Part shown: one piece after another, positions 1-64,000 of the stretch
Layout of the letters: each line of letters begins with the position of its first letter
Numbering within the stretch: the first letter of the stretch is position 1
Virus record (IMG/VR): IMGVR_UViG_3300042383_000546
Location: 1-64,000 of that record
DNA from: a virus
Reading direction: 5' to 3' (one strand)
Length of the DNA: 64,000 bases
Made by a program: the position numbers and the translations under genes
The notes under the pieces: generated by a model
What the model was told of the DNA's origin: nothing
Seen by the model: the letters and a program-made list of their open reading frames with translations, nothing else
Databases searched by the model: none

Positions 1-133
1 ATTTGTGGGGGTTTTCGGGTTGTGGAATGTGGCGGTGGGTGGTGAATGGTGATTGCTGACCACTTTATAGGCGGGAATTTCCGTTTTATTCTACAAGTGG
101 GGTATTTTGTTAGGAATTTATTTACTTTGTAGT

Positions 134-811
134 ATGGAAACTAAACTAACCGATATAATCAAAACTGCTCAAAGTTTGGGTTATACAATAGACAAAAGAC
201 CTAATAAGTTAAATATCATAGGGGTAAGGAACTCAGGTGCAACTAGCCAAGATAAGTTTGATGACTTGATTGCTTATTTTACCTATGACAATAATGGAAA
301 ACTAATTGGCAGGGTGGTATCAGGAACTACTGACCCTTCTACTGCTTTTTTGAAAAGCCCTATCAACTTGAAAGGTGCTGCTATCTTAAAGAGCGGTCAA
401 TACAAAGATGCCTACCAACTTGGCTTACACAGAAACAAGTATGAAGCCTTAGTTCAAAGAAAACCTGTAACGGTTATAAGGGACGCTGACAGAAACTCTT
501 TAATAAATTACTTAGCTCCTACACAAACAGGCTTATACGGAATCAACATACACAAATCAACAAAAGGAAAGTCTAACGAGGATATAATAGGTATTGATAG
601 TGCAGGTTGTCAGGTATTCAGAAATATTCGTGATTTTGAGGATATGATGCAACTAGCTAGAATCAGTAAAAATAAATACGGGAACTCTTTTACTTACACG
701 CTAATAGACCAAAGAGACCTTCTCAAACTAGCTAACACAACCGTTCTTTTACTTGCGGGTATAGGTTTAGTTGCTACATCCATCTACTTATTTATTAAAA
801 AGTCTAAATAA
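134..811 (+). CDS. L,D-transpeptidase (YkuD)-like cell-wall enzyme with C-terminal membrane anchor
   Basis: GINIH...SAGCQVF His/Cys motif; C-terminal hydrophobic helix followed by KKSK. ATG at 134 preferred over the TTG at 107. Confidence 0.6.
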   Translation: METKLTDIIKTAQSLGYTIDKRPNKLNIIGVRNSGATSQDKFDDLIAYFTYDNNGKLIGRVVSGTTDPSTAFLKSPINLKGAAILKSGQYKDAYQLGLHRNKYEALVQRKPVTVIRDADRNSLINYLAPTQTGLYGINIHKSTKGKSNEDIIGIDSAGCQVFRNIRDFEDMMQLARISKNKYGNSFTYTLIDQRDLLKLANTTVLLLAGIGLVATSIYLFIKKSK

Positions 812-1398
812 TGACCGAATACAAACCCAAAGACTATATACTCATTTTAGTCGTAGCTGCCATCATAATCGTAGGTATTGAATCTTTCAAGTCTAAAGGT
901 CAAACCCCTCCTGTAAACCAAAAGAAAGGCAGAAATATTATCATTGGGGATAGTCATGGGGTTGGCATTTCTTTTATTACAAAGAGTGCTAAAGCGGAGA
1001 AAGGTCTAGCTAAAAGCGGTTGGACTTTGGCAAATGTTCTAGCTGCCCTGAAGACAAAAGATGTGGATAATGGTGTGTCTAGAGTGTTTATATCTATTGG
1101 AACAAATGGTCAATTCAGCTCTACTGATGACATAAAAGGCTTAGTAAATACTATAAAGGCTAAGTTCCCAAATGCAACTATATACGTTTATGGGGGTTCT
1201 TTTGGGTGGAGTGGTTCTAGGAGTAAAGCAACCTTAGAGAGCAGGTTCGCTGATTACTACAAAAGATTTAAAGATTTGGGGGTATATGTAATGAAAAATA
1301 AGCTAGGCTACTTTACTACTGACGCTGACGCACATTCTGTTAAAACTAATCAAGCTAAAGCTATAGCTCAGGAAATTGACGAACTGAGCAAATCTTAA
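811..1398 (+). CDS. SGNH/GDSL-like hydrolase with N-terminal membrane anchor
   Basis: IIGDSHG block I, IGTNG block III, DADAH block V; N-terminal TM. Confidence 0.6.
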   Translation: MTEYKPKDYILILVVAAIIIVGIESFKSKGQTPPVNQKKGRNIIIGDSHGVGISFITKSAKAEKGLAKSGWTLANVLAALKTKDVDNGVSRVFISIGTNGQFSSTDDIKGLVNTIKAKFPNATIYVYGGSFGWSGSRSKATLESRFADYYKRFKDLGVYVMKNKLGYFTTDADAHSVKTNQAKAIAQEIDELSKS

Positions 1399-1607
1399 AC
1401 ATTATTCTCTTCTAAGCACTTATCACAAAAGATATTCCCATCTAGCCTTTTGCCATGCTTTGAGCATATGTCATACTCCTTTTCATATTCGTCTAAAAAA
1501 TCTAGCCCTTTATAGTCACTATGGTGCTTTTTCATATTGTCTATTAAATGAACCCAAACTATAGATACTATAGCTGCAGCGAGAAAAGAAATTAATATAC
1601 CTATCAT
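1395..1607 (-). CDS. small membrane protein with C-terminal Cys/His cluster
   Basis: N-terminal TM; CSKH...CDKC. Confidence 0.55.
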   Translation of the reverse strand: MIGILISFLAAAIVSIVWVHLIDNMKKHHSDYKGLDFLDEYEKEYDICSKHGKRLDGNIFCDKCLEENNV

Positions 1608-1611
1608 TTTA

Positions 1612-1887
1612 TTAGTTTTCTTGACGTAAATAATTGTGATAAAACACTAGCTTGTATAACAGATTAATCGAGTGATATATGTTGTAGACAGGTATGTGGT
1701 GTATGAACAAGTGGTCGATTACCTTCCTATCTTCATAGATAGCTTTGTATAGTGTCATTGAAGCTAAGTTCTGTAGTATGTACAGCTTTGGGTTTTCTAT
1801 TACCAAAATGCTGATTGTGATAAGCAATCTTTTTAAAACCATAGACATCAAATAATTGAAAATCAATAGTATAAGAAGTATTTTCAT
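1612..1887 (-). CDS. hypothetical protein
   Basis: ORF tightly packed in the minus-strand operon. Confidence 0.45.
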   Translation of the reverse strand: MKILLILLIFNYLMSMVLKRLLITISILVIENPKLYILQNLASMTLYKAIYEDRKVIDHLFIHHIPVYNIYHSINLLYKLVFYHNYLRQEN

Positions 1888-1890
1888 AGG

Positions 1891-2511
1891 TTATTTGTTT
1901 TTTATAATATCGTAATAAAATGAATTACTATCTTCTGCAACCCATCTGTCTGATTGATTTTCTACAGAATGAAGTTCGGTGTCTACCTTAAACTGCTTCA
2001 GGTCTTCAGGTAATGATTTTGTTACAAAGTTAGAATCCTTCCAAAATATTCTGTTGTTTGGCATACACAATAAATATCCGTCATCTGATTCTAGTATATG
2101 ACCACACTTGTAATCTGAAGGCTCATCACTATACGGGTTATCATACCAATCTATTGTTAGAATGTAAGTAGCCCATACTTTACTACCATCTCTAAGTACA
2201 ACCTCTGCTCTATGAAATGCTAAAAAATCATATTCGATTACTGATACATTTTCACTAAAACAATCCCATAATTGTTTGTAATTGAATGGAATATCATTTG
2301 TGGGTACTTTTGTGTATATCTCAGATAATGGTACTCTACTTCTTAACATACCTGAATCAGTTAGTACATGGAATGTAAGTATCTTTCCCCCGCATGATTG
2401 AATACCAAACACATAGACATTGTAATATTCATTTTCATCTTTTTGGTCTTTTGTGAAATATGATTTTTTTACTAGTGCTTTGAAACTCGGAATATTTGAG
2501 TTTAATTTCAT
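1891..2511 (-). CDS. conserved phage hypothetical protein (WDCFS-type)
   Basis: 206-aa ORF with QLWDCFS and PNNRIFW motifs; abuts its neighbours. Confidence 0.65.
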   Translation of the reverse strand: MKLNSNIPSFKALVKKSYFTKDQKDENEYYNVYVFGIQSCGGKILTFHVLTDSGMLRSRVPLSEIYTKVPTNDIPFNYKQLWDCFSENVSVIEYDFLAFHRAEVVLRDGSKVWATYILTIDWYDNPYSDEPSDYKCGHILESDDGYLLCMPNNRIFWKDSNFVTKSLPEDLKQFKVDTELHSVENQSDRWVAEDSNSFYYDIIKNK

Positions 2512-2762
2512 TTTATCTGATTTAGTTTTTTGATTCTAATTAGTATCTTATGTTTGGTTTCACTGCCGAAAGTCCAATCAGCTTCTTCTATAAACCTAAT
2601 ATGCCGTTCATTTAGCTTATTCCACCTATGTAGCAGGACGAACTTAGTGTACGCAAAACTTATGTCGCACATTTCGAAAAAGGCAATACCGATGAGCTTT
2701 TGGTATCTGCCAATCAAGTAGCCTGTTAATAAGGTAAGTGCAAAAAGTGTTAAATATCCCAT
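2508..2762 (-). CDS. hypothetical membrane protein
   Basis: N-terminal TM; 4-bp overlap with the next gene. Confidence 0.5.
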   Translation of the reverse strand: MGYLTLFALTLLTGYLIGRYQKLIGIAFFEMCDISFAYTKFVLLHRWNKLNERHIRFIEEADWTFGSETKHKILIRIKKLNQIK

Positions 2763-2796
2763 TTTTATGGTCTTTTTTTGTTAATTAAAATGTTAG

Positions 2797-3660
2797 TTAT
2801 TCGGGAATATCAGGTAGAGAACCTAGTGTATTACTTACAGAGGCTTGTTTAGTTGGGGCTATTTTTTTACCATCTATTACAATTACTTGCTTTTGCTCAT
2901 CGTCCCATGCAATAGTCGCACCACCTTCTAAATGACTATCTAGCTCTACAGCCTTTTTGCCATGAAAATCTTTAGGTAACATCTTTGATAGCTGCACTAA
3001 GGCAATCTTTCTGAGCATCCACTTGTTAGGGTCTTTCTTATCGTTGAAATAAAGGTCATTATTGTACTTAGAAAGGTTTTGGATATTCATTATATCAAGT
3101 CTTGATAAGACAGTAAACTGATACTCACCATTTTTCATTTTAGCTACTGCATAGGCAAACTTAATCTTGTCTGAAGTTCTAGGTAGGTTGAAGTTAGGTT
3201 TGTGAACGATATTGGGTTCTAAGCCATAGGTAGGCTCAAATTCCTCTCCTTCGTATACTACTTCGGTATGTATGCGGGTTATTTCGCCACTTCTTAAAAG
3301 GATATTAACTAAGCCTTTGTAACCGATTAAAGGGGTAACAGATGGCTTACCATCTATTTTACGAGGTATCAGGTAGAACTCCCCTAGCATATCTGAAGGG
3401 ATAAGACCGATTTCCGCTCCTGCAAGAATTGAGGCAAACATACTAGCAGGGTTTGACATAAAGGCTTCAAGTAGCTTTGGGTTCTTTTTTATTTCAGATA
3501 AGACTATCTGCTTAAACTGAGATACATCAATGTTATGTTTCTTTAAAAGATTAGGCAGCACACTTTGTTCGTACTGCTCTATGTTTTGCTGAAACTTTTG
3601 AATAGGAGTTAAAGTCTTGGCTACTGCAACTTCTTGTTGTTCTTGTTCTTCTTTTTTCAT
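2797..3660 (-). CDS. recT: RecT-family single-strand annealing recombinase
   Basis: GLIP...GEFYLIP...IGYKGLV...R.G...VYEGEEF; AYAVA; MLRKIAL..L.K.LP. Confidence 0.9.
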   Translation of the reverse strand: MKKEEQEQQEVAVAKTLTPIQKFQQNIEQYEQSVLPNLLKKHNIDVSQFKQIVLSEIKKNPKLLEAFMSNPASMFASILAGAEIGLIPSDMLGEFYLIPRKIDGKPSVTPLIGYKGLVNILLRSGEITRIHTEVVYEGEEFEPTYGLEPNIVHKPNFNLPRTSDKIKFAYAVAKMKNGEYQFTVLSRLDIMNIQNLSKYNNDLYFNDKKDPNKWMLRKIALVQLSKMLPKDFHGKKAVELDSHLEGGATIAWDDEQKQVIVIDGKKIAPTKQASVSNTLGSLPDIPE

Positions 3661-3663
3661 GGT

Positions 3664-3924
3664 TTATGCGTTGTATTTAAGTTTTGATTCTATGTAAATA
3701 ATTTGTTCGTCTGTTAGGCTAGAGAAGTCCACTTTGGCATAGTCTTCGTTTAAAAGTAAATAAACCGCATCAATATGCAGCTCAGTCACTTCGCTATCGT
3801 CAATTAAATGATGTCCATGAAAGTCCTCTTCTCTATGGCGGGTTTCTACATTGTAGGAATATGAAACAAAGAGACCATCTTCAATCTCTTCTTTGTCTTT
3901 TATGAAATCGTATTTTTTACTCAT
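3664..3924 (-). CDS. hypothetical acidic protein
   Basis: operon context. Confidence 0.5.
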   Translation of the reverse strand: MSKKYDFIKDKEEIEDGLFVSYSYNVETRHREEDFHGHHLIDDSEVTELHIDAVYLLLNEDYAKVDFSSLTDEQIIYIESKLKYNA

Positions 3925-4050
3925 TTTATTCTATATATTTTGGTGTACCTGCCTTTAACTTCACAGAAATAGTTTACCCATTGGAAGTTCTTTTTAAGCC
4001 AAATGATTTGACCACACAGGTAACATTTATACTTAAACATGGTTATACTT

Positions 4051-4851
4051 TTAGTAGTGTATTTCCTCTATAAGTGGAACTTCTGCTCTTTTATCACATT
4101 CATTAAAAAAGTGGCAACCCTGACACCTTTGATAAGTAGGTCTAGCCTCTAGCTTGTCGGGATTATTGTAAAAGAAGTCTATATAACGCTTCATTTTAGA
4201 AACATATTGTTCCTCGTGTAAAGTAATGTGCTCTTCCTGAATATTAGCTTTGATAATCTTTGCTTTATCAGGGTCTTTTGAGCTGAAAATAAAGAAGTAA
4301 AAAGGTATGTTTTCAATACCCTCTAAGTTCTTAATTAAGTACTTATAGTGAATAGGCTGAAGTAGTAGTTTTGGCTTATATACCAAAGACTCAGTATGCC
4401 ACCCATACTCATTAAATTTGTCATCAATTAAGGAAGTATACTTAACATCAATGATGCAGTCCTCTCCTTTCCAATTAGCCCTAACGTCACTTATACCACT
4501 AGACCCGTCAAATAGCATATACTCACCGATTTTCTTGATTTCGATTTCGTGCTTTTTAATGATGTCTTTAAATAGTAAGGCTGATTGGTTTGCCTTTTCG
4601 TAATCTGCTGCTAACTTCTCTTTAGCTGTACCCTTGTAAACCATTTCAGGCTCAGGGATAGGGTCACCTGCTCTAACGTATTCAGTTGCTTTGTACTCAA
4701 AATAAGTACCTAACTTTTGTACCGCACTTTGTGGGGTTGATTTTCCCTCAAAATACTTTTTGAAAATAAGTAGACCACAGCCATTAACGTTTTGGTCGTA
4801 ATAGTCTACAAGCTCTTTAAGAAGGGATTGGGAAAGGTTTGGTTTTTTCAT
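4051..4851 (-). CDS. PD-(D/E)xK exonuclease, Cas4/RecB-like, probable partner of RecT
   Basis: GISD...IIDVK...Q..HY motifs; an N-terminal Cys plus C-terminal CQGCHFFNEC (possible Fe-S staple). Confidence 0.8.
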   Translation of the reverse strand: MKKPNLSQSLLKELVDYYDQNVNGCGLLIFKKYFEGKSTPQSAVQKLGTYFEYKATEYVRAGDPIPEPEMVYKGTAKEKLAADYEKANQSALLFKDIIKKHEIEIKKIGEYMLFDGSSGISDVRANWKGEDCIIDVKYTSLIDDKFNEYGWHTESLVYKPKLLLQPIHYKYLIKNLEGIENIPFYFFIFSSKDPDKAKIIKANIQEEHITLHEEQYVSKMKRYIDFFYNNPDKLEARPTYQRCQGCHFFNECDKRAEVPLIEEIHY

Positions 4852-4865
4852 TTTTATGGTTTTTA

Positions 4866-5177
4866 TTAATAATCGTCTATTGGAAATTGTCTTCTCTTGT
4901 CATCATTAAATTGCTTTCTTTGATTGATTAAGTCCATAGCACTTTGTACATCGTCTAGCTCAATCTTTACGGCTGATTTTGATAACTCGTTTTCGTTTAT
5001 AAATTTATGCTTTTCACAGTAAAAATTGTCAGAAACTTTTATGTGCATTAGCTTTTCATGGTTATAGGCTGAAGACACCCTAATCACCCCACAGCTCTGT
5101 AGTTCTTGCTTGTAAAATCGGCAGTTAAGACACCTCCTTACAATCGGCATTGATTTTTGGTTTAGGTAAAATTCCAT
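4866..5177 (-). CDS. small Cys-rich (zinc-binding) protein
   Basis: CLNCRFY...C...CEKH. Confidence 0.55.
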   Translation of the reverse strand: MEFYLNQKSMPIVRRCLNCRFYKQELQSCGVIRVSSAYNHEKLMHIKVSDNFYCEKHKFINENELSKSAVKIELDDVQSAMDLINQRKQFNDDKRRQFPIDDY

Positions 5178-5197
5178 AGTTCTCTCTCTCTTTAGTT

Positions 5198-5647
5198 TTA
5201 AAATAGTGTTATTTGTTTGGTATCATTATTGGGTTCTAAATCATATACTAATTTATAGTAAGTAAGTACGCTTTCATTTAATTGGTTTATGAATGTGCAG
5301 GTGTCCTGAAGTACAGTTGTCCTCGCTTTGAGGTATTTCCTTCTTTTAACGCTATCATATTCAACGCTTACCATACCATTAGACTTAAAATTAGCAATAA
5401 CTTCTTTAGCTCTTTTGTCTATTAGGTCTATATGTGTTTGGAATTGATTTACAAAGGTTTCTCTATGTAAAACAGCCTCAGCAATCATTTCTCTTAGTTT
5501 CTTTCCATTTTCCACCATAAGAGCTAAAGCTGTACTACTTAGTGTATTAGCTATAGACCTCCTTTCAGCTTCAGTAAGGTCAGGGTACAAGTCAGCCAAT
5601 CTCTCACAAAAGGTTTCAAATATTTCGTTTCTAAAAGTATTTTGCAT
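5198..5647 (-). CDS. hypothetical protein
   Basis: ORF ends in QITLF, which resembles a sliding-clamp binding motif. Confidence 0.55.
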   Translation of the reverse strand: MQNTFRNEIFETFCERLADLYPDLTEAERRSIANTLSSTALALMVENGKKLREMIAEAVLHRETFVNQFQTHIDLIDKRAKEVIANFKSNGMVSVEYDSVKRRKYLKARTTVLQDTCTFINQLNESVLTYYKLVYDLEPNNDTKQITLF

Positions 5648-5689
5648 AGTTTTGTATTAGTAGTTCCAACTGCAAGTTTTTACATTTTT

Positions 5690-6445
5690 TTAGAGAGTCG
5701 AGAGGTTTGTGCCAATCGGCTCTTCTTTTTTTGGTTTATCTATTTCCACTAGCTGTTTCCAATCAATACTTACAGAATCCAAATACATCTGCACTATTTC
5801 TCTATTTTTCTTTGTGTCCTTGTAATAAATACAATCAGTCTTGTAGCATATAAAGTCATTACCTAGCATATCAGCCATCACCATCATGTGCTCAAAGCAC
5901 TCGTATCTGATATTATCATACACTCGCTGTAATACAGGCTCAAATTTCAGGACTACAGACTTGTTGGTCACTTCACCCTTATTAACTAAAAAATACTCCT
6001 TTTTGGAGCTTAAATTAGCAAGAGAGGCTAGTCTGAGGGACTTATCCTTAACCATTAACCCTTTTTCGTATGTTTTGCTGCTTATATACCCGTTTAAGAA
6101 GGCTATTCGCCAATAGGCATGGTCTAAGTCGGTAGCTGTTATTTTACCTTTAGCTTCTTCTACATTAGGATTCCAATAGTTTACGGGAAGTCTTTTTTTG
6201 GCTACTATCTTTTTACCAAAACAAAAGTCTTTGACCTCGTTCATAACGCTACGAAATATCCAAATATCTTTTGACGATGCTGATTTTCTGTTAGAAGGGA
6301 AAACGAACTTACGGTCACCCCAAATAAGTTCAGTAGAATAAGAGCCTCTTCTGTAGTAGGCTTTAGTGTTAGAGTGCTTTAATCTGCCAAAGATTAGGTC
6401 TTCAGATTTGCTTTTAATTATGGTTATGTTGTCTAAAAAATTCAT
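5690..6445 (-). CDS. minimal family-B DNA polymerase-like palm protein
   Basis: TDLDHAYW (motif A-like) and YKTDCIYY (motif C-like); no exonuclease domain. Confidence 0.5.
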   Translation of the reverse strand: MNFLDNITIIKSKSEDLIFGRLKHSNTKAYYRRGSYSTELIWGDRKFVFPSNRKSASSKDIWIFRSVMNEVKDFCFGKKIVAKKRLPVNYWNPNVEEAKGKITATDLDHAYWRIAFLNGYISSKTYEKGLMVKDKSLRLASLANLSSKKEYFLVNKGEVTNKSVVLKFEPVLQRVYDNIRYECFEHMMVMADMLGNDFICYKTDCIYYKDTKKNREIVQMYLDSVSIDWKQLVEIDKPKKEEPIGTNLSTL

Positions 6446-6461
6446 GGTCTTTTTATGGTTT

Positions 6462-7316
6462 TTACTTTTTACCTTTCTTGATTTCGTCTCTCAAAACTTC
6501 GTATTTGACTTTTGAGAAAGCTCCCGATTGGTAGGCTAGTTTTAGCGAATCTAAGGCTTTTTTTACAGATTCATTTATTTTTTGATTTTCAGGTTTTTTG
6601 CTTCTAGCTTTTTTTGCAGCTCTAGCTCTTTTACGCTTATCCTTTTGTAAGTCTTTGAACCTCCCCTGAAAGTACCCTGATATAGACTGAGCAGCCTTTT
6701 CCTCTTTTTTTGTTCTTTCGTAATCTACTCCTTCAAATGTATCCTGTGGTGTATCATTTATGGTTAATACATAGTCCACAAAGTAATTAATCGGGTCTCC
6801 ATTATTTTTCTTTCTAGGCTTTAGTTTTACGATACCATAAAAGTAAGCCACACCTGAATCGTTACCTTCCAAATAGTCTCTTATGTCATCTATAAGGTCA
6901 GCAACACCATTTGAGTAATAGTTATAATTACTTGTATTAAATATCCTCGTTTTGCCAATAAATCCTGCATTAACTCTAACGTCTAAACAATCAGGTAGGA
7001 AATTAGAAATATGCTTGTCTATTTCATAGTATTCAACGGCTGCTAGATACTGCTCAGGAAGTAGTAAAGGGTTACATACCTCTTTAGGTGGTAAGGCTTT
7101 AATTATACCCCTTAAATCCCTTTTTATTTCACTTACTAAAACTCTCTCTTGAGCCTTGAACTTTGGATAAAGTTGCTGAGAAACAATCTTTCTTTTGGCA
7201 GCTATGGATAGCTTTTGTTGATTGGGGTCTCTGTCGTTTTGGTTGCCTAATTCTTTCAGCAAGTAGTTATATAACCGTATACCTTTTAGCGGTTTTTTCT
7301 TGCTGTTGTTTGGCAT
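6462..7316 (-). CDS. hypothetical basic protein
   Basis: 284-aa ORF with Lys/Arg-rich termini. Confidence 0.6.
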   Translation of the reverse strand: MPNNSKKKPLKGIRLYNYLLKELGNQNDRDPNQQKLSIAAKRKIVSQQLYPKFKAQERVLVSEIKRDLRGIIKALPPKEVCNPLLLPEQYLAAVEYYEIDKHISNFLPDCLDVRVNAGFIGKTRIFNTSNYNYYSNGVADLIDDIRDYLEGNDSGVAYFYGIVKLKPRKKNNGDPINYFVDYVLTINDTPQDTFEGVDYERTKKEEKAAQSISGYFQGRFKDLQKDKRKRARAAKKARSKKPENQKINESVKKALDSLKLAYQSGAFSKVKYEVLRDEIKKGKK

Positions 7317-7352
7317 AAAATAGGATTGGATTTTGTTCGGGGTGTAAATTTA

Positions 7353-7682
7353 CTAATAAGATAGGTAAAATTCATTAACTAATATTGCATTTTCTCTGCC
7401 AATCAGTATATCGACCTCACTCCTATCCATATTTTTTATATTATTTAAGGCTTTATCAATCAAAACCAAAGCTATTATTTTGGCTGTAAAAGCAGGAAAA
7501 CCCATTCTTTTTGCCTTCATAATTATTTTCCAATCCATACCAAAATTGATACTCACATTTGTGAGGATAGTTTCAAAGATTTTATAGGTAGGGGTATACT
7601 TATCAAAGCCATATTGATATATAGCATCTTCTTTAAGCCAACCGCTTTCTCTTAAAGTCTTTATAACTGATTTAGCTATCAT
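7353..7682 (-). CDS. hypothetical protein
   Basis: operon context. Confidence 0.5.
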   Translation of the reverse strand: MIAKSVIKTLRESGWLKEDAIYQYGFDKYTPTYKIFETILTNVSINFGMDWKIIMKAKRMGFPAFTAKIIALVLIDKALNNIKNMDRSEVDILIGRENAILVNEFYLSY

Positions 7683-7948
7683 GGTCTTGAATGTTTAAAA
7701 AACCTTCCGTTCACCTCTATTGGCTCTTCAAAAAAGTCTTTTCTAGATTTGGTTATTTTATAAGTTAAGATACCGATTGTAACACCCATTTGTTTGCAAA
7801 AATTGTCTTTGCCTTCAATTATTTCACCACTATTAATGTCCTCAAATACGATACCTGTTACTCTTTTGTGATTGTTACCCATCATTCTTTTGGCTTTATC
7901 AACTCTATATCCGTTGTATTGCTTTCTGTTTATTATTGCGTTATACAT
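7679..7948 (-). CDS. hypothetical small basic protein, possibly DNA-binding
   Basis: overlapping start/stop codons with its neighbours. Confidence 0.5.
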   Translation of the reverse strand: MYNAIINRKQYNGYRVDKAKRMMGNNHKRVTGIVFEDINSGEIIEGKDNFCKQMGVTIGILTYKITKSRKDFFEEPIEVNGRFFKHSRP

Positions 7949-8385
7949 TACTCTTCTCCTTCTTTTTTTACCCTGTATTTTTTAATAAAATCAAAAGGAA
8001 CAAACTTTTGAAGCTCAAATCCCTGCTGCTTAAAATTTAAGAAACGACCCCAATCTTTGATAAGTGACTTAGGGAAAACGTACTTTTCGTCATTATCTAT
8101 GGTAAGGTGAATAGTCTTGATTTCTAGTGAATCGTCATTAATTATGTTCCAATTAAAGCCATAACCTTTTGTAGCATAGTGATAGTGCTTTTGGCTCTTT
8201 CTAGTTACATGAAAGCTATTGTCATGCAGGTATAAATTACCTATGTTACGTCTTCTGCCCTCGCTTTTAAGTTTTAGGAAAATGGTTGCACCTACGTCAT
8301 ATTTGTTTTCGTCTGAGAAGATTCGCATAAAAACTATATTTTCAAATCCGTCTTCTCTAGCAACTACTCTGCTACCTACTATCAT
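7948..8385 (-). CDS. hypothetical phage protein
   Basis: ACCATG start; GYGFN and GFELQKF motifs. Confidence 0.6.
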   Translation of the reverse strand: MIVGSRVVAREDGFENIVFMRIFSDENKYDVGATIFLKLKSEGRRRNIGNLYLHDNSFHVTRKSQKHYHYATKGYGFNWNIINDDSLEIKTIHLTIDNDEKYVFPKSLIKDWGRFLNFKQQGFELQKFVPFDFIKKYRVKKEGEE

Positions 8386-8407
8386 GGTTTTGTTTTTTAT
8401 GGTTTAA

Positions 8408-8599
8408 TTAATTGACTACAAAGTGAATTTCCATACTACGCTTATCTAAACGTATGTACAGTTCAGTGTGCTTTTGCTCGTCTTTTTGTATTTCTAAATA
8501 CCTTCCGACTAAAACTGCTGCAGCATCTAATTGCACCTGATGGTTGCAGCTATCAATAATTTTTGCTATCCAATCGTATAAATGGTCTGCTTGTTTCAT
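8408..8599 (-). CDS. hypothetical protein
   Basis: early-gene cluster. Confidence 0.55.
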   Translation of the reverse strand: MKQADHLYDWIAKIIDSCNHQVQLDAAAVLVGRYLEIQKDEQKHTELYIRLDKRSMEIHFVVN

Positions 8600-8608
8600 G
8601 GCTTAAAT

Positions 8609-8704
8609 TTAAAAGTTATCTGCTACTAAGCATAGCAATATAATAATAAAAATGCCAAAATAGGCAACTTTAGGACTCCAACTTTCTTGTTGATATTTGT
8701 TCAT
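8609..8704 (-). CDS. 31-aa membrane peptide (not in ORF track)
   Basis: MNKYQQESWSPKVAYFGIFIIILLCLVADNF; preceded by the AAACCATAAAAATC leader. Confidence 0.5.
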   Translation of the reverse strand: MNKYQQESWSPKVAYFGIFIIILLCLVADNF

Positions 8705-8765
8705 GGCTTTGATTTTTATGGTTTAGTAAGAGTGCATTGAATAGTCGCACCCCTATTTTTTTTTA

Positions 8766-8969
8766 TTATCTTATATATAAATTAGATTCTTTGTCTTTTA
8801 TTTGAAACTTTAAAATTTCTTTGTCGTGCCACATCATCAATAATTTTGTATATAATGAAGTATTTAATGGCAGCTTACATACCTTAGATTGAACTTCAAT
8901 TTGCCCATCTAATTTTGTAATAATAAATTCGTATTTTTTTTGAGTTGTAATTGTGTTCTGATTTGTCAT
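8766..8969 (-). CDS. hypothetical protein, first gene of the early cluster
   Basis: preceded by the leader repeat and a TAAATTTAC motif. Confidence 0.55.
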   Translation of the reverse strand: MTNQNTITTQKKYEFIITKLDGQIEVQSKVCKLPLNTSLYTKLLMMWHDKEILKFQIKDKESNLYIR

Positions 8970-8995
8970 GGTCTAGATTTTTATGGTTTATGAGT

Positions 8996-9004
8996 GTAAA
9001 TTTA
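8996..9004 (-). promoter_or_regulatory. putative Bacteroidota-type -7 promoter element (TAAATTTAC)
   Basis: The same 9-mer lies just upstream of genes at 7344-7352, 18568-18576, 26300-26308 and 62969-62977; resembles the TAnnTTTG consensus. Confidence 0.45.
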
Positions 9005-9062
9005 TATAAAAACGTAATACCAAAACAAATATTGTGTTAAAATCTTGTTAAAGCCATTAACA

Positions 9063-9920
9063 TTAGTCTAAAAGGAACTTACAATACTCAGTCATCTTAT
9101 CAGCGTCAAAGTCATTATAGTGCTCTTCAAAGTATAGGTAATAGTCAGCATAAACCTTCTTAATTTCCTCTTCTGAGTAGATTCTAAGCGGTTTGTCGGC
9201 TATGTCCTTAGAGGCTGCTTTATGGTTGTTAAAATTATCAGGGTTGTCTATATCCCCGCTCTGTTTGTGGGGTGCATCCATAATATCCCCGTCATTCCAA
9301 TTAAAGCAATAACTAGGTATACAGTCATCGTCATTTTCAAATAATTCGCCACTATCCCTCATTTTAGTATACCAACCTAGCCCTTCTTTGCCTGTTTCAA
9401 GCAAATAGCCATACTCTCTTACCTTTTTGATGTCAGCCACTATTGAAGCCTCCATAGTGTTCCTAACGAGCCTTAAATTGCCCCCGCTGTAAAAAAATGA
9501 ATAGGCAGGTTTGAAACTAGGTAAACCCGTCTGCTCAATCTTGTCTATTCCCTGTCTCATGTAATGTGGCAAATACACATCGTCATCGTCGAAAGTCACA
9601 ACGTAATCACCACCCGCAAAAACTAAAGCATCCCTTCTGATTGCTCCAACATTTGTGTAAGGTTGTTTAGTTACTGAATCTATGTTTTCGTTTACAATTA
9701 TGATATTATTGTCTTTAAGTACAGCAGCTTCATAAGGGTCATATAAGTGGTGGTTTGTGGGAAGAATAGTTGTATAAGGGTGCTCTACATCTGTATTATA
9801 GATTATTAGCTCTTTGTTTGGATAGTCCTGAGCTAAAAAACAATTCATGGCTCTTTCAACGCACTTAAATCTTCTGTAAGTGCACATAACTGCTGAAACT
9901 TTTGGTAATTCTTTAAACAT
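9063..9920 (-). CDS. glycosyltransferase family 2
   Basis: VSAVMCTY..., FLAQDYPNKELII, FDDDD (DxD). Confidence 0.85.
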   Translation of the reverse strand: MFKELPKVSAVMCTYRRFKCVERAMNCFLAQDYPNKELIIYNTDVEHPYTTILPTNHHLYDPYEAAVLKDNNIIIVNENIDSVTKQPYTNVGAIRRDALVFAGGDYVVTFDDDDVYLPHYMRQGIDKIEQTGLPSFKPAYSFFYSGGNLRLVRNTMEASIVADIKKVREYGYLLETGKEGLGWYTKMRDSGELFENDDDCIPSYCFNWNDGDIMDAPHKQSGDIDNPDNFNNHKAASKDIADKPLRIYSEEEIKKVYADYYLYFEEHYNDFDADKMTEYCKFLLD

Positions 9921-10602
9921 CTGTGTAGTTTTTAGGGTCTTTATGTTGTTTCGTGTACTGTGTGGTTACTCTTTCTCCTATGTTATCTATGTAGTATTTT
10001 TCCTCTTCATCCAAATTATCTAAATCAATATAAAAAGGTATATGCTTACAAATAAAGTCTTTTCTAGCTACTCTTAAAGACCTGTAAGTGTTGTCTCCAA
10101 TATTTCGCATCAGAGCAAAAGTGGTATCTGTATCTGCAGTAAACACATTTGGCTCAACCTCTTCAAGCCACCATCTACCTTCATTTCTGATTACTTGATT
10201 TTTATATCTATAATGGTTTGGTAAGTCATCTATGCTGATTGCTAAAGCTACTTTGTTCATTTCGTACTTCTGTAATAGATTGTACATTACTAGTTGGTAG
10301 TCATCAGGCATATTTTCGTTAAGCTCCAAATCAGAATCTGTATAAATAAAATATTCACCTAGCTCTTTGTAAATGGCTGTAGACCAAATAGCTAAGTGTC
10401 CCTCATTTTTAAGGTATCTTATATCTACTTTTTTATCAACTTGTTTATACCAATCAATTAAGGGTTGATAGCTAGACTCGTTATCAAGAATGATTATTTC
10501 TTGTTTTGGATTTAGCATAAAAAGGTGCTCCACCATTTTTTTTGTAGTGGTCAGCCTGTTTCTATTGTTAATAACTATTGGGAACATCTTAGGCAAAGTC
10601 AT
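9913..10602 (-). CDS. GT-A fold glycosyltransferase (GT2-like)
   Basis: IIILDNES, YTDSD (DxD), DTTFAL. Confidence 0.75.
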   Translation of the reverse strand: MTLPKMFPIVINNRNRLTTTKKMVEHLFMLNPKQEIIILDNESSYQPLIDWYKQVDKKVDIRYLKNEGHLAIWSTAIYKELGEYFIYTDSDLELNENMPDDYQLVMYNLLQKYEMNKVALAISIDDLPNHYRYKNQVIRNEGRWWLEEVEPNVFTADTDTTFALMRNIGDNTYRSLRVARKDFICKHIPFYIDLDNLDEEEKYYIDNIGERVTTQYTKQHKDPKNYTDV

Positions 10603-11098
10603 AATTTACAAAATATCCATAGTGGTCATCCCCGCATAAATATTTCATTTGGGGGTATCTTTCTAAAAAGATTTCTTTGGTTAAATCAGGCTGATGGTGT
10701 GTTTCATACACATTTTCGAACTCAGTACCCTGAACATATAAATAAGGCACAGCTACCAAGCAAAGTTTATCTTTTGCAGTAATTTTATCTAGTAAGTTTT
10801 TAGCTTGAATAAATGTCATGTGTTCTAATACATCACCCATAATTAGATAGTCATAACTATCAAAATCAAACTCCAAAATGTCACCAAAAATTAGTTTGTT
10901 GTACTTACTCTGCAGGTCAAACATTTCTGCATATTTCGGGAATATTTCGATTCCGTCCATGTTTGGAAAGTCTGCTTTAAGCAAATGACTATAAGTGCCA
11001 CATCCTGCACCTACGTCTAAAATACTTACTGAATTTTGTACATTTTTGATGAAATGGTCTTTAACTACGTCTTTGAATAAACCGTAACTGTAAGGCAT
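10589..11098 (-). CDS. class I SAM-dependent methyltransferase
   Basis: ILDVGAGCG, GDVLEH. Confidence 0.85.
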   Translation of the reverse strand: MPYSYGLFKDVVKDHFIKNVQNSVSILDVGAGCGTYSHLLKADFPNMDGIEIFPKYAEMFDLQSKYNKLIFGDILEFDFDSYDYLIMGDVLEHMTFIQAKNLLDKITAKDKLCLVAVPYLYVQGTEFENVYETHHQPDLTKEIFLERYPQMKYLCGDDHYGYFVNYDFA

Positions 11099-11107
11099 AT
11101 TTATGTT

Positions 11108-11338
11108 TTAAATTTCCCATTTATTTAGCGGACAGGCTTGTATACCCCTTGGGCTGAAGACCTTTCCTTTTGTAGCACATCCGCACTCAGAACAGTATGA
11201 AATAGCAGCATCTACCCACTTATCACACTCCATACAAGTCTTTAATCTTATGGCTGCAATTTCTTTTTGCTCTTCGGTAGGATTTACCATAGTAGCATAA
11301 GATTGTATGATTTCTTTTATTTTGGCTATAGTAAACAT
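11108..11338 (-). CDS. small Cys-rich protein (DUF6171-like)
   Basis: RLKTCMEC...CSECGC..KGK...CPLNKW. Confidence 0.7.
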   Translation of the reverse strand: MFTIAKIKEIIQSYATMVNPTEEQKEIAAIRLKTCMECDKWVDAAISYCSECGCATKGKVFSPRGIQACPLNKWEI

Positions 11339-12303
11339 GATTTCTCTCCTATTGATTTGATAAACTCAAAGTATTTATAGCCACACTTATCTTTTAAATA
11401 TGTTTCACATTCATGTAAGAATGGATATTTAATCATAAATTCTGCCTTGTAAAAATGTGTGTCTGACATATTTGAAGTACAACCTGCGTTGTGGTATATA
11501 TAATTTTCATCCCATTTTTCAATAGTATCTGTAGCCCATGCAAAATTTAGTTCAGGAATTATATTTGTGTTATATCCACGCATCCAAGCATTCCATGCAA
11601 TAGCCCACATATCAGAACACCAAATTTGTAATTCATGGTGTGTAGGGTCTGCAATTTTCTTTTGCATATTTAAAGCGGTAATATCTTTGAAGAGCTTTTC
11701 GCAATCTTTTTCTACTTTGTCCCAAAATACCCAATCAACTCTTTTCATTAAGTATTGAGCACCACCTGCCTGATTTTCTCTGTTTCTTACTAATTCAGGA
11801 TGTATACCAACTATTTCGCACATAGCATTTAACACATCGTCACCTTTTGACTTTACATAATTGTAGCCCAAATAACCTATTGTATCTGATACAAACCAAT
11901 TAGTGTCATCCTCACAAAGTGTATGTACAAATTCAGGGTATTTTGTAAATATGATGTCGCAATCATGGTAGAAAACACACTCTTCCTCAAGCTGTGGATA
12001 TTTCTTGAAGTGTTGTTTTAGCACATTTGGTCTAATAGACGAAGTATAACTGAATGGATAAACCCTTGTATCTGTGTAATAAAAAAAGTCGGCAACATCT
12101 TTATAACGCTGCTCGACCTTATTCATAATATCTAATTTGTCCTGAAAATCGGACTCGTTTGTATTGTAAGCTATCAGAATATCAATCTGATTATTCTCGT
12201 GTATACCTAAACTTTTAAAGTTTTCTAGCATAACCTCTACCTGCCACGCAAAATAGGGTATAGCAGGTTGTACACACATAAATGTTACATTCTTTTCCTT
12301 CAT
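11326..12303 (-). CDS. GT-A glycosyltransferase resembling plant protein O-glycosyltransferases (HPAT/SGT1-like)
   Basis: YHDCDIIF (DxD), GGAQY, WCSDMWAIAWN, IYHNAG; ACCATG start at 12303. Confidence 0.55.
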   Translation of the reverse strand: MKEKNVTFMCVQPAIPYFAWQVEVMLENFKSLGIHENNQIDILIAYNTNESDFQDKLDIMNKVEQRYKDVADFFYYTDTRVYPFSYTSSIRPNVLKQHFKKYPQLEEECVFYHDCDIIFTKYPEFVHTLCEDDTNWFVSDTIGYLGYNYVKSKGDDVLNAMCEIVGIHPELVRNRENQAGGAQYLMKRVDWVFWDKVEKDCEKLFKDITALNMQKKIADPTHHELQIWCSDMWAIAWNAWMRGYNTNIIPELNFAWATDTIEKWDENYIYHNAGCTSNMSDTHFYKAEFMIKYPFLHECETYLKDKCGYKYFEFIKSIGEKSCLL

Positions 12304-12353
12304 GGTTCTTTTTTTTATTAAAAATCTTCCCAAATATATGAAACCTTATTTTA

Positions 12354-13355
12354 TTAACAAGGTGTTTCTGTAGTTAATGTTCCATTACCACTTGTAATTA
12401 ACCAATTGTTTGTACCATCAGCGTAGTAGTTATTAGGAGCTAAAGCACTTAAAGCACTATCTTGATACAATACAACTCCATTAGCAAGTGTTGGTACTGC
12501 TGCATAATATGTTACAGGAGCTATACCAAACTCAAGACAAGCATTTGCACCACTAACACCATCAACTCCTAAAGGAAAACCATAAAACGATGCAGTAGTA
12601 GTCGTTGTGGTTGTACTTGTTGTCGGTGGCTGAGTTGTAGTAGACGTAGTTGTACTTGTTGTCGGTGGCTCAGTCGTAGTACTTGTTGTCGTACTTGTTG
12701 TCGGTGCTACCGTTGTCGTAGACGTAGTTGTACTAGTCGTAGGAACTACTGCCGTTGTGGTAGTGGTAGTTGTACTAGTTGTAGGTACTCCTGTCGTTGT
12801 GCTAGTTGTTGTACTAGTAGTAGGGACTCCCGTAGTCGTACTAGTTGTTGTACTAGTTGAAGGAATAGTAGTGGACGTTGTGGTCGTACTTGTAGTAGGA
12901 ACTCCCGTAGTCGTACTAGTTGTTGTACTTGTTGAAGGAATAGTAGTGGACGTTGTGGTCGTACTAGTTGTAGGAACTCCCGTTGTTGTGCTTGTAGTTG
13001 TACTAGTGGTAGTACCTGTTGCACAATCGTTTATATTGCCGTATACGTTTGTATCGTCTTGAGTAAATAAATAGTTTACAGAAGATATAATTTCAGTACA
13101 GAAAAAGCCAAACCCTAAAGAGTTTAGGGCTGCTAAATAAGAAGTTAAAGAATTGGCTGTATAAGAGAATTGGTATGTAGCACCATTAATTACTATACTT
13201 CCTGTTCCACATGACAAATCTATGGTTTGAATATTCCATGAATACTTTGTAGTAGCATTAATAGAATATATGTTCCTTTGCAGTAAGGGAACATTAATAT
13301 CACAATCTGTATTGTTTTTAACACTGAACTGTACTAATTCTTTTTTCTGTGCCAT
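12354..13355 (-). CDS. mucin-like Thr-rich virion surface protein
   Basis: beta-rich N-domain, ~140-aa TTSTTT/P linker, Cys-bounded C-domain ending in PC. Confidence 0.7.
   Translation of the reverse strand: MAQKKELVQFSVKNNTDCDINVPLLQRNIYSINATTKYSWNIQTIDLSCGTGSIVINGATYQFSYTANSLTSYLAALNSLGFGFFCTEIISSVNYLFTQDDTNVYGNINDCATGTTTSTTTSTTTGVPTTSTTTTSTTIPSTSTTTSTTTGVPTTSTTTTSTTIPSTSTTTSTTTGVPTTSTTTSTTTGVPTTSTTTTTTTAVVPTTSTTTSTTTVAPTTSTTTSTTTEPPTTSTTTSTTTQPPTTSTTTTTTTASFYGFPLGVDGVSGANACLEFGIAPVTYYAAVPTLANGVVLYQDSALSALAPNNYYADGTNNWLITSGNGTLTTETPC
12826..12975. repeat. 75-bp tandem duplication within the Thr-rich linker
   Basis: gaaggaatagtagtggacgttgtggtcgtact at 12859 and 12934. Confidence 0.8.
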
Positions 13356-13358
13356 GTT

Positions 13359-13856
13359 TTATTCTTGGTCAATTAGGTAATTGCAATAGTCATCAAATAT
13401 CTTCACTCCTTCTGCATTTTCAAGTTCCTCAAAGTTATTGTCTCCGTACTGCTCCAAATCTCCACCCATATATTCAATTAGAGCAAACATTTTAAAATAT
13501 ACTAGCTCTTGAGCGTATAGATTGAATGTTAATGAAGAAAACCCGTCAAAAATAATTTCATTAGGACTAGTTTCATAGTAAATGGCAGGTTGGTCTTGGT
13601 ATGGGTCTATTGCAAAAGCTAAATAGCTGCTCATTTGATTACCTGCAGAGTCAAAATGGGTGTAGAAAAATGGTTGGTTGATTTGCTTATATGTCGAAGA
13701 TGACAAATAAAAGAACTCAGAACCATATACATACGTTCCCAAACTTTGCATTAACTGACTATACGTTATAGTTGGTGTACTAATTGAACTGCTTGGTGGT
13801 GAAGCTGATACCATTGGCACTAATGCACTAGAAATAACTGAAGGTATTAAACCCAT
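13359..13856 (-). CDS. paralogue of the candidate capsid protein (minor capsid protein?)
   Basis: shares QxxQP, DxxGNQ, IDPYQxQ and DGFxxLTF with 43695..44393. Confidence 0.6.
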   Translation of the reverse strand: MGLIPSVISSALVPMVSASPPSSSISTPTITYSQLMQSLGTYVYGSEFFYLSSSTYKQINQPFFYTHFDSAGNQMSSYLAFAIDPYQDQPAIYYETSPNEIIFDGFSSLTFNLYAQELVYFKMFALIEYMGGDLEQYGDNNFEELENAEGVKIFDDYCNYLIDQE

Positions 13857-13858
13857 GA

Positions 13859-14188
13859 TTACATTATTTTATTTCCCTTTAAATCAGCAGCAAACAATCT
13901 TCCGCTACCTTTATCCTTATGAACTCTCATTCCATATTCTTTTGCAAATTCTGCGTTCATATCACCTAAAAAAGATACTGATTCACCTGCTTGTTGTGCA
14001 GATTTATAAGCACTTAGCACTACAGCAGCATTTTTTACTTCCTCTTCAGTAGGCTCAGATTTTGATTTAGAGCTAGAACTTGTCTTTTTAGTAGAAGACC
14101 CACCAATAGGCATAATTTTCTTTATAGCCCAATAAAATAGGAATCCACCACCGAATATTAAAAGCAGTTTTTTTGTATTAGTATTCAT
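13859..14188 (-). CDS. small membrane protein, N-terminal anchor
   Basis: KKLLLIFGGGFLFYWAIKK. Confidence 0.7.
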   Translation of the reverse strand: MNTNTKKLLLIFGGGFLFYWAIKKIMPIGGSSTKKTSSSSKSKSEPTEEEVKNAAVVLSAYKSAQQAGESVSFLGDMNAEFAKEYGMRVHKDKGSGRLFAADLKGNKIM

Positions 14189-14553
14189 TATTTACCGTAT
14201 TTTTTAACTAGAAAATATACACCAACAATAGCTAAAATACCACCTACTAAGTATACAGTACCCATTTTGATACCGCCCACAAAGTCACCTTGTAGTCTTT
14301 CTTTTTTGCTTGTATTTAAAATGTCAAGTGTGTTATTAGTTTCGTTAGGTGTCACAACACCTTTCTTTGACAATAAATCATTTAATACACCTTGTAGCTT
14401 GTCAGTATTCTTTTTTAACAAGTCCATAGCTGCTTGACCATATTGACCACTATTTATAGCGTCTGATACCTCGTTTAATTCAGCTTTTATCTGATTTACT
14501 AAAACGTCTTTTTTTTCAGGGGTCAATATTTGACCTTTTTGAATATCTGCCAT
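14188..14553 (-). CDS. small membrane protein, C-terminal anchor
   Basis: YLVGGILAIVGVYFLVKK. Confidence 0.7.
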   Translation of the reverse strand: MADIQKGQILTPEKKDVLVNQIKAELNEVSDAINSGQYGQAAMDLLKKNTDKLQGVLNDLLSKKGVVTPNETNNTLDILNTSKKERLQGDFVGGIKMGTVYLVGGILAIVGVYFLVKKYGK

Positions 14554-14554
14554 A

Positions 14555-14911
14555 TTATTTATTTCTATTTATAAGACTTATAGTTAGTCCACCCACAACT
14601 ATTAAACCGCCAATACCCGCCACAATATACATAGCCTTTTTGGTTTTTTCCTTTTCTGCTTGTACTTTACCCAAAGCGTCAATTCTAGCAACATCTAGTT
14701 TACCTAGTGTATCAGCTAAAATCTGCTGTCTTGCTGCCTCACTATTAGCTTCAATTAATTGCTTGTTTAAAATAACTTTTTGGTCATAATCTAGACTTGC
14801 TAAGTTCTGTACGAACTTGCGTCTTTGATTCATGTCCTTAGTATTTGCTATAGCACTAACAATGCCTGTTAAAGCACTAGCTACTGCTGTTCCTGCTAAT
14901 ATATAACTCAT
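14555..14911 (-). CDS. coiled-coil membrane protein, C-terminal anchor (paralogue of 15344..15730)
   Basis: RKFVQNLASL...EANSE. Confidence 0.7.
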   Translation of the reverse strand: MSYILAGTAVASALTGIVSAIANTKDMNQRRKFVQNLASLDYDQKVILNKQLIEANSEAARQQILADTLGKLDVARIDALGKVQAEKEKTKKAMYIVAGIGGLIVVGGLTISLINRNK

Positions 14912-15339
14912 TCTGCTATTTTTTTGGTGTTATTGATAAACGGGTTCTCATGTTTTTCTATTATCCTGTCCTCTATTTCTTGTAAATCTTCAGTATTACT
15001 TGGGTTTAAATGATATGTTGTCCAAACGCAATCTTCAACCACATATAAAACCCTTCTAGTTCCCGCTTGGGTTATTCCTGTATAAGGAGCTTCATATTCT
15101 ACCCATTCACCTGCATCAATACAAACCATAACTCTACCTTTTGAAATGGTAAAAGGATGTTGTGTTTTATGTATTTTACTAGTGATTAAAGAACCTGCAG
15201 CCATAGTAATTTCTCTGATATACATACCGTCAGTAAACCTATGCTCCAAAGGGCATACGATTTGCTCTTGCTCTAAAATCAGAGCTTCAAGCTCGTCTAT
15301 TTTTAGGTCATTCGTTCTATGTAGTAATTCTGATGTCAA
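14908..15339 (-). CDS. cupin-like phage protein
   Basis: HRFTDGMYIREI...SKIHKTQH...GTRR...WTTYH. Confidence 0.7.
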   Translation of the reverse strand: MTSELLHRTNDLKIDELEALILEQEQIVCPLEHRFTDGMYIREITMAAGSLITSKIHKTQHPFTISKGRVMVCIDAGEWVEYEAPYTGITQAGTRRVLYVVEDCVWTTYHLNPSNTEDLQEIEDRIIEKHENPFINNTKKIAE

Positions 15340-15343
15340 ACTA

Positions 15344-15730
15344 TTATTTTTTAACTATGTATGCTATAATGCCGATGCCAACTAAAATAAAAGCACCCGC
15401 TGCTATATATGTGTTTGTTCTAGCTTTCCTTTCTTTTTCACTAACTGAAGCAACTAACAAATCAATCCTTTTTGTTTGCAAATTAGTCAGCACGTCTCTG
15501 ATTATTTTAATTCTTTCAGTTTCGTTATTAGCCTCCATAAGTGCTCTATTCAAAGCATCTTGTTGCTCTAAACTTAAAGTAGCTAAATTTTGAGAGAATT
15601 TTCTTTGGAGGTTCGTATCACCTATACCCGTAATAGTAGTAACAGCAAGAGAGGCTACTTCGCCACCTGCTTGTATAGCTGCAGCAGTATTTGCTGCCTG
15701 TGATGCTCGTAATGCTGCTTCTTGTGACAT
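15344..15730 (-). CDS. coiled-coil membrane protein, C-terminal anchor (paralogue of 14555..14911)
   Basis: RKFSQNLATL...EANNE. Confidence 0.7.
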   Translation of the reverse strand: MSQEAALRASQAANTAAAIQAGGEVASLAVTTITGIGDTNLQRKFSQNLATLSLEQQDALNRALMEANNETERIKIIRDVLTNLQTKRIDLLVASVSEKERKARTNTYIAAGAFILVGIGIIAYIVKK

Positions 15731-15733
15731 AAC

Positions 15734-16210
15734 TTATTTATTACTAATTTTAAAAGGGTCTTGTCCGTAATAGTATGAGCCAAATGGGTCATTTTTTGGT
15801 GCAGCTAACAATTTAGGTAGATATTGGGTTTTAGACCAAACTAAACCTCTTTTTGCAGCTATTGCATCAATTTCAGCTAAACTATCTACTTGAGTTTTAC
15901 CTGTAACAGATTTAAGTGCATTTTGAGTTTCAGTACCGAAATCACCATCTGCTCCGAATTTAGGGAGTTTATCTGTACCAATAGCAAGTTGTAAACGCTG
16001 AACTAAAGCACCTTTAGAGCCTTTTTTTAGTGGGAATGTACTTGCAGTTGCAGTTGTACCGCCTCCGCTAGAAGTAGTGCCTCCGCTAGAAGTATCAATA
16101 TTACCTTGACTATCCATTACCGAAGGTGTCTTTTTCATAGACCTGATAATGTAATAAATGCCTACAATACCAAGAGCAATCGGCAACCAATATTTTTTCC
16201 CCTTAACCAT
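15734..16210 (-). CDS. membrane-anchored peptidoglycan-binding domain protein
   Basis: N-terminal TM; LKKGSKGALVQRLQ...GADGDFGTETQNAL (PG_binding_1 pattern). Confidence 0.8.
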   Translation of the reverse strand: MVKGKKYWLPIALGIVGIYYIIRSMKKTPSVMDSQGNIDTSSGGTTSSGGGTTATASTFPLKKGSKGALVQRLQLAIGTDKLPKFGADGDFGTETQNALKSVTGKTQVDSLAEIDAIAAKRGLVWSKTQYLPKLLAAPKNDPFGSYYYGQDPFKISNK

Positions 16211-16275
16211 ACAATTAAAATTTAGTATAAAAATAAATAAAATTACCTACATACAGCATTTTTCCGATATTAAAT

Positions 16276-16312
16276 AAAAAAAATAGCCCAATTTCCGAAG
16301 ATTTTGGGCTTT
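16276..16312 (-). terminator. probable intrinsic terminator after the sulfation operon
   Basis: agcccaa...ttgggct stem with an A-tract (U-tract on the minus strand). Confidence 0.55.
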
Positions 16313-16333
16313 TGTATGGGGGGAATGGGTATT

Positions 16334-16555
16334 TTAAGTCTTTTTTCTTTCTTTGAGACCAAATTTAATGTATTTATACCAAATTCGCTCATGAATATAA
16401 TACTGAATAGGTTTATATAGTAATTCAGCTACTCCAAAGGCTGTTCCAACCTTTATTGAGCCACTAACCCACCACATAATCAAAAACCCGATTAATGTGC
16501 TCAAAATCCTATAAGATATGGTTTTAGCCAAATGTCTTTTAGCCGATACTTCCAT
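16334..16555 (-). CDS. DUF2061-family membrane protein
   Basis: RHLAKTISYRIL...YYIHERIW. Confidence 0.85.
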   Translation of the reverse strand: MEVSAKRHLAKTISYRILSTLIGFLIMWWVSGSIKVGTAFGVAELLYKPIQYYIHERIWYKYIKFGLKERKKT

Positions 16556-16925
16556 TATGTAGCTGTTTAAGTTGTTCTCTGATTTTAGTCGCTGAAATTT
16601 CTGCTATTTCGGGTGGAACTGATAACTGCTCTACTTTATAGCCAACATCACGACCATAGTACACCCCTTCAATGTCAGGTATAATCTGAACTAGCATCAT
16701 ACCCTTATCCATCCATTCACTTGTTTCAGGGTCAGTAAAAAACATAGTCATAACCTGCTGTGCAGTAAATGGGTTCTTTTGGTCTGTTGGAACGTCCCTT
16801 ATTCCTATCAAAACAGGTACACCTTCGTTTATTTTCTTTCTAAATAAGTATTTGTGCCCCTCGTGAAGACTCTGATACCTTCCTATGAAAAGAGCATATT
16901 TCTTTGACGCATTCTTTGATTCCAT
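16539..16925 (-). CDS. HIGH-motif nucleotidyltransferase (cytidylyltransferase-like; candidate minimal ATP sulfurylase)
   Basis: FIGRYQSLHEGH, KNPF, ISATKIR. Confidence 0.75.
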   Translation of the reverse strand: MESKNASKKYALFIGRYQSLHEGHKYLFRKKINEGVPVLIGIRDVPTDQKNPFTAQQVMTMFFTDPETSEWMDKGMMLVQIIPDIEGVYYGRDVGYKVEQLSVPPEIAEISATKIREQLKQLHNGSIG

Positions 16926-17337
16926 TATTTGTAGTATTTAATATTAATAAATTAGACATTTCAAATTCGTTAGGTATGTCAAAATCTTTTACATGAAAAG
17001 ACTCTCTGCCCCTTATATCACTATATTGTAGGTAAACCCATACAATCTGACCTTTACAAAGCTCTTCTAAATATTCTCTAGCTTCTTTGATTGGATAAAC
17101 AGCACTTACGATTACTTCGTAGTACTTGTTATTCATAAAAGTTGCTATGTCGCTTATCTTTTGTAAGTTCTTTATTCTCCCTTCTTTTGAAAAATCTTTA
17201 TTCTTAAAAAGCTCTCTAATATCGTCTCCGTCTATGATTGGGGTGGATATGCCTCTTTCTAAAAATAGTTCTGATTGAACCTCTTTTGCTAGTGTTGTCT
17301 TACCACTGTGAGGCTGTCCAAAAATTACTGTTATCAT
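16840..17337 (-). CDS. cysC: adenylyl-sulfate (APS) kinase
   Basis: GQPHSGKTTLA P-loop; IDGDDIR; FSKEGRIKN. Confidence 0.85.
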   Translation of the reverse strand: MITVIFGQPHSGKTTLAKEVQSELFLERGISTPIIDGDDIRELFKNKDFSKEGRIKNLQKISDIATFMNNKYYEVIVSAVYPIKEAREYLEELCKGQIVWVYLQYSDIRGRESFHVKDFDIPNEFEMSNLLILNTTNNGIKECVKEICSFHRKVSESSRGAQILI

Positions 17338-18152
17338 TTTGTATATCTAAATTGTTCGAAAAACCATTTATAATTTTCAAAAATCCATGCTGTAACGTCC
17401 TTACCTAATAATTGCTTTGCTTTAGAAGGTACAGGCTCTAGTTTAGTTCTGATTACATGGTCACCAAACGTACCATAAACCTCGTCATCTTCTTTTGTGA
17501 CTTGTTCTATGTTATCAAAATCGTGTTTGTAAAAAGGTATATCTAAGTATTGATATATTCTTGTCATTTCAGTATCAGGATATAAACATAAATCCTCAAA
17601 TTTTACAAAGAGCATTTTACTATCTATTCCCATTCTAAATATCTCTGAAAGCCTTTCTATTGCTAGACCTACAGGCTGTCCTGCAGCCCATATATCTACT
17701 CTTTTTGGAACGGTTGTACCTTGTCCTTTAGCCCAATCGAGAATATCGGATTGCTTTTCAGGATGCTTTCTAAAATTGTTTTCCATTGATGCAAAAACGT
17801 CCCTTAAATCCCGAACCATGCAAATGATTTTAGGATTGGGATAAAATGAGTTTATAAAGTCATAATGTATGCCATGACCTCTACTTTTATCCATTACATA
17901 TTTCTTATCTGTAATTGCATTAAAATAACCAAATGTGCCTTCTTTGCAAAAAGATAAAAATGCCTTTTTCATAAGCTCTGAATCTTGAGCTATGAACTCA
18001 GGAGAAGTTGTATAATTGGCTCTAGCTCCATACCATAGCTCTAATACACCGCTAGTCGGGGTTGCATAAATATCAGGGTTTTGAGCTAGTAAATTTTGTA
18101 AAATTGTGCTGCCACTTCGGGGTAGTGAGCTCTGAAAGAATAATTTTTCCAT
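17334..18152 (-). CDS. PAPS-dependent sulfotransferase
   Basis: SLPRSGSTIL 5'-PSB loop; DKSR; VRDLRDVFAS; KFEDL. Confidence 0.9.
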   Translation of the reverse strand: MEKLFFQSSLPRSGSTILQNLLAQNPDIYATPTSGVLELWYGARANYTTSPEFIAQDSELMKKAFLSFCKEGTFGYFNAITDKKYVMDKSRGHGIHYDFINSFYPNPKIICMVRDLRDVFASMENNFRKHPEKQSDILDWAKGQGTTVPKRVDIWAAGQPVGLAIERLSEIFRMGIDSKMLFVKFEDLCLYPDTEMTRIYQYLDIPFYKHDFDNIEQVTKEDDEVYGTFGDHVIRTKLEPVPSKAKQLLGKDVTAWIFENYKWFFEQFRYTK

Positions 18153-18523
18153 TATTTATAAGATTTTTCTTCTACGATTTCGGAATGATATTTAGTATTA
18201 ATAGCTTTTTTAACCAAAGCCCTTTTATCATTGAATTTGTATACATTTCTAGCAAGTTCAATAAAATCAGCACCAAAGTCTTTTGACCTTTCGTGTGAAC
18301 GCTTAGAGTTCTCTATTTCCCAAAGAATGAGGTTAATCTTATATAGCTTCTTAAATTCTTTCGTAGACGCATATTCTTTGTCTAGCTTGTGTGCTATTTT
18401 GCAGAGGTAATTGTACTCTTTTAGTACGTTGTGCAGCTTTTCGGGTTCGGTGATTCTGAACCTTTTAATTTCGAGAATGGTTATTTTATCAAATAACTCA
18501 CCCACGCTTACTTTTATGGTCAT
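18152..18523 (-). CDS. DUF6165-family protein
   Basis: VSVGELFDKITILEIK...LWEIE...ARNVYKFNDKR...EEKSY. Confidence 0.85.
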   Translation of the reverse strand: MTIKVSVGELFDKITILEIKRFRITEPEKLHNVLKEYNYLCKIAHKLDKEYASTKEFKKLYKINLILWEIENSKRSHERSKDFGADFIELARNVYKFNDKRALVKKAINTKYHSEIVEEKSYK

Positions 18524-18595
18524 TTTGTTTATTTTGGTGTAAATGTAAATGTTTTAATCAAAATATAGTAAATTTATGCCGAAAAAAAACCATAA

Positions 18596-19537
18596 ATGAA
18601 GCCAATTTGTTTGAACCTCTCAGAGTGTAATGGGTTAGGTGATTTAATATGTGCTACACCTACAATCAAAAAAATACACGATTCTTACGGTCAAAAAATC
18701 ACTGTACTATCCAAGATTCCTGAACTCTTTAAGACTAACCCTTATGTAGAGAAAAGTCTAAAATCAAGCTCTATAGATATAGACTATTTCAATGAGAACT
18801 ATTTGATGCACAATAGTTTTTATAATGTAGGCAAAAGAAACGAAAGGGGTATTGAGTACAAGCACAACATGACGGATATTAGGCAGTTTCATGCCATCCA
18901 CTTAGGGTTCATGCTAGGTAAAGACGAAATGGAGTGTTTTTATCAGCCCTTAACCCCTCTTACGATTGAATTTCCTGAAAAATACGTTTTGATTCACCCC
19001 GTATCTACTTGGGAAAGTAGAACTTGGAAGGCTGAAAATTGGATGCAGCTTACTCAAAGCCTGAATGATTTGGGCTACTATGTAATATCCATAGGGAAGG
19101 ACTCGTCAGAGACAGGATTTTTCAACGTAGATAAGCCTGTTTTTAATTTTGAAATTGAGAAAGGCATGAATCTGATGAACAAGACCTCTATTTCAGATTG
19201 TTGGCATCTTATAAATAAAGCACATTGTTTTGTGACTATGGATTCAGGACTTTTACACTTAGCGGGAACTACCGACACCCACATTATTCATTTGGGCTCT
19301 TCTATAAAGCCTGAGTTTAGAATGCCATACAGAAAAGGCAGACAAGGTGTTTACAAGTATGATTATGTAAGGGGAGGTTGTGGCTTAGAATGTGCTTCAG
19401 ATATGAAATACGGTGTAAAACAATGGGGGGATATTCAGGGTATAGCTCCCTTAATAAAATGCTTGGAAGATAAGCCTACTTACGAGTGTCATCCATTTGT
19501 AATTAACGTACTTAATAGAATTTTAGAAATAGAATAG
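18596..19537 (+). CDS. glycosyltransferase family 9 (heptosyltransferase-like)
   Basis: GLGDLICATP, RTW, DSGLLHLAG; C-terminal Cys cluster. Confidence 0.85.
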   Translation: MKPICLNLSECNGLGDLICATPTIKKIHDSYGQKITVLSKIPELFKTNPYVEKSLKSSSIDIDYFNENYLMHNSFYNVGKRNERGIEYKHNMTDIRQFHAIHLGFMLGKDEMECFYQPLTPLTIEFPEKYVLIHPVSTWESRTWKAENWMQLTQSLNDLGYYVISIGKDSSETGFFNVDKPVFNFEIEKGMNLMNKTSISDCWHLINKAHCFVTMDSGLLHLAGTTDTHIIHLGSSIKPEFRMPYRKGRQGVYKYDYVRGGCGLECASDMKYGVKQWGDIQGIAPLIKCLEDKPTYECHPFVINVLNRILEIE

Positions 19538-19540
19538 TTT

Positions 19541-20218
19541 ATGGCAATAGTATACGTTCATAGAAGAAAGGATATTGATGACCCATTCAAAAATGTATTT
19601 TATGTGGGGATTGGCTCATCAAAAATAAGACCTTATCAAAACACAGGAAGAAATAAACGTTGGCATCATATTGTAAAAAAATGTGGATATACTACTGAAA
19701 TAACTCACACTAATTTGATTAGAGAAGAGGCTTGTTCAATAGAAAAATATTTGATTTCTTTTTATGGTAGAGCCGATTTATTCTTAGGAAATTTATGTAA
19801 TGTAACAGATGGGGGGGAACTTAACCTAAATCGTAAAAAAGATGCAGAATGGATAGAAAAACATAGACTAACTCAAATTGGAAAAAAACGTACTGCTGAG
19901 GTGAAGGAAAAAATTAGCATAAGAACTTCAGGTGTAAAAAATCCTTTTTATGGTAAAAAACACTCGATAGAAAATAGGTTAAAGATGAGTAAAAAAGCTA
20001 GTGAAAGACCAATAAACATTAAAAATATTGAAAAAATGAGAAATATCAATATTGGAAGAAAAATGAAAGATGAATCTAAATTAAAACTAAGTAATGCAAG
20101 AAAGGGTATTCAATTTACTAAAGAACACAGGGAAAAATTAAGCATAGCAAGATTAGCATATTTAAATAAAAAACGTCAAGATGAAAAAGAAATTACTACT
20201 GATAACTCCACACACTAG
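19541..20218 (+). mobile_element. free-standing GIY-YIG-like homing endonuclease with NUMOD3 repeats
   Basis: VYVH...FYVGIG...R; NVTDGGE; NPFYGKKHS.E...KMS repeats. Confidence 0.8.
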
Positions 20219-22877
20219 TACGGGTGGAGCTCCGCAAGTAAGCGTAAATAAAGTAGAGCTACTCAAAAATGATTTTGAAATAAAGGTAGTAGAGTATAGC
20301 TTTTTAGCCTATCAGTTTGTGGTGCAAAGAAATAGAATAATTGACCTTGTAGGACTTGATAACTTTTACTCTTTAAGTGGAGACAAATCAGGAATGCTTA
20401 AAAAAATCATTGAAGACTATTCTCCTGATATTATATCAATGGAGGAGTTTCCTGAAATGTTTATGGATAAAGCCATAGCAGATTGGATATACTTATCTGA
20501 TAGGAAATACAAGATTTTTGAAACCACCCATGACAGTAGCTTTAACCCAAAGAACAAAATTTATACCCCTGACGAATTTGTCTTTGTAAGTGCTTACAAT
20601 TCACTTATGTATAATCAGTTTAATGTTCCTGCTTCGGTTGTGCAATATCCCGTAGACTATACAGAGAGGAATAAAGTAAAAGCTAGAGAGCAACTTGGGC
20701 TAGAACATGATTACAAGCACATTGTGGTGATTGGTCTTTTTACCCCTCGTAAAAATCAAAAATACTCTTTTGAACTAGCTGAAAAACTATCTGACTATAA
20801 AGTTAAGTTTCATTTTATTGGCAATCAGGCTGAAAACTTTGCATTTTATTGGAAACCTTTAATGGATAAAAAACCTGATAATTGTATTGTTTGGGGGGAA
20901 AGGTCAGACACAGAAACCTTTTTACAAGCTGCAGACTTATTTCTATTCACTTCTAAAGGTGATAAGGGGAATAAAGAATTAAATCCGTTGGTAATTCTTG
21001 AAGCTGCAAAATATCAAGACCTTCCAAAGCTCATGTACAATTTAGACGTATATCTAAACAAGTATAATAATAAAACTGACTTTAATCTACTGTCAGGTGA
21101 TACGTTACAAGACGTAGATAAAATAAAAGCTCTTACAAGCCCTTCAAATTTGTATGGTTCAAATGAGGAACTTATCGTTTTAGGTACTTACCCAAATCTT
21201 AAAAGCAGGGTACAACTAACAAAGGACACCATCAAAAGCCTGAAAGTCACAGGTAGAGACGTATTACTTATTTCTCATTTACCTGCTGATACTGAAACCC
21301 AAAACTTAGTAGAGCACTATATCTACGATAAGTACAACCCATTAACTCACCACTCTTATTATACAAGATTTTTTAGAAACACAGATGACTATTACGCTGA
21401 AATAAATATCAATGGACTTAAATATAGCAACCAATCTCTTTGTGTTTATACCAATTTGATAACTGCAGCAAAGTACGCAAAGCAGATGGGCTACAAAAGG
21501 TTCTTTTATACAACCTATGACGTAATCTTACATGAGAAAGATTTTGATATTATAGAAGATAGTTACAAGTCTGTGCAAAGTAGCAAAGGGGCTTTTTTAG
21601 GAACTTTAGATACACCATTTGGAAAAGGCATACAAACCAATGGAATGACATTTGACGTAGATTATTTTCTACAGGCTTTTGAAGATGTACGCACCCCTGA
21701 CAAATACAATGAGCTTTGTGAGAGAGTTGGAGCACAGAACTTTTTAGAAGACTTTTTAATAAAAGTAATCACAAACAATAATTCAAATAATGAAGTAACG
21801 CTCATTCATAATCAGGAGCAGACGCTTTTAAAACATAGTGGTTTAGGTGTTGCTTCTAACTCTGAATACTATTCTATTTTACCAATTGTTCGAAAACAGA
21901 ACAATTTTATGTTCTATTTCTATACATATAATGTAGATGACAGAAAGCTAAAAATTAGCATAGATAGTAAGAATTTCAATTATATGAAAACCATCGAAAT
22001 AAGTAAGACAAATGAAGCTATGCAAGAATTTGTTTACTCAGGTGAAGAGGTTCTAGTAACCTTAGAGTTTTATGATGGTGAACAGATTTACAAAAAGGAG
22101 CACTACAAGATAAATGAAGAGACGTTACCAAAATATAGCAATACAGGACATTTCAAGTGGAACAAAAGACCAAAAATAAAATTAGTACACCTTCAAACTA
22201 CTAGAAACGATGAAAAAGAACAAAAAAGCAGAGAGCAACTCCAAAAGGTTAGAGAGTATGGGTGGGAATATATCTTGCACACCAATACACCATACACAGA
22301 CTTGCCACCTAAACACAACTGCCAAAGACCCGATTGTGTTTCATACGAACTCTTCGATGAACCAACTATTCAGCGTATCGGAACTGCACTTTGCCCCTCG
22401 CATTTTGGTTGTTACTTAGCTTTCAAAGAAGCTATTTTAACTGAATTTGAAGATTGTGACTATTTAATGGTTTGTGAAGGTGATTGCAAAATAGAAATAC
22501 CAATAGAAGATTTTATCAAAACAGTAGAATCAACTTGTCCGACTATCACTGATAACAACGTAGGCTATATGTCTTATGGTGACAAAGCTACGCTTGAACA
22601 TGGGTGGCTGCAATCCCCTGTGGTTAGAGAAATACCTAATCAAGACTTAATTTACATTACAAATCACATTATAGGGCTTCAGTGTATAATGTTTCCAATC
22701 AATATAAAAAAATGGCTGAAAGAAAAATTAAGAACACATTCATGGGACGCTTCTGATATGTTCTACAATTCGGTATTCGTTAATTCGCCTTATAATATGG
22801 CAATACTGCATAAAAGAATAACATCACAATTTGATGGATATTCAACTATTGACAGAACTAATAAAACATTTTTATGA
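20181..22877 (+). CDS. multidomain glycosyltransferase (GT4 N-terminal plus two GT-A-like domains)
   Basis: TPHTSTGG, GLFTPRKNQ, ELNPLVILEA; later YDVIL and CEGDC motifs. Confidence 0.75.
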   Translation: MKKKLLLITPHTSTGGAPQVSVNKVELLKNDFEIKVVEYSFLAYQFVVQRNRIIDLVGLDNFYSLSGDKSGMLKKIIEDYSPDIISMEEFPEMFMDKAIADWIYLSDRKYKIFETTHDSSFNPKNKIYTPDEFVFVSAYNSLMYNQFNVPASVVQYPVDYTERNKVKAREQLGLEHDYKHIVVIGLFTPRKNQKYSFELAEKLSDYKVKFHFIGNQAENFAFYWKPLMDKKPDNCIVWGERSDTETFLQAADLFLFTSKGDKGNKELNPLVILEAAKYQDLPKLMYNLDVYLNKYNNKTDFNLLSGDTLQDVDKIKALTSPSNLYGSNEELIVLGTYPNLKSRVQLTKDTIKSLKVTGRDVLLISHLPADTETQNLVEHYIYDKYNPLTHHSYYTRFFRNTDDYYAEININGLKYSNQSLCVYTNLITAAKYAKQMGYKRFFYTTYDVILHEKDFDIIEDSYKSVQSSKGAFLGTLDTPFGKGIQTNGMTFDVDYFLQAFEDVRTPDKYNELCERVGAQNFLEDFLIKVITNNNSNNEVTLIHNQEQTLLKHSGLGVASNSEYYSILPIVRKQNNFMFYFYTYNVDDRKLKISIDSKNFNYMKTIEISKTNEAMQEFVYSGEEVLVTLEFYDGEQIYKKEHYKINEETLPKYSNTGHFKWNKRPKIKLVHLQTTRNDEKEQKSREQLQKVREYGWEYILHTNTPYTDLPPKHNCQRPDCVSYELFDEPTIQRIGTALCPSHFGCYLAFKEAILTEFEDCDYLMVCEGDCKIEIPIEDFIKTVESTCPTITDNNVGYMSYGDKATLEHGWLQSPVVREIPNQDLIYITNHIIGLQCIMFPINIKKWLKEKLRTHSWDASDMFYNSVFVNSPYNMAILHKRITSQFDGYSTIDRTNKTFL

Positions 22878-23896
22878 AAGTAATTCAAGTGATTTCAGGT
22901 CATCTACCAATAGAAAACACAGGCAACAGAAAATGGGGTGCGGTTGAGCTTATTCAATCTGAATATCAAAATGGTTTAAGAAATTTAGGTGTAGAATGTG
23001 AAATAAAATGGCTCAATGAAGTGCCTACTGATGAGAATGTTATACCGCATATTCATGTTGCAAATCTTTGTATTGAAGCTCAAAAAATGGGTATTCCTTA
23101 TATCTATTCTAACCATGACCATACTTCAGTGCACTATGGCAAAGGTAGTTGGCTTTATAACCAACAGCTAGAAGCTATTAAAGGTTCTGTTTTTTCAATC
23201 TGCCATGCTGAATCAGTTATGGACTTTTTTGATTCTACAGATAAGCTATTTTATTTGCCTCATGGAGTAGATACTAAATACTATATCCCAAATAAATACC
23301 CTGTAACTGAAAAGAAGTTACTGATGGTTGCTGCAAATGGGATGGCAGGTGACTATAATTTGGACAGAAAAGGTTTTAGATTAGGTATTGAGGCTGCAAG
23401 AAAACTAGATTTACCAATTACGATTGTAGGTACAGAGGCTAATGCTAAATTCTTTGAATTGAATAGTGACCTATTAAAGTACGATAAACTGACTGTAGAT
23501 GCCACTAACCCAACGGAAGACAGAAAGCTACAATACTTTCATGAGCACAGCATTTTCCTTCACCCCTCTTATCTTGAATTTGGCAGCCCTAATATTACCC
23601 TTTTAGAGTCTTGGGCTTGTGGTTTACCCATAGTGGGCTCTTATGATGGTAGTAGACACATTGAAGGTTTGCAGATTTTAAAAGCACTTAGTGTAGATGA
23701 GATTTGTTCAAAAATTGAATATGTGTATGATAACTATGAAACTATCAGAAATAAAATGCTAGTAAACAAAGACATACACGATTGGTCTACCATAGTTGGC
23801 TATTTAAAAAAGATGTACGAAGCCTATGAAGTTATTGGTATTCAAGATACAAGTGAGGAGGTTAAAACAAAGTACTTAAACATATACAACCGATAA
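22874..23896 (+). CDS. glycosyltransferase family 4
   Basis: WGAVE, HGVD, RKG, HPSYLEFGSPNITLLESWACGLPIV. Confidence 0.85.
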   Translation: MKVIQVISGHLPIENTGNRKWGAVELIQSEYQNGLRNLGVECEIKWLNEVPTDENVIPHIHVANLCIEAQKMGIPYIYSNHDHTSVHYGKGSWLYNQQLEAIKGSVFSICHAESVMDFFDSTDKLFYLPHGVDTKYYIPNKYPVTEKKLLMVAANGMAGDYNLDRKGFRLGIEAARKLDLPITIVGTEANAKFFELNSDLLKYDKLTVDATNPTEDRKLQYFHEHSIFLHPSYLEFGSPNITLLESWACGLPIVGSYDGSRHIEGLQILKALSVDEICSKIEYVYDNYETIRNKMLVNKDIHDWSTIVGYLKKMYEAYEVIGIQDTSEEVKTKYLNIYNR

Positions 23897-23897
23897 A

Positions 23898-24971
23898 ATG
23901 ATTAAATACAACCTGCACCATGTAAATGGTCTTTTCTTTGAGATTAAAAGTGACGGAGGTAAAAACCTAAACTACAATGTTACGTTCACTGACAACAGCT
24001 CTAATAAGGTTATTTATGAAACTTCTTTAAAGCCAAATATGTGGTCTAGGCTAGATAAGAGGTATTTGACTGATGTAACTATAGAAGTAAAGTATAACAA
24101 CAGAACCATAGAAAAAGTAAATATACTAGAGCATTTTAAGGGAAAAAAGGTATTTATATGCTTTGAGAGTAAGAGCTTGGGTGATACTTTGGCTTGGATT
24201 CCTTACTGTGAGGAGTTTAGAATAAAGTATAAATGTGAGGTAATTGTTTCTACTTTCATGAACTCTTTATTTGAAAAATCATATCCTGAATTAAAGTTTG
24301 TTGGTAGAGGTGTAGTGGTGGAAAATATTGCAGGTATGTTTGAGCTAGGTTGGTTTTATGATAAGAATAAAGAGCCTAAGCACCCTGTGACTATTCCCTT
24401 ACAACAAGCTGCCACTAATATTTTAAGATTAGAATACAAAGAGGTAATACCCAAATTAGACTTTACTCCAAAAGAAAGACCTATTGAGCAGAAATATGTC
24501 TGTATTTCAATACACAGCACAGCTCAGTTAAAATATTGGGACTATTGGCAGGAGCTAGTCGATTGGCTAGTATCTGAAGGGTATAAGGTAGTAGAAGTAT
24601 CAAAAGAAGTATCAGAGCTAAATAATCTAACAGAAATTTTAGATAAAAGTCTACCCTCTGTTATGAATTATTTGCACCACGCTGAATTTTACATTGGACT
24701 TAGCTCAGGAATTTCATGGCTCTCTTGGGCTATGCAAAAGAAAGTATTTATGATTGCTAATTTTAGCACCAAAGACCATGAGTTTCAAACGGACTGCATA
24801 AGAATAACAGATGAATCAGTCTGTCATGGCTGTTGGAATAACCCTGCTTTCCGCTTTAACAAGGGTGATTTTTTTTGGTGTCCCCTAAATGAAGACACTC
24901 CACAGGCTTTTGAGTGCCATAAATCTATTAGTGCTCAAAGGGTAATTGATGAAATAAAAAAAGCGGGTTAA
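23898..24971 (+). CDS. autotransporter-type protein O-heptosyltransferase (Aah/TibC-like)
   Basis: SKSLGDTLAWIPY, IGLSSGISWLSW, CHGCWN...CP...FECHKSI Cys motif. Confidence 0.8.
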   Translation: MIKYNLHHVNGLFFEIKSDGGKNLNYNVTFTDNSSNKVIYETSLKPNMWSRLDKRYLTDVTIEVKYNNRTIEKVNILEHFKGKKVFICFESKSLGDTLAWIPYCEEFRIKYKCEVIVSTFMNSLFEKSYPELKFVGRGVVVENIAGMFELGWFYDKNKEPKHPVTIPLQQAATNILRLEYKEVIPKLDFTPKERPIEQKYVCISIHSTAQLKYWDYWQELVDWLVSEGYKVVEVSKEVSELNNLTEILDKSLPSVMNYLHHAEFYIGLSSGISWLSWAMQKKVFMIANFSTKDHEFQTDCIRITDESVCHGCWNNPAFRFNKGDFFWCPLNEDTPQAFECHKSISAQRVIDEIKKAG

Positions 24972-24982
24972 ATACCCGCCTT
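24956..24982. terminator. hairpin at the junction of convergent genes
   Basis: gcgggt-taaat-acccgc flanked by an A-tract. Confidence 0.55.
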
Positions 24983-25861
24983 CTCTTGTTTCTTTATAGA
25001 TTCTATAATTTCATCTGCATTAAAGATTTCCTCTTCATTATTGTAAGGAAACTCCTCAAGTAGTCCTATAATATTGAATTTGCTAAATACTGATGCTTTT
25101 AAATCAGGTTTTACAGTAAATGGAGCTGCTAAGATGTTATCATGAAGCTCATAACCAAATACCTTTGGGGTATTAGCTATCCAACAAACAGTAGATTTTT
25201 TATTAAGTGCAGCAGCAGTATGTTGTAAGAAGCTGTCCATAAATAACCTTTTCTCACTCATTTCACAAAGAACTGCCATTCCTTTAAAGTTGTCAGTAAC
25301 AGAGAAAGTGCCTTCAAAACCAACTTGGTCTTCTCTTCTAGCATGAATGATATTGTATTCATTTGCAAAAGCACGAATTACTTTATCTACAATATGTCTT
25401 GGAATATCTCTAGCCCATGAATATTTTAGCTCCTGACCTGCAGCACCACCATTGGTTTGAATAAGCATGATTGGTTTGTCAGAGTAGTATTTCTGCTTGA
25501 AAAAGGTTCTTTCTCTTTCATTTATGATTACTTCAGGCTGCTCTCCGTCATAAGGCACATCAAACATTTTGCACCAAGTTTCAATCAAATGCTCTTTACA
25601 AAGGATATGCTCAGTAACATTGTATGGCTCATTTGCCATAACTAGAACATCCTGATTTTCGATATACTTAGAATAGAAATAGGCTTCTTGACCAAAGCCA
25701 AAAGCCATATCTACATCTTTACTATTAGAAAATACTTCAGGGTAACCTGTAAGTACGATTAACTTGTCAGATGGGTATTTTTTCTTAATTGCTTTACAAA
25801 CAGCAGTGGCAGTGATTGATTTACCGATTCCACCTGAGATGGAAAAAATGATGTTTTTCAT
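24968..25861 (-). CDS. GT9-like glycosyltransferase
   Basis: GGIGKSITAT, DSFLQHTAAAL..KSTVCW. Confidence 0.7.
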   Translation of the reverse strand: MKNIIFSISGGIGKSITATAVCKAIKKKYPSDKLIVLTGYPEVFSNSKDVDMAFGFGQEAYFYSKYIENQDVLVMANEPYNVTEHILCKEHLIETWCKMFDVPYDGEQPEVIINERERTFFKQKYYSDKPIMLIQTNGGAAGQELKYSWARDIPRHIVDKVIRAFANEYNIIHARREDQVGFEGTFSVTDNFKGMAVLCEMSEKRLFMDSFLQHTAAALNKKSTVCWIANTPKVFGYELHDNILAAPFTVKPDLKASVFSKFNIIGLLEEFPYNNEEEIFNADEIIESIKKQEKAGI

Positions 25862-25884
25862 GATTATTTTTTAATTATTAAGGT

Positions 25885-26280
25885 TTAAGCCTTTGTTGTA
25901 GTACTTGTAGTAGAACTCGTTGTAGGAGCTGCTGTTGTTGTACTAGTAGTTGTAGACGTTGTTGTAGGTGGCACATACGCAAGTACTGCTTGAGCAAGGT
26001 CATCTAATAATTGTTGGTCTAAGTCTGCAGCTTGTACTCTAAATGATTGAGCATTTGGTTCATTAGGAAGCCAATCTGAGAATAGCTCATAGAAGTTATT
26101 GATTGCATGGTAAGTCTTTTGACCTGCATAACCTTCAGGTCTTTTACTCCATACGCTGTCTACTACTAAATCTGCTAAGTCTTTTACTGCAGAATAAGGT
26201 GCTTGTACATTTTGGGTATCAGAAATAGCTTGAACTGTTCCAAAACCGAAGATGTGTAGTGTGTTCCAAGGGTTTGCCAT
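25885..26280 (-). CDS. protein with Thr-rich C-terminal tail
   Basis: PPTTTSTTTSTTT tail. Confidence 0.7.
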   Translation of the reverse strand: MANPWNTLHIFGFGTVQAISDTQNVQAPYSAVKDLADLVVDSVWSKRPEGYAGQKTYHAINNFYELFSDWLPNEPNAQSFRVQAADLDQQLLDDLAQAVLAYVPPTTTSTTTSTTTAAPTTSSTTSTTTKA

Positions 26281-26326
26281 TGTTTTTATTTTTATGATTG
26301 TAAATTTAGTATTTTTTTATTGATTA

Positions 26327-26815
26327 TTAACAAGGGAATGTACTAATAATATTACCGCTATTATCTACTTGATAGCTGTCTGCACCTGCTCCTTGAGAAT
26401 ACCACAAGTTTCCACCCGCAACAGGAGTTACTCCACAGCCACCTGACACATAAAGTATTGTAGGGGCTAAAGCGTTATCAGTATCAAACAATGTTAAAGT
26501 ATTGAAATGGTCGCATGGGTTTACATTGTTAGGATATAAGAATAATTGCTGACAAGCTGCTGTTGTCGTAGTGGTTGTTGTACTAGTAGTTGGTGGGGGT
26601 TGTAAATTTGATTTTACGACTAGTTGATTTGAAGCCTTACTTGCATATGGTCCATAAGCTGTATCAATATATACATAATAGTCAGCATCAGCTTTTGTAA
26701 TCTGCTCTGTGCTTACAGGGATGGTATTTTTTAAGGCAAATACCCCTGTAGTTACAGCATCTTGAAGATTGTTAAAAGATATACATTGATTATTTGCTAT
26801 ACCTGCCCAACTCAT
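26327..26815 (-). CDS. fibre-associated protein with Thr linker and Cys-bounded C-domain
   Basis: PPPTTSTTTT linker; C-domain similar to that of 12354..13355. Confidence 0.7.
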   Translation of the reverse strand: MSWAGIANNQCISFNNLQDAVTTGVFALKNTIPVSTEQITKADADYYVYIDTAYGPYASKASNQLVVKSNLQPPPTTSTTTTTTTAACQQLFLYPNNVNPCDHFNTLTLFDTDNALAPTILYVSGGCGVTPVAGGNLWYSQGAGADSYQVDNSGNIISTFPC

Positions 26816-29800
26816 TACGCTTCGTATTTTTTAAGTTTCTCTTCTAATTTAGCTATTCTTTCCTCTAGTGTCATCATTTTATAGATATGCACCTGATGGT
26901 AGTCTACGTTCAATTTACCTTTTTCATCTGTTCTTACAGTGTCAGGAAGTATCTCTTGTACGTTTTGTGCTGAATATCCAATATTGATTCTACTACTATC
27001 ACCTTCTTTCCATTTGAAGTAAATAGGATTGATATTATCAAATGAGTTTACTCTACAATGAATGTCTTTAAGTCTTTCATCAGAAGATTCAAAATATGCT
27101 TGTGCCCACATACAAGATATAGCACAGAAGTTATTCCAATAGAATGTGCTTGAACAACCTCCTGTAAAACAAACACCACCACCACCTGAATATGCACCTG
27201 ATACTGTAACATTTTTACCACCTAAAATTGCAGAGTAGATTCCTGATACTGTATTACCATTACCTCCTCCTACAAAAGAATGACATCCTGATGATGTATT
27301 AGAAAGACCACCACTTACAGTAGAGTAAAAATTTGATGCTATATTACCATTACCTCCTCCTACAAATGAACACGAACCTGATGCTGTATTAGTACGTCCT
27401 CCTGCTACTACTGAAGTATTACCTGATGCTGTATTTACACATGCACCTCCAACAACAGACATATAACCTAAGGCACTATTATTATAGCCTCCTGAAACTG
27501 TACTATAAGCAGCACACGCTCTGTTGTTAATACCCCCTGCAACTGTATCTGCTGTATTTAAAGCACAGTTTGTACCACCTCCACCTACTGTAGCTCTATC
27601 TCCTGAAGCTAGGTTTCCAAATCCTCCTGATACAGTAGCCCTTGTTGCTGTTGCAGAATTTGCACATCCACCACTTACAGTAGAAAAAGTACTTGATGCT
27701 GTGTTTGAAACACCACCTCCAACAAATGAACGGTCACCTGAAGCTGTATTAGTATCACCACCTCCAATTGTTGCTCTATAACCACTAGCAGTATTTAAAA
27801 ATCCACTACCTACAAATGCGTTATACCCTGAAGCTGTATTTGCGTTTCCTCCTGCAACTGTAGCACCACCTCCACACGCTTTATTATTTACACCACCTCC
27901 TATTGAACCAAATCCTGCACAAGTAACATTACCTTGTCCACCTGATACAGTAGAACAAGCTCCTGAAGCTGTATTAGACAATCCACCTCCAATTGTAGCT
28001 GATGCTCCTGAAGAAGTATTAGACTGACCACCACCTACAGTAGATTTATTACCACTTGCTACGTTTAAAGCACCACCTGCTATTGTAGCATCATAAGTAC
28101 CACTTGATGTGTTTGTATAACCGCCACCAATTGTACCTGTAATTGATGAAACTAAGTTGTTATGTCCACCTGCTATTGTAGTAAATCCTGCACAAGCTCT
28201 GTTGTTATATCCTCCACTAACTGTTGAACAAATACCAATAGCTGAGTTTAATTTACCTCCACTAACTGTAGATTGTCCGCCTGAAGCTGTATTTAACTGA
28301 CCACCACCTACTGTTGAGTGTGCCCCTGATGCTGCGTTTTGTTGACCGCCTCCAACAAAAGAACAAGCTCCTGATGCTGTATTACTACGTCCACCTGCTG
28401 CAACTGAATCACTACTTGAAGCAGTAACATCATATCCACCTCCTACAAATGACCATGAACCTGAAGCTAAGTTGCTATAACCTCCACTAACTGTTGATGT
28501 ATCACCACAAGCTATGTTTACAACACCACCTGATACAACGCTATGAGCTGCTGATGCTAAGTTTTGTCTACCACCTACTACAGAATATACTCCACTTGCA
28601 GTGTTATTACAACCTCCCCCTACAGAAGAAAAACATCCTGATGCTGTGTTAGATTGACCACCACCAACAGCTGACCTACTTCCTGAAGCTGTGTTAGATT
28701 GACCTCCTCCAACAAAAGAATAATTACCTGAAGATGTGTTTAAATATCCACCTGTAATAACTGAGTTTCTTCCTGTTGCTGTACTTGATTCTCCACTTAA
28801 TACAGATGAATAATAATTTCCTGATGCTGTATTATTATATCCTCCACCTATAACGTGCAATCCGCATCCACAGGCTCTATTTAAATTCCCTCCACCAATA
28901 GATGAATCTCTTCCTGATGCAGTATTGCAAAGCCCTCCTCCTATTGTAGAACAAGCTCCTGAAGCAGTGTTTATAAATCCACCTGAAATTGTAGAAGATT
29001 CGCCTGATGATGCATTTGCGTATCCTCCTGATACTGTTGCAAAAGTTGCACACGCTCTATTATTTCTACCACCTGCTACTGTTGAGTTAGTAGAATTAGC
29101 TACGTTTACACATCCTCCACCAATAAAAGAAAATGCTCCTGAAGCAGTATTATTTTGTCCACCTGCTACTGTAGAATTAGTAGCACTTGAAACATTATAT
29201 GAGCCGCTTACTGTTGAAGCACCACCTGATGCTGTATTTGCCCTACCTCCTCCAATAGCTGAACAACCTCCTGAAGCTGTGTTTGAACGTCCACCTGCAA
29301 CAATTGCAACAGCCCCTGAAGCTAAGTTATATAAACCACTAAGTGAACCTGATTCATTACCACAAGCACAATTATATAAACCCCCACCTACTGTGGTATT
29401 ATTACCAAAAGCAAGATTTGATAAACCTCCTCCTACAAATGCTCTACAACCTGATGCTGTATTATTTACACCACCTACTACAACTGTATGACCACCTGAT
29501 GATGTGTTGGTTTGACCTCCTCCAATAGTAGAACAAGCACCTGATGATATATTACTAATACCACCTCCTATGGAAGAATATCCCCCTGAAGATGTGTTAC
29601 ATTTACCTCCTGATATTGTGCTCGTACCTGCAGGAGCATTGTTGCTTCTACCTCCTCCAATTGTGACATAATATCCTGATGCTGTATTAGAAGTTCCCCC
29701 TGCAATCAATCCTCCATACTGACTACTTAATGTATTGCCTTGACCACCTCCAATTGTACTATAAGCATTTGCTCCAATTACACAGACAATATTATTACTT

Positions 29801-32800
29801 CCACCCCCTATAGTTGAAAACCCACCTAATGCTGAGTTATTTTGTCCTCCTCCTATTGTAGATACTGTTCCTCCTGCTCTATTCTGAAATCCTCCTCCTA
29901 TTGTAGATAATTGACCTGCTGCATATAAAGTTGTAGGAGCAACTGAGAAAAACCCATTAGCACTCCATGTACCACCACTTGTATTATTACCAACTCCTCC
30001 TGCTATTGTTGCTCCTGCTGTACAAGTTGTTGCTGTGGCACAATATAATATATTACAAACACCACCTCCTATAAAACCATCATTACCATTTACGCAGTTT
30101 TTATAACCACCTGATATAGTAGATGAATAACCTTCTGATTTATTACAAAATCCACCACCTGAAAATCCATAAGTATTAGATGCACTATTTAATCTACCTC
30201 CAACTATAGCTGACCTTTGTCCTCCTGCAATATTTACATAACCTCCACTTACTGTAGATTGGCTTCCATTAGCTTGGTTACCATAGCCACCACTTACTGT
30301 AGTTCCACTTCCTGTTGCTCTATTTCCACAACCTCCACCTACAAAAGAACAAGCTCCTGATGCTGTGTTACTCCACCCCCCACTTACTGTAGCCCTACAA
30401 GCACAAGCAACATTACCACCGCCCCCACTTACTGTTGCATGGTCAGTAGTAGCAGCATTTGCGTATCCACCACCCACTGTAGCAGCATAACCTGATGCAG
30501 TGTTTCCACCACCACCACCTACGCTACCTCTATATCCTGAGGCTGTATTTGCACGTCCTCCTGCTATTGTTGAATAGTTGCCTGAAGCTGTACCTGAATT
30601 ACCACCACCAACTACTGCTCTGATTCCTGAAGCTGCATTTGATGAACCGCCTCCAACAAAACTTCTTGCTCCTGATGCACTATTACCACTACCACCTACA
30701 ACTATACCTTGATAACCACTTGCAGTGTTACCATAACCACTACCAATAAATGCATATTGTCCACTTATTGTATTTTCTCTACCACCACCTATAAATGATT
30801 TTCCGTTTAGAACACAGTTTCTAAGACCTGAACCAATACCTGAATAAGCATCTGCTGTTACACAGTTACATATACCACCTGAAATATTTGAATATGCTAC
30901 TGTTACTATATTGCAACTACCACCACTTACAATAGAACTATATCCTGAAGCAGTATTAGTAAATCCTCCAACAACACTTGCATAAGCATTAGTTGCTCTA
31001 TTCTGAAATCCTCCTCCTATGAAAGAAAGACATCCTACATTTACTTTAGTAGGAGCTACTGTCCATCCATTTGAACCATTCCAAGTACCACCACAAGTGT
31101 TATTTCCAAGACCTCCTGCTATAACAGAATACCCTGAACAGTTTTGTGCTGTTGAATGACAAATACTATTGCAATAACCACCTGATATTGTAGAATACCA
31201 AGAAGAAGCTGAATTAACAGCACCACCACCAACTGTAGAAGATGCTTGTGAAGATGTGTTATATACACCACCTCCTATAGTTGATTGTATACCTGAAGCT
31301 GCGTTATTGCTGCCACCACTTACAGTTGAACAATTAGCTGAAGCTGTATTAGCTCTACCACCTAATACTGATGCAGAACATCCTGAAACTACACTACAAT
31401 ATCCACCTCCAATAAAACCAAATATACCTGCTGAACAAATACAGTTGACTTCACCACCTGCAATAGTTCCTGATGCACCTGTAACTGTATTTAATAAACC
31501 ACCACCTATGGTAGACCTTGTTCCTGCTGCTGTATTACTACATCCACCTAAAAGAGAAGAAGCATATCCACCTGAAACTGTATTTCCACAACCACCACCT
31601 AAAAAAGACATACATCCTGAAGCAACGTTATTTGTACCGCCACCAACTATTGCAAATGGAGCTGACGCAGAATTGGAAGCACCACCTGATACAGTGGCTG
31701 CTCTACATCCTGTAACAGTATTATTTGCACCTCCTCCAATTGTAGCATCATAAGTTCCTGATGCTGTATTTCTATATCCACCTGAAACAGTACTTGTTAT
31801 TGCTATGGCAGCATTACAATGTCCACCTCCTACAAAAGAATAATTACAAACTCTATTCAAATAACCTCCACCTATTGTTGAACAAAGTCCACAAGCTGTA
31901 TTAGAAAGACCTCCTGCAACAACTGCAAATCCATTACTTACTGTGTTTGCTTGACCACCACCTACAAAAGAACAAGCTCCTGAAGCTGTATTTGAGCATC
32001 CTCCACCAACAAAAGAACGAGCACCTGAAGCAGCATTACCTATACCATTTCCTACAAAAGAATATTCTCCTGAAGCAACATTATTTACACCTGTTCCTAT
32101 AAAAGATACGTTACCATTTGCTGTATTTGCACCACCATTACCTATGAAAGCATAATAAGTACCACTTGCTGTGTTATTATTACCTCCAACAACTATATTA
32201 TAAGCAGTTCCACCAATTGTATTGCTTAAACCTGCAAGATTACCCGTATATGTTCCTGTTGCACTATTACTTACACCACATCTTACAGAAGAACAACCCC
32301 CTGCTCCTAAAACGATTACAGCACCAACACCTGAAGAACCACTAGAACCACTTGAACCATTCGTTCCTGAGCTGCCACTAGTACCTGAGCTTCCTGATGA
32401 GCCACTTGAACCACTTGTGCCTGAACTTCCTGATGAGCCACTTGACCCACTTGTACCTGACGAACCACTCGTACCTGAACTTGCACTCGTACCTGACGAG
32501 CCACTAGTCCCTGAATTTCCACTAGTACCACTTGACCCTGATGAGCCTGAGCTACCTGATGAGCCTGAAGTTGCACTCGTTCCACTGCTGCCACTAGTTC
32601 CTGACGAACCACTTGAGCCACTAGTTCCTGACGAACCATTTACCCCTGAAGTACCTGACGAACCACTAGAGCCTGAAGTTGCAGACGTACCTGAGCTACC
32701 ACTAGTGCCTGACGTTCCATTTTCACCTGCAGTGCCTGAGCTTCCACTTGACCCACTAGAGCCCGAAGTTGCTGACGTACCTGAGCTACCATTTGCCCCT

Positions 32801-35256
32801 GAAGTGCCTGACGAACCATTTGTTCCTGACGAACCTGACGAGCCATCAGTTCCTGACGAGCCACTCGTTGCAGAAGTACCTGCACTACCCGAAGTAGCTG
32901 AAGTACCTGATGAGCCATCCGTTCCACTGCTGCCATTCGTTCCTGAAGTGCCTGAGCTACCTGAAGTTGCTGACGTACCACTTGAAGCTGACGTACCACT
33001 AGAAGCACTCGTGCCTGAGCTACCATTTGTACCACTAGTGCCATTCGCCCCTGAAGTACCTGACGTACCACTTGGAGGGTTAAATGTCGTTTGAGCGTAT
33101 GAGTAGTTACTCGTACCCTCTGTATAAAAAGTCAAAGTCTTACTAGAACCACCATCGTGTTCTGCATAAATTTGACAATAAAGCCTGTCTGTTGCGTTTA
33201 ATGCGGTTTGACCTAAAAATAAGTCTGTAAAAAACTCTTTGATTACACCTGATGCCATAGACTCAGTGTCTAGGTTTGTAGTGCCTAAAAGAGTTGAAAC
33301 ACCACCTGTTGTGTAACTATAAAGTTCTATGTCTATAGCTACGTTTGCATTTGTATCAATAGAAAAGTGTGTTACCCAAGCCCAATTCCCTGCAGGAATA
33401 CTTGTGAAGTTTGGAACACCTGAATCAGTTGCAAAAGTAGCAATCAGCGTTCTTACATTTTGATTACTTGTAACCGTAACAGTTGTTTCCCCTGTTGTTG
33501 TACCAATAGGAGACCATTGTTTATATGTAGGACTGCCAAAAGCAGAATTTGTATTTAAAGACTGATTTAGATAGTATACTAGACCACCTGCAACACCACT
33601 CACACCACTTGTACCTGTTGTACCTGAGCTTCCTGATGATGCGGACGTACCACTTGACGCACTTGTACCTGAGCTGCCTGAAGTTGCAGACGTGCCACTA
33701 GTACCTGATGAGCCTGAGCTACCATCCGTACCATTTGTACCTGACGAACCTGAAGTTGCAGAAGTACCACTTGATGCACTTGTACCTGAGCTTCCACTTG
33801 AACCACTCGTGCCACTCGTACCTGTTGTTCCTGATGAGCCTGAACTTGCTGAAGTACCTGAGCTGCCACTTGAACCACTAGTGCCCGAACTTGCAGAAGT
33901 ACCTGACGAACCATCAGTACCTGAGCTTCCATCCGTACCTGCCGTACCTGCAGTGCCTGACGAACCACTTGATGCAGAAGTTCCTGAACTGCCTGAAGTA
34001 CCTGCCGATGCACTCGTACCTGAAGTGCCACTTGAAGCACTCGTACCTGACGAACCATCAGTGCCTGAGCTACCATCAGTGCCTGAGCTCCCATCCGTAC
34101 CACTAGTGCCTGTAGTTCCTGAAGAACCTGAACTAGCACTCGTTCCTGATGAACCACTAGAGCCTGACGTTGCAGACGTGCCTGACGTTCCTGCAGTACC
34201 TGAAGAGCCTGAACTAGCACTCGTGCCCGAAGAACCACTTGAACCTGAAGTCCCTGAGCTACCTGATGAGCCACTTGACCCTGAAGTTGCAGATGTTCCA
34301 CTACTTGCAGACGTACCACTACTTGCACTCGTTCCACTAGAACCTGACGTGCCTGATGTCCCTGCCGTACCCGAAGAGCCACTTAGACTCTTTTGGTTCA
34401 TAATAGCAGTGGTATTATTTATCTTTATATATACAGGGTAAGCATCACCGACAGCGGGAGGGGTTACTGATAAGTTATTCAAACCACTTGGGTCAAAATA
34501 TAGTACATCTCCCACGTTACCAACAAGAGTAGGTAAGCCACTTACGATACGACCAACGGGTCTTACACGAAGATTACCATTTTCAGGGGTATCAGCAGAA
34601 GTGACCATACCCGCTATCTGAACGATATTGGGCTCTAAAGTAGAAGTTACTTTTACAAATTTTCCTGAGCTATCTATTTTAACAAAGTCACCAACGGCAA
34701 TACCTGAATAAGTATCGTCATCGGGGTCAATGCAAAAAAAGTCAGTTATATAGTTTCTGAATCTAAACCTATCATGTAGGTCATTTAGCCAATTGGATAA
34801 GTCTCCGATTTGGCTTCTAATTTGTTCTGTTGCTACAACAATAGGTAGCCCATCGTCACCTAATCTAAAAATAACACCTACGAAACCTTCAGGTGGGAAG
34901 TTATTTCCCATTGAGGTGTTATCAACAATAAGATTATAAAGGTCTACGTCTTGTAGAATTACGGTACAGCTTGTATTAAACTCACCGCCAATATTAGATA
35001 TAGCATTAATGCGGTAGCAGTTACCATTTGGTAAGCCAAGCCACATTCCAACTTCAATATTTGTAGAAGTATAGTAAAGAGGTGGAGTAGTATCGTAACT
35101 ACTCGTCTCTTGTATTTCAATAGTTAAATCACATTCAAAAGTGAATGGAGAGCCATTCCAAGGACTAAGTGCATTTACATAGGTCGATACTACACTTGTA
35201 GAACCGAAGTTTATACTTGCAGGTATTGTAATAGGTGGTTTTATCAAACTCGCCAT
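26815..35256 (-). CDS. giant fibre/spike protein with Gly-X-Y (G-T-S/G-S-S) repeats, 15-residue beta-helix repeats and a C-terminal peptidase S74 chaperone
   Basis: 2813 aa; SSDERLKDI...IGYSAQNVQEILP...VDY...LEERIAKLE. Confidence 0.85.
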   Translation of the reverse strand: MASLIKPPITIPASINFGSTSVVSTYVNALSPWNGSPFTFECDLTIEIQETSSYDTTPPLYYTSTNIEVGMWLGLPNGNCYRINAISNIGGEFNTSCTVILQDVDLYNLIVDNTSMGNNFPPEGFVGVIFRLGDDGLPIVVATEQIRSQIGDLSNWLNDLHDRFRFRNYITDFFCIDPDDDTYSGIAVGDFVKIDSSGKFVKVTSTLEPNIVQIAGMVTSADTPENGNLRVRPVGRIVSGLPTLVGNVGDVLYFDPSGLNNLSVTPPAVGDAYPVYIKINNTTAIMNQKSLSGSSGTAGTSGTSGSSGTSASSGTSASSGTSATSGSSGSSGSSGTSGSSGSSGTSASSGSSGTAGTSGTSATSGSSGSSGTSASSGSSGTTGTSGTDGSSGTDGSSGTDGSSGTSASSGTSGTSASAGTSGSSGTSASSGSSGTAGTAGTDGSSGTDGSSGTSASSGTSGSSGSSGTSASSGSSGTTGTSGTSGSSGSSGTSASSGTSATSGSSGTNGTDGSSGSSGTSGTSATSGSSGTSASSGTSASSGSSGTTGTSGVSGVAGGLVYYLNQSLNTNSAFGSPTYKQWSPIGTTTGETTVTVTSNQNVRTLIATFATDSGVPNFTSIPAGNWAWVTHFSIDTNANVAIDIELYSYTTGGVSTLLGTTNLDTESMASGVIKEFFTDLFLGQTALNATDRLYCQIYAEHDGGSSKTLTFYTEGTSNYSYAQTTFNPPSGTSGTSGANGTSGTNGSSGTSASSGTSASSGTSATSGSSGTSGTNGSSGTDGSSGTSATSGSAGTSATSGSSGTDGSSGSSGTNGSSGTSGANGSSGTSATSGSSGSSGSSGTAGENGTSGTSGSSGTSATSGSSGSSGTSGVNGSSGTSGSSGSSGTSGSSGTSATSGSSGSSGSSGSSGTSGNSGTSGSSGTSASSGTSGSSGTSGSSGSSGSSGTSGSSGSSGSSGTSGSSGTNGSSGSSGSSGVGAVIVLGAGGCSSVRCGVSNSATGTYTGNLAGLSNTIGGTAYNIVVGGNNNTASGTYYAFIGNGGANTANGNVSFIGTGVNNVASGEYSFVGNGIGNAASGARSFVGGGCSNTASGACSFVGGGQANTVSNGFAVVAGGLSNTACGLCSTIGGGYLNRVCNYSFVGGGHCNAAIAITSTVSGGYRNTASGTYDATIGGGANNTVTGCRAATVSGGASNSASAPFAIVGGGTNNVASGCMSFLGGGCGNTVSGGYASSLLGGCSNTAAGTRSTIGGGLLNTVTGASGTIAGGEVNCICSAGIFGFIGGGYCSVVSGCSASVLGGRANTASANCSTVSGGSNNAASGIQSTIGGGVYNTSSQASSTVGGGAVNSASSWYSTISGGYCNSICHSTAQNCSGYSVIAGGLGNNTCGGTWNGSNGWTVAPTKVNVGCLSFIGGGFQNRATNAYASVVGGFTNTASGYSSIVSGGSCNIVTVAYSNISGGICNCVTADAYSGIGSGLRNCVLNGKSFIGGGRENTISGQYAFIGSGYGNTASGYQGIVVGGSGNSASGARSFVGGGSSNAASGIRAVVGGGNSGTASGNYSTIAGGRANTASGYRGSVGGGGGNTASGYAATVGGGYANAATTDHATVSGGGGNVACACRATVSGGWSNTASGACSFVGGGCGNRATGSGTTVSGGYGNQANGSQSTVSGGYVNIAGGQRSAIVGGRLNSASNTYGFSGGGFCNKSEGYSSTISGGYKNCVNGNDGFIGGGVCNILYCATATTCTAGATIAGGVGNNTSGGTWSANGFFSVAPTTLYAAGQLSTIGGGFQNRAGGTVSTIGGGQNNSALGGFSTIGGGSNNIVCVIGANAYSTIGGGQGNTLSSQYGGLIAGGTSNTASGYYVTIGGGRSNNAPAGTSTISGGKCNTSSGGYSSIGGGISNISSGACSTIGGGQTNTSSGGHTVVVGGVNNTASGCRAFVGGGLSNLAFGNNTTVGGGLYNCACGNESGSLSGLYNLASGAVAIVAGGRSNTASGGCSAIGGGRANTASGGASTVSGSYNVSSATNSTVAGGQNNTASGAFSFIGGGCVNVANSTNSTVAGGRNNRACATFATVSGGYANASSGESSTISGGFINTASGACSTIGGGLCNTASGRDSSIGGGNLNRACGCGLHVIGGGYNNTASGNYYSSVLSGESSTATGRNSVITGGYLNTSSGNYSFVGGGQSNTASGSRSAVGGGQSNTASGCFSSVGGGCNNTASGVYSVVGGRQNLASAAHSVVSGGVVNIACGDTSTVSGGYSNLASGSWSFVGGGYDVTASSSDSVAAGGRSNTASGACSFVGGGQQNAASGAHSTVGGGQLNTASGGQSTVSGGKLNSAIGICSTVSGGYNNRACAGFTTIAGGHNNLVSSITGTIGGGYTNTSSGTYDATIAGGALNVASGNKSTVGGGQSNTSSGASATIGGGLSNTASGACSTVSGGQGNVTCAGFGSIGGGVNNKACGGGATVAGGNANTASGYNAFVGSGFLNTASGYRATIGGGDTNTASGDRSFVGGGVSNTASSTFSTVSGGCANSATATRATVSGGFGNLASGDRATVGGGGTNCALNTADTVAGGINNRACAAYSTVSGGYNNSALGYMSVVGGACVNTASGNTSVVAGGRTNTASGSCSFVGGGNGNIASNFYSTVSGGLSNTSSGCHSFVGGGNGNTVSGIYSAILGGKNVTVSGAYSGGGGVCFTGGCSSTFYWNNFCAISCMWAQAYFESSDERLKDIHCRVNSFDNINPIYFKWKEGDSSRINIGYSAQNVQEILPDTVRTDEKGKLNVDYHQVHIYKMMTLEERIAKLEEKLKKYEA
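27150..32320 (-). repeat. coding tandem repeat, ~45 bp (N-x-A-S-G-x-x-S-x-V/I-x-G-G-x-x)
   Basis: roughly 100 degenerate units in the fibre gene. Confidence 0.85.
32325..34385 (-). repeat. two blocks of 9-bp coding repeats (SGT/SGS) separated by a globular domain
   Basis: SGTSGSSGT low-complexity blocks at ~32325-33075 and ~33590-34385. Confidence 0.85.
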
Positions 35257-35264
35257 ACATCAGA

Positions 35265-36011
35265 TTAAACTTTTGCGAAGAAATAGATTGTCATAGTAGA
35301 AGCACCTACTGTAGCATATCCTGCCAAAGTACCCGATAAACTATAAAAAGTTACTGTAGTATACCCGCTATCTTGGAACATAGAATAGTTACCTGTGGTG
35401 TTACCCGTAAAAGTTCTTGTAAGCACATTCGCTCCATTGACACCATTTGTCCACGCACTTGTAATTACATTCCCTAATGGATGACCAATAGTAAACTGAC
35501 TTCCTGAATCAATTGTAAATGACCAACCTGCTGCACCAATTAAACTTGTACCTACAGGGTCTGTTGCACTTGCTACACTATCTAAAGCACCATTCACAGT
35601 ATTGATTACAACCGTAAATGTTTTCAAAGTACCCGCTGCACTCACACCGCTAGTACCTGTAAGACCTGAGCTGCCTGAAGTTCCTGAAGAACCTAAAGCA
35701 CTCGTTCCTGAAGAACCTGCTGTTCCTGCTGTGCCACTTACCCCTGAACTTCCTGAAGCACCTGAGCTACCACTTGAGCCACTACTTCCGCTTGAAGCAG
35801 ACGTACCGCTAGTGCCTGTAAGACCTGCAGTGCCTGAGCTACCTGAACTTGCAGAAGTGCCTGAGCTGCCACTAGTACCCGAAGTACCCATACCCGAAGT
35901 ACCACTTGTACCAAAGGTTTGACCACTAGTACCTGAAGAGCCCGAAGCTCCACCTCCACCGCTACCGCCTGAAGTAAACCCAAAATAGTCTGTGCCTAGA
36001 AAGTTGCTCAT
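35265..36011 (-). CDS. short fibre-like protein with SGT repeats and a beta-rich C-domain
   Basis: same repeat as the giant fibre. Confidence 0.75.
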   Translation of the reverse strand: MSNFLGTDYFGFTSGGSGGGGASGSSGTSGQTFGTSGTSGMGTSGTSGSSGTSASSGSSGTAGLTGTSGTSASSGSSGSSGSSGASGSSGVSGTAGTAGSSGTSALGSSGTSGSSGLTGTSGVSAAGTLKTFTVVINTVNGALDSVASATDPVGTSLIGAAGWSFTIDSGSQFTIGHPLGNVITSAWTNGVNGANVLTRTFTGNTTGNYSMFQDSGYTTVTFYSLSGTLAGYATVGASTMTIYFFAKV

Positions 36012-36021
36012 TATAATTTAT

Positions 36022-36420
36022 TTACACTTTTATTAATTCAGTTAGATATACCTCTTTAACAAATTTACCTGCATTAAATAGAAAGAATCTGCACATTTCG
36101 TCATCTTCTTTATCTAAATAAACACAGACATCAACTTGTTCGCTACCCAACTCCTCTTTAAATCCGTTTAAGAACCCTATGATATGTGGGGGAACAAAAA
36201 CTGTATACCCTTTCAAATCAAATTTTACGTTCAAAATATCTTTTAAACTAACCTCTTTTACAGGTTGGTTATTGTAACACACTTTATATCCTTCCTCCTC
36301 TTCGCCTTTAAGATACAACATTAAAGACACTTCACTTTCCTCTTTTTTTGATTCTGCAGCATATCTTTTTATGCCTTTACAGAATATTTTTGTTGCTTCA
36401 CTGATAATGAAATCTTGCAT
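36022..36420 (-). CDS. hypothetical protein
   Basis: ORF with the AAACCATAAAA leader. Confidence 0.6.
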   Translation of the reverse strand: MQDFIISEATKIFCKGIKRYAAESKKEESEVSLMLYLKGEEEEGYKVCYNNQPVKEVSLKDILNVKFDLKGYTVFVPPHIIGFLNGFKEELGSEQVDVCVYLDKEDDEMCRFFLFNAGKFVKEVYLTELIKV

Positions 36421-36451
36421 TTTTATGGTTTTTTTTTGTGTAAGAAAATAT

Positions 36452-36730
36452 TTATGACTTCGATATAACTATTTCCGCTATGTCCCCTGATGTACCCGCA
36501 TCAATCGTAACTCCGTCAATCGGGTTAGATACAACCGATGCTGTGATTGTAACACCTTGTCCTTCGTTTAAGGTTACAGGGTCAGAAGCAATACCTTGAA
36601 ATGTACCGCTACCTGCTACTGTTATTGTACCTAAACGACAAATAACGCTTAGTCTCACTGCATTGTCTGATGCAGCTACTGATAAGCTATCATTGGTAAG
36701 GGTGTATGTCCAAATGTTAGTTGCTCCCAT
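36452..36730 (-). CDS. small beta-rich structural protein
   Basis: 92 aa, rich in T/V/S/G. Confidence 0.55.
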   Translation of the reverse strand: MGATNIWTYTLTNDSLSVAASDNAVRLSVICRLGTITVAGSGTFQGIASDPVTLNEGQGVTITASVVSNPIDGVTIDAGTSGDIAEIVISKS

Positions 36731-36734
36731 TTTA

Positions 36735-37223
36735 TTATTTTATTAAGTTCTTAAAATTATTTTTATACTCAAAAGGTATGGTTGTCTTTATAAATCCACT
36801 TTCCACCTTCACATAGCCTTTTGCCTCAAAAGTCATATCTTTTGCTGCAATAGTCAGTGTTACTAAATTCACTAAATTACCTAGAACAAGTCTAGGGTCA
36901 AAGCTAAATCTATACGTTGCATCTGTAGTCTTTGCAGGTAAAACAACTATATCTTTCACATCGTTTACGTTACCTACTTTGATACCATTGATAGTAAAAT
37001 CAAGATACATTTCCTTAATGGTAGCCTCTACATTTGAAGCGTTATAGATTCTATTAGTAATGTCCAAAGATATGTTATCCATAGATATTTTAACAACTTT
37101 AAGACCTACTACTTGATAAGTAATATCCTTTAAGAAGTTAATCTGCTGCTTATAATAGCGAACAAGGGCATAACCTATTACGGCTAACCCTGATATTACT
37201 AATAGTGGTTTTAAATTTTTCAT
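36735..37223 (-). CDS. LEA_2/WHy-like beta-sandwich with N-terminal anchor
   Basis: TM, then IYNASNVEATIKEMYLDFTINGIKVG. Confidence 0.65.
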   Translation of the reverse strand: MKNLKPLLVISGLAVIGYALVRYYKQQINFLKDITYQVVGLKVVKISMDNISLDITNRIYNASNVEATIKEMYLDFTINGIKVGNVNDVKDIVVLPAKTTDATYRFSFDPRLVLGNLVNLVTLTIAAKDMTFEAKGYVKVESGFIKTTIPFEYKNNFKNLIK

Positions 37224-37822
37224 TTCTTGAAAATTAACGCAATTACTACGAGTGCACCTATGCCAATTCCACCGTAAATTAATAAATTTTTGTTTACTCC
37301 ACCTACAGTTTTTGTATCACCTCCCATATCAAGACCAACTAAATCACCTTTTGCTTTGTTCACGCTAGTATCTGATACGGTTGTAAGGGTATCTAAGAGG
37401 TCTTTCCTTTCTTTTTCTTTCTTTTCGGCTTCAGCTTTATTTACGCAATCATACTGATTTCTAAGCATTTTTGCATTAGCTTCTGCCTCAATTGCAAACT
37501 TTCTTTGAATAGGTAATTCAAAAGCATTACTTGAAGCCATGAGCTTTGTAATTCTTTCTCTTTCTACCATAGCGTCTTGAAGTAGTAAATCAATACCTCC
37601 ACAGGTTTTTGTATCATATCTAGCCCACTTTGCTTTAGCGTCTTTCTCTACTTGAGCAATAGACTCTTTACGCTTTTTGCTACCAAATAGGCTATAAAAC
37701 TGCTCTTCACCTGTAAAACAAGCATATCCATTAGTTTTTTCGTCTACAAAGCATCTGTCGTTACCTACTCTTGAAGGAGCTAGAGCACTAAGCTCATTAT
37801 TTTCAATCATGTCTATAGCCAT
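37220..37822 (-). CDS. membrane protein, C-terminal anchor
   Basis: LLIYGGIGIGALVVIALIFKK; contains FTGEEQFY. Confidence 0.7.
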   Translation of the reverse strand: MAIDMIENNELSALAPSRVGNDRCFVDEKTNGYACFTGEEQFYSLFGSKKRKESIAQVEKDAKAKWARYDTKTCGGIDLLLQDAMVERERITKLMASSNAFELPIQRKFAIEAEANAKMLRNQYDCVNKAEAEKKEKERKDLLDTLTTVSDTSVNKAKGDLVGLDMGGDTKTVGGVNKNLLIYGGIGIGALVVIALIFKK

Positions 37823-37831
37823 AACCTTATT

Positions 37832-38341
37832 TTATATTGTGTATTTAATCTTTTTAGCAGCCCAATCCTTATTTATGTTACTTACTCTATAAGAGGTTAA
37901 GCCAAAATATTCGTTACCTAATTCCTTCTTAACATAAGTCAATAAGTCCATTTTATCACCCACAGGTATACCAAAAGCATAGTCCTGACGGCTACCAAAT
38001 GATTTAATGAGTTTGGCAACATCTAGGTCATTTTTCATTTTTTTCAATGAATCTTGAACTGCAGCATAGTCATCACCAACGGCAAATCTCATGCTATTGT
38101 ATATAGTATTAGCCAAAGTATCATATGTGCTATCGGGATAACTAGCCTTTTGAAATCTTTGTAGATTTGAAATTTCGCTGTTTATGTTTCTACCTAGTTC
38201 AGCGTTTCTTTTTGCCTCTTCCGAAGGAAATACAATCGTGTAAAGTTTCTTACCAACGAAAAATAGGGCTGCAGCACCGCCAACTACAACGATACCTTTA
38301 GCCCATTGAGGTAAATCTTTATAATACTGATATACTTTCAT
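37832..38341 (-). CDS. membrane-anchored protein with an annexin-like repeat
   Basis: LANTIYNSMRFAVGDDYAAV...KNDLDVAKLIKSFG. Confidence 0.5.
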   Translation of the reverse strand: MKVYQYYKDLPQWAKGIVVVGGAAALFFVGKKLYTIVFPSEEAKRNAELGRNINSEISNLQRFQKASYPDSTYDTLANTIYNSMRFAVGDDYAAVQDSLKKMKNDLDVAKLIKSFGSRQDYAFGIPVGDKMDLLTYVKKELGNEYFGLTSYRVSNINKDWAAKKIKYTI

Positions 38342-38351
38342 AATATTTTTT

Positions 38352-38606
38352 TTATCTTACTGCCCTACCACCCTTAGTATTAATAGTTTTACCATTATAC
38401 TCAAATGTAGGTATATTGTTTTTTGCTGCTTTAGACCAAACTCTTAAAAAAGCCATGTCAAACTTTTTAAGGTCTTCTAACGTTCCCGTACTAGCGTCCG
38501 CTTTTTTGATTGCTCTAGCATAAGCATTTTTAGAGAAATACATATAGTAAGCTCCATAAGCTACTACTGCGTAAAGACCAACGTAAAAAACTAATTTTTT
38601 ATTCAT
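38352..38606 (-). CDS. small membrane protein, N-terminal anchor
   Basis: KKLVFYVGLYAVVAYGAYYMYF. Confidence 0.7.
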   Translation of the reverse strand: MNKKLVFYVGLYAVVAYGAYYMYFSKNAYARAIKKADASTGTLEDLKKFDMAFLRVWSKAAKNNIPTFEYNGKTINTKGGRAVR

Positions 38607-38615
38607 AACTTTTTT

Positions 38616-39140
38616 TTATATATACCTAAATTTATATCCGCTACAAGATTTAGATACACCTCTTAAATTCTGACTTATTGCAGTAGCAGAAACACCAAAT
38701 TCTTTAGATGTTTCTTTTATGCCATTACAAAATCTAATATGATTACCTTTTAAATCCATTTGCTCAAATTTAACTCTTAAAAGTAATCCGTTTTTACTTG
38801 TATCAATTAATTTATTTTTTATGGCATGGACAATTTGCTCTCTATGAGTAGCCCATTCTAAATTTTCAACTCTATTGTCTTTCTTATTACCATTAATATG
38901 ATTCACAGTTGGTTTTCCATCAGAATTTTCTATAAATGCTTCAGCAACTAACCTATGAGCAAAAACTAATTTCACACCATCTTCATTTCTAATTTTACAT
39001 TTTATATAGCCTCTAACATTAGTACCATTAACTTTTACCCAATTGCCCTCAAGGTTTTTTTGACATAAAGATTTACTATATACATTTCCATGAATATCTA
39101 CCTTATAGTTCGGGTATTTGTATACAATTTTGTCTTCCAT
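38616..39140 (-). mobile_element. free-standing HNH homing endonuclease (NUMOD4-HNH-NUMOD1 type)
   Basis: YPNYKV..HGNV; HRLVAEAF...VNHINGNKKDNRVENLEW. Confidence 0.9.
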
Positions 39141-39147
39141 CTTATAA

Positions 39148-39951
39148 TTAATTGCCTGAAGCGTAAACGTCTTTAATATTATATTCAGCTATATAGTCCT
39201 TAATAAACTTATCGATGATTTGGTATCTTATTTTATTTTCGGGACTAGGAAACCCTATAAATGTTTCTCCAAATGCAGCATAAGCCTCCTTGATTGGATA
39301 GCCTAAGCCTAAATATATTGTAAGACCGTTTAAGTCTGCTTCAGTTTCGTTTGCTATATCACTATTCACATAGTAGTGGCTAAACTCATGGAGTAAAATT
39401 GCCATTCTCATAGGAATAGTAAAAGGCACAAAGGCTTCCTGAGAAACTTGTATTCTACCATTTTTTGTGCTGATACGAGCAGGTGTAGCCATTTTCTGAC
39501 CTTTACTGCTAATAATAAAAGGTAAATATTCAATTTTGAAATTACCTGCAGCACTTACATAATCTTTTTTAGAAGATAACGAACCTGCATTATAACAGAA
39601 CTTTTGAGCAAAAGCAACGAAGTTTCTTACAAGTGGAGTGTCCATTTTGGTTTTACCCAAAGTAATATCTAGCTCCTCTCTTTTTACTTCTAGTACTTCA
39701 AAAGTAGGGTCTTCACCCTTTTTCTTATTACCATTCTTTTCATTATAGATGTCCAAAATACAAGTGTTTGGAGCTAAAGGCATCCTAACATATAATTCTT
39801 GAGTTCCATCTATTGTTTTAGTTCTATTGGTAAAATAGGTATTAGCCTGACCCTTATCATACACCTTTAATACAATAACTTGAGGACTAGTCGTTTTCAC
39901 TACTACCTTCACTTTGCAGGGGGCAAATCTCGTCCACAGGTTATATTGCAT
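39148..39951 (-). CDS. zincin-like metalloprotease (candidate maturation protease)
   Basis: ILLHEFSHY...NETEAD (HExxH plus downstream ExxAD). Confidence 0.7.
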   Translation of the reverse strand: MQYNLWTRFAPCKVKVVVKTTSPQVIVLKVYDKGQANTYFTNRTKTIDGTQELYVRMPLAPNTCILDIYNEKNGNKKKGEDPTFEVLEVKREELDITLGKTKMDTPLVRNFVAFAQKFCYNAGSLSSKKDYVSAAGNFKIEYLPFIISSKGQKMATPARISTKNGRIQVSQEAFVPFTIPMRMAILLHEFSHYYVNSDIANETEADLNGLTIYLGLGYPIKEAYAAFGETFIGFPSPENKIRYQIIDKFIKDYIAEYNIKDVYASGN

Positions 39952-40246
39952 CAGTATACAATGGGGTTTTTATTTTATCAGGATTTATACGACTTCTACG
40001 TTTTTGAGACTCCATAGCTTTTTCTTTTACCGCCTTACTAGCTTGTACGGGAGGTAACACAACTTCAAAATCTCTTAAAAAAGCATTCGTATACTTTGAA
40101 GATTCTACGTTTGTAGCATCAGCAATAACTTCTTTTACTTCAGCGTCTGTCATTAAACTAGCAGAAGGTTTTTTGAAACCTCTGTAATATAAGTGAGCAG
40201 CAATACCGCCTACTAAAACTCCAATAAGTACATCACCTATTTTCAT
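39941..40246 (-). CDS. small membrane protein, N-terminal anchor
   Basis: VLIGVLVGGIAAHLYY. Confidence 0.65.
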   Translation of the reverse strand: MKIGDVLIGVLVGGIAAHLYYRGFKKPSASLMTDAEVKEVIADATNVESSKYTNAFLRDFEVVLPPVQASKAVKEKAMESQKRRSRINPDKIKTPLYTDAI

Positions 40247-40247
40247 A

Positions 40248-40547
40248 TTATTTCTTTTTCATGATTTGACGAGCTACTACAGCTAACAAAATAATACCAC
40301 CCACGATATATAAAGTCTTTACAGGCATTCCTAAAACTGTTTTTCCCATGTCTTTTTCTTTAGTTTTAAATTTATTTAAAGTTAAATTAATTTCTTGATT
40401 TAACCCATCATTCAAAGGGAAAATCCCTTTTGTTTTTTCTCTTGTAAGCCACTCAGAGAAATTGAGTGTACCGCCATCTTCTTTGTAAATTTTGAAAAGC
40501 TGATTTGCGGTTAGTGTCTTGTCCAAATCAATTTGACTTTCTGCCAT
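40248..40547 (-). CDS. small membrane protein, C-terminal anchor
   Basis: LYIVGGIILLAVVARQIMKKK. Confidence 0.7.
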   Translation of the reverse strand: MAESQIDLDKTLTANQLFKIYKEDGGTLNFSEWLTREKTKGIFPLNDGLNQEINLTLNKFKTKEKDMGKTVLGMPVKTLYIVGGIILLAVVARQIMKKK

Positions 40548-40555
40548 ATTTATGT

Positions 40556-41005
40556 TTATTTTTTGAATAAGTACAAAGAAGAAGCAAAACCTATCATGTT
40601 ATTACCATCTTCAGAAACTTGATACCAACCTGCAACCTGAGAAGGACTGCCGTAAAGGGTACTTCCGTTTGCTATCTTCTTCACTATTTCAGACTTTGCA
40701 CTTGGGGTCTTTCTAATATTTAGATTACTACCTAGTGTTTTAACCTGAAGGGCTTGTTTTGAGCCTGTGTTTAAGAATAAAGCAGCTAATGGATTTGTAA
40801 GTGCTAGATTAGCAGATACAAGTGCCTTTTTTTGCTCATCTGTTAATTCAGTAGATGTTGAAGCTGTAGGGTCAATAGTTATAGTTTCTCCTTCAACTTT
40901 TGGAGCATCTTTTTTGCCGAATAGCTTTCCTCTAAAAGCATAGAGTAAACCACCTACAGCTAATACACTTGCAACCCCGATTAATATTTTTGTATTCTTT
41001 TCCAT
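40556..41005 (-). CDS. membrane-anchored bacterial SH3 (SH3b) domain protein
   Basis: N-terminal TM; NLNIRKTPS..S.IV...GWYQV...GFASS.YL. Confidence 0.8.
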   Translation of the reverse strand: MEKNTKILIGVASVLAVGGLLYAFRGKLFGKKDAPKVEGETITIDPTASTSTELTDEQKKALVSANLALTNPLAALFLNTGSKQALQVKTLGSNLNIRKTPSAKSEIVKKIANGSTLYGSPSQVAGWYQVSEDGNNMIGFASSLYLFKK

Positions 41006-41006
41006 T

Positions 41007-41408
41007 TTATTTGTGTTCTATTAGTAATTCACCTAATACTTCTATTCTACCAACCTTTTTTTGAAAGTCAATTTGCCCGATACTCATGTCCTGAATACCA
41101 TTATTTACTTCACTAATCAAACCTTTAAGTTCCTTTTCAGCTTCAGCAAAATCTAATTTTCCTTCAGCAGCACTTTTATAGTAGGGCTCTTTGACATCAA
41201 AATGATAGTAAGTCAGCATTGATAGTCCACCTTTTTCTTTAGCGTTTTCTGCAATCTTCATAGCACCCTCTCCCCTTTTTTTAGAGAAGTCTTCAAGTTG
41301 TTTGTCTGTGCTCTGAGTACTCTGCTTTTTATTTTTATTCATAATTAAATAGGTTAAGCCCAATAGACCTAACCCACCTAATATGAATACTTTTGTGTTT
41401 TGTTCCAT
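41007..41408 (-). CDS. small membrane protein, N-terminal anchor
   Basis: N-terminus MEQNTKVFILGG resembles MEKNTKILIG of the adjacent gene. Confidence 0.65.
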   Translation of the reverse strand: MEQNTKVFILGGLGLLGLTYLIMNKNKKQSTQSTDKQLEDFSKKRGEGAMKIAENAKEKGGLSMLTYYHFDVKEPYYKSAAEGKLDFAEAEKELKGLISEVNNGIQDMSIGQIDFQKKVGRIEVLGELLIEHK

Positions 41409-41635
41409 TATTCTTCTACTTTAGGTAGTAATAACTGAGATACCAAACCACCAATAATAGCTCCTATAAACGCTGAAGAGACTAAATTGTACTGACGAGA
41501 ATAACCTATTAAAAGACCACCTGCCATTCCAATAAAGCCTCCTGTTATAGTGCCTTTTGTTTTTTTCAAAGCCATACTATCAGACTTTGATTTAAGCTCT
41601 TTAGCTTTTTGTAATAGTTCTGATGCTTCAGCCAT
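41408..41635 (-). CDS. glycine-zipper membrane protein
   Basis: GGFIGMAGGLLIG...AFIGAIIGGLV. Confidence 0.7.
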   Translation of the reverse strand: MAEASELLQKAKELKSKSDSMALKKTKGTITGGFIGMAGGLLIGYSRQYNLVSSAFIGAIIGGLVSQLLLPKVEE

Positions 41636-41646
41636 TTTTTATTTTT

Positions 41647-41748
41647 TTATTTTTGACCGCTCTTCCAACTTCTAGAAACTACATAAACAGTAACACCTAG
41701 TGCTACAAGTCCTAAAGCATACGCTAGTAAATTTTTTCCGTTTTTCAT
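41647..41748 (-). CDS. 33-aa membrane peptide (not in ORF track)
   Basis: MKNGKNLLAYALGLVALGVTVYVVSRSWKSGQK; fills the gap between genes; paralogue at 50314. Confidence 0.7.
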   Translation of the reverse strand: MKNGKNLLAYALGLVALGVTVYVVSRSWKSGQK

Positions 41749-41751
41749 TTT

Positions 41752-42150
41752 TTATGGATTGAATTGTGATAAAATCGTTTTTCTAGGTCTATTCTTTGGT
41801 GCACATCTACAAGCATCTTGGATATTTGTAGGAGCACCGCCCGTTGCATTCATAAACATTGGTGCACCAACACCTCTGTCATAAATGTTAGGTATTAAAT
41901 TCTGAGAACTCATGTAAATTGGAGGTTTAACACCACTACCCAAAGCACTAACGGTTACAGGGTTTGCAGTTAAACCACTTGATGGCTGCTGAGGTGGAGG
42001 TTTAAGGTCAGGAATACCTACAATGATTGGAGGATTTTCATTTTTTAAATCTGAAACCTTAACTTCTTTTTTCTTACTATAATATCTTAAAGCAAGTATA
42101 GTTGCTACTATCCCCGCTCCAAACCATAGTATTTTATTATCTGTTGCCAT
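41752..42150 (-). CDS. Pro-rich membrane protein, N-terminal anchor
   Basis: ILWFGAGIVATILALRYY. Confidence 0.65.
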   Translation of the reverse strand: MATDNKILWFGAGIVATILALRYYSKKKEVKVSDLKNENPPIIVGIPDLKPPPQQPSSGLTANPVTVSALGSGVKPPIYMSSQNLIPNIYDRGVGAPMFMNATGGAPTNIQDACRCAPKNRPRKTILSQFNP

Positions 42151-42152
42151 GA

Positions 42153-42854
42153 TTAGTTAGTTTTTTTAGCTTTTACAATAAGGTATATAGCTGTGATTGC
42201 TACTAACACACCCGCACCAATTATGATGTAAGTGGTAGCACTAGTTTTCTTACTAGGTGTACCCATGTTTGCTCTTAGCTCATCTTGTTGTGCTTGTAAG
42301 GCTGCAGCTTGATTACTAATGTTATTGGCATCAGCTTGAGTCTTGTTATTGATTTTATTTAAACCAATTTGAATACCTGCATTGATTGTATCTTGACTAG
42401 TAAGTGCTTTACCAATGTTTGCTAATAGTAAACCTACTCCTGTCTTTCCTTGAGGATTGTCGGCTGTAACTCTACTTTGTTTTTTAGCAGCAGCAGCTTG
42501 AGCAGCAGCAGCTTTTTTTGCAGCTCTTTCAGCAGCAGTCATATTATAAAAATCATCTGCTCCTGTGAATTGAAAATCGTCAATCCCTGTAAATCCAAAA
42601 TCCTGTGAGCTACCAACAAATGATAATGTTTCACCTGCCTCTTTAACTTTTTCTGTTAGAAAAGTAGACAACTCATTTTTGAAGTTTGGACTTTTAGCTG
42701 AAGCCATAAGTACGGCAATAGTAACTTCTTTGTCAGAAGGATTGTTACCTACTACAACTCCGTTTCTTTTAAGTAATCTAACTAGACCATCTTTATCAGT
42801 AACTACAGCGTATGATAACGCTTCTTCTGTTACTTGTAGTGCACTTACTGCCAT
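42153..42854 (-). CDS. membrane protein, C-terminal anchor, with repeated FTG-acidic motifs
   Basis: FGFTGIDDFQFTGADDFY; YIIIGAGVLVAITAIYLIVK. Confidence 0.7.
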   Translation of the reverse strand: MAVSALQVTEEALSYAVVTDKDGLVRLLKRNGVVVGNNPSDKEVTIAVLMASAKSPNFKNELSTFLTEKVKEAGETLSFVGSSQDFGFTGIDDFQFTGADDFYNMTAAERAAKKAAAAQAAAAKKQSRVTADNPQGKTGVGLLLANIGKALTSQDTINAGIQIGLNKINNKTQADANNISNQAAALQAQQDELRANMGTPSKKTSATTYIIIGAGVLVAITAIYLIVKAKKTN

Positions 42855-42869
42855 GTTATTTTAATTTAA

Positions 42870-43175
42870 TTATTTTTTATTTACATAATACGTTACACCA
42901 TAAATAGCTAGTGTAATACCAATTACCCATGCCCATTTTTGCCCTTTAGACATTCTTACACCAAATAAGCCTTCAACTTCGCTTACAGGATTGCTTGGGT
43001 CATTTGGCAAAGGTGCACCTTCCATAGTTTTTTTATCCTGTGGTGGTGGTGGTGAAAATTTGCTTTCATGCCTTTTCATGCAATCTTCAAAACTGCTATA
43101 TTTACTTTTATCGTAACCATAGTTACAATATTGAAATTTTGCCTCTGCTGCGTTTTGTGGTGCTCGTAAAGCCAT
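42870..43175 (-). CDS. small membrane protein, C-terminal anchor
   Basis: WAWVIGITLAIYGVTYYVNKK. Confidence 0.7.
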   Translation of the reverse strand: MALRAPQNAAEAKFQYCNYGYDKSKYSSFEDCMKRHESKFSPPPPQDKKTMEGAPLPNDPSNPVSEVEGLFGVRMSKGQKWAWVIGITLAIYGVTYYVNKK

Positions 43176-43180
43176 TATAA

Positions 43181-43603
43181 TTATTTTTTAGTTGTTATGA
43201 TAGCGAAAGCAATTAATACCGCTCCTGCAAACATTAACATACCTGTTTCCGAAGTTAATTTTTTATTGTCAGCAACTTGTTGTGCTGCTTGAGCTTGAAG
43301 CTGACCTGAGAAATTCATGTAAGATTCAAGAATATTTTTATTTGGATTTGAAGCGGTACAAGTACAGCCATCAGGCTTTTTACCATACTTCTTCTCGAAG
43401 TAGTCCATGAACAATTCTTTGTCAGGGTTATTTTCGATAATTTCCATTAATACGGGTTCGCCCTCGTAGGACACGAGTTGCTGTAAAACCGAAGAAAGAG
43501 GTTGGTCTCTGTCAAATTCGTAGCCATGTCTATGTGCCAACGATTTCACAAAATATGGATTCGCTGCAGCGGTGTATGCGTATATGTTTACATTACTCGA
43601 CAT
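43181..43603 (-). CDS. small membrane protein, C-terminal anchor
   Basis: MLMFAGAVLIAFAIITTKK; ATG at 43603. Confidence 0.7.
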   Translation of the reverse strand: MSSNVNIYAYTAAANPYFVKSLAHRHGYEFDRDQPLSSVLQQLVSYEGEPVLMEIIENNPDKELFMDYFEKKYGKKPDGCTCTASNPNKNILESYMNFSGQLQAQAAQQVADNKKLTSETGMLMFAGAVLIAFAIITTKK

Positions 43604-43629
43604 GATATGCAATTTAATGAATTAAAAGT

Positions 43630-43676
43630 AAAAAAGGGCGAAGCTGATATAAAATCTGCTTCAGCCCTTTCTTTTT
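43630..43676 (-). terminator. intrinsic terminator after the candidate capsid gene
   Basis: aaagggc-gaagc...gcttc-agccc-ttt stem-loop with A- and T-tracts. Confidence 0.7.
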
Positions 43677-43694
43677 TATTTTATACCGCTAGAA

Positions 43695-44393
43695 TTAACG
43701 AGCAGCAGGTCTGATAATCTTTGGACTACCGTATTGCTTAGAAACAGGGTCTCCGTTTAAGCCACGAGCAATATTGATGTTATCAGAAGGGTAGAATTGG
43801 AACTGAACACTTGAACTTGCGAACATAGTGAAAGTCAATTTAGTGAAGCCATCGATACGGAAAGGTTGTTTCAATTCGATAACACCACTTTGGTTCTGAT
43901 AAGGGTCAATTACAGGTGTCAAGATTTTAACAGCTTGGTTACCGTTAGCGTCTTGAGTAGTTAAAGTAATCGGTTGTAACACTTGACTTGTTGTACCATT
44001 TACAGAAGAAATCAAAGTAGAACCGATTGTGAAAGGGCTTACACTTGATTGGTTAAGTAAGTTGTAATAAGTTGTGTTAGAAAGGTTAGACGTAATGGTT
44101 ACGTTGTTTACAGTTAAAGAACCTGCAGAGAAACCTGCATTGTTCAAGTAAACGTAAGCACCAAATACATCTACAGATACTGCAGCGTTTGAAGCGTTAG
44201 ATACTGTGATGATGTAAGGCTGAGACTTCATCATACCTGCTGATGCCATTGGAGCTACTGCAGGTGCTGCGTCAGCAGCGAAGAAATTGTCTGCCCCTGT
44301 AAAATAGGTTTCGTCTGCGAAACCATCTACACCAATAAACTGCTCGTTAATAGAGCGGTTAGCTTGTTGTAAGTACTTTTGAATACTAGACAT
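43695..44393 (-). CDS. candidate major capsid protein (beta-rich, jelly-roll-like)
   Basis: 232 aa, no TM, no Cys, alternating beta pattern, frequent TTC/AAC/ATC/CGT codons; near the ATPase; followed by its own terminator. Confidence 0.55.
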   Translation of the reverse strand: MSSIQKYLQQANRSINEQFIGVDGFADETYFTGADNFFAADAAPAVAPMASAGMMKSQPYIITVSNASNAAVSVDVFGAYVYLNNAGFSAGSLTVNNVTITSNLSNTTYYNLLNQSSVSPFTIGSTLISSVNGTTSQVLQPITLTTQDANGNQAVKILTPVIDPYQNQSGVIELKQPFRIDGFTKLTFTMFASSSVQFQFYPSDNINIARGLNGDPVSKQYGSPKIIRPAAR

Positions 44394-44450
44394 TGTGAAT
44401 TAATTTATTTTTTTTAAAAATTTGTTTGTTTGTAGTTAGTTCCTTATGAA

Positions 44451-44558
44451 TTAAGCACCAATCTTAGCTTTGTCAAGCAACGGCTTAACTGCTAACATAT
44501 AAAGGGCTACACCCGCTGTTACTACTAAAACTTTACCTGCAAGAGATTTGAAGTCCAT
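44451..44558 (-). CDS. 35-aa membrane peptide directly upstream of the capsid candidate (not in ORF track)
   Basis: MDFKSLAGKVLVVTAGVALYMLAVKPLLDKAKIGA; A-rich leader. Confidence 0.7.
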   Translation of the reverse strand: MDFKSLAGKVLVVTAGVALYMLAVKPLLDKAKIGA

Positions 44559-44735
44559 TTTTTTCTAATTTAATTTTTTAAGAATAATTGTGTATCAACT
44601 GAATACAGATTCAAATGACATATCAAACCTATGTACTTAATTTTAATTGATAATTAAATCTAATTAGTTTGTTTACTACAATCGTTTGTAGCAAAACGAG
44701 GTAATTTGATACTTTATATTACGTTTATTTGTAGC

Positions 44736-44770
44736 AAAAAAAATCCCCAATAGAATTAACTATCAGGGAT
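44736..44770 (-). terminator. probable terminator after the ATPase gene
   Basis: atccc..atag...ctat..gggat stem with an A-tract. Confidence 0.5.
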
Positions 44771-44793
44771 AAACAAAAAACTCAACACAGAAA

Positions 44794-45615
44794 CTATCCT
44801 ATATACTGAGCAAGTAGCCTTCTTTTAACTTCAGCTCTTGCCGTATTATCATTATATTTTTTCTTATTCTTTTCGTCTTTGAGCACCAAATAAGGATTTG
44901 TAAGAGCTCTAAAGTTTTCGCTAATATATTGCTCTACTGCATCTTCAATCATTTCTTGGCTATAGTTACCTCTGATGTTTGATTCGTCCATGTCCACATA
45001 ACAGTAAAACCTCTTGTTGCCTGAATCGTACTGAGTGTTTACCATGATTTCGGCAATACGCATATACTCAAACTTATCAGGGAATTTATTTTTATGCCTT
45101 TCAACTGATTCGACATTCTTATGAAATCTTAATTGGTTTAGATTACCCCAAAGTTTAGTAACAATTCTGCCAATAGACTGATAAGACAGAATAATGTCTA
45201 AGCCAACGTGACGATTGGTAGCAATAGCACCAACTAAATCAGAAGGCATATGGTCACCGATAAATTTAGAAGGGTCTTCAATGACCAAAAGTCCATTTTT
45301 AAAAGTGCTTAATACATAGAACAAAGCCTGAGCCCATTCGTCTAGTGTCATTCTAGTTCCGTTGGGGTGGAAAGGTCTTATCCTTCTAACTTCTACATGA
45401 GGGTGAACAGTAAAAAGACCTACGTCATTAAGCGACAAAGCTCTGATTCCAAATACTCCATACTCATCGTTTACGTCCATTACAAGAGCCTTACGACCTT
45501 TAATGCCATGATAAGGGTCTCCTTCTACATATTTGTTTATGGTAATCATGTGAGCCCAAGTTTTTCCCACACCTTTTTTACCAACTGCTGCCATCAATAA
45601 AGGTTCTCTTCCCAT
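44794..45615 (-). CDS. FtsK/HerA-superfamily genome-packaging ATPase (A32/P9-like)
   Basis: Walker A GKKGVGKT, Walker B LLVIED, Arg finger NRH, sensor SYQ; no nuclease domain. Confidence 0.8.
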   Translation of the reverse strand: MGREPLLMAAVGKKGVGKTWAHMITINKYVEGDPYHGIKGRKALVMDVNDEYGVFGIRALSLNDVGLFTVHPHVEVRRIRPFHPNGTRMTLDEWAQALFYVLSTFKNGLLVIEDPSKFIGDHMPSDLVGAIATNRHVGLDIILSYQSIGRIVTKLWGNLNQLRFHKNVESVERHKNKFPDKFEYMRIAEIMVNTQYDSGNKRFYCYVDMDESNIRGNYSQEMIEDAVEQYISENFRALTNPYLVLKDEKNKKKYNDNTARAEVKRRLLAQYIG

Positions 45616-45617
45616 TT

Positions 45618-45905
45618 CTAATTTTTTGTTTCTTTAAGTGCCATTTCTATTCTGTAAGAATCGTACACTTTTGAAAATGATATTCTTCTGATAGTAGTAT
45701 CACACATAGCAAAGTCATACTCAATCTTCATAAAGTTTTCTTTCTTTATAAAAATCGGGATAACCTTACAATCCTCTACATAAATGATAAAATCGTCATC
45801 GTTTTCAACAGGGAAATAGATTTTTTCTGCCTCTTTATCAAAGACACGAATAACACTCATTATCCTCTGCTTAAACTCAATCCACTCAGGGCTTTTAATT
45901 CTCAT
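45618..45905 (-). CDS. hypothetical protein
   Basis: operon context. Confidence 0.55.
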   Translation of the reverse strand: MRIKSPEWIEFKQRIMSVIRVFDKEAEKIYFPVENDDDFIIYVEDCKVIPIFIKKENFMKIEYDFAMCDTTIRRISFSKVYDSYRIEMALKETKN

Positions 45906-45906
45906 T

Positions 45907-47034
45907 TTAATCTAGTCCTTGCATTTGTGGATTTGGTTTCTCTTTCCCGTCTTTGTCCGTTTCTCTCAAAATTATTGCTTCAGCTATTTCACTTTCGTCA
46001 ATGTTATTGATATAATCTTTTGGTCTACGACCTCTTTTACCACCTGTCTTTCTACTTTTCATAGCCTCTTGATATGAGCTATTGCCACCATTTGCTTTTG
46101 CTGCATTTTCACTCCAAATCTTCTCCTTAGCTCTTTGTTCCATGAGCTTTGCTTTACCCGTTGAAGGAACTTTGTGTTCCGTTACAGTTGAGTTTATTAC
46201 CGCCTCATTTGAGTTGAAATTATCAAACTCTTGAGTTGCTTCATAAGTTGGTGTAGGTGTCGGGGTTGGTGTAGGCTTTGGTGCAGATGGTTTAGGTGTT
46301 GGTACAGCCCCGCTAGATTTAATAGCTGCAGTATTTTCTACTAAAGCATTAATCAAATCATTTGCAGTAGATTTCATTTGATAAATGAGAACACTCTTAA
46401 CTGCAATATCTTTACCAAAAGCAAAGAGTACATACTGCTCATCAGTCATACCCGCACCTCTTTTTTCTAGTATTCTTACTAGTGGAGGTTTAACGTCTTT
46501 TTTGAACTCTTTAGAAACAACTAAAGTGTCTTTTGTTTGGTTGTTAAACTCTTCAATAAACTCACCTGCAGAAATAGTAGAACCATCTGCCGTTGGCACT
46601 TGAATAGATAAATCTAATTCACCTTCAGCTTGAAGTTTTTTAATTCTTTTTTCAGGAATTTTCAGGAACATATTTCCCCATGAGTTGATTTGCTCATAGG
46701 TATCTAATATGATTGTAGCTAAGTGTTCTGCACCTGCTTTCTTTTCTGCATCAGTTGCTTGATTCATGGCAGGGTTTACAGGAGCTGATTCGTTTCTACG
46801 ATTACCTCCACCGCCACCATCACCGCCTAGCATATCGTATGGGTTATCTCTAGTATTTATTGACTGAGGTTGAAAAGAAGGCTCAGGAATAATAGTAGAT
46901 AATCGGTCTTGAGAAACAAAACCTGTTGGCTGACTATATGGTTTATCATTTACGTTGTCACTAAAGGGCATAAACTCCCTTTTAGGTTCTGTAAATGTTT
47001 GCTGATTTTGTTGCTGTTCAGTCTGATTTTCCAT
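45907..47034 (-). CDS. hypothetical protein upstream of the ATPase, with a Pro/Thr linker
   Basis: 375 aa; PTPKP repeats; KRGRRPK. Confidence 0.65.
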   Translation of the reverse strand: MENQTEQQQNQQTFTEPKREFMPFSDNVNDKPYSQPTGFVSQDRLSTIIPEPSFQPQSINTRDNPYDMLGGDGGGGGNRRNESAPVNPAMNQATDAEKKAGAEHLATIILDTYEQINSWGNMFLKIPEKRIKKLQAEGELDLSIQVPTADGSTISAGEFIEEFNNQTKDTLVVSKEFKKDVKPPLVRILEKRGAGMTDEQYVLFAFGKDIAVKSVLIYQMKSTANDLINALVENTAAIKSSGAVPTPKPSAPKPTPTPTPTPTYEATQEFDNFNSNEAVINSTVTEHKVPSTGKAKLMEQRAKEKIWSENAAKANGGNSSYQEAMKSRKTGGKRGRRPKDYINNIDESEIAEAIILRETDKDGKEKPNPQMQGLD

Positions 47035-47039
47035 GATGG

Positions 47040-47459
47040 TTATTTGTTTAATAGTATTTTATCTAGTTTGTCTTTTATTTTTAAATAGGGTATATCCGAT
47101 TTGTACTTAGGGTTCAAAGACTCAATCAGAATTTTGTATTTACTGATATTGGTCTTATGCCTAGATATGAAAATGGTATCACTAATATCTCTTATAGTCA
47201 TACTTTTATAAAGATAGTAAACGCAAAAACCCACCGCAAACTTGTTATCACCTCTAGCGTACTTAGCATACAGCAAAGATTCTACGTCCATGCTAAATGC
47301 CTGTGAAACTGAGTTTAATACCAAATTTATGTATGGGTCATCAAAAGAGGTTACTTGACCATCTTCTATTGTGAGAGCAGCCATTGTTTTGTCATATCCA
47401 TTTTTCTTAAAATAGCTGACAAAAGTCTCAAGAGCTGTAAATGTATTATCAAGATTCAT
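47040..47459 (-). CDS. DnaA C-terminal-like helix-turn-helix protein
   Basis: VSQAFSMDVESLL...CVYYL...MTIRDIS..F..RHKTNI. Confidence 0.5.
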   Translation of the reverse strand: MNLDNTFTALETFVSYFKKNGYDKTMAALTIEDGQVTSFDDPYINLVLNSVSQAFSMDVESLLYAKYARGDNKFAVGFCVYYLYKSMTIRDISDTIFISRHKTNISKYKILIESLNPKYKSDIPYLKIKDKLDKILLNK

Positions 47460-47501
47460 GGTTATTTTTTATTGAACAAATGTATTTATTTTATCTCAAA
47501 T

Positions 47502-47903
47502 TTACCAACCTGAAATTATATTTTTTAATTTACCGCCATTTTGTTTAAACCACTCTTTGCCTATCACTCTTAGCTTTACATCAGGGTGATATTTAGCCAT
47601 CCTTTTAATCTTTGTTGCTGACTTTGCATCCATGTAGCCCTTTATTTCAATCCATTCCTCTGAGCCACTAGGAAAAATGACCATAAAATCAGGTTTATAG
47701 TTATTTGTTCCCCTCTTTATTGCCTCAAACCAAAAGGTCTTAGGTTCGTGCTGCCATTCAATTATATGACCATGCTTTTTCATAAACTCCAAATACAAAG
47801 CATATCTATATTCCCATCTGCTTCTATAAAAGTTTCTTTTACCACCAATTTCAGCCCAATCTTGTTTCCAAGTGGACTTACCGTCTTTTAAGTGTATTTG
47901 CAT
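47502..47903 (-). CDS. PD-(D/E)xK endonuclease (DUF1064/resolvase-like)
   Basis: RSRWE...YKPDF...IEIKG. Confidence 0.8.
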   Translation of the reverse strand: MQIHLKDGKSTWKQDWAEIGGKRNFYRSRWEYRYALYLEFMKKHGHIIEWQHEPKTFWFEAIKRGTNNYKPDFMVIFPSGSEEWIEIKGYMDAKSATKIKRMAKYHPDVKLRVIGKEWFKQNGGKLKNIISGW

Positions 47904-48544
47904 TATAGTCCGTATCTAGCTTTGAAATCTCTGTCTTTTATGATAGTTTCAACACAATAAAGTGAGAAATCGTTATCTGAAGGATAGTGAAGACCCAAAT
48001 AAATTCTTGAGTATTCAATGTCCTTAGCCAAAGAATCAAAATAGCCAAACTTCTCAGGGAAGTGATTGCCTAGTACATGGCAAATCAAGGCTGCCTGAAA
48101 TGTATGACCTGCAGGATATGAGGGTGTTTCAGCCGAAACTGAACTAAAAGGGAATAGTTTTAATTTGTAGTGCTGTGCTAACTGATAAGGTCTTGGACGC
48201 TGAAAATGGTACTTTAATTTAAGTATCACAGGCAGACTTTCGTCTATTAGACTATCTACTAGTTCTATGCCTTTGTCCCCTAGTTCCTGATTTATAATAA
48301 CACTAGCAAATATTCTTTCAATAGAAGGGTCGTATGACCTATATCTTTTGAGAGCCTCTTCGTCAGCTTTTACATCACCGATATAATCTACTACTTCGTT
48401 TAATTCCTCTCTAGTAGCTTTTGAGCTATTCAAAGGGAAACCAAACTTGATTAATTGAGGCAAATGTTTATCTAAAGGGCTTTCAACCTCTAAATAAGGT
48501 AATTGCCTTTGTGTTGGATTGCCATAGGTTATAGAATCAAGCAT
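47903..48544 (-). CDS. PAP2-superfamily phosphatase
   Basis: KYHFQRPRP, PSYPAGH, SRIYLGLHYPSD. Confidence 0.9.
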   Translation of the reverse strand: MLDSITYGNPTQRQLPYLEVESPLDKHLPQLIKFGFPLNSSKATREELNEVVDYIGDVKADEEALKRYRSYDPSIERIFASVIINQELGDKGIELVDSLIDESLPVILKLKYHFQRPRPYQLAQHYKLKLFPFSSVSAETPSYPAGHTFQAALICHVLGNHFPEKFGYFDSLAKDIEYSRIYLGLHYPSDNDFSLYCVETIIKDRDFKARYGL

Positions 48545-48578
48545 AATTGTTTATGGTTATTTTGTGTTTTTATATTTT

Positions 48579-49007
48579 TTATTTTTTTACCCACCTGTTA
48601 GGTCTGTATACCGTTTGTACCGCTTGTAAACCATTTCCTCTTGATTCGGGAGCAGTAAATTTATAAACTCCAAATTGAGTAGTTAAAGTATCACCTAACG
48701 TTGGTTTACCACCTACTGAATACTTTTTCATGGCAGCACTTTCAAAGGCTAAAACCTCTTCTTTGCTATCCATCATACCACCATAAAGATTACTAAATAC
48801 CCTATTTGATGGAATTACAGATGGTTCTCTACTAGGTAGCTTAATACCTCCACCTCCACTTCTAACTACTTCTTCGTAAGTGAGACCGCCTCTATTATCT
48901 TGAGGCTGAGTAACTACACCTTGACCTTTTTGTCCTCTCATCTTGTAGACATAAAATGCTACTGCACCTAAGCCTAAAGCAATTAGAATCTTTTGATTTG
49001 TTGTCAT
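48579..49007 (-). CDS. membrane protein, N-terminal anchor
   Basis: ILIALGLGAVAFYVYK. Confidence 0.7.
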   Translation of the reverse strand: MTTNQKILIALGLGAVAFYVYKMRGQKGQGVVTQPQDNRGGLTYEEVVRSGGGGIKLPSREPSVIPSNRVFSNLYGGMMDSKEEVLAFESAAMKKYSVGGKPTLGDTLTTQFGVYKFTAPESRGNGLQAVQTVYRPNRWVKK

Positions 49008-49223
49008 TTATTTTCTGTTTTTCAAGTAATTATTTCCGTTGTATATAAGTGTAGAAAGTCCTAAAATGAATAAACCAACCCTTATTGGATTGGATAAACT
49101 CTTTTGACTAGCTACATAAAAACAAAAGGGTGAAATTACAAATACGTCTACAAGTCTTATCTGCTGAACAGATAAAAATGGACTATAAGTTGTACTAGTT
49201 TCTTTTTTTGTCATATTATCCAA
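49008..49223 (-). CDS. small two-helix membrane protein
   Basis: IRLVDVFVISP...TLIYNGNNY. Confidence 0.65.
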   Translation of the reverse strand: MDNMTKKETSTTYSPFLSVQQIRLVDVFVISPFCFYVASQKSLSNPIRVGLFILGLSTLIYNGNNYLKNRK

Positions 49224-49605
49224 GTCTCATAACGGGTCTTCTGCCTCTTGAGCCTGAAGCGTTTACTTCTGCTGTTTTCTTTGCAGCAAGAGCAGCACTT
49301 TCCAACTTACCGATTCTTTCAATCACGTCATTGTAAGCACTCTTTTCCATAGCCATCATGAGCCTGAAATATTGAATAGCATAAATACCAACACCCACTA
49401 TCAAAGCAGACACAGATACCTCTACTACGTTAATATCACCAAACCAAGCTCTGATACCGCCACCACTTGTTGTTTCACCGCCTTCTGCCATAGCAGGTGC
49501 AGGTGTAGGAGCAGGAGCAGCCATAGGCATGGGAGCTGCTGCAGGTGCAGGAGCGGGTGTGCTTACGGGTGCAGGAGGGGCACTATTTTCTATTGTTGTA
49601 TTCAT
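49216..49605 (-). CDS. membrane protein with a Pro/Ala leader ending in MAEGG
   Basis: PAPAMAEGGETT, then a TM segment. Confidence 0.7.
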   Translation of the reverse strand: MNTTIENSAPPAPVSTPAPAPAAAPMPMAAPAPTPAPAMAEGGETTSGGGIRAWFGDINVVEVSVSALIVGVGIYAIQYFRLMMAMEKSAYNDVIERIGKLESAALAAKKTAEVNASGSRGRRPVMRLG

Positions 49606-49606
49606 T

Positions 49607-50170
49607 TTAATCTTTTTTCTTTTTAGCTACTAAGTAAATGCCTAGTGCAACGAGTAGTAACCACCAATAACTCTTCTTTTTCTCAACAGGTGCAGCATCT
49701 TCACTACCACCGCCTCCACCACCGCCCATAGGTCTAATTCCTAGATTGGTTGAAGGTAAAATAGGAATAACGGGAATTGCAGGGACTACTACGTTTGTAT
49801 CAGGTTTTGGAGCTGCCGTTGTAGTACTAGTAGTTGTGCTAGTCGTACTATCTTCAGGTCTATTACAATACCTTTGAAACATATCATAAGCAGCCATTGT
49901 TTCATTAGGAGTTGCTGCCCCACCGCCATTTGTAGAAATAAACGTTGCTAAATCGGCACAAAAGGTAGGAGAGCCAAGTTGAGGTAACTGCATACGAGAA
50001 CCCGTACCGCCACCTAGATTGTCTTTAGTTGTATCGTTGGGATTTGATGGGTCACCTTCTAAGCCCACAAATTCAGACTTACCCGTACCAATATCATAAG
50101 AGTGATTTCGAGGTTTTACGAATTTATCTTCTCCCTCAAATACAATGACCTTTTCTTTCCTTTTTGCCAT
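49607..50170 (-). CDS. membrane protein with Thr tract and C-terminal anchor
   Basis: STTSTTTSTTT; YWWLLLVALGIYLVAKKKK. Confidence 0.7.
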   Translation of the reverse strand: MAKRKEKVIVFEGEDKFVKPRNHSYDIGTGKSEFVGLEGDPSNPNDTTKDNLGGGTGSRMQLPQLGSPTFCADLATFISTNGGGAATPNETMAAYDMFQRYCNRPEDSTTSTTTSTTTAAPKPDTNVVVPAIPVIPILPSTNLGIRPMGGGGGGGSEDAAPVEKKKSYWWLLLVALGIYLVAKKKKD

Positions 50171-50175
50171 AATGC

Positions 50176-50295
50176 TTATTTTAATTGGGCTGCAGCTCTT
50201 TTAATAGCGTCAGTCCATTTTTCCCCTTGTTTGCGGATTTTCTTAGCCAATTTAGCAATATCTGCTACATTGATTTTCTTTTTAGCTGTTGCCAT
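50176..50295 (-). CDS. 39-aa basic peptide, possibly DNA-condensing (not in ORF track)
   Basis: MATAKKKINVADIAKLAKKIRKQGEKWTDAIKRAAAQLK. Confidence 0.65.
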   Translation of the reverse strand: MATAKKKINVADIAKLAKKIRKQGEKWTDAIKRAAAQLK

Positions 50296-50313
50296 TTTTA
50301 TATTTTTTAGTGA

Positions 50314-50421
50314 TTATTGACCACTTTTCCAAGCAGAACTGATTACTCTTACGGTTACATAAAGAACCAATAAACTTAAACCAACTCCTACTGCTGTAGA
50401 TACGATACCTTTCTTTTCCAT
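50314..50421 (-). CDS. 35-aa membrane peptide (not in ORF track), paralogue of 41647..41748
   Basis: MEKKGIVSTAVGVGLSLLVLYVTVRVISSAWKSGQ. Confidence 0.7.
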   Translation of the reverse strand: MEKKGIVSTAVGVGLSLLVLYVTVRVISSAWKSGQ

Positions 50422-50493
50422 GATTTTTATTTTTTAGATTTAAAAATAAGTTGTATAAAATTAGCAATTATTTCTAATTACCTATATTTTTTT

Positions 50494-51015
50494 TTATTTA
50501 GCTGTCACGTTTCCACCAAAGCTGCCTTTACCTCCAAAGAAAGCGTCATCCCAAAAGGTTTCTTCGTTTCCTGTGAATGGTTTGTACTCAAATACGTCAA
50601 AACCTGCACTTTGAGGTATATCCCACACCTTTTTAGCTATTGCATCTTCATTACCTGTAAATGAGTGTACATCGTCTTTATTCCTTAGTATTTTGTCTAC
50701 TAAGCCTCTTTTGAGGATTTCTATTCTGTCAAAATAACGCTGCCCGTTTGGCTGAATAGAAGTACCGAACCTTACACCCCAATCATAAGCTATAAGATAA
50801 CTAGACTCACCTCTAAGCACAAATGGCTTACCATTTATTGTTAAATAAGCAATTCCCTTACTATAGTCAATGCTATCAATCGTAATCTTAGGAGACCATA
50901 TGTTGTTTTTATAAAAGGTGTAAAGACCAAAAACAGCCACAACACCTGTAGATATTGCTGCTATCCTTAGAAATGTACTATTTGCTTTGCTTAGTTTACT
51001 TGTTAAATCTGACAT
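50494..51015 (-). CDS. membrane protein with two FTGNE motifs
   Basis: N-terminal TM; start at 51015 avoids overlap with the lysin gene. Confidence 0.65.
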   Translation of the reverse strand: MSDLTSKLSKANSTFLRIAAISTGVVAVFGLYTFYKNNIWSPKITIDSIDYSKGIAYLTINGKPFVLRGESSYLIAYDWGVRFGTSIQPNGQRYFDRIEILKRGLVDKILRNKDDVHSFTGNEDAIAKKVWDIPQSAGFDVFEYKPFTGNEETFWDDAFFGGKGSFGGNVTAK

Positions 51016-51016
51016 A

Positions 51017-51616
51017 TTAAGCCATTGTTGAATGAAATGAATCGAAATGTTTTTGACGGTCAGCCAATCCAATGACCCCGCCATTAACTCGTTTGGTTAC
51101 TGCAAGTACAACTTCGTGACCATGACCCTTATCACAAATATCCCATAATTTGTTGGTATGGAAGAAAAAAGCTGCACTCATAAGTGGGTATTTTGTGGCA
51201 ACTAAATCAGGATTTGCCAAAATATCGTCTTCTACAAACTTATCAAAAGCTGTATAATTATTCTTTCCTGTAAGTTGGATGTAGCCACGACCTCTAAATT
51301 TGTAGCCATCACCACTAGCTTCGTCACCATTACCCATACGGTTGCCATACACCTTGTTTGCAATCTTTTCAGGCTGTCTAGCATACTTTGCAGCTAGTTC
51401 AGTTGTCGGAAAATATTTAGGGAATATCTTACGAAGTCCGTCTGCTGAGTAGTTTAGGTTTTCTTTTGTAAACTTAAAATGACCACTTTCATGACCGCAT
51501 TGAGCCAAGAAGTGACACAACCTCAAAGGATTGGTCACACCAAACTTTTCCATAATTGCAGGTATTTCGTCTAATACTGCCTGTGGTAACTTTGTTCCTA
51601 ATTTTGAAATATCCAT
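51017..51616 (-). CDS. glycoside hydrolase family 19 endolysin
   Basis: HFLAQCGHES, ENLNYS, FRGRGYIQLTGKNNY, TKRVNGG. Confidence 0.9.
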   Translation of the reverse strand: MDISKLGTKLPQAVLDEIPAIMEKFGVTNPLRLCHFLAQCGHESGHFKFTKENLNYSADGLRKIFPKYFPTTELAAKYARQPEKIANKVYGNRMGNGDEASGDGYKFRGRGYIQLTGKNNYTAFDKFVEDDILANPDLVATKYPLMSAAFFFHTNKLWDICDKGHGHEVVLAVTKRVNGGVIGLADRQKHFDSFHSTMA

Positions 51617-51617
51617 G

Positions 51618-52088
51618 TTATTTAATTTGTGAGAATGCAAAAAATGTAAGAAAAGCGAATAGTATACTATTTAGTCTGTGAAGTTTTAGTTCAAATTCTG
51701 TGCTTTTCTCATACTTATTATATATCTCGATGTTTTTATAATACCTATTTTTATAATCGTTCAGCGTGTCAAGATTAACTCTGTTTTGTGCTGTAAGCCT
51801 TTCTTTTAGTGCGTAGTAGTCAATTTTCTGTGTGTTTATTTGCCTATTAATTGACGCTATGCTATCAGTATATCTTTCTACATACTTTTTAAAAGTAAGT
51901 ATAGAGTCTGACTTTATAAAAGACTGCTTTTCAAGTGAATCAATCATGGTATTGATTGCCCTACCTTGTTTCAGGGTAAGAACAATAACACTATCATTCC
52001 CCAATTTTTTAACTACCTGCCCCTTTAATAGAGAAGGGCTTACTATCGTCAATGCTATTAGCAGAGTCAAGTTTAGCTTTAGTTTCAT
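51618..52088 (-). CDS. spanin-like exported coiled-coil protein with C-terminal hydrophobic segment
   Basis: signal peptide; overlaps the upstream lipoprotein-like gene. Confidence 0.5.
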   Translation of the reverse strand: MKLKLNLTLLIALTIVSPSLLKGQVVKKLGNDSVIVLTLKQGRAINTMIDSLEKQSFIKSDSILTFKKYVERYTDSIASINRQINTQKIDYYALKERLTAQNRVNLDTLNDYKNRYYKNIEIYNKYEKSTEFELKLHRLNSILFAFLTFFAFSQIK

Positions 52089-52341
52089 TTAATTGGGTTT
52101 TTAATTGATTTACTTCACTTTTTAATGTCGTTATCTTGTCGGCTGCTTTATCGACTATTTCATTAGCCTTCTGTGCAGCCTTTTGCTGTATCTCACCATT
52201 CTTACTCACATTTTTGTTTGCGTTTTCAATCATGTCGTTAAACTCCAAATCCTTTTTAGTTTCCTCAGTAGGATTTTGAGCACTAATCAATCCACATGAC
52301 ATACTCATGCCGATAAAACAAACAATCAATAGATTTTTCAT
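52009..52341 (-). CDS. lipoprotein-like coiled-coil protein (spanin-like)
   Basis: MKNLLIVCFIGMSMSC signal; coiled coil. Confidence 0.5.
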   Translation of the reverse strand: MKNLLIVCFIGMSMSCGLISAQNPTEETKKDLEFNDMIENANKNVSKNGEIQQKAAQKANEIVDKAADKITTLKSEVNQLKTQLNETKAKLDSANSIDDSKPFSIKGAGS

Positions 52342-52342
52342 T

Positions 52343-52687
52343 CTACGGATTTTTAATCTTATTTAATGATTCAAGCATTTCAAATCTTGCACTAGAAGAT
52401 GCGTTAGAACTATCGAGACTCCTGATAACAATAGTTTTCAAAGAGTCCCTGTATTCTAATTTATCTATTCGTACATTTTGCTGTACCGAATTATTTTCAA
52501 ATATCTTTTTAAGGTCTACATAAACATAAGCTATGCCTGTAACAGCCAAGAATGCTATTGCTGCCGTTGGCTTTTTGGCAAACTCCTTAAAGCTAATTGG
52601 CATTTTAATAGCCCCTGTTGCTGCCTCCACTACGCTAGAAGTCTTCTTTCTAACGGGTGCTTTTCTAGTACTTACTGCTTTTGCCAT
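52343..52687 (-). CDS. holin/spanin-like membrane protein (paralogue of 52693..53010)
   Basis: FAKKP..A..F....GI.YVY.D.K; LEYRDS. Confidence 0.55.
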   Translation of the reverse strand: MAKAVSTRKAPVRKKTSSVVEAATGAIKMPISFKEFAKKPTAAIAFLAVTGIAYVYVDLKKIFENNSVQQNVRIDKLEYRDSLKTIVIRSLDSSNASSSARFEMLESLNKIKNP

Positions 52688-52692
52688 GTCGT

Positions 52693-53010
52693 TTATTTAT
52701 ACGCTGTTATAAAAGCTATTTTATTCATTTGTTCGGGCTTTATAAGAGCCAAACCGCCCTTTTGCTCCAAGTATTGAACTTTGGTAGTCAAAGACGCTAC
52801 AGAGCTATCACAATGCCTTATATGCTCAGTTTTTATGCTGTCTCTATATTCGAGCATTGTTATTCTCTTATCCTGACTATCTGTGTATTTATGAAATGTA
52901 CCTTTCATATCTGCATAAACGTACACTATACCCATAAGCACAATAAATAGCATAGCTACTATTGGGTTTTTTGCGAATGTTTTGTAGTCCATCGGAGATT
53001 TAACTTCCAT
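52693..53010 (-). CDS. holin/spanin-like membrane protein (paralogue of 52343..52687)
   Basis: FAKNP..A..F....GI.YVY.D.K; LEYRDS. Confidence 0.55.
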   Translation of the reverse strand: MEVKSPMDYKTFAKNPIVAMLFIVLMGIVYVYADMKGTFHKYTDSQDKRITMLEYRDSIKTEHIRHCDSSVASLTTKVQYLEQKGGLALIKPEQMNKIAFITAYK

Positions 53011-53030
53011 TATTCCTCAGTTTTAGGTTC

Positions 53031-53780
53031 TTATTTCTTTTTGCCATCCTCTTGAGTGGCATATTTAATACCCATAATTGTTCCAACTATCGAAAAAGCG
53101 TTTGTCAGCAACACACTAAACATATTACTCCAAGTAGAGCCAATTATTTGTGTGTCTTTTCCCGTTATCATAGCCAACCAATATAAAATAGTTGTTACAA
53201 GACCAACTCCAATTATAACAGATAAAGCAACTTTAACAATAGTTTTTATTAACTCACTTTGACTTTTTTTAATCATCACATCCAAATCATTCAAAGCAGC
53301 GTTCTTTTCTATTTCTATTGAATTTTTAAGTTTTTCAGTGTTATCTAATTGATTTTTCAACTCTTTTGAAAGTTGGTCTATTTCTTTTTTGCTATTGACA
53401 TTTTCAGTTATGTCAGTAGCAATTTTCATTATTTTAGTTATAGTGTTGTTTTCATCGAATATAGGATTGTAAGTTGCTTGTAAATAAATAGCACTACCAT
53501 CCATTTTCCTTCTTTCAAACTCTCCTTCAAAGAACTTACCACTTCTTAGTGTTTCCCAAAACTTTTTATACTCTTCTGACTTTGAATATTCGTAACTAAC
53601 AAATATGCTATGATGTTTTCCTACAAGTTGTTTGTGGTCTTCATCTTCATATCCCATAGCACTTAAAAATATTGAGTTCATACCCAATATGTAACCATCA
53701 AGGTCAAAATATATAATAGCATTACTCCTATTTATTGCCTCTAGCCTACTTAGTAACTCTTCCTTTGATAGGTTTCTCAC
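53031..53780 (-). CDS. PAS-domain protein with coiled coil and two C-terminal TM helices
   Basis: AINRSNAIIYFDLDG.I...N..FL...GKHHSIFV...FWETLRSG...ATYNPI...KIATDIT. Confidence 0.85.
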   Translation of the reverse strand: MRNLSKEELLSRLEAINRSNAIIYFDLDGYILGMNSIFLSAMGYEDEDHKQLVGKHHSIFVSYEYSKSEEYKKFWETLRSGKFFEGEFERRKMDGSAIYLQATYNPIFDENNTITKIMKIATDITENVNSKKEIDQLSKELKNQLDNTEKLKNSIEIEKNAALNDLDVMIKKSQSELIKTIVKVALSVIIGVGLVTTILYWLAMITGKDTQIIGSTWSNMFSVLLTNAFSIVGTIMGIKYATQEDGKKK

Positions 53781-53782
53781 AA

Positions 53783-54052
53783 CTAATTTTCCTCAGTTTT
53801 AGGTTCTTCGGATTTTGCTAAATTCTTATTACCAAAAATGGCTTCTGCCCCTGCAATTCCGAGACAGCCAAACGTTGTATACATCAAGCCATTAAATACG
53901 ATTGGCTCAATCACGAACTCTTTGCGGAGAGCACCTGTTACTACGTCTGTTAAGCCATAAACAATCATAGTTACAAATGATATAAAACCCACAACTGTTT
54001 TAGGGTTAATATCACTTTTGTCAGAAAACATTTTAATCAAAAACTGCTTCAT
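53783..54052 (-). CDS. holin-like two-TM protein
   Basis: two hydrophobic helices; ATG at 54052. Confidence 0.55.
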   Translation of the reverse strand: MKQFLIKMFSDKSDINPKTVVGFISFVTMIVYGLTDVVTGALRKEFVIEPIVFNGLMYTTFGCLGIAGAEAIFGNKNLAKSEEPKTEEN

Positions 54053-54056
54053 ATAG

Positions 54057-54365
54057 TTAATTTTTATTTTCAACCGATTTTTTCGTACCAAAATAGTACG
54101 AGAATATTAGTAATACCAATGTCTTAATCAGGTCAAAGAGTTGTTTATCTTGTTCGTCATCTAAGAGTTTAATCTTAAATGCAATAATCTTATCTACGAC
54201 CCAAACACCAACAAGGGCTGTAAATACAAGTAAAATAAATCTTACAAGTATCTCTTGCGTATCATTGGCGAACATTTTGTTCACGAAATACAAAGAGGAT
54301 ATGATAAATGCTAGTCCTAAAAGAACTGCAAAAATCATGACATATTGGTTATTCGAGCTAAACAT
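54057..54365 (-). CDS. holin-like three-TM protein
   Basis: three hydrophobic helices; IFSYYFG. Confidence 0.55.
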   Translation of the reverse strand: MFSSNNQYVMIFAVLLGLAFIISSLYFVNKMFANDTQEILVRFILLVFTALVGVWVVDKIIAFKIKLLDDEQDKQLFDLIKTLVLLIFSYYFGTKKSVENKN

Positions 54366-54393
54366 TAGTAATTAAAATTAAGTATATTTTCGG

Positions 54394-54675
54394 TTACCAT
54401 AAAATTTTGTCTGCGTAAAAACCTGCACTCCCTCTAACGTGCCTGTCCTTTTCGTGCCTCATTTTATATGCCTTTCTCCTTCTTTTTGCGAACTCAAGAC
54501 CTTTTTTCTGTTTCCACAAATGAAAGTCATTCATTCCCAAAGCTCCGATTGAGGCTATCTTTTCACCTTTGGCATTAAAAACATCAACCTTCTTGCCTTT
54601 TACGGTAGAAGGTTTAATGCTTACTCCGAGCCTCTTGGCTGCAGTGTAACTTGCTTTTGATATTTTATATGCCAT
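54394..54675 (-). CDS. Tlr6F/DUF5754-like small basic protein
   Basis: KPST.KGKK...IGALGMNDF...RRKAYKMRH...SAGFYADKILW. Confidence 0.65.
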   Translation of the reverse strand: MAYKISKASYTAAKRLGVSIKPSTVKGKKVDVFNAKGEKIASIGALGMNDFHLWKQKKGLEFAKRRRKAYKMRHEKDRHVRGSAGFYADKILW

Positions 54676-54678
54676 AGT

Positions 54679-55185
54679 CTATTTGTCTTTCAAAACTACC
54701 CTGCCAAGCGTCACTAGAGCTATCACTCCACCTAAAGCCCACCAAACCCAATCTGAACTTTGCTCTTTCTCAATTGCAGGTGCAGGAGTGGGAGTTGGGT
54801 CAGGTGTCGGAGTGGGTGCAGGTGTCGGGGCAGGAGCGGGAGTGGGTACAGGGGGTGTAAGTCCACCTTTTGCAGCCAAATCCTTCTTTGCCTTTCCTTC
54901 TAGCATTCTAGCTGTGTTAGCAGCGTAAACATCTTTATTTTTAAACCAAAGATTTACTTTACCTACTAGAACGTCATCAGCGTCTTCTACTAGTTTTTGT
55001 AATTCCTCTAGTTCTTCTCTTAATTCCTCTTTGTCTTCGTCATCTACGTCATTGAAATCATTTTGTATGTCTACAAGTGATTCATACTGAGTGTAAAAGT
55101 CTTTAATGGCTTTTTTGATTGGCTGTGACATTTGTTCTTTGTCAATGCCTAGTTCTTGGATTTTTTGCTCGAATTTGATGTTCAT
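54679..55185 (-). CDS. acidic coiled-coil protein with PT linker and C-terminal anchor
   Basis: PTPAP repeats; WVWWALGGVIALVTLG. Confidence 0.7.
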   Translation of the reverse strand: MNIKFEQKIQELGIDKEQMSQPIKKAIKDFYTQYESLVDIQNDFNDVDDEDKEELREELEELQKLVEDADDVLVGKVNLWFKNKDVYAANTARMLEGKAKKDLAAKGGLTPPVPTPAPAPTPAPTPTPDPTPTPAPAIEKEQSSDWVWWALGGVIALVTLGRVVLKDK

Positions 55186-55215
55186 TTTGTTTTATTTTAT
55201 TGGTTATGTTTTGAA

Positions 55216-55929
55216 TTATAGTGCTTTGTCCTTATAGATAAGTGCTAAAAACCCGTCTAGACCTAACATTTTAAGTAAATAGCCTCTACTTTCAACAGGT
55301 ACAGAAGACATTTGTGACAGCGTTGTACTATCTATTGGTTCTAAGATTGCTTTTGTTCCTTTACTGATTGCTCTGTTGTAAGCTCCTGCATTGTAAGCAA
55401 CCATAGCTTTATTAAGCTGACCTCCTGAAAGAATTGTAGTAAATCTTTCTAAAAGCCATCTTAAAATCATTGTACCTGCCATTACGTTGAAATTAGCATC
55501 TCTTTGTAGATTAGACAAAATACTACTTCTAAGACCTGCCGTTAAGGTTTTAGCCTTTAATAAATCAGGAACTCTTTGATTTAAAAGATTAACACTCTCT
55601 TGAGGTAATGGGCTATCGACTTCGCTTCTCCATTTTCTAGCCACTTCGTATATAGCCGTTGGTGTTACTTGCATAAGACCTGTAGCTTGAAACCTATTAG
55701 GAGCTGCCATAGTACCGCCACTTTCAGTACCAATAAATCCGATAATCACACCAACAGGTATTTCATACAAAGTAGCCCATTTCTCTATGATTTTACCGTA
55801 GTTAGAATTAATCTGTTGAATCATTTTTATGTTAGCAGCCTTAACTGATGGGGTGCTGTAATTATAAGTCCCTGCCTTAAATGAAGTTTTAATATCAGGA
55901 ACTTTTAAAAATATCTTGGAGTAAGCCAT
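55216..55929 (-). CDS. lytic transglycosylase (SLT domain)
   Basis: IGTESGG, ATGLMQV, AYNAG. Confidence 0.9.
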   Translation of the reverse strand: MAYSKIFLKVPDIKTSFKAGTYNYSTPSVKAANIKMIQQINSNYGKIIEKWATLYEIPVGVIIGFIGTESGGTMAAPNRFQATGLMQVTPTAIYEVARKWRSEVDSPLPQESVNLLNQRVPDLLKAKTLTAGLRSSILSNLQRDANFNVMAGTMILRWLLERFTTILSGGQLNKAMVAYNAGAYNRAISKGTKAILEPIDSTTLSQMSSVPVESRGYLLKMLGLDGFLALIYKDKAL

Positions 55930-55939
55930 CTATATAATT

Positions 55940-56086
55940 TTAAGCGTCTTTGTTATCGTCTTCTACTTCAATGGTAAAAGAACCTTCTTTAATCTTTGTA
56001 GTGTTTTTCTTAGCTACAATTTTAGTGTAAGCAAAGTAGCCTAAACCTAAGATTGCAAGACCGATTACGATGTTTTTTAAATTCAT
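55940..56086 (-). CDS. 48-aa membrane peptide (not in ORF track)
   Basis: MNLKNIVIGLAILGLGYFAYTKIVAKK... Confidence 0.7.
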   Translation of the reverse strand: MNLKNIVIGLAILGLGYFAYTKIVAKKNTTKIKEGSFTIEVEDDNKDA

Positions 56087-56087
56087 T

Positions 56088-56669
56088 TTATTTCTTTTTT
56101 ATGTACAAATATATTCCAAGTCCTAATAGTAAAATGCCTAAACCTAGCCCTTTCTTGTTTTTTCCCACAAATTCCACTATTTGTGCCCTTAGCATTCGTG
56201 CTTTTAGACCTCCCGCATATTCAGATATTTCCTTTTCTGCTTGAGGTGTACCATAAGCTCCAAAACCATAGTATCTTCTCTTTTTAAGTAGTCTTGAAAA
56301 CTCCTCAGGTGTTTTTGCATTTTTCAGTTGCTCAGGGGTTACACCACCCATAGTCTTACTATAAAGCCTAACTATTTTATCGGTAGCACTATCCTGAACT
56401 GAGCGGAACTTTGCATAGTGGTCTGAGTTTTTGCATTCACCACCACTTCTGCAAGATGCACTCCTTTCGTTTGTAGGTGCAAGTGTACCTCTAGTAGCTA
56501 ACGGCTGACCAATGAATTTCATACCGCTAGTATTGTTATTTGCTTTGAATACTGCTGATGTATAGTTAGCACTCTCAAAACGAGCTTGTCCTACCACAAA
56601 CTTAGCTGCAGTAGGAGTAAAGCCCTGTTTAATAGCGGTATCGTATATTATTTGGTCGTAGTTAGCCAT
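56088..56669 (-). CDS. glucosaminidase (GH73-like) with C-terminal membrane anchor
   Basis: QARFES, NNNTSGMK, YAKFRS; GLGLGILLLGLGIYLYIKKK. Confidence 0.75.
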   Translation of the reverse strand: MANYDQIIYDTAIKQGFTPTAAKFVVGQARFESANYTSAVFKANNNTSGMKFIGQPLATRGTLAPTNERSASCRSGGECKNSDHYAKFRSVQDSATDKIVRLYSKTMGGVTPEQLKNAKTPEEFSRLLKKRRYYGFGAYGTPQAEKEISEYAGGLKARMLRAQIVEFVGKNKKGLGLGILLLGLGIYLYIKKK

Positions 56670-59600
56670 TATTTTTTCTTTTTAGCCATTTTCTCTTTTA
56701 ACTGAGCCATCCTAGAGCCAACGATTCTTTGAGCTGATTCTTTAGCCTCTGCCTTTGAGTAACTCTTACCATAGTCCTTTTGAACTTGAGGTGCTACTTT
56801 TTTACGCTTTAGTAAAGACTCCTGAACAGATTTTACTTTGTCAGCAAATTTTACTTTGCCACCTGAAGACATTTTTTCATTAACATACCAATCATATTCT
56901 ATTTGTGGTTTTACATCTAATCCCTTTTCATCTTTTAGTATAAAAGTTGCTCCTTTTTGATATTTTGACATTCTAATTATTGATTCCCATTCTTTGTCAG
57001 TTATTTTACTTCTTGGAACTCCTAATATAGTTATATCTTCTCTTGTAATTTCACCACCTTTAGCCATGTAGCCACCATCTTTGTAAAAATTCCCTGTTTT
57101 AATATTTTCAAAGTTTTTCTCTAAAGACTTTTTAGCTAGTTCTAGTGAAGAATAGCTACCTGCATATAGTCTATGATTTGAGTCATATACATTTCCGTCA
57201 TCTTTGTGATAAAAGAATTTTCTACCCTCAACTTCAAAAGGCTGACCACCTTTTCTTGTCATACCACCTTTTGCCATTTTGGATTCAAAATTGTCCATAA
57301 TCATTTTCAAAGTATCTCTCTTACCGCTATAGTTTCTTGGCATTCTAGCGTGTATACCATTAATCTTAAATATTTGTACATCAACTTCTTTAGTACCTAC
57401 AAACATTTTTAATTGTACGTCTTTACCATCAACTTCTTCACTAATAAAATGCCACTTATTTGGCTCTTTCATGGCATCTTTCACCTTTTTTTCAAATGAG
57501 TCAGTTACTCCACCATCAGCCATTTGTTTTTTACCTAAAATTTGAGATAATTTTTCTTCTACTCTTTCCCTTACAACACTATCATGTACTCCTAAAACTT
57601 CATAAGGGTTATTACCTTGACCCGTTAGAGCCCAAAATCCTCTGAATGTCATTGTATCATTTATTTCTTTACCTAAATCATCGGTTGGATAATTTTTAAT
57701 ATACCAATCTTTAATTTTCATACCACTTCTAGCACCTTTAGGCATTACTCCACCTTTAGCCATTTTGTAATCAACTTTGACCCAATCTTTATTTGCTACT
57801 TTACCTTCTGCACCATACATTCCTTCAAAGAACTCTTTATCATTATCATCGTATTTGAAATATACTTTTCTAAACTTTCCATCATCAATTTTAGTTATTT
57901 TCAATTTCCCAAAACCTTTACGTTCATAAACATCACCTACTTTTACTTCACCACCTTTAGCCATGTAGCCACCTTTCTCTAACATTGGTTCTATTTGCTT
58001 AGGATAATTGTTTTCAGGATAACTTTTTACTAATCTTGCATAACCATCTATTTCTTCTTTAAGTTGCTCTTTAGTGCCATTATCCCCTTCAGAACCAACT
58101 TTTCTTAAATTTTCAGTTGGTTGCATACCATCCGTATCTAATCTTACTTCATATTTATCTGAAAGGTAACCATCGTATATACCAATAATAGTACCATATC
58201 TCTCATTATCAACATCCCAAACAATTTCCCCTAATTTAAAATCATCAGAAGTTTGTTTTGAGTAATCTAATGAACCACCTTTTAATGCTGAATTTTTAAC
58301 ATAAACACCATCTAAAATATCTGAGCCTTTTAGCTTCAATGATTTATTATTCAGAGTTACCATTAACTCTTTAATATCTTCGTTTGGTATATATGTACTT
58401 GGAACTTTACCACCTTTAGCCATTTTACCTTCTGCTCTAAATTTTTCTAATAATGTATCAGGTAAAGGATTATCTAAATAATCAATATATCCTTTTGCAG
58501 ATTCTATTTGCTTTTCTTTAGACATACCCATAGATTTTTCTCCTGTTGGTTTACTTTCGTCTAAATCAATAATAAATCTAGTTCCTCTATTTGGGTTTAA
58601 AACCTCAATTACACCATTGTTGTTATTCTCTACAATACCATAACCTTTATAAATTTCTAAAATGGTATCTCCTATTTGAAAACCATGAATAAGCATACCT
58701 CCTAATTCCATTTCACCACCATCTTCAAAGAAACCGAATAGTTTAGTTTCTTTTGGTTTGCCACCTTCAAAATCTTCCAAATCTTTGTATACTGACTTCT
58801 GACCATCAGTAAATAGGAATTTACCTTTGTTTTCGCCTGAGTCTATTTTACCTATGAACTTGAACTCTTCACCGCTTTTGTCTCTATACCAACGTCCTGC
58901 AGTCATGCCACCTAAAGCATATAAACCACCTTTTTCAGCTTTTTCCATTCTTACAGCTATTTCTTTAAGGTGCTGAGGTACGAAAGAGAATAAGTTAATT
59001 GACATTTCAGCTCTATAATTGTAAATAGACGCACTCATAATGTCACTAACAGCTTCATAGAAGTTAGCGTCATCTGTGCCTGAATTTTCTACTACTTGTT
59101 TCTCGATTCCGAATAAACCATCTACATATTTAGCACATCTTGCTAAACTCTCTTTTTCACTTTCTTTTGCGTTCTGCATGATTTCCATAGCAGATTCAAA
59201 CTCTTTTACTGCAGTTCCGCAGATGTCAAAGTTTTCTGTTTGGTAACCGAATACGTCAATATTCTTTCCTGAACCGAAGTGTGCAGGTACTTTACCCCCT
59301 TTAGCCATTTTAGGCTTCAATTTGCCTTGTTCTACATAAGCATCAAATGAATTTTTAGATATACATTTTAAAATTGAATCATCTTTTTTGTAAAATAAGC
59401 AAACCTCATCATCTATACCTAATGATGAGTCTTTAATATAAACTTCCTCTTCACCCATCATATAGGAATTTCCTACTTGACCACCATCAGCCATTCTATA
59501 TCCTTTACCTGATTTAGCAAAATCAACGATTTCTTTTGCGTATTGATTGTCTTTATTTCCTGATACTGCTGTTGCAAAGTCAGATGCAGTTATCATTCGT

Positions 59601-62600
59601 CTACCAAGTCCTTGCATAATATTTGACAAATCTGATTCTGTTAAGTTGTTTTCGTCTGAAAATCTTTCGACTCCTGACTTTCCTACACCTGTCATGGATG
59701 AAATCTGTTCTATAGTCAAATCTTTAATACTTTTCATAGTTTTTGTTTTTCCACCATAAGCCATGTAGCCACCTTTCTCATAACGAACATTACTCAATAA
59801 ATTGTATGCTATTTGTAAATCTTCATCAGCATAATTTGTTCCTGATTTTTCTTTAATTCTACGAGAAAAGTCTTCAAAGGAATTACCTGTTGCGTAAATA
59901 TCATTCTCATAAGCAAAGTCTGCAATTTTTTCTGAATCACTTAATTCAATAGATTTTTTGATGTTGTCAGCTAAACGATGGTAACCCTCCATTCTTAACA
60001 AGTACTCGAAAGCTCCTGCTATTCCATTACCATCCCAACCTGAATTTTGAGAAACTTTTACTGCAAAATCTCTAGTCTTTGCATCACCATGCCAATATTT
60101 AGAGTCGTATTTCTCGTTGATAGCATCAAACTTTACTTTAAATTCAGGGTCGCTTGGACTTGGATAATCAGGTTTAACCGCAATTTCAGGTTTTTTTTCC
60201 AATATGCTAACTAGCTTTCTTGCTGCATCGTGATAATTGGCATCAGTAAAGGCATCTACGGCAGCTTGAGCCATAATTAATTCATAATCTGCACCTAATT
60301 TTTTAGGGGTTAAACCCTTTTGTGAAGCCATTTTTCTGACTGCCAAATTTAATTCACCACCTTCAGCATAATTCATATTATTATTTTTTAATTCGTTTTC
60401 AGATTTAATATTTCCACCATAAGCCATTTTTTTGAAAGGATTGCCCTTTGGAAGAGCTTTATCTCTTAATCTTTTTAATCTAATATCGTGAAGTTTTTTA
60501 GCTAATTTATTCAATGATTCAATTTCATATGATAAATACTCTATATGACCTGAATCTTGACTTTTTTCATCTAATAGTTTTTTTAGTTCTGATTGATATT
60601 CGTCTCTCTTTTTGATTGCACTATTCATATCTTTTTCAATCTGCAAATCTATATCTTCATCAGTTTTACCCCCATCAGCCATTTTTTTATAACTTTCAAC
60701 ATCATACACAATTTCCAAGTCTTTCTTTTCTACTCTTACTATTGGAGGGTAAGCCCATTTTTTGTCTTCATTCAGAACTCGAATATCTATTTGTTCATCA
60801 TCAGAAAATTTTTCAATATCTTCTTGAATAACAACATATAATTGATTTGGGTCTTCATCGGGAAGTGGGTTTTTAATGATTACAATATCACCTATTTTTA
60901 ATTTACCACCTTTAGCAAATCTTAATACTTCTTTATCATTTGCATTTGAACCTCCAAAAGATGTTGTTAAGTTGGTTTTTATTCCATCTTCCCATAATAT
61001 CTCTTGACCTTTAATAGTTCCATGATAATATTCACCATTACCTAAATTCATTCTAATTTTATCCCCATTGGTAAGGTCTTTGTATTTAGTACCATAACCT
61101 ATGTTTCTTCTTAAAATCCAATTACCTTTTGTTGAACCACCTTTAGCAAATTCATCAGCATTTTCCAAAATGGAAGTATCTAAATGCTTAATAGCCTCAC
61201 TAAACCCACCTTTATATTCGTGTTGTTTAATACCTTGTAAAGTGAAAGTATCTAATATATCTTGTTTTAATGGCTCTAAAGACTTACTAATCTTTTTTAC
61301 TTCATACTGAAATGGCTCTTTTCCAAAACCAAAGGTAATTGAAGCTGTTGCACCATCTTGCTTGTATGTGTAATCATAAGAGTCTTTATCGGACAATGTT
61401 AGTTTTACTGTCCTTTTTGTTTTTCCACCTTTTTCCATATATTGTTTATCTATATTAGACAATTTTATTAATAGTGTTGCGTAACTTTTGCCACAATCAA
61501 TGTAAGTGAATTTGCCTTCCTCTTTCTCAATAACAATTGATAAGTCACCCTCTAAACCTACTTGAATATTAACTTTTTCAGATAAGTCTATTTGTGCATC
61601 AGTATCGTAATCAGCCTCATGCAATTTGACAACCTTATATCCCAAACTTTCTAAAGAATTGGCTATCTTTTTGGCTTTATCATTTGCAAAGTCTATATCT
61701 TGTTCCATGTCATCATAAATGTCCCCACCATCAGCCATTTTATCTGCTGAATAAGAGTTGTATAATTCTACAAAGTAAGGTTTAGGATATTTTTTATATG
61801 CTTTGTTGTAAGCGGAATCACGAGCTGTAGCTCTTACCTTAAATTCTTTCTTTTCTATAATTTTATCGTCCTCATCTCTTAGTATAGCCTTAAACTCATA
61901 TATCATAGGAGCTTTTTTAACAGCTCCACCTTTAGCCATAGTTTCGTTAGGTGCAGATACTAATTTCCAATTTTCCCAAACATATCCATAAGGTTTAACC
62001 CAACCATAGTCTTTTTTGTAAAAGCTGTCTTTACCGTCAAAGAACGCATCTACTTTGTCTTTGCTATGAATTAAATCTTTTAACTCTTTATACTTTGATT
62101 TATCAACAATGTTAATCATAGAATAAATAGGCATATCCTTTGCTTGTTTGATTTTGAAGCCTTTTTCTCCTAATTTCTTTTGGCTTTCTACATACTCTTT
62201 AGCATCACTTTCATTATCGTACATTTCAACAACACGAGGTACTGACTTACCATTATTGAACCTAGTAAAGAAAACCACATATTTTTTGCTTACCTCACCA
62301 CCTTTAGCATATTTATTGTTTTCCCACTTGCTCCAATCAACTGCATTGATTAAATCTTGCAGACTTTCAAACCATTGTGTATCGTATGCACTACCCTCTA
62401 ATTTAACGGCTTCAGTTTTTCTGCTTTTAACAAATCTTTGAACAGCTATGGATTTTCTTCCCTCGTCAGTTGGCTCAAGCACCTCTTTGAATATAATAAT
62501 ATTTCCTTTTTTCTTTAAGATAGCCTCTTTCTTTGCGTCTGTTAAAATTCCACCATCAGCTAAATAAGGCTTTTTAGACGTTTGTTTATCTGTACGATTG

Positions 62601-62950
62601 GCTCTCATTTCATAGTAAACTTTACCTGTTTTTGAAATACGCTTTCCTGCAGGTAAGGACTTCCTATCACCATCTCTAGCAATATTATCCTTCTTTCTTT
62701 CCTCTTTTGCAGGGGCTTTAGCAGGTGTTTTTTTAGCCACAGACTTTTTAGCAGCCTTAATTTTTTCAGCTACTTTAGATACTTTTTTAGTTTTTACGGC
62801 TTTTTTTTCAGCAGCCTCCATTTCCTCTAATTCTTTTTCAAGTTTAGATTTTTGTGCCTTCAATGGAGCTATCAAATTAGAAGGGGTAGCCTTACTTTTT
62901 ATGCCGTTTTCTAATTTATCTATTTTAGCTTTAAGTTCCTGCTTTGTCAT
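56669..62950 (-). CDS. 2093-aa modular protein (putative polyprotein) punctuated by [MFY][AE]xGG motifs
   Basis: 27 motif copies counted by eye, separating unrelated segments; basic N- and C-termini. Confidence 0.85.
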   Translation of the reverse strand: MTKQELKAKIDKLENGIKSKATPSNLIAPLKAQKSKLEKELEEMEAAEKKAVKTKKVSKVAEKIKAAKKSVAKKTPAKAPAKEERKKDNIARDGDRKSLPAGKRISKTGKVYYEMRANRTDKQTSKKPYLADGGILTDAKKEAILKKKGNIIIFKEVLEPTDEGRKSIAVQRFVKSRKTEAVKLEGSAYDTQWFESLQDLINAVDWSKWENNKYAKGGEVSKKYVVFFTRFNNGKSVPRVVEMYDNESDAKEYVESQKKLGEKGFKIKQAKDMPIYSMINIVDKSKYKELKDLIHSKDKVDAFFDGKDSFYKKDYGWVKPYGYVWENWKLVSAPNETMAKGGAVKKAPMIYEFKAILRDEDDKIIEKKEFKVRATARDSAYNKAYKKYPKPYFVELYNSYSADKMADGGDIYDDMEQDIDFANDKAKKIANSLESLGYKVVKLHEADYDTDAQIDLSEKVNIQVGLEGDLSIVIEKEEGKFTYIDCGKSYATLLIKLSNIDKQYMEKGGKTKRTVKLTLSDKDSYDYTYKQDGATASITFGFGKEPFQYEVKKISKSLEPLKQDILDTFTLQGIKQHEYKGGFSEAIKHLDTSILENADEFAKGGSTKGNWILRRNIGYGTKYKDLTNGDKIRMNLGNGEYYHGTIKGQEILWEDGIKTNLTTSFGGSNANDKEVLRFAKGGKLKIGDIVIIKNPLPDEDPNQLYVVIQEDIEKFSDDEQIDIRVLNEDKKWAYPPIVRVEKKDLEIVYDVESYKKMADGGKTDEDIDLQIEKDMNSAIKKRDEYQSELKKLLDEKSQDSGHIEYLSYEIESLNKLAKKLHDIRLKRLRDKALPKGNPFKKMAYGGNIKSENELKNNNMNYAEGGELNLAVRKMASQKGLTPKKLGADYELIMAQAAVDAFTDANYHDAARKLVSILEKKPEIAVKPDYPSPSDPEFKVKFDAINEKYDSKYWHGDAKTRDFAVKVSQNSGWDGNGIAGAFEYLLRMEGYHRLADNIKKSIELSDSEKIADFAYENDIYATGNSFEDFSRRIKEKSGTNYADEDLQIAYNLLSNVRYEKGGYMAYGGKTKTMKSIKDLTIEQISSMTGVGKSGVERFSDENNLTESDLSNIMQGLGRRMITASDFATAVSGNKDNQYAKEIVDFAKSGKGYRMADGGQVGNSYMMGEEEVYIKDSSLGIDDEVCLFYKKDDSILKCISKNSFDAYVEQGKLKPKMAKGGKVPAHFGSGKNIDVFGYQTENFDICGTAVKEFESAMEIMQNAKESEKESLARCAKYVDGLFGIEKQVVENSGTDDANFYEAVSDIMSASIYNYRAEMSINLFSFVPQHLKEIAVRMEKAEKGGLYALGGMTAGRWYRDKSGEEFKFIGKIDSGENKGKFLFTDGQKSVYKDLEDFEGGKPKETKLFGFFEDGGEMELGGMLIHGFQIGDTILEIYKGYGIVENNNNGVIEVLNPNRGTRFIIDLDESKPTGEKSMGMSKEKQIESAKGYIDYLDNPLPDTLLEKFRAEGKMAKGGKVPSTYIPNEDIKELMVTLNNKSLKLKGSDILDGVYVKNSALKGGSLDYSKQTSDDFKLGEIVWDVDNERYGTIIGIYDGYLSDKYEVRLDTDGMQPTENLRKVGSEGDNGTKEQLKEEIDGYARLVKSYPENNYPKQIEPMLEKGGYMAKGGEVKVGDVYERKGFGKLKITKIDDGKFRKVYFKYDDNDKEFFEGMYGAEGKVANKDWVKVDYKMAKGGVMPKGARSGMKIKDWYIKNYPTDDLGKEINDTMTFRGFWALTGQGNNPYEVLGVHDSVVRERVEEKLSQILGKKQMADGGVTDSFEKKVKDAMKEPNKWHFISEEVDGKDVQLKMFVGTKEVDVQIFKINGIHARMPRNYSGKRDTLKMIMDNFESKMAKGGMTRKGGQPFEVEGRKFFYHKDDGNVYDSNHRLYAGSYSSLELAKKSLEKNFENIKTGNFYKDGGYMAKGGEITREDITILGVPRSKITDKEWESIIRMSKYQKGATFILKDEKGLDVKPQIEYDWYVNEKMSSGGKVKFADKVKSVQESLLKRKKVAPQVQKDYGKSYSKAEAKESAQRIVGSRMAQLKEKMAKKKK

Positions 62951-62987
62951 TGTGGGTAAAATTTGTATGTAAATTTAGTAATATTTC

Positions 62988-64000
62988 TTATACCAATAAC
63001 TTTAATGCCTCTAAAGTATCTTCAGCGTCCTTATCACCCGTTTCAGCTAATATTTCTAAAGCAGCTATTGTTTCTAAGATTTCCTCTCTTGTAGCTTCAG
63101 CTTCAGGTTCGGGTTCTATGTCTTCAGGCTCAGGGACAACAACAGTAGGTGGAGGCTCTTGGGCTATCGGAACTACTGCCTTTTGCTCTTCTAGTTTGGT
63201 TTCCATTTCGTCTACAGAAGGCTCTACAACCTGAGCTACCAATTCGTCATTTTTAACGAAATCTACAACCTTTTCTCCACCTTTCTTTTTGTCCACAACC
63301 ATACCTAGACCTGTTTCCCCGCTTTTTCCTTTGTAGTCTATGTATTGGTCTTCTCTAATATCTGAAGGTGGAACGAAGTCACCTATTCCGTATTTACGCT
63401 TTGCAACCTCAACGATTTTTTCCATAAAAGTGCCAATGTATTCTAGCTCCTTTCCTGCAGGATAAGGTCTTTGGTAGCCTTCGGCAATAATATCTTCCAT
63501 AGGAATATCAGCCACTAAGTAGTTACTAACTCTGTCTGCATCAAATAACTTTTTTAGAATCCATGTTTCCCAAGAACGAGCAAACAGCTCCACAGCACTT
63601 GTCCAATATTTAGTTCTACGAACACCGCCAATTATGTATCTTTTATACTTAACTGTAGGGTCTAAATAGACATATTGAAAGTAGGAATAGGCTGTTTTAT
63701 GGTATAAATAGCTAGTTTTTAGCTTCATTGGTATTTCATAGCTTTCAAGTCCGAACTGCTTGATTATGTAGCCAAATACCTTTACTTGTCTAGGAAGTTG
63801 TGCTTCTTCTACTACTGCAAAATCGTCTAAATCAAGCTCATTAATAGTCTCTTCAATTGTTGCTTTGATTTCTATTGATTTAGATACCCACCTTCTTTGT
63901 TGAGCATTCCAAACGCTGTAAGTAGGCACTTCTTCAACTTCCTCAGCCTTAAATTTCATAGGAACTCTAGGAGTATATAAGTCATTACCCTTATAAATAA
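62988..64000 (-). CDS. large polyvalent protein, LPD1-like domain (5' end beyond the window)
   Basis: YWTSAVELFARSWETWI...PYPAGKEL; frame stays open to the window edge. Confidence 0.7.
   Translation of the reverse strand, partial: IYKGNDLYTPRVPMKFKAEEVEEVPTYSVWNAQQRRWVSKSIEIKATIEETINELDLDDFAVVEEAQLPRQVKVFGYIIKQFGLESYEIPMKLKTSYLYHKTAYSYFQYVYLDPTVKYKRYIIGGVRRTKYWTSAVELFARSWETWILKKLFDADRVSNYLVADIPMEDIIAEGYQRPYPAGKELEYIGTFMEKIVEVAKRKYGIGDFVPPSDIREDQYIDYKGKSGETGLGMVVDKKKGGEKVVDFVKNDELVAQVVEPSVDEMETKLEEQKAVVPIAQEPPPTVVVPEPEDIEPEPEAEATREEILETIAALEILAETGDKDAEDTLEALKLLV

Follow-up and report, generated by a model that had tools for sequence, protein, structure and literature searches.

Gene content of an uncultured lake-water bacterial virus of about 85 kb with features of tailless, membrane-lined viruses and a predicted jelly-roll coat-type protein

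The DNA analysed here is a window of 64,000 nucleotides (positions 1 to 64,000) from the IMG/VR virus record IMGVR_UViG_3300042383_000546, whose full length is 84,229 bases. The interval 36452-51015 and its flanks contain a P-loop ATPase gene, a very small membrane protein gene, a gene for a β-rich protein, and a long series of genes for small membrane proteins, all on the minus strand (Table 1). A PAP2 lipid phosphatase, cell-wall enzymes, a candidate protease and collagen-repeat fibre proteins are also encoded in the window.

Table 1. Features of the window, with positions numbered from its first base. "Loci" are the 75 IMG/VR loci in which the ATPase gene was found; G001, G002 and G005 are the three relatives whose sequences were fetched in full.
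Position	Strand	Feature	Observations
1..114	.	inner 114 bases of a probable inverted terminal repeat	perfect reverse complement of record positions 83325-83438, which lie 791 bases from the right end, outside the window
13359..13856	-	165-aa paralogue of the last two thirds of the jelly-roll protein	BLASTP 32% over 108 aa, E 2e-13; hhalign probability 97.6%, E 3.7e-12; present in G001 and G002, not found in G005
26815..36011	-	2813-aa and 248-aa collagen-repeat fibre proteins, the large one ending in an endosialidase-chaperone domain; candidate vertex fibres	PF01391 at 9.5e-44, PF13884 at 2.6e-6; weak PHROG "tail fiber" hits
36452..38606	-	five small proteins: a 92-aa β-rich protein, an N-anchored protein with a borderline LEA_2 domain (a core gene), and three membrane-anchored proteins	LEA_2 at 25.0 bits against a cut-off of 25.4
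38616..39140	-	HNH homing endonuclease, a mobile insertion	PF13392 at 7.8e-11, phrog_59 at 3.2e-38; in only 4 of 75 loci
39148..39951	-	267-aa HExxH protein, a core gene and candidate virion-maturation protease	HEFSH motif; no Pfam or PHROG hit; in 57 of 75 loci, in G001, G002 and G005, and in the chromosomal elements of Fluviicola and 'Glaciecola'
39941..43175	-	run of eight small proteins, most with one terminal membrane helix	one also has an SH3_3 domain
43181..43612	-	143-aa tail-anchored membrane protein, a core gene	C-terminal hydrophobic helix, then TTKK; in 58 of 75 loci and in G001, G002 and G005
43630..43667 (approximate)	-	hairpin plus T run after the coat-type gene	read from the sequence
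43695..44393	-	232-aa predicted single jelly-roll protein, the probable major capsid protein	N-terminal helix, floppy acidic/aromatic linker, β core at residues 55-230; in 64 of 75 loci
44451..44558	-	35-aa single-pass membrane mini-gene directly upstream of the coat-type gene	read from the sequence
44743..44770	-	terminator-like hairpin after the ATPase gene	listed by the consensus terminator scan
44794..45615	-	273-aa FtsK/HerA-type P-loop ATPase, the probable genome-packaging motor	Walker A GKKGVGKT, Walker B LLVIED; in 75 loci
45618..47459	-	95-aa, 375-aa and 139-aa proteins without family	no Pfam or PHROG hits; the 375-aa protein (45907-47034) is a core gene in 73 of 75 loci, with low-complexity and basic stretches, possibly a scaffold or DNA-binding protein
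47502..47903	-	DUF1064 / resolvase-like endonuclease, accessory	PF06356 at 2.8e-6, phrog_190 at 3.3e-18, phrog_218 "head closure" at 2.6e-9; in 13 of 75 loci
47903..48544	-	PAP2-family lipid phosphatase, a core gene	PF01569 at 1.9e-9, over its cut-off; in 69 of 75 loci and in G001, G002 and G005
48579..51084	-	five more small membrane proteins	some with Pro/Thr-rich linkers
51017..51640	-	GH19-type endolysin, just outside the interval 36452-51015	phrog_181 at 2.1e-70, PF00182 at 6.1e-7
54394..54675	-	93-aa very basic core protein; candidate DNA-condensing protein (inference)	55-61% identical in G001, G002 and G005; no Pfam or PHROG hit; nearest Atlas clusters have DUF5754 on 11-16% of members (a lead only)
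55216..55929	-	SLT lytic transglycosylase, a core gene and candidate virion-borne wall-cutting enzyme	PF01464 at 1.6e-12; in G001, G002 and G005

The original prediction had described an A32/P9-type ATPase, a β-rich capsid candidate with its own terminator and about 30 small proteins with a terminal membrane helix flanked by lysines, without any recognisable terminase, portal, HK97 capsid, tape measure or tail tube, and all of these items are indeed in the sequence. The ATPase reads VGKKGVGKTW, GLLVIEDPS, TNRHVGLD and SYQSIGR in its four motif regions, and in 46 relatives the residues G12, K14, G15, G17, K18, E113, D114, R135, H136 and Q146 are invariant. The terminator after the coat-type gene is a G+C-rich hairpin followed by a T run, about 30 bases after the stop. 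It was not listed by the consensus scan, because its loop is longer than 8. The small membrane proteins were counted in two ways. In the whole record, 36 of 123 non-nested ORFs have a 19-residue Kyte-Doolittle window of 1.6 or more. Using a stricter test (a charge-free 17-mer of 1.3 or more), 18 of 39 minus-strand ORFs between 36.4 and 55.2 kb pass, against 16 of 84 elsewhere. The ORF sets include some spurious frames, and the figure of about 30 is therefore right only as an order of magnitude. Many of these proteins end in Lys-rich tails, such as IALIFKK, IMKKK, YYVNKK, IITTKK and VAKKKKD.

The structural model of the ATPase has a pLDDT of 90.6. In a Foldseek search, the first ranks are all filled by B204, the genome-packaging NTPase of STIV/STIV2, with E values of 5.7e-10 to 3.3e-8, followed by the Zot N-domain at 3.1e-6 and HerA at 8.2e-6. 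VIA-align similarly places B204 first (Z 18.2, rmsd 2.5 Å, 186 of 204 residues), then DndH-C (16.0), HerA (15.9) and VirB4 (15.7), so that the closest solved fold is the packaging NTPase of a jelly-roll, membrane-containing virus. The ATPase of the window has no Pfam or PHROG hit of its own, DUF87/HerA is matched weakly by 28 of 46 family members, and hhalign against PRD1 P9 aligns only the Walker A motif (probability 10%). Zot is also matched weakly, in 15 of the 46 relatives, and VirB4 and TrwB are among the structural neighbours, which together with the very many membrane proteins and the absence of a tyrosine integrase from the stretches of chromosomal relatives checked could suggest a pleomorphic or enveloped virus, or a non-viral mobile element, using the ATPase for membrane-linked DNA export. 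We consider this very unlikely: B204 stands 2 Z units above all of the transfer ATPases, there is a conserved and strongly represented jelly-roll gene, a lysis set (GH19 and holin-like proteins) and fibres, and IMG/VR holds the record and the 75 related loci as viral.

The 232-aa protein was modelled using AlphaFold2 (pLDDT 86, pTM 0.75), and is predicted to be a single, not a double, jelly-roll. The absence of such a fold had been set out in advance as something that would overturn the original prediction, and the model is in its favour. However, the structural matches are weak (Z 4.2-5.9), no Foldseek row from the PDB reaches E <= 0.001, no specific capsid family is matched, and a Z score under 8 may mean only a common arrangement. 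The top-50 lists hold many virus capsid and vertex jelly-rolls, namely GFLV, PR772 (6q5u_O), PBCV-1, PM2, EhV-201, phiCjT23, faustovirus, STIV A223, STMV, SPMV and CPMV, although the same lists also hold non-capsid jelly-rolls (nucleoplasmin, Ena pili and TNF-like). Relatives of the protein number 525 clusters at 90% identity and 549 representatives at 50%. It is the best conserved protein of the block, in that the 120 clusters listed are 79-100% identical, against 53-74% for the ATPase apart from its own cluster. In 2 of the 150 listed representatives there are two complete cores in tandem.

The arrangement of genes provides further clues. A hydrophobic ORF of 34-57 aa lies between the ATPase and jelly-roll genes in 64 of the 64 related loci where both flanking genes were placed, and the order of ATPase, tiny membrane gene, coat gene and small membrane gene is that of PRD1, where P20 (42 aa) lies between P9 and the capsid gene P3. 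In four of four lake RNA libraries examined, the contigs over 43734-44608, which cover the mini-gene and the jelly-roll gene, have word depths of 121, 221.6, 79-184 and 29.5, while the other listed pieces of the block have 2.1-14.2. Contig word depth is a poor measure of expression, the RNA contigs are mostly 90-95% alike (related strains), DNA can be present in RNA libraries, and a second high-depth bin at 48007-48673 is unexplained. The core set shared with relatives of 84.7-102 kb comprises the ATPase, the jelly-roll protein, the tail-anchored protein, the HExxH protein, PAP2, the 375-aa protein, the basic 93-aa protein and SLT.

An alternative is that the virus is of the tailless jelly-roll type, but that the 232-aa protein is a vertex (penton) or fibre-head protein, the true major capsid protein being one that we did not recognise. 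In support of this, the second-best structural row is chain 6q5u_O of the PRD1-like phage PR772 (124 residues; Z 5.6, rmsd 3.5 Å, 100 aligned), which is the penton protein. The N-terminal roll of PM2 chain 2w0c_L and the STIV turret protein A223 are also listed, a search of the viral-model library ranks C1q/collagen fibre heads first at E about 1e-4, and an N-terminal helix plus a floppy linker before the roll would also suit an anchored spike. On the other hand, its high conservation is unlike that of receptor-binding tips, it sits where PRD1 has its capsid gene, its RNA-library contigs are the deepest listed, and tandem double-core forms are expected for capsomer building blocks. No other core protein is β-rich and of capsid size, the others being PAP2, HExxH, the low-complexity 375-aa protein, SLT and small membrane proteins. 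This alternative is considered unlikely.

The original prediction would also have failed had a terminase, portal and HK97 capsid been found elsewhere on the contig. The record and relatives of 84.7-102 kb were searched for these and gave no match. Pfam and/or PHROGs were used to scan 57 different proteins of the record, and no terminase, portal, HK97 capsid, tape measure or tail tube was recognised. None of the 50 proteins scanned against PHROGs matched a family annotated as terminase, portal, major head, tail tube, sheath or tape measure. The scans included all 14 ORFs of 300 aa or more, none of which matched a terminase or portal family; eleven got another assignment, and three (333, 375 and 2093 aa) got none. 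Terminase_6N matched 0 of 1 plus 0 of 5 records, TerL_ATPase 0 of 5, Phage_capsid 0 of 1 and Phage_portal 0 of 1, with four of the relatives searched for Terminase_6N and TerL_ATPase being estimated 100% complete. Ten large ORFs of the 102-kb relative also gave none, and four host genomes with chromosomal relatives have no Terminase_6N match at all.

A tailed phage, with these proteins too divergent to detect or on missing DNA, and with the ATPase and jelly-roll protein serving other ends (for example a DNA-pumping accessory and a decoration protein), is nevertheless a further possibility. The record is an uncircularised metagenome contig estimated by CheckV to be 90% complete, and HK97 capsids and portals can escape profile searches. 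PHROG hits with tailed-phage labels do occur, these being "tail fiber" families for the two collagen proteins (3.6e-9 to 1.3e-4), "head closure" for the DUF1064 endonuclease, and "lytic tail protein" for the SLT protein (1.7e-7). The collagen repeats and endosialidase-chaperone end of the fibre proteins may point in the same direction, as may the large polyvalent proteins, which are typical of tailed phages and conjugative elements. However, a B204-like ATPase next to a jelly-roll gene and a mini membrane gene is the signature of the other plan, and together with the searches above this makes a tailed phage improbable.

The ends of the record suggest a linear genome with inverted terminal repeats of at least 905 bases. 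A bacterial host is indicated by the GH19, SLT and glucosaminidase wall enzymes, RecT and HNH. Relatives having both the ATPase and the jelly-roll protein lie in chromosomes or long contigs labelled Fluviicola, Crocinitomicaceae and Parvicellaceae, and the chromosomal relatives occur in Flavobacteriales, including the cultured Fluviicola chungangensis MAH-3.

Taken together, we propose, with a probability of about 0.68, that the block at 36.4-55.9 kb is the virion-assembly and exit module of a large, lytic-type bacterial virus of lake Bacteroidota, built on the plan of tailless, membrane-lined jelly-roll viruses rather than on the tailed-phage plan. In this view, about 20 small single-pass proteins and the PAP2 lipid phosphatase would be inserted into host membrane, which would become a vesicle under the shell. 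The jelly-roll protein would be transcribed with the mini-gene as a separate, strongly represented unit between its own terminators, and would form the shell capsomers as homo-oligomers. The ATPase would sit at one vertex, perhaps held by the mini-protein as P20/P22 hold P9 in PRD1, and would pump the linear genome of about 85 kb into the preformed particle. The HExxH protein may trim virion proteins, the collagen-like fibres with a self-cleaving chaperone end would decorate the vertices, a virion SLT transglycosylase would help entry, and the GH19 lysin and holin-like proteins would release the progeny. Of this scheme, our computations demonstrate the fold of the ATPase, the domains of the fibre, transglycosylase and lysis proteins and, in part, the separate coat-gene unit; everything else is inferred. 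No virion has been seen and no particle, lipid or protein data exist, so that the membrane, the lack of a tail and the capsid role are all inferences.

The original interpretation, a jelly-roll, internal-membrane bacterial virus far larger than its models, is thus supported, though by computation only, and some details need correction. The coat-type protein is predicted to be a single jelly-roll, the genome is at least about 85 kb rather than just over 64 kb, and the comparison with genomes of 10-30 kb should include the cultured membrane-containing phage SSIP-1, of 43,788 bp. The genome is about twice that of this phage, the largest cultured one of that build compared here. We found no paper on this lineage.

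It is worth comparing the virus with known systems. STIV and STIV2 (Turriviridae) have the closest ATPase fold, and STIV is a jelly-roll virus with an inner membrane, but the sequence identity to B204 is only 14-18%. STIV has an archaeal host, a genome of about 17 kb and a double jelly-roll capsid protein, whereas here the host is bacterial, the genome about 85 kb and the roll single. PRD1 (Tectiviridae, AY848689) shares, besides the gene order, many small membrane proteins in the structural operon, a virion transglycosylase (P7) and a linear genome with inverted terminal repeats. It differs in being 14,927 bp, in its double jelly-roll P3, and in having a protein-primed polymerase, DNA_pol_B_2 having matched 0 of 5 genomes here. 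The profiles of the ATPase and jelly-roll protein find nothing in PRD1 (best E 0.99 and 1.2).

The Halopanivirales/Helvetiavirae (P23-77, IN93, SH1 and relatives) have single jelly-roll capsid proteins beside an A32-like ATPase, with an inner membrane, and P23-77 has two major proteins, each with a single β-barrel core (PMC6356626). No sequence link to them was found. Those viruses have two adjacent capsid genes and genomes of about 16-31 kb, whereas here one jelly-roll gene lies by the ATPase and the partial paralogue lies 30 kb away. For SSIP-1, a tailless phage with Salisaeta sp. SP9-1 as host, the ATPase and jelly-roll profiles find nothing in its six frames (best E 0.56 and 2.1), and tblastn of both proteins against the phage collection also found nothing. 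Its genome, unusually large for a cultured tailless, membrane-containing phage, is circular and half the size of that studied here, and it is described as having PRD1-type architecture and as encoding two capsid protein types (PMC6356626).

The window is the first 64,000 bases of a single virus record of 84,229 bases, which is classed by IMG/VR as linear and estimated by CheckV to be 90% complete. The G+C content is 32-36%, apart from a stretch of 38-46% at 26-36 kb, which is occupied by the collagen-repeat fibre genes. Nearly all genes between 24.9 kb and the right end are on the minus strand, and no tRNA gene was found. The original prediction rested on a P-loop ATPase with recognisable Walker motifs, a β-rich capsid candidate followed by its own terminator, and numerous small membrane proteins, and what it described is confirmed by the present analysis. 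The motifs are present in the ATPase, and are invariant in 46 relatives; the capsid candidate is β-rich and is followed by a hairpin and a T run; and a terminator-like site closes the ATPase gene. Hydrophobic single helices mark 36 of 123 ORFs of the record by one criterion, and by a stricter criterion 18 of 39 ORFs at 36.4-55.2 kb, against 16 of 84 elsewhere. Many of these proteins are tail-anchored with Lys-rich ends.

Positions of the features discussed in the text, in the numbering of the virus record unless another sequence is named.
Feature	Position	Strand
Inner part of probable inverted terminal repeat, left	1-114
Perfect reverse complement of 1-114, 791 bases from the right end	83325-83438
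Right end of the record, from the start of that match	83325-84229
Glycosyltransferase-like genes, first group	9063-12333	-
165-aa paralogue of the last two thirds of the jelly-roll	13359-13856
APS-kinase-like gene	16840-17337
Glycosyltransferase-like genes, second group	18596-24971	+
Glycosyltransferase-like genes, third group	69874-75485	-
Two collagen-repeat fibre proteins	26.8-36.0 kb
Region in which the F-[TV]-G motif recurs	37220-51084	-
Membrane proteins with the F-[TV]-G motif	37220-37822; 42153-42854; 50494-51084	-
Hairpin and T run after the coat-type gene	about 43630-43667
Coat-type (predicted jelly-roll) protein, 232 aa	43695-44393
Deep RNA-library contigs (mini-gene plus jelly-roll gene)	about 43734-44608
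Membrane mini-gene	44451-44558
Two copies of a dyad repeat	44685-44739	-
Terminator-like site after the ATPase gene	44743-44770
FtsK-HerA ATPase	44794-45615
Second bin of high word depth	48007-48673
Gene border within that bin	48545-48578
GH19 endolysin, glucosaminidase and holin-like proteins	51-56.7 kb
PAS domain fused to two C-terminal membrane helices	53031-53780	-
Very basic 93-aa protein	54394-54675	-
2093-aa protein with [MYFL][AE]xGG linkers	56669-62950	-
1366-aa polyvalent protein	65492-69592	-
Chromosomal element, Fluviicola chungangensis MAH-3 (contig 18)	about 126.9-138.7 kb of that contig
Chromosomal element, genome labelled Glaciecola amylolytica	about 900.8-913.1 kb of that genome

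Neither Pfam nor PHROGs names the ATPase of this record. It has the N-terminal Walker A (GxxGxGK[ST], here GKKGVGKT) and the Walker B (hhhhDE, here LLVIED) of the A32/P9/B204-like packaging ATPases, and it has 492 relatives in clusters at 90% identity, a few of them with a precomputed PF01935 (HerA) hit. When 46 relatives were scanned one by one, 31 weakly matched AAA_22, 28 matched DUF87/HerA (best E 2.8e-6) and 15 matched Zot, while a profile comparison (hhalign) with PRD1 P9 aligned only the Walker A, with a probability of 10%, so that at the level of sequence profiles membership of the packaging ATPases is left undecided. An AlphaFold2 model made from 46 sequences is confident (pLDDT 90.6, pTM 0.85), and a Foldseek search of the PDB puts B204, the genome-packaging NTPase of STIV and STIV2, in all of the first rows (E 5.7e-10 to 3.3e-8, TM on target 0.57-0.69), followed by the Zot N-domain (3.1e-6) and HerA (8.2e-6). 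An independent all-against-representatives alignment with VIA-align gives B204 a Z of 18.2 (rmsd 2.5 Å, 186 of 204 residues), with DndH-C at 16.0, HerA at 15.9, VirB4 at 15.7, TrwB at 13.2 and FtsK at 10.7. The protein is therefore an FtsK-HerA ATPase whose nearest solved relative is the packaging motor of a membrane-containing jelly-roll virus, although ATP-driven packaging at a unique vertex was not assayed. As in that group, its gene is close to the putative capsid gene, which lies downstream in 64 of 75 IMG/VR loci with a median gap of 400 bases.

The coat-type protein belongs to a large family without annotation, with 525 clusters at 90% identity and 549 representatives at 50% (E <= 0.001). 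It has no match in Pfam, in PHROGs, in the phage records or in PDB sequences, and a protein-atlas comparison gave scores of 0.80 at best and no family. Folding this protein had been suggested beforehand as a test of the capsid assignment, since the lack of a jelly-roll would have told against it. The AlphaFold2 model, made from 113 sequences (pLDDT 86), has an N-terminal helix (residues 3-18), a disordered acidic and aromatic linker (pLDDT under 50 at 19-44) and a strand core at 55-230 with pLDDT above 90, and the predicted fold is a single jelly-roll. The matches to it are weak. Foldseek finds no PDB row at E <= 0.001, the best rows being small plant-virus and satellite-virus capsid proteins, and VIA-align gives a best Z of 5.9 (grapevine fanleaf virus capsid domain), followed by 5.6 (PR772 chain 6q5u_O, 100 of 124 residues). 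The list also contains PBCV-1, PM2, EhV-201, phiCjT23, faustovirus, adenovirus hexon and STIV A223, together with non-viral jelly-rolls such as nucleoplasmin and Ena pili. No specific family is identified, and by the guidance given with the method such Z values may reflect only a common arrangement. A library of viral models ranks C1q/collagen fibre heads first, which would suit a fibre-head protein; oligomers of the coat-type protein were not modelled.

Despite these weak matches, there are five reasons to read this protein as the major capsid protein. First, it is the most conserved protein of the block: the 120 clusters listed are 79-100% identical, against 53-74% for the ATPase apart from its own cluster. 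Second, it follows the ATPase in the 64 of 75 loci. Third, in all 64 of these loci a single-pass membrane ORF of 34-57 aa lies directly upstream of it, which reproduces the PRD1 order P9, gpi, P20, P3, P22. Fourth, four freshwater metatranscriptome runs from four studies contain contigs of close relatives, mostly 90-95% identical, in which those covering the mini-gene plus jelly-roll gene have word depths of 121, 221.6, 79-184 and 29.5, whereas the other listed pieces of the 20-kb block have 2.1-14.2. Contig depth is a poor measure and DNA may be present in such libraries; even so, a step of 10-fold or more at the borders of one transcription unit, in 4 of 4 runs, is not what contaminating DNA would give. 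There is also a second, unexplained bin of high word depth (75.8, 259.5 and 126 in three of the four runs) over the PAP2 lipid phosphatase gene and a gene border, and some contigs join 41654 to 48567, which hints at a shared intergenic element or another gene order in relatives. Fifth, two of the 150 listed family representatives (P0258 and P0379) carry two complete cores in tandem, each with a domain E of 1e-30 to 1e-43, which suggests that neighbouring copies sit side by side, as the two halves of a double jelly-roll do. The paralogue of the last two thirds of the roll is present in two of the three fully fetched relatives. Between the ATPase terminator and the unit formed by the mini-gene and coat gene there are two copies of TTTTGCTACAAA, 43 bases apart, but the exact 9-mer core is upstream of the coat gene in only 4 of 64 loci, all near-identical strains, and conservation is therefore not shown. 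An F-[TV]-G motif followed by acidic and aromatic residues recurs in the floppy leader of the coat-type protein and in several membrane proteins near the HExxH gene; it was seen on inspection and was not analysed.

The core genes of the block are shared with three fully fetched relatives whose ATPases are 43-51% identical, namely G001 (102 kb), G002 (101 kb) and G005 (84.7 kb). These genes encode the ATPase, the jelly-roll protein, a tail-anchored 143-aa protein, an HExxH protein, a PAP2 lipid phosphatase, a 375-aa low-complexity protein, a very basic 93-aa protein (55-61% identical), an SLT transglycosylase, and an N-anchored protein with a borderline LEA_2 domain. An HNH endonuclease and a DUF1064 endonuclease are sporadic insertions. 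A GH19 endolysin, a glucosaminidase and several holin-like proteins lie at 51-56.7 kb, and among the last of these is a PAS domain fused to two membrane helices. Of the two collagen-repeat fibre proteins, that of 2813 aa ends in an endosialidase-chaperone domain. A conserved lipid enzyme and about 20 small membrane proteins in the structural operon are what one expects of a virus with its own membrane; this evidence is indirect and the membrane is an inference, lipid under the capsid not having been measured.

A terminase, portal and HK97 capsid elsewhere on the contig had been named in advance as the finding that would overturn the tailless reading, and a tailed-phage module was sought in several ways. 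In total 57 different proteins of the record were scanned with Pfam and/or PHROGs, 50 of them with PHROGs, including all 14 ORFs of 300 aa or more, while about half of the small ORFs were left out. Of the 14, eleven are glycosyltransferases, methyltransferases, polyvalent proteins, an unnamed PHROG family or fibres, and three (333, 375 and 2093 aa) have no assignment; none matched a terminase or portal family. Among the proteins scanned, no terminase, portal, major head, tube, sheath or tape-measure family was matched. Hits with tailed-phage labels were limited to 'tail fiber' families on the collagen proteins, 'head closure' (2.6e-9) on the DUF1064 endonuclease, whose best hit is a resolvase family at 3.3e-18, 'virion structural protein' (4.5e-4) on the 248-aa collagen protein, and 'lytic tail protein' on the SLT protein. 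Six-frame searches gave no match for Terminase_6N (PF03237) in this record or in five relatives, four of them estimated complete, nor for TerL_ATPase (PF03354) in five records, and ten large ORFs of the 102-kb relative G001 gave none. The large terminase of Caudoviricetes was thus not found in the sequences searched. Phage_portal (PF04860) and Phage_capsid (PF05065) each matched 0 of 1 record, this one, and no PHROG match was found, but these families are very divergent and only two proteins were folded, so that the absence of a portal and an HK97-fold capsid is not settled by these searches. The 2093-aa ORF was considered as a tape measure and rejected; it is a string of small globular units joined by 24 [MYFL][AE]xGG linkers, with no family hit. 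The linkers are for the most part 62-147 residues apart; shuffled sequences give a mean of 0.41 linkers and at most 3, and the 1366-aa polyvalent protein has 8 of them. It looks like a polyprotein with Gly-Gly cleavage sites.

The first 114 bases are a perfect reverse complement of a stretch close to the right end. In relative G005 the mirror image is seen, the last 50 bases being the reverse complement of 440-489. The simplest reading is a linear genome with inverted terminal repeats of at least 905 bases (here) or 489 bases (G005), one copy of which was collapsed in assembly, in which case the genome would be at least about 85.0 kb. G005 was the only one of five relatives checked to show the pattern: G001, G002 and a further relative, G004, showed none, and another, G003, showed only an internal 40-base match at 90%. 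The protein-primed family B polymerase of Tectiviridae (PF03175) matched 0 of 5 genomes; a terminal protein was not assessed, and no mode of replication was identified.

As regards habitat, 14 DNA runs labelled lake water or freshwater, four of which may be the source sample, contain at least half of the sampled words of 40001-49000. In species-representative genomes the ATPase has 29 related loci, many of them on short contigs of metagenome bins with assorted labels. Five lie in chromosomes or long contigs: Fluviicola chungangensis MAH-3 (an isolate), a complete chromosome labelled Glaciecola amylolytica THG-3.7, two chromosomes of a Parvicellaceae genome, and a 695-kb Crocinitomicaceae contig. 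ATPase identity in these is 35-39%, and each contains a jelly-roll family member 7-37 kb from the ATPase (E 2.9e-36 to 5.1e-49). The Fluviicola and 'Glaciecola' regions also contain the HExxH gene, share 76-80% DNA identity over the two hallmark genes, and lie inside a low-G+C stretch of about 35-40 kb. None of these four genomes has a Terminase_6N match. No tyrosine integrase was found on the Fluviicola contig or near 0.9 Mb of the 'Glaciecola' genome; tRNA genes are present, but the borders were not worked out, nor was it established whether these elements are intact proviruses. Leaders without a Shine-Dalgarno sequence and the wall-degrading enzymes also fit a Bacteroidota host.

The block is proposed to work like the morphogenesis modules of PRD1, PM2, STIV and the sphaerolipoviruses, but it is a member of none of them. 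The coat-type protein is modelled as one roll, and so lacks the double jelly-roll feature of Bamfordvirae, although two family representatives have tandem cores. A single jelly-roll gene follows the ATPase, the next genes encoding small membrane proteins and the paralogue lying 30 kb away, and so the two adjacent capsid genes of Helvetiavirae/Halopanivirales are not present. The P23-77 proteins VP16 and VP17, like the other Helvetiavirae capsid proteins and the PRD1 and PM2 major capsid chains, are not among the 50 rows shown by either VIA-align run, which shows neither relation nor its absence. No sequence-level link to any of these viruses could be found. Megablast of 36452-51015, and tblastn of the ATPase and the jelly-roll protein, against 50,697 phage records gave no match, and profiles of both families against PDB sequences gave only a ClpB Walker A (E 0.039) and noise. 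The cultured phage SSIP-1 was also tested as a possible relative, but a search of its six frames with both profiles found nothing better than E 0.56. The genome is about twice that of SSIP-1 (43,788 bp) and nearly six times that of PRD1 (14,927 bp). Full-text literature searches, judged from titles and the openings of abstracts except for one review (PMC6356626) and without supplementary files, listed no paper on such a lineage.

The proposal of a large, tailless, internal-membrane jelly-roll virus is therefore supported, with the corrections that the roll is single, that the fold matches are weak, that the genome is about 85 kb, and that the size comparison should be made with SSIP-1. The folds (as models), the gene order and the domain matches were computed here, whereas the packaging and shell roles and the membrane are inferred. 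We put the odds at roughly 0.9 that the ATPase is a B204-type motor, 0.65-0.7 that the 232-aa protein is the main shell protein, 0.7 that the virus has no tail, and 0.6 that it has an inner membrane.

Large genomes in bacterial viruses are known almost only from tailed phages, and the tailless, membrane-lined bacterial viruses compared here stop at the 43.8 kb of SSIP-1. A widespread freshwater lineage of 84-102 kb on that plan would show that the combination of jelly-roll and A32-like ATPase scales up in bacteria as it does in giant viruses of eukaryotes, and would add an abundant, overlooked predator of lake Flavobacteriales. It would also supply single and tandem-double jelly-roll forms within one family, for the long-standing question of how double jelly-roll capsids arose, and the chromosomal relative in the cultured strain MAH-3 makes this testable at the bench. 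A more far-reaching possibility, which we consider rather unlikely but which is not excluded, is that this is a class-level, undescribed lineage of bacterial viruses that scales the plan up to 70-130 kb. In this view the shell would be built from one single jelly-roll protein forming homo-oligomeric capsomers, the natural tandem-fused forms would capture the step from single to double jelly-roll, the linear genome would have long inverted terminal repeats but no recognisable polymerase, and the giant bead-on-a-string proteins would be cut at ...[AE]xGG sites, as the core polyproteins of African swine fever virus are.

It is worth adding that small domain families otherwise named from giant viruses turn up: DUF5661 (8.1e-8) and DUF5824 (2.9e-4) in the polyvalent protein, and DUF5754 on 11-16% of members of the nearest Atlas clusters of the basic 93-aa protein. 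In addition, at least nine glycosyltransferase-like genes (GT1, GT2 and GT9 families) lie near the giant collagen-repeat fibre genes, together with an APS-kinase-like gene, a PAPS-reductase-like gene and a PhyH dioxygenase.

What the first reader, a model, noticed from the sequence alone, without database searches (positions are those of the whole stretch)
37220..51015. A second shared peptide motif, F-[TV]-G followed by acidic/aromatic residues, in otherwise unrelated structural proteins
Seen: FIGVDG and YFTGADNFF in the capsid N-terminal leader; FVG, FTGIDDF and FTGADDFY in 42153..42854; FTGNED and FTGNEETFW in 50494..51015; FTGEEQFY in 37220..37822; FEGEDKF and FVGLEG in 49607..50170; MNFSG in 43181..43603. 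Inference: a common maturation cleavage site or assembly tag for capsid and membrane proteins, analogous to poxvirus AG|X processing and distinct from the GG motif.
Basis: partly seen in the sequence, partly recalled or inferred. Interest (0 to 1): 0.72.

Follow-up and report, generated by a model that had tools for sequence, protein, structure and literature searches.

The report
Shared docking peptide in virion proteins
An uncultured 84-kb tailless-type bacterial virus carries the same short peptide (Phe-Thr-Gly, two acidic residues, then aromatic residues) in the flexible arm of its probable shell protein, in several membrane proteins and at the tip of a fibre, which most likely marks them for one common assembly partner.

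Summary
FTG.[DE][DENQ].?F occurs 5 times against 0.01 expected (0 of 2000 shuffles). It survives local-window shuffles and uses different codons in each copy. All six FTG.[DE] hits lie in a block holding 18.6% of the residues.

The motif is conserved in place: 119 of 120 homologues of the 42153 protein, and 83 (strict) or 105 (loose) of 120 homologues of the 37220 protein. It is also kept in the jelly-roll protein leader of 46 of 48 related loci. In that protein it lies in a segment AlphaFold leaves disordered.

My best reading is a multivalent docking or assembly tag read by one viral partner. Tandem copies, its 8-10-residue length and its position at residues 4-12 of the fibre argue against a simple cutting site. 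Cleavage by the conserved resident gluzincin (39148-39951) is neither shown nor excluded. No poxvirus- or adenovirus-type protease was found.

The scan noted a related motif on another genome (e1-6098660, unchecked), and the virus lineage several times.

The parts
43695..44393 (-). 232-aa single jelly-roll protein, the probable major shell protein. Its N-terminal arm (residues 1-56, 44226-44393) has an amphipathic helix at 2-17, then motif copies FIGVDGF (44319-44339), FTGADNFF (44280-44303) and a degenerate FFAADA, then an Ala/Pro linker and the conserved SQPYI start of the barrel.
   Evidence: AF2 with 124 sequences gave pLDDT 86.7, with residues 20-40 below 50 and the jelly roll at 57-220. 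Fold matches are weak only. The family has 549 clusters at 50% identity. Leader columns are conserved across 124 sequences.
42153..42854 (-). 233-aa C-tail-anchored membrane protein with three to four tandem motif copies: FVG-x3-DFG-FTGIDDF-Q-FTGADDFYN (42543-42620).
   Evidence: The strict motif is present in 119 of 120 homologues at 49-98% identity, and the columns F88 T89 G90 D92 D93 F94 F96 T97 G98 F102 are near-invariant.
37220..37822 (-). 200-aa C-tail-anchored membrane protein carrying FTGEEQFY (37694-37717), followed by the conserved NLFGS in homologues.
   Evidence: The strict motif is in 83, and the loose motif in 105, of 120 homologues at 34-97% identity. G38 is kept in 115 of 117 and F42 in 117 of 119.
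50494..51015 (-). 173-aa protein with an N-terminal membrane anchor, carrying FTGNED (50644-50661) and FTGNEETFW (50551-50577) near its C-terminus.
   Evidence: Orthologues in 9 loci keep FTG/FTA...NE[EQ].[FY]W.
49607..50170 (-). 187-aa protein with a hydrophobic, Lys-tailed C-terminus, carrying FEGEDKF (50120-50140) and FVGLEG (50054-50071). These are weaker forms of the motif.
   Evidence: FEGEDKF is kept in the 4 closest loci only, and orthologues were found in 6 of 48 loci.
43181..43612 (-). 143-aa C-tail-anchored core protein directly after the shell-protein gene, carrying YMNFSG (43304-43321). This is the family-wide form: aromatic-x-[N/G]-[A/F]-[S/T/D]-G.
   Evidence: Found in 44 of 48 loci. 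The same alignment column reads YMNF[ST]G, Y[LM]NA[ST]G or F[LM]GADG.
35265..36011 (-). 248-aa collagen-like fibre protein whose N-terminus (residues 4-12, 35976-36002) is FLGTDYFGF.
   Evidence: Pfam Collagen (E 3.7e-07) and tail-fibre PHROGs. The N-terminal motif is kept as FLGTDSFGF, FLGGDSFSL or FLGADGFGF in relatives.
41752..42150 (-). 132-aa protein carrying FMNATG (41839-41856), a possible further carrier of the N-A-x-G form.
   Evidence: In this genome that form is only weakly enriched (11 against 5.6 expected; 18 of 1000 shuffles reached it).
39148..39951 (-). 267-aa resident zinc metallopeptidase candidate. It has an N-terminal beta-sandwich (1-93) and a gluzincin domain (106-257) with HEFSH (39376-39390) and E202-x-E-A-D206.
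   Evidence: Present in 42 of 48 loci; five of the six without it are cut-off loci and the sixth, L052, is a different kind of element. H188 E189 H192 E202 E204 D206 are invariant in 31 sequences. AF2 pLDDT is 90.0. VIA-align gave E. coli BepA/YfgC at Z 7.7 (rmsd 4.1, 120 aligned) and 3c37 at Z 6.1. No Pfam, NCBIfam or PDB sequence match.
44794..45615 (-). 273-aa P-loop ATPase next to the jelly-roll gene, the presumed packaging motor. It is context only and carries no motif.
   Evidence: Present in 46 of 48 loci. The Walker A GKKGVGKT is visible. No Pfam, PHROG, NCBIfam or PDB sequence match.

Best explanation
The motif is a short linear docking peptide, an assembly tag. Its strict form in this clade is F-T-G-x-[D/E]-[D/E]-F-[F/Y]-(N-[A/L]). 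The family-wide form is aromatic-x-[G/N]-[A/V]-[D/S/T]-G-aromatic.

It sits in flexible segments of the shell protein's N-terminal arm, of the cytoplasm-facing parts of several single-pass membrane proteins, and at the extreme N-terminus of a collagen-like fibre. One viral partner reads it. The most likely partner is a pocket on the jelly-roll capsomer, or else a dedicated adaptor.

Through this shared peptide, viral membrane proteins, shell subunits and the fibre are brought together when the shell forms on the virus-specific membrane. Tandem copies would give avidity.

Shown: the motif is real, confined to the morphogenesis block, selected at the peptide level, conserved in place in three unrelated protein families, and disordered in the shell protein.

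Inferred: that it binds something, what it binds, and the membrane topology.
For: 1. Enrichment and block restriction. FTG.[DE][DENQ].?F occurs 5 times against 0.01 expected and survives local shuffles. All 6 FTG.[DE] hits and 9 of 12 F[TVIL]G.[DE] hits lie in a block holding 18.6% of residues (binomial 4.2e-05 and 3.4e-05).

2. Peptide-level selection. Gly, Asp and Phe codons differ between copies, and the carriers share nothing else.

3. Conservation in place. The motif is in 119 of 120 homologues of 42153 and in 83 (strict) or 105 (loose) of 120 homologues of 37220. Each of the 13 close loci has 4-6 hits against at most 0.10 expected. The shell-protein leader keeps FTG(x)DDFF in 33 of 35 more distant loci at 43-57% identity. 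Across 124 family members the leader columns hold aromatic 19, G24 (97 of 113), aromatic 25 (89 of 93), F31, A40 and D41.

4. Disorder. Residues 20-40 of the shell protein have pLDDT below 50, between a helix and a confident barrel. In the membrane proteins the flanks carry indels while the motif stays fixed.

5. Multivalency. There are 2-4 tandem copies in the shell arm and in 42153. A relative has three YxN[LV][DE]GxFY copies (L036). Distant family members repeat the unit three times, for example W-Q-G-A-D-D.

6. Membrane bias. In close relatives 20 of 22 non-shell hits lie in proteins with a membrane span, which hold 37% of residues.

7. Position in the fibre. The motif is at residues 4-12. 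That is where fibres of adenovirus carry their capsid-attachment peptide (PMC8156859, passage read).

8. A distant relative on a 13.7-kb metagenome contig shows the same sharing: LSADGDDW in the shell protein, LSADGFY and FKADGTEYF in tail-anchored proteins.
Against: There is no binding evidence of any kind. AF2 does not dock the leader onto the protein's own barrel (pLDDT below 50).

The shell-protein role is itself inferred. The best solved-structure matches are weak (Z at most 5.9; Foldseek found none at E <= 0.001). The best BFVD matches include C1q-type heads of collagen-like proteins.

In the more distant clade the strict FTG form is almost confined to the shell protein: 34 of 37 hits. 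Sharing with other proteins is seen there only with a looser pattern, 23 against 9.8 expected.

The parallel change of the third position (G in this clade, N in the other) is effectively one evolutionary event, and the 43181 family does not follow it.

A fibre outside the shell and membrane proteins inside it would need the same pocket on different faces, or a different partner. A conserved protease sits in the same block.
Confidence: 0.45

Rival explanations
1. The motif is a maturation cleavage site. The resident gluzincin (39148-39951) recognises the motif, perhaps through its N-terminal beta-sandwich, and trims the shell-protein leader and the membrane proteins during maturation. In a combined version the peptide docks first and is then cut, as with adenovirus pVI.
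For: A metallopeptidase candidate with invariant HExxH and ExxxD lies inside the morphogenesis block in 42 of 48 loci, and five of the six loci without it are cut off. Its catalytic domain resembles the M48 protease BepA (Z 7.7, rmsd 4.1, 120 aligned). The motif lies in accessible, disordered segments. The distant relative L053 has both the motif and the zincin. Adenovirus offers a precedent in which precursor peptides are cut by the virion protease (PMC8156859, passage).
Against: No cleavage data exist. Tandem sites 8-12 residues apart, and a site at residues 4-12 of the fibre, would serve no evident purpose. The conserved core of 8-10 residues is longer than most protease sites. Co-occurrence of zincin and motif is uninformative because no locus has one without the other. 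The zincin's beta-sandwich resembles carbohydrate-binding modules (Z 7.1-7.8), so it may instead act on host surface glycoproteins at entry. The Z values are in the range the tool calls common.
Confidence: 0.2
2. The motif is a metal-bridged or homotypic 'glue'. The acidic-aromatic units bind Ca2+ or Mg2+ and the membrane interface, or zip onto each other. Shell arms and membrane proteins would then stick together without a separate receptor pocket.
For: The variable positions 3 and 5 are nearly always oxygen donors (N, D, S, T, E) and are followed by Gly. This is reminiscent of calcium-binding turns (recalled from memory, not tested). All partners carry the same unit, which a homotypic interaction explains most simply. 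The leader begins with a conserved amphipathic helix (Y7, F/L8, A11, A/V15).
Against: Position 1 is aromatic, not the Asp of EF-hand, dockerin or DxDxDG loops. No Pfam calcium-binding family matched the carriers at E <= 0.01. Proteins that already have a membrane span do not need a membrane-binding peptide.
Confidence: 0.15
3. The motif is read by a host factor. A bacterial chaperone, insertase, protease or cytoskeletal protein would bind it and deliver the carriers to the assembly site.
For: This is argued only by analogy. Short acidic-aromatic peptides are common handles for bacterial hub proteins (recalled). Carriers of very different kinds share the motif.
Against: The motif drifts between virus clades (G against N at position 3; FTGxDDF against xNADG; W-type repeats). 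That fits a co-evolving viral partner better than a conserved host one. The host is unknown: the one cellular-genome hit is a 16.9-kb contig of a metagenome bin labelled Gammaproteobacteria.
Confidence: 0.08
4. The motif is a chance or compositional artefact of acidic, aromatic-rich linkers.
For: The patterns were defined after looking at the data. Plain FTG alone is not significant (10 against 5.79; 148 of 2000 shuffles). The weakest listed instances are kept only in the closest relatives: FEGEDKF in all 4 of them (L003-L006) and FVGLEG (as FVGSDG) in only 2 (L005, L006).
Against: Local-window shuffles that keep local composition still give 5 against 0.01-0.02. The motif is conserved column by column in 120-member families while the flanks vary.
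Confidence: 0.02

Closest known systems
Capsid targeting sequence (CTS) of phage T4 internal proteins
   Same: A short conserved peptide is the only thing shared by otherwise diverse virion proteins, and it directs them into the assembling particle (PMC3012670, passages read).
   Different: T4 is a tailed phage with an HK97-type shell. Its CTS is N-terminal, targets the scaffolding core and is removed by the prohead protease (this last point is recalled, not read). Here the shell protein itself and membrane proteins carry the motif, often internally and in tandem. No HK97 capsid, Terminase_6N or S78 protease family was found in the record.
Adenovirus: fibre-tail FNPVYPY peptide, and precursor proteins VI and VIII cut by the virion protease AVP
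   Same: A conserved N-terminal fibre peptide binds a cleft of a jelly-roll capsid protein. Precursor proteins at the inner capsid surface are trimmed by a virion protease (PMC8156859, passages read). This is the best precedent for the combined 'dock, then cut' reading.
   Different: AVP is a cysteine protease with a short Gly-containing consensus (recalled). No Peptidase_C5 match was found here, although the control genomes did not ring either. The adenovirus fibre and precursor motifs differ from one another, whereas here one motif serves all carriers.
Poxvirus AG|X processing by I7L
   Same: A short motif is shared by several core and membrane precursors of a large DNA virus (recalled).
   Different: No Peptidase_C57 or C48 match was found. 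The motif here is longer, acidic-aromatic and tandem. No cleavage is shown.
Assembly of PRD1 and PM2-type internal-membrane phages
   Same: Soluble shell proteins assemble on a patch of host membrane enriched in phage membrane proteins, which calls for a link between coat and membrane proteins (PMC6356626, passage read). The gene content here fits: a jelly-roll protein, an adjacent ATPase, and 21 of 45 ORFs in the 35-56.7 kb stretch with a predicted membrane span.
   Different: I know of no shared peptide motif described for those phages (recalled; my searches found none). This genome is far larger, the shell protein is a single rather than a double jelly roll, and there is no sequence or confident fold match to their proteins.
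Endocytic adaptor motifs (FxDxF, DP[FW]) and encapsulin cargo-loading peptides. These are analogies of mechanism only, recalled from memory.
   Same: Multivalent short acidic-aromatic or Gly-rich peptides in disordered regions recruit cargo to a coat or shell.
   Different: These are unrelated systems and organisms. No homology is claimed or tested.

Membership tests
Cleavage motifs of viral clan-CE cysteine proteases (poxvirus I7L AG|X, adenain, Ulp1-like) | The virus encodes a protease of that clan | tested here: inconclusive
   PF00770, PF03290 and PF02902 gave no match in the 84,229-bp record. For the first two the control genomes rang nowhere, so absence is not shown. For PF02902 the control rang in 1 genome. 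The record is about 90% complete.
Cleavage motifs of viral clan-CE cysteine proteases (poxvirus I7L AG|X, adenain, Ulp1-like) | A short site with small residues at the scissile bond (A-G|X, G-G|X, XGX-G). This definition is recalled. | tested here: not met
   The conserved core is F-T-G-x-[DE]-[DE]-F-[FY], 8-10 residues, acidic-aromatic and often tandem.
Cleavage motifs of viral clan-CE cysteine proteases (poxvirus I7L AG|X, adenain, Ulp1-like) | Carriers are actually cut at the motif in mature particles | not testable with these tools
   There are no protein data. No cultured relative was found in the phage collection.
Capsid-targeting or docking short linear motifs (T4 CTS, adenovirus fibre tail) | One short peptide shared by otherwise unrelated virion-module proteins | tested here: met
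   The motif is conserved in three unrelated families.
Capsid-targeting or docking short linear motifs (T4 CTS, adenovirus fibre tail) | The motif lies in a flexible or terminal segment | tested here: met
   In the shell protein, residues 20-40 have pLDDT below 50. In the fibre it is at residues 4-12. In the membrane proteins this is inferred only, from indel-rich flanks.
Capsid-targeting or docking short linear motifs (T4 CTS, adenovirus fibre tail) | The motif binds a defined site and is needed for incorporation | not testable with these tools
Gluzincin metallopeptidases (for the resident zincin 39148-39951) | HExxH plus a downstream Glu in an ExxxD helix | tested here: met
   H188, E189, H192, E202, E204 and D206 are invariant in 31 sequences. 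Helices at 179-195 and 202-215 appear in the model.
Gluzincin metallopeptidases (for the resident zincin 39148-39951) | Membership of a curated peptidase family such as M48 | tested here: inconclusive
   No Pfam or NCBIfam match and no PDB sequence match. Fold likeness to BepA is Z 7.7 and to 3c37 Z 6.1; Foldseek gave 3c37 at E 1.2e-03. The Atlas lead DUF4344 scored 0.86, which is a lead only.
EF-hand, dockerin or RTX-type calcium-binding loops | Asp at loop position 1 and the canonical ligand spacing (recalled definitions) | tested here: not met
   Position 1 is Phe, Tyr or Trp in all carriers. No Pfam match was found for the carriers at E <= 0.01.
Sortase or exosortase-type C-terminal sorting signals | The motif lies directly before a C-terminal membrane span with a basic tail, on a protein with a signal peptide (recalled definition) | tested here: not met
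   The motif lies about 20-140 residues before the span in 37220, 42153 and 43181. It also occurs in carriers without any predicted span, namely the shell protein and the fibre. One source's automatic name 'LPXTG-motif cell wall-anchored protein' for homologue P0323 is not evidence.

The most novel reading that the evidence does not exclude
A lineage-wide peptide 'zip code' acts in two steps. The same 8-10-residue motif first tethers shell subunits, membrane proteins and the fibre to one reader, and is then trimmed by the virion gluzincin, whose beta-sandwich serves as the motif-binding exosite. This would be the first metalloprotease-driven, motif-addressed maturation system in a jelly-roll, membrane-lined bacterial virus. 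It would be functionally parallel to adenovirus maturation but built from unrelated parts.
Probability: 0.15. Interest if true: 0.8.

Novelty: new variant of a known kind. Interest (0 to 1): 0.6.

Why it matters
How the protein shell and the inner lipid membrane of tailless viruses find and hold each other is poorly understood, even for model phages. This virus belongs to a large uncultured family: the shell-protein family alone has 549 clusters at 50% identity, and related contigs run to about 100 kb.

The family marks the shell arm, several membrane proteins and a fibre with one conserved peptide. That gives a concrete, testable handle. A peptide of about ten residues can be synthesised, mutated, used for pull-downs, or modelled against the capsomer and the zincin. 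If it is a portable incorporation tag, it could also be used to load foreign proteins into such particles, as the T4 targeting sequence is.

Tried and rejected
Identity of the shell protein. Pfam, PHROGs, NCBIfam and a protein search of the phage collection gave nothing for the jelly-roll protein or the ATPase. Foldseek against PDB had no match at E <= 0.001. VIA-align gave only generic viral jelly rolls at Z no higher than 5.9. BFVD gave C1q-like and other jelly rolls at E from 3.5e-04 upward. So the 'capsid' label stays an inference.

Tailed-phage reading. No Phage_capsid, Terminase_6N or Peptidase_S78 was found in the record. Twenty larger ORFs gave methylases, glycosyltransferases, polyvalent-protein domains and RecT.

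Contexts of very distant family members with W-type leaders. P0257, P0239 and P0247 had no relatives in viral contigs. The single metagenome scan gave one 13.7-kb contig. A family alignment could not be used for a locus search.

Co-variation of position 3 (G against N) between the shell arm and the membrane proteins. It is suggestive for the ~200-aa tail-anchored protein. It amounts to one clade split and is not followed by the 43181 family, so I do not count it as a test.

N-glycosylation sequon reading of N-A-[ST]-G. Rejected, because the same column also holds D, E and N.

Sortase-like and calcium-loop readings are covered under Membership tests.

Host. There was only one hit, in a metagenome bin.

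Literature. Two searches for this virus group or such a motif found no description. The library is partial, and I did not ask for supplements.

Full report
WHAT THE WINDOW IS. The window is the first 64,000 bases of an 84,229-bp IMG/VR virus record, estimated about 90% complete. Genes between about 35 and 57 kb lie almost all on the minus strand. This stretch encodes a 232-aa protein (43695-44393), an adjacent 273-aa P-loop ATPase (44794-45615) and many small proteins. Of its 45 ORFs, 21 have a predicted membrane span.

The 232-aa protein has no Pfam, PHROG or NCBIfam family. It has no relative in the phage collection by protein search. It nevertheless belongs to a very large uncultured family: 525 proteins in the 90% clusters and 549 clusters at 50% identity.

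AlphaFold2 with 124 family members gives a confident single jelly roll at residues 57-220 (mean pLDDT 86.7). It is preceded by a helix at 2-17 and a segment at 20-40 with pLDDT below 50. Fold matches are weak and generic. Foldseek against PDB found none at E <= 0.001. The best VIA-align Z is 5.9, with plant-virus, PR772, PBCV-1, PM2, phiCjT23 and FLiP jelly rolls at 4.7-5.9. BFVD gives C1q-type and other jelly rolls.

No HK97 capsid, Terminase_6N or S78 protease family is found in the record. Twenty larger ORFs gave methylases, glycosyltransferases, polyvalent-protein domains and RecT. So 'major shell protein of a tailless, membrane-lined virus' is a reasonable inference, not a demonstrated fact. 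Earlier notes of this scan on other genomes reached the same reading. I treat those notes as leads only.

THE OBSERVATION. Over 117 ORFs (26,417 aa) of the whole record, the shuffle results are as follows:
- F[TVIL]G.[DE]: 12 observed against 2.20 expected.
- FTG.[DE]: 6 against 0.51.
- FTG.[DE][DENQ].?F: 5 against 0.01.
- None of 2000 within-protein shuffles reached any of these counts.
- Plain FTG is not significant (10 against 5.79).

Shuffling only inside 12-, 20- or 30-residue windows, which keeps local composition, does not change this. The block 35265-51100 holds 18.6% of all residues. It contains 9 of the 12 F[TVIL]G.[DE] hits and all 6 FTG.[DE] hits (binomial 3.4e-05 and 4.2e-05). By proteins the counts are 6 of 9 and 4 of 4 (hypergeometric 0.01 and 0.004).

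The copies use different synonymous codons, so this is not a DNA repeat. The carriers show no other similarity; the only low-E alignments start at the motif. I found two further carriers: the N-terminus of the collagen-like fibre protein 35265-36011 (FLGTDYFGF, residues 4-12), and FMNATG in 41752-42150.

CONSERVATION. This is the independent test, because the patterns were chosen after looking at the data.

In 13 IMG/VR loci whose shell protein is 79-97% identical, each locus has 4-6 matches of a fixed pattern against 0.00-0.10 expected. The matches fall in the orthologues of the same genes, at the same residues.

Among 120 database homologues of the 42153 protein (49-98% identity), 119 carry the strict motif. 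The stretch S-F-V-G-x3-D-F-G-F-T-G-[IV]-D-D-F-x-F-T-G-x-[DE]-[DE]-F-[FY]-N is nearly invariant, while residues on either side vary.

Among 120 homologues of the 37220 protein (34-97% identity), 83 carry the strict and 105 the loose form. G38 is kept in 115 of 117 and F42 in 117 of 119.

In 35 more distant loci (shell protein 43-57% identical), 33 keep S-F-T-G-(x)-[DE]-D-F-F in the shell-protein leader. The two without it are a cut-off locus and L052, a different kind of element.

Across 124 family members down to 28% identity, the leader has a fixed plan: an amphipathic helix (Y7, F/L8, A11, A/V15), then [FY]-x-[N/S/G]-[A/V/F]-D-G-[FWY], then F-x-G-D, then x-A-D-G, then a variable Ala/Gly/Pro linker, then S-Q-P-Y-I-I. 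Very distant members repeat a unit such as W-Q-G-A-D-D three times. The strict FTG motif of this clade is therefore one flavour of a family-wide unit: aromatic-x-[G/N/S]-[A/V]-[D/S/T]-G.

IS IT SHARED BEYOND THE SHELL PROTEIN IN OTHER CLADES? Partly.

In the distant clade, 34 of 37 strict hits are in shell proteins. A looser pattern is enriched in the other proteins: 23 against 9.8 +/- 3.0, with 0 of 200 shuffles reaching it, and 15 of the 23 hits in proteins with a membrane span. The N-A-x-G form is enriched five-fold over 1,114 distinct proteins (164 against 32.4 +/- 5.3). Those proteins include many homologues, so the count is not made of independent events.

The core tail-anchored protein directly after the shell-protein gene (43181 family, 44 of 48 loci) keeps YMNF[ST]G, Y[LM]NA[ST]G or F[LM]GADG in one alignment column. 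The next tail-anchored protein, about 200 aa long, carries YSNLDGDFY (three copies in L036), YANADGDY, YSNAEGF, FSNVDGPF or FSGMDGFY near residues 73-112. A very distant relative on a 13.7-kb metagenome contig has LSADGDDW in the shell protein, and LSADGFY and FKADGTEYF in two tail-anchored proteins.

The third position tends to be G in this clade and N in the other, both in the shell arm and in the ~200-aa protein. That is one clade split, and the 43181 family does not follow it, so I do not count it as proof of co-evolution.

THE RESIDENT PROTEASE CANDIDATE. ORF 39148-39951 is present in 42 of 48 loci; five of the six without it are cut-off loci and the sixth, L052, is a different kind of element. 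H188-E-x-x-H192 and E202-x-E-A-D206 are invariant in 31 sequences.

The AF2 model (pLDDT 90.0) has an N-terminal beta-sandwich at 1-93 and an alpha/beta domain at 106-257. The sandwich resembles carbohydrate-binding and GOLD-type modules (Z 6.6-7.8). The second domain resembles E. coli BepA/YfgC (Z 7.7, rmsd 4.1, 120 aligned) and the putative peptidase 3c37 (Z 6.1); Foldseek gave 3c37 at 1.2e-03. No curated family matches.

It is therefore probably an active gluzincin. Nothing links it to the motif except location. No adenain, I7L or Ulp1-type protease was found, with the caveat that two of the three controls rang nowhere.

HOW IT MOST LIKELY WORKS. The features are those of a short linear recognition peptide: it lies in disorder, shows strong local conservation within variable flanks, occurs in unrelated carriers, and stands in tandem copies.

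Three points favour docking over simple cutting:
- The conserved core is 8-10 residues long.
- Copies stand 8-12 residues apart.
- In the fibre the motif begins at residue 4. That is where fibres carry their capsid-attachment peptide in adenovirus (PMC8156859, passage), and where a cut would be pointless.

In PRD1-type assembly, soluble shell proteins gather on a membrane patch loaded with phage membrane proteins (PMC6356626, passage). A shared tag on coat, cargo and fibre, read by one partner, would serve that step. T4 shows that one short peptide can address diverse proteins to a nascent head (PMC3012670, passages).

I put docking at 0.45, cleavage by the zincin (alone or after docking) at 0.20, a metal-bridged or homotypic glue at 0.15, a host reader at 0.08 and artefact at 0.02. 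What binds the motif, and on which side of the membrane it lies, are inferences. By the usual rules, tail-anchored proteins keep their N-terminal part in the cytoplasm, the same compartment as the shell protein, but I could not test this.

LIMITS. The host is not established.

VERDICT. This is a new variant of a known kind of device, the virion-addressing peptide, in an undescribed virus lineage. Interest 0.6.

Noticed in passing
window 47903-48544 (-): This 213-aa core gene (44 of 48 loci) has a weak match, far below the cut-off, to an undecaprenyl-diphosphatase (PAP2-type) model (E 2.7e-04, 20.9 bits against a cut-off of 250). It has no predicted membrane span. It could be a lipid-phosphate enzyme of a membrane-containing virus.
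   Followed up: no
L053:1659-3242 (+): In a distant relative, a 527-aa protein just upstream of the shell-protein gene begins with an acidic-aromatic leader and a PYYIRLANN strand like the shell protein's SQPYI start. It then carries about seven repeats of a TDGGTTW-type unit before a C-terminal part. It looks like a shell-protein paralogue with an inserted propeller-like tower.
   Followed up: no
L043:9276-9977 and 10001-10702 (+): One relative has two tandem copies of the shell-protein gene, and both keep the full leader with the motif.
   Followed up: no
window 13359-13856 (-): This 165-aa distant paralogue of the jelly-roll protein matches its residues 102-201 (36% identity, E 7.3e-11). 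It lacks the leader and the motif, and lies next to a Thr-rich mucin-like protein at 12354-13355.
   Followed up: partly
window 37220-37822, 42153-42854, 43181-43612, 49607-50170 (-): All the C-tail-anchored carriers end in a Lys-rich tail right after the membrane span (FKK, KAKKTN, TTKK, KKKKD). The tail may face the packaged DNA. One source's automatic name for a homologue is 'LPXTG-motif cell wall-anchored protein' (P0323), probably because of this architecture.
   Followed up: no
window 38616-39140 (-): This 174-aa ORF inside the structural block is found in only 2 of 48 related loci. Its sequence (NHINGNKKDNRVENLEW) recalls HNH-type homing endonucleases (recalled from memory). NCBIfam gave no match.
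   Followed up: no
L054 (GTDB contig CAUYTX010000366.1, 16.9 kb): The only cellular-genome hit to the shell protein (80% identity) is a short contig in a metagenome bin labelled Gammaproteobacteria. It is probably a viral contig binned with a cell, so it is weak evidence for the host.
   Followed up: no
window 39148-39426 region (residues 1-93 of the zincin): The zincin's N-terminal beta-sandwich resembles carbohydrate-binding modules and a Bacteroides surface glycan-binding protein (7kwc, Z 7.8, rmsd 2.3, 86 aligned). This suggests an alternative role on host surface glycoproteins.
   Followed up: partly

Follow-up and report, generated by a model that had tools for sequence, protein, structure and literature searches.

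The window analysed here, a stretch of 64,000 nucleotides from the 84-kb genome (34% GC) of an uncultured virus, raises the question of why a very long gene should repeat one short di-glycine motif between segments that bear little resemblance to each other. Positions 56669..62950 of the minus strand form a single open frame encoding 2093 amino acids (P0001) in ~22 modules, for which, taken as a whole, no matching Pfam, PHROG or NCBIfam family was found. It is a bacterial virus, probably with a host among the Bacteroidota; searches of its genome for terminase, portal and capsid families gave no match. We refer to the repeated motif as the seam, and found no description of it in the searchable literature.

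Features of P0001 and its surroundings (positions in the window)
Feature	Residues of P0001	Positions	Strand	Remarks
SLT transglycosylase, 237 aa, downstream		55216..55929	-	Pfam PF01464; gene order kept in L003
Glucosaminidase-family protein, 193 aa, downstream		56088..56669	-	Pfam PF01832; gene order kept in L003
Candidate protease 2, P0053, 267 aa		39148..39951	-	HExxH motif, HEFSH...ETEAD
LPD1 protein, 833 aa, 3' part; candidate protease 1		62988..64000	-	Pfam LPD1; CLCA_X-like domain; invariant HE[WY]GH; without seam motifs; gene continues to 65489, past the window
Basic N-terminal module	1-134	62549..62950	-	Module family 3; 36/51 homologues
Central four-helix-bundle module	1220-1340	58931..59293	-	35/51 homologues
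Small beta module, family 0	1349-1412	58715..58906	-	Commonest module: 72 copies in 42 proteins
Basic helical C-terminal module	2032-2093	56672..56857	-	45/51 homologues
Seam 1, LADGG		within 62549..62950	-	Closes N-terminal module
Seam 2, YAKGG	214-218	62297..62311	-	
Seam 3, MAKGG	338-342	61925..61939	-	
Seam 4, MADGG	405-409	61724..61738	-	
Seam 5, MEKGG	505-509	61424..61438	-	Separates two paralogous modules (family 4)
Seam 6, FAKGG	601-605	61136..61150	-	
Seam 7, FAKGG	678-682	60905..60919	-	
Seam 8, MADGG	757-761	60668..60682	-	
Seam 9, MAYGG	842-846	60413..60427	-	
Seam 10, YAEGG	861-865	60356..60370	-	
Seam 11, doublet YEKGG-Y-MAYGG	1057-1067	59750..59782	-	30-nt island, 93% identity to L003
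Seam 12, MADGG	1153-1157	59480..59494	-	
Seam 13, MAKGG	1215-1219	59294..59308	-	Start of conserved core
Seam 14, doublet AEKGG-L-YALGG	1338-1348	58907..58939	-	Coil, pLDDT <50 (model residues 294-302); two confident domains flank
Seam 15, doublet FEDGG-E-MELGG	1408-1418	58697..58729	-	
Seam 16, MAKGG	1510-1514	58409..58423	-	
Seam 17, doublet LEKGG-Y-MAKGG	1657-1667	57950..57982	-	
Seam 18, MAKGG	1730-1734	57749..57763	-	
Seam 19, MADGG	1810-1814	57509..57523	-	Coil, pLDDT <50 (model residues 756-769); structured modules both sides
Seam 20, doublet MAKGG-M-TRKGG	1892-1902	57245..57277	-	Low confidence (model residues 837-853), then confident module
Seam 21, doublet YKDGG-Y-MAKGG	1956-1966	57053..57085	-	Coil, pLDDT <50 (model residues 908-919); 26-nt island, 100% identity to L003
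Seam 22, MSSGG	2027-2031	56858..56872	-	Opens C-terminal module; coil, pLDDT <50 (model residues 978-985)

P0001 contains 32 GG dipeptides, 25 of which match the pattern [MFYLIW][AES]xGG, while seven are looser (EYKGG, TSFGG, AEKGG, DFEGG, ALKGG, TRKGG and YKDGG). The same pattern occurred 0.83 times on average, and at most 5 times, in 2000 shuffles of the protein. All other open reading frames of the window (17,377 aa) have six loose matches, and the only seam arrays in the whole genome are those of P0001 and of a 1366-aa protein encoded two genes upstream. The repeated motif noted in a preliminary description of this locus is confirmed. The 22 motif positions given there are all correct to within about 5 nt, but we count six doublets (GG-x-hAxGG) rather than five.

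The seam has a consensus of ~7 residues, [K/Y]-[M/Y/F]-[A/E]-[K/D]-G-G-x-[V/M/L/T/I], with information around the GG spanning positions -4 to +2, an extent typical of the footprint of a protease or binding partner. At position -3 Met predominates (46%), and Tyr or Phe occupies it in 28% of seams. Residues with unrelated codons (M, Y and F) are all tolerated at this hydrophobic position, which points to selection at the protein level. The DNA of the seam is unusually uniform: the seam Ala codon is GCT in 17/18 cases, versus 48% elsewhere (p=2e-4; p=7e-13 pooled over 7 other genes), GGA is avoided for the first Gly, and ATG-GCT-AAA dominates, so that seams supply microhomology for in-frame exchange. 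Consecutive seams lie either 6 aa apart or at least about 55 aa apart, the latter about as long as the smallest domains.

Seams occupy flexible linkers where domains meet. In the AlphaFold2 model, every seam with confident domains on either side is coil with pLDDT <50. Moreover, the LPD11, ART-PolyVal, Zeta_toxin, DUF5661, DUF5824 and DUF2958 domains of homologues are each a single module between seams, some lying only 0-4 residues from a seam and none (0) containing one. Neither the model nor the Pfam domains place the motif inside a fold, and a string of independent small modules, as initially proposed, is supported. The spacers, which measure 55-196 aa, are mostly dissimilar to each other as had been described, the exceptions being the paralogous modules 410-509 and 510-605 and two more pairs that cluster by single linkage. 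The termini are indeed very basic, with pI values of 10.1 (N-terminal module) and 10.3 (C-terminal module) versus 5.95 for the interior.

Homologues reveal which modules are fixed. There are 51 large homologues with 10-28 seam copies each, and 66 further proteins that have only the C-terminal module in common carry 416 copies, versus 4 after shuffling. Cutting the 51 homologues at the motif yielded 917 modules in 231 families. Three fixed parts frame the shuffled cassettes: the N-terminal module, the central four-helix module followed by the small beta module, and the C-terminal module. The N-terminal module contains the motif LPxGKRISKxGxVYYExRxNRxD together with a coiled coil and a stretch rich in Lys, Ala and Pro; its alignment has many invariant columns. 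The central module (invariant residues D1242, C1244, E1250, N1311 and H1327) is confidently predicted as four helices and a small hairpin (pLDDT 89, pTM 0.85); a fold search gave no informative match, and in marine contigs the module also occurs alone or in different fusions. The C-terminal module, modelled as three helices (pLDDT 78-87), has relatives in 449 representative clusters (E<=1e-3); it almost always sits at the C-terminal end, and nearly all of these clusters have seam arrays. The suggestion that several modules are SH3/KOW-like is supported in part: small beta modules are predicted with moderate confidence, such as the four to five strands of residues 1349-1412 (pLDDT 56-68), and that module has one weak match to EF-P (NCBIfam, E=0.05).

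Module order is shuffled among the 51 proteins. Rather than being collinear, they gain, lose and reorder modules, and 49% of BLASTP HSP ends fall no more than 8 aa from a seam, versus 19% at random. A relative, L003, illustrates this at the DNA level. The regions flanking the P0001 gene are 82-88% identical; within the gene there are only three homology blocks, with ends within 3 codons of seams. The 5' block stops 3 codons past seam 1, the central block starts exactly at the Met codon of seam 13 and stops at GG 1412 (seam 15), and the 3' block begins 2 nt ahead of the Met codon of seam 22. Doublets additionally form islands of 26-39 nt with 93-100% identity; those at seam 17 (32-39 nt, 95-100%) match two places in L003 whose flanks do not align. 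In the 1366-aa gene, two of the four block ends lie away from seams. We conclude that the seam is where whole modules are swapped, acquired and dropped among related viruses.

The setting of the gene points to polyvalent proteins. Homologues of P0001 contain domains of such proteins, and neighbouring genes encode an ART-PolyVal/DUF5661/DUF5824 protein and, directly upstream, the LPD1 protein, a neighbour already recognized in the preliminary description; the 1366-aa protein combines ART-PolyVal with 8-10 seam copies. Our preferred reading is that P0001 is a cargo protein of the polyvalent type, assembled in frame from small cassettes that fold independently. By analogy with polyvalent proteins of other phages, it would be packaged into the particle and then injected. 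At just under even odds (probability roughly 0.45), in our estimate, the seam is also a recognition site for a virus-encoded zinc protease, and the delivered string would be cut there to free some 20 mini-proteins, each acting separately on the host.

The protease would be either the LPD1 protein or P0053. The HExxH of the LPD1 protein is present in 120/120 homologues, its residues 363-487 match CLCA_X (NCBIfam, E=4.8e-24), and it adjoins seam arrays in L003 and L006 too. However, its domain also belongs to the polyvalent protein of the phi24B type, in which seam arrays are missing, and none was found within 10 kb of the arrays in L016, L021 and L025-L028, so its tie to the seam is weak. P0053 matches no protease family and no Pfam, PHROG or NCBIfam family; it has a 91% identical orthologue in the relative G001 and a 43% homologue in L022, 9 kb from a seam array. 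No homologue of P0001 naturally begins or ends at a seam, and a search for variable cassettes encoded singly, as genes of their own, found none.

Without any cutting, the exchange at seams and the uniform codons can be accounted for just as well. It is possible, although we lean against it, that the seam is a universal plug-and-play joint, giving DNA microhomology for in-frame exchange and a Gly-Gly hinge, in a protein that works as one chain and perhaps threads a narrow delivery channel like beads on a string. The homology blocks that stop at seams, the shuffled modules of relatives, the synonymous-site codon bias in eight genes, the near-identical islands at doublets and the low-confidence coil all fit such a joint, as do arrays without a firmly tied protease or natural termini, and the crAss001 cargo protein gp45, which its authors modelled as one chain across tail and capsid (PMC10172136). 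Yet a hinge or DNA signal leaves unexplained a hydrophobic residue encoded by ATG, TAT or TTT, A/E at -2 and the hydrophobic +2 position. Furthermore, homologous recombination usually needs more than 15 nt of microhomology, and half of the block ends in the 1366-aa gene are off seams.

The footprint, protein-level selection and exposed linkers would also suit a docking handle, a linear motif bound by a capsid-interior, portal, membrane or chaperone protein that loads or orders the string in the particle. With 20-30 copies per chain avidity would be high, and arrays always accompany conserved basic terminal modules that resemble addressing or anchoring parts. We nevertheless regard this as improbable: no partner was identified, and although the two segments of gp45 resolved on the tail barrel and portal sit between GG sites, what is bound there are the modules and not the GG sites, which mostly belong to another variant, A[FY]GG, than the seam of P0001. 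The known signals for phage cargo, among them the T4 capsid-targeting sequence and scaffold-binding peptides, are tags that occur once, at a terminus, which also counts against repeated docking. Less credible still is a fossil or working translation start, with cassettes descending from small genes whose products opened with Met-Ala-Lys-Gly-Gly, or with internal ATGs giving nested products. The prevalence of Met at -3, often after Lys AAA, and of ATG-GCT-AAA would agree with this in a genome whose gene leaders are A-rich and Shine-Dalgarno-free, but the Tyr and Phe codons cannot serve for initiation, a doublet would be pointless as a start, and no stand-alone genes beginning with MAKGG were found apart from truncated calls at contig ends.

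Among known systems, two points speak against the adenain analogy drawn earlier: the hydrophobic residue of adenain sites is out of register with that of the seam, and no clan-CE (C48, C5) or MPTase-PolyVal match was found in the genome. For polyvalent proteins, Iyer et al. (2017, PMC5512222) proposed injection followed by processing through metallopeptidases; in phi24B, mass spectrometry of virions detected a 2811-aa LPD1-bearing protein (preprint 10.64898/2026.04.10.717836).

P0001, the cassette-array protein, is encoded by one open frame of 2093 codons in a genome with a G+C content of about 34%. Of the 32 Gly-Gly dipeptides in the protein, 25 match the pattern [MFYLIW][AES]xGG, the other seven being looser variants. 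Shuffling the protein 2000 times gave a mean of 0.83 matches and a maximum of 5, and the remaining ORFs of the window have six loose matches per 17,377 residues. All 22 positions at which the preliminary description placed this joint peptide (the ‘seam’) are right to within a few bases, and a motif array at these sites is confirmed. The doublets that it reported, in which two GG motifs lie 6 residues apart in the form ..KGG-Y-MAKGG, do exist, but there are six of them rather than five. As had been noticed, the termini are very basic, with pI values of 10.1 and 10.3; the interior, at pI 5.95, is mildly acidic.

Among 5.8 billion proteins searched, we found 51 homologues of P0001, with lengths of 1155-2226 aa, many of them more than 85% identical to P0001 across just 5-40% of its length. 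Every one of the 51 bears 10-28 copies of the motif. We built a logo of the seam on 1110 distinct Gly-Gly sites. The GG pair is invariant, and is preceded by K/Y at position -4, by M (46%), Y (16%) or F (12%) at -3, by A (59%) or E (17%) at -2 and by K (36%) or D (24%) at -1, and followed by E/Y/K at +1 and V/M/L/T/I at +2. Because the hydrophobic position is preserved via the unrelated codons ATG, TAT and TTT, and because the signal spans about seven residues, selection appears to act on the seam peptide. The spacing of the motifs is bimodal, with 149 doublets at 6 residues, almost no spacings of 10-50 and a broad peak at 55-100, as would be expected if every interval has to hold a minimal folded domain.

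Cutting the 51 proteins at the motif produced 917 modules in 231 families, 109 of which are singletons; P0001 itself has about 22 modules belonging to at least 18 families. Four parts are fixed: an N-terminal module (36 proteins), a central module (35), a small beta module that follows the central one (72 copies in 42 proteins) and a C-terminal module (45). The cassettes between these fixed parts differ in kind and order among architectures. The homologues are therefore not collinear, and modules are gained and lost, as the string of unrelated mini-domains proposed in the preliminary description would have it.

The boundaries of similarity also fall at seams. In BLASTP comparisons of P0001 with its homologues, 49% of segment ends are no more than 8 residues away from a seam, compared with 19% of random positions. 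The clearest DNA comparison is with L003 (IMGVR_UViG_3300027804_000069), a syntenic relative in which genes for a giant protein, an LPD1 protein, an array protein, a glucosaminidase and an SLT protein occur in the same order. Identity to the window is 82-88% in the flanking genes, whereas only three blocks of the P0001 gene align at the DNA level, with ends at or near seams (see the table). In addition, islands of 26-39 nt with 93-100% identity to L003 are found at doublet seams, with flanks that are wholly unaligned. We conclude, with a probability of about 0.9, that P0001 is a cassette array whose modules are exchanged at the seams. The neighbouring gene, for the 1366-aa protein, has a 1.5-kb block with 96% identity to L003; this is well in excess of the background of 82-88% and so suggests recent exchange of part of this gene. 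Two of the four block ends in that gene are at seams and two are elsewhere; the ends of the 1.5-kb block itself are not at seams.

Positions of the array gene, its modules and the other genes and segments discussed (virus record numbering, except where another accession is named)
Feature	Coordinates	Remark
P0001 ORF	56669..62950 (-)	2093 aa
N-terminal module	62549-62950	
Central four-helix module	58931-59293	VFGYxTxxFDxC ... PxH
P0001 gene, first block aligned to L003	62950-62540	Ends three codons past seam 1
P0001 gene, second block aligned to L003	59308-58715	Begins at Met of MAKGG 1215, finishes at GG 1412
P0001 gene, third block aligned to L003	56874 onward	Begins two bases ahead of the last seam's Met
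833-aa LPD1 protein gene	62988-64000 in the window, continuing to 65489 (L001:988-3489)	Between the two array genes
1366-aa protein gene	65492..69592	ART-PolyVal, DUF5661, DUF5824
Block 96% identical to L003	66284-67774 (L001:4284-5774)	Within the 1366-aa gene
267-aa HEFSH protein gene	39148..39951	HEFSH...ETEAD
273-aa protein gene	44794..45615	N-terminal Walker A motif GKKGVGKT
2813-aa collagen-repeat protein gene	26815-35256	C-terminal Peptidase_S74 chaperone domain
crAss001 gp45 gene (L032)	MH675552.1: 41987-44515	842 aa

The seams are unusually uniform in their DNA. In P0001, the seam alanine is encoded by GCT in 17 of 18 cases, compared with 48% elsewhere (Fisher p=2e-4), and the first glycine by GGA in only 1 of 22, compared with 26% elsewhere (p=0.03). 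Seven other array genes, on separate contigs, have the same codon biases (pooled p=7e-13 for GCT and 3e-5 for GGA). We considered whether avoidance of the Shine-Dalgarno-like sequence AAGGAGG makes GGA scarce, but this explanation is weak, as SD-like leaders occur in only 4 of 109 genes; as in Bacteroidota, gene starts in the genome come after A-rich leaders. The uniform seam DNA would be better accounted for if seams had repeatedly undergone exchange or conversion with one another, or if microhomology were selected for.

Arrays in the whole 84,229-bp virus record are confined to P0001 and the 1366-aa protein; the 833-aa LPD1 protein has none. P0001 (by tblastn), 20 kb of sequence (by megablast) and a putative packaging ATPase had no match among 50,697 phage records. 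Searching for related loci with P0001 as a single protein gave none, and searching with an alignment of the four-helix module gave 2 viral and 25 metagenome loci. We also searched 1.84 billion representatives with the last 67 residues of P0001. The C-terminal module was found in 449 clusters at E<=1e-3 (210 at E<=1e-10), almost always in C-terminal position, and 64 of the 66 new matches of at least 400 aa have at least three seams, with 416 seams compared with 4 after shuffling. The presence of this module in 449 representative clusters (50% identity) implies that environmental viruses commonly have this arrangement. In other lineages, arrays adjoin SNF2-helicase giants and a topoisomerase-IB/ART-PolyVal protein. 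The motif VGKRHS[EQ]GGI, followed by more GG pairs, is common to the 1366-aa protein and the topoisomerase-IB proteins of the loci L025, L026 and L028; these polyvalent proteins, which come from contigs of marine and freshwater origin, otherwise differ. The N-terminal module has a strongly conserved LPxGKRISKxGxxYYExRxNRxD just ahead of the first seam, seen also in the loci L018 and L022, and in L022 the module is present as a tandem duplicate.

The P0001 gene lies between the gene encoding the LPD1 protein and those encoding a glucosaminidase and an SLT protein, and the order is the same in L003; lysis-type genes are also found downstream. Estimated completeness of the genome is 90%. Terminase, portal and HK97-capsid families are not among the top Pfam or PHROG matches of its 91 ORFs, and Terminase_6N and Pox_A32 have no match in the genome. 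A 273-aa protein has a Walker A motif. The 2813-aa protein with collagen repeats and 177 GG dipeptides is probably a fibre; its gene lies in a stretch of clearly higher G+C content (0.40-0.46, compared with about 0.34) and adjoins several glycosyltransferase genes.

We then asked where the seams lie relative to folded domains. The Pfam domains of the homologues (LPD11, ART-PolyVal, Zeta_toxin, DUF5661, DUF5824 and DUF2958) are each within one inter-seam interval, and some have a boundary just 0-4 residues away from a seam, but none includes one. An AlphaFold2 model of residues 1048-2093, based on 41 sequences, consists of separate small domains; its mean pLDDT is low (52), since relatives are few for many of the cassettes. 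Seams that are flanked by confident domains in this model (model residues 294-302, 756-769, 837-853, 908-919 and 978-985) are coil with pLDDT below 50. By both approaches, the motifs are not buried in folded domains, which agrees with their place between mini-domains in the preliminary description. With its invariant Asp, Cys, Glu and His residues, the central module was considered as an embedded protease, but AlphaFold2 predicts a confident four-helix bundle (pLDDT 89, pTM 0.85), which cannot be recognised as the fold of a protease. Foldseek against the PDB and a VIA-wide search retrieved generic bundles only, a profile search of PDB sequences gave only noise, and a papain-like fold was rejected. 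This four-helix module is also found outside seam arrays (loci L007-L015, L004, L008, L013), both fused to other domains and in stand-alone proteins of about 175-190 aa from marine contigs, where it stands behind a leader of about 60 aa containing M-I-R-x-N-G-G.

If the seams are cut, an enzyme might be encoded in the same genome. In this 90%-complete genome, Peptidase_C48 (PF02902), Peptidase_C5 (PF00770) and MPTase-PolyVal (PF18818) have no match at E<=10, and no peptidase family is among the best 25 Pfam or PHROG families listed for the 91 ORFs; a highly divergent clan-CE enzyme, or one encoded in the missing 10%, might still be present. The only protease-like genes are those of two HExxH proteins. 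In the 833-aa LPD1 protein the motif is GDGS[VL]AHE[WY]GHY[FI]DN; HE[WY]GH is invariant in each of the 120 homologues listed, out of 208 with a match at E<=0.001, and a core of about 390 aa is at least 48% identical across these 120. Pfam covers only the 78-aa LPD1 part of this protein, and the NCBIfam family CLCA_X matches residues 363-487 (E=4.8e-24, 85 bits compared with a cut-off of 260). The protein has no Pfam peptidase or MPTase-PolyVal match, PDB sequence searches with the protein and its profile found no relative, and a lenient Pfam scan of both HExxH regions gave no match. An HE[WY]GH LPD1 protein adjoins arrays in L003 and L006 too; in L016, L021, L022 and L025-L028, none was found up to 10 kb from the arrays. 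The HE[WY]GH/LPD1 domain is also found within a phi24B-type 2808-aa polyvalent protein that lacks a seam array. The second protein, of 267 aa with the motif HEFSH, has a 91% identical orthologue in a related genome (G001) and, in L022, a 43% identical homologue at a distance of 9 kb from the array. It matches no family in Pfam, PHROG or NCBIfam, and a weak Atlas match to a DUF4344 metallopeptidase is the sole lead. As judged from sequence, these two proteins are the remaining candidate proteases, and neither is firmly tied to the seam.

A seam that is selected as a peptide and modelled as coil could also be a protease site, and we consider the chance of this to be a little under even; two candidate enzymes are available. 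Against it, stand-alone single-module genes or natural protein termini at seams were not found, apart from contig-end fragments. The same coil between confident domains could instead stay intact as an uncut joint or hinge, which is possible but somewhat less likely; the sequence preferences at these joints extend from -4 to +2. The seam might instead be a docking handle repeated along the chain. We regard this as unlikely. Lastly, Met is the most frequent residue at position -3, and the seams could conceivably be fossil or working translation starts, which is very improbable, Tyr and Phe being found at the same position.

The protease reading can be extended to the proposal that these are true bacterial-virus polyproteins. 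A virus-encoded zinc protease would then cut the exposed seams, each injected chain would give rise to about 20 mini-proteins of 55-100 aa, and the same seam would allow the modules to be reshuffled in frame. We put this forward tentatively, as somewhat less probable than not. If it is true, the seam would offer a ready means of parsing out hundreds of so far unknown domains for host takeover or anti-defence, in viruses of Bacteroidota that are abundant in aquatic habitats and the gut. The cleavage hypothesis that the seam provides is precise and testable: the peptide is defined, and the two candidate enzymes are named. As a single element, it is an objective way of cutting the giants into units, most of the 917 modules in 231 families being without known relative, and it offers a concrete mechanism for in-frame cassette exchange. 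The resulting catalogue of modules is a source of candidate small effectors.

Processing at Gly-Gly is known from clan-CE cysteine proteases, namely adenovirus adenain, the African swine fever virus enzyme pS273R acting on pp220/pp62, and Ulp1; adenain requires a hydrophobic residue at P4 and Gly at P2. As in the precursors cut by adenain and pS273R, a hydrophobic residue and then Gly-Gly are found at unit borders of P0001. However, the hydrophobic residue of the seam is three positions before the first Gly (P5 if cleavage is after GG), with K/D directly before Gly. The departure of the seams from (M/L/I)-x-G-G↓x or (M/L/I)-x-G-x↓G and the lack of any C48 or C5 hit at E<=10 speak against the parallel with adenain-type enzymes drawn in the preliminary description.

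In polymorphic toxins, the VENN motif of CdiA and the PxxxxDPxGL motif of Rhs proteins are cassette borders that are conserved in DNA too, and the Rhs border motif is also a self-cleavage site. These systems have one border, one C-terminal toxin and an immunity gene. Seam arrays resemble them in that a short peptide and DNA motif marks the border of exchangeable modules, but P0001 has at least 20 borders in one reading frame, and we saw neither immunity genes downstream of it nor orphan seam-bearing fragments elsewhere in the genome.

Two virion proteins were also compared. The cargo protein C1 (gp45) of the Bacteroides phage crAss001 is carried in the virion, in a paper that has no cleavage data on it (Bayfield et al. 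2023, PMC10172136). It has 21 GG dipeptides, and its cryo-EM-resolved segments 214-245 and 425-552 sit between GG sites 209/263 and 427/562. Unlike in P0001, the majority of its sites have the form A-[F/Y]-G-G, and only one (FAEGG) fits the seam; the phage collection revealed no similarity between the two proteins. We rejected gp45 as a direct model, given that its GG sites are mostly of another form and that two papers are without cleavage data. The phi24B protein gp47 (2811 aa; LPD5, LPD1, LPD38 and a metallopeptidase domain) has been detected in virions by mass spectrometry and is a proposed ejection protein (preprint 10.64898/2026.04.10.717836). We compared it via a homologous 2808-aa ORF (vb_24B_48, in L031), which has the HExxH/LPD1 region in common with the 833-aa protein encoded next to P0001 (residues 361-468, 38% identity), but has only one chance seam match, no array and no similarity to P0001. 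The HE[WY]GH/LPD1 domain of the 833-aa protein occurs in a giant virion protein of Stx phages.

Of all viral proteins, polyvalent proteins are thought to come up against host defences first. Those of phages and conjugative elements have 2-15 domains, and in the published model they are injected with the DNA, after which their units are released by metallopeptidases (Iyer, Burroughs, Anand, de Souza, Aravind 2017; PMC5512222). The strings ‘glycine’, ‘linker’, ‘spacer’ and ‘boundar’ have no match in the text of that paper, and no account of the seam emerged from full-text searches of the literature with motif strings and family names. From the precedents of Iyer et al. (2017) and phi24B only, we infer that P0001 may be packaged into the particle. 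Polyvalent signature domains are absent from P0001 itself in Pfam, PHROG and NCBIfam. Homologues that share modules with it bear LPD11, ART-PolyVal, Zeta_toxin, DUF5661, DUF5824 and DUF2958, and the two genes upstream, which are typical of polyvalent proteins, bear ART-PolyVal and LPD1. Like polyvalent proteins, P0001 is very large, with unrelated domains strung together in mosaic architectures. Unlike those described, it has about 22 modules rather than 2-15, most of them of 55-100 aa and in no named family, with one conserved seam peptide at every joint and fixed terminal and central modules. By its many unrelated domains and its gene context, P0001 fits the polyvalent-protein concept, and the seam peptide is the chief difference.
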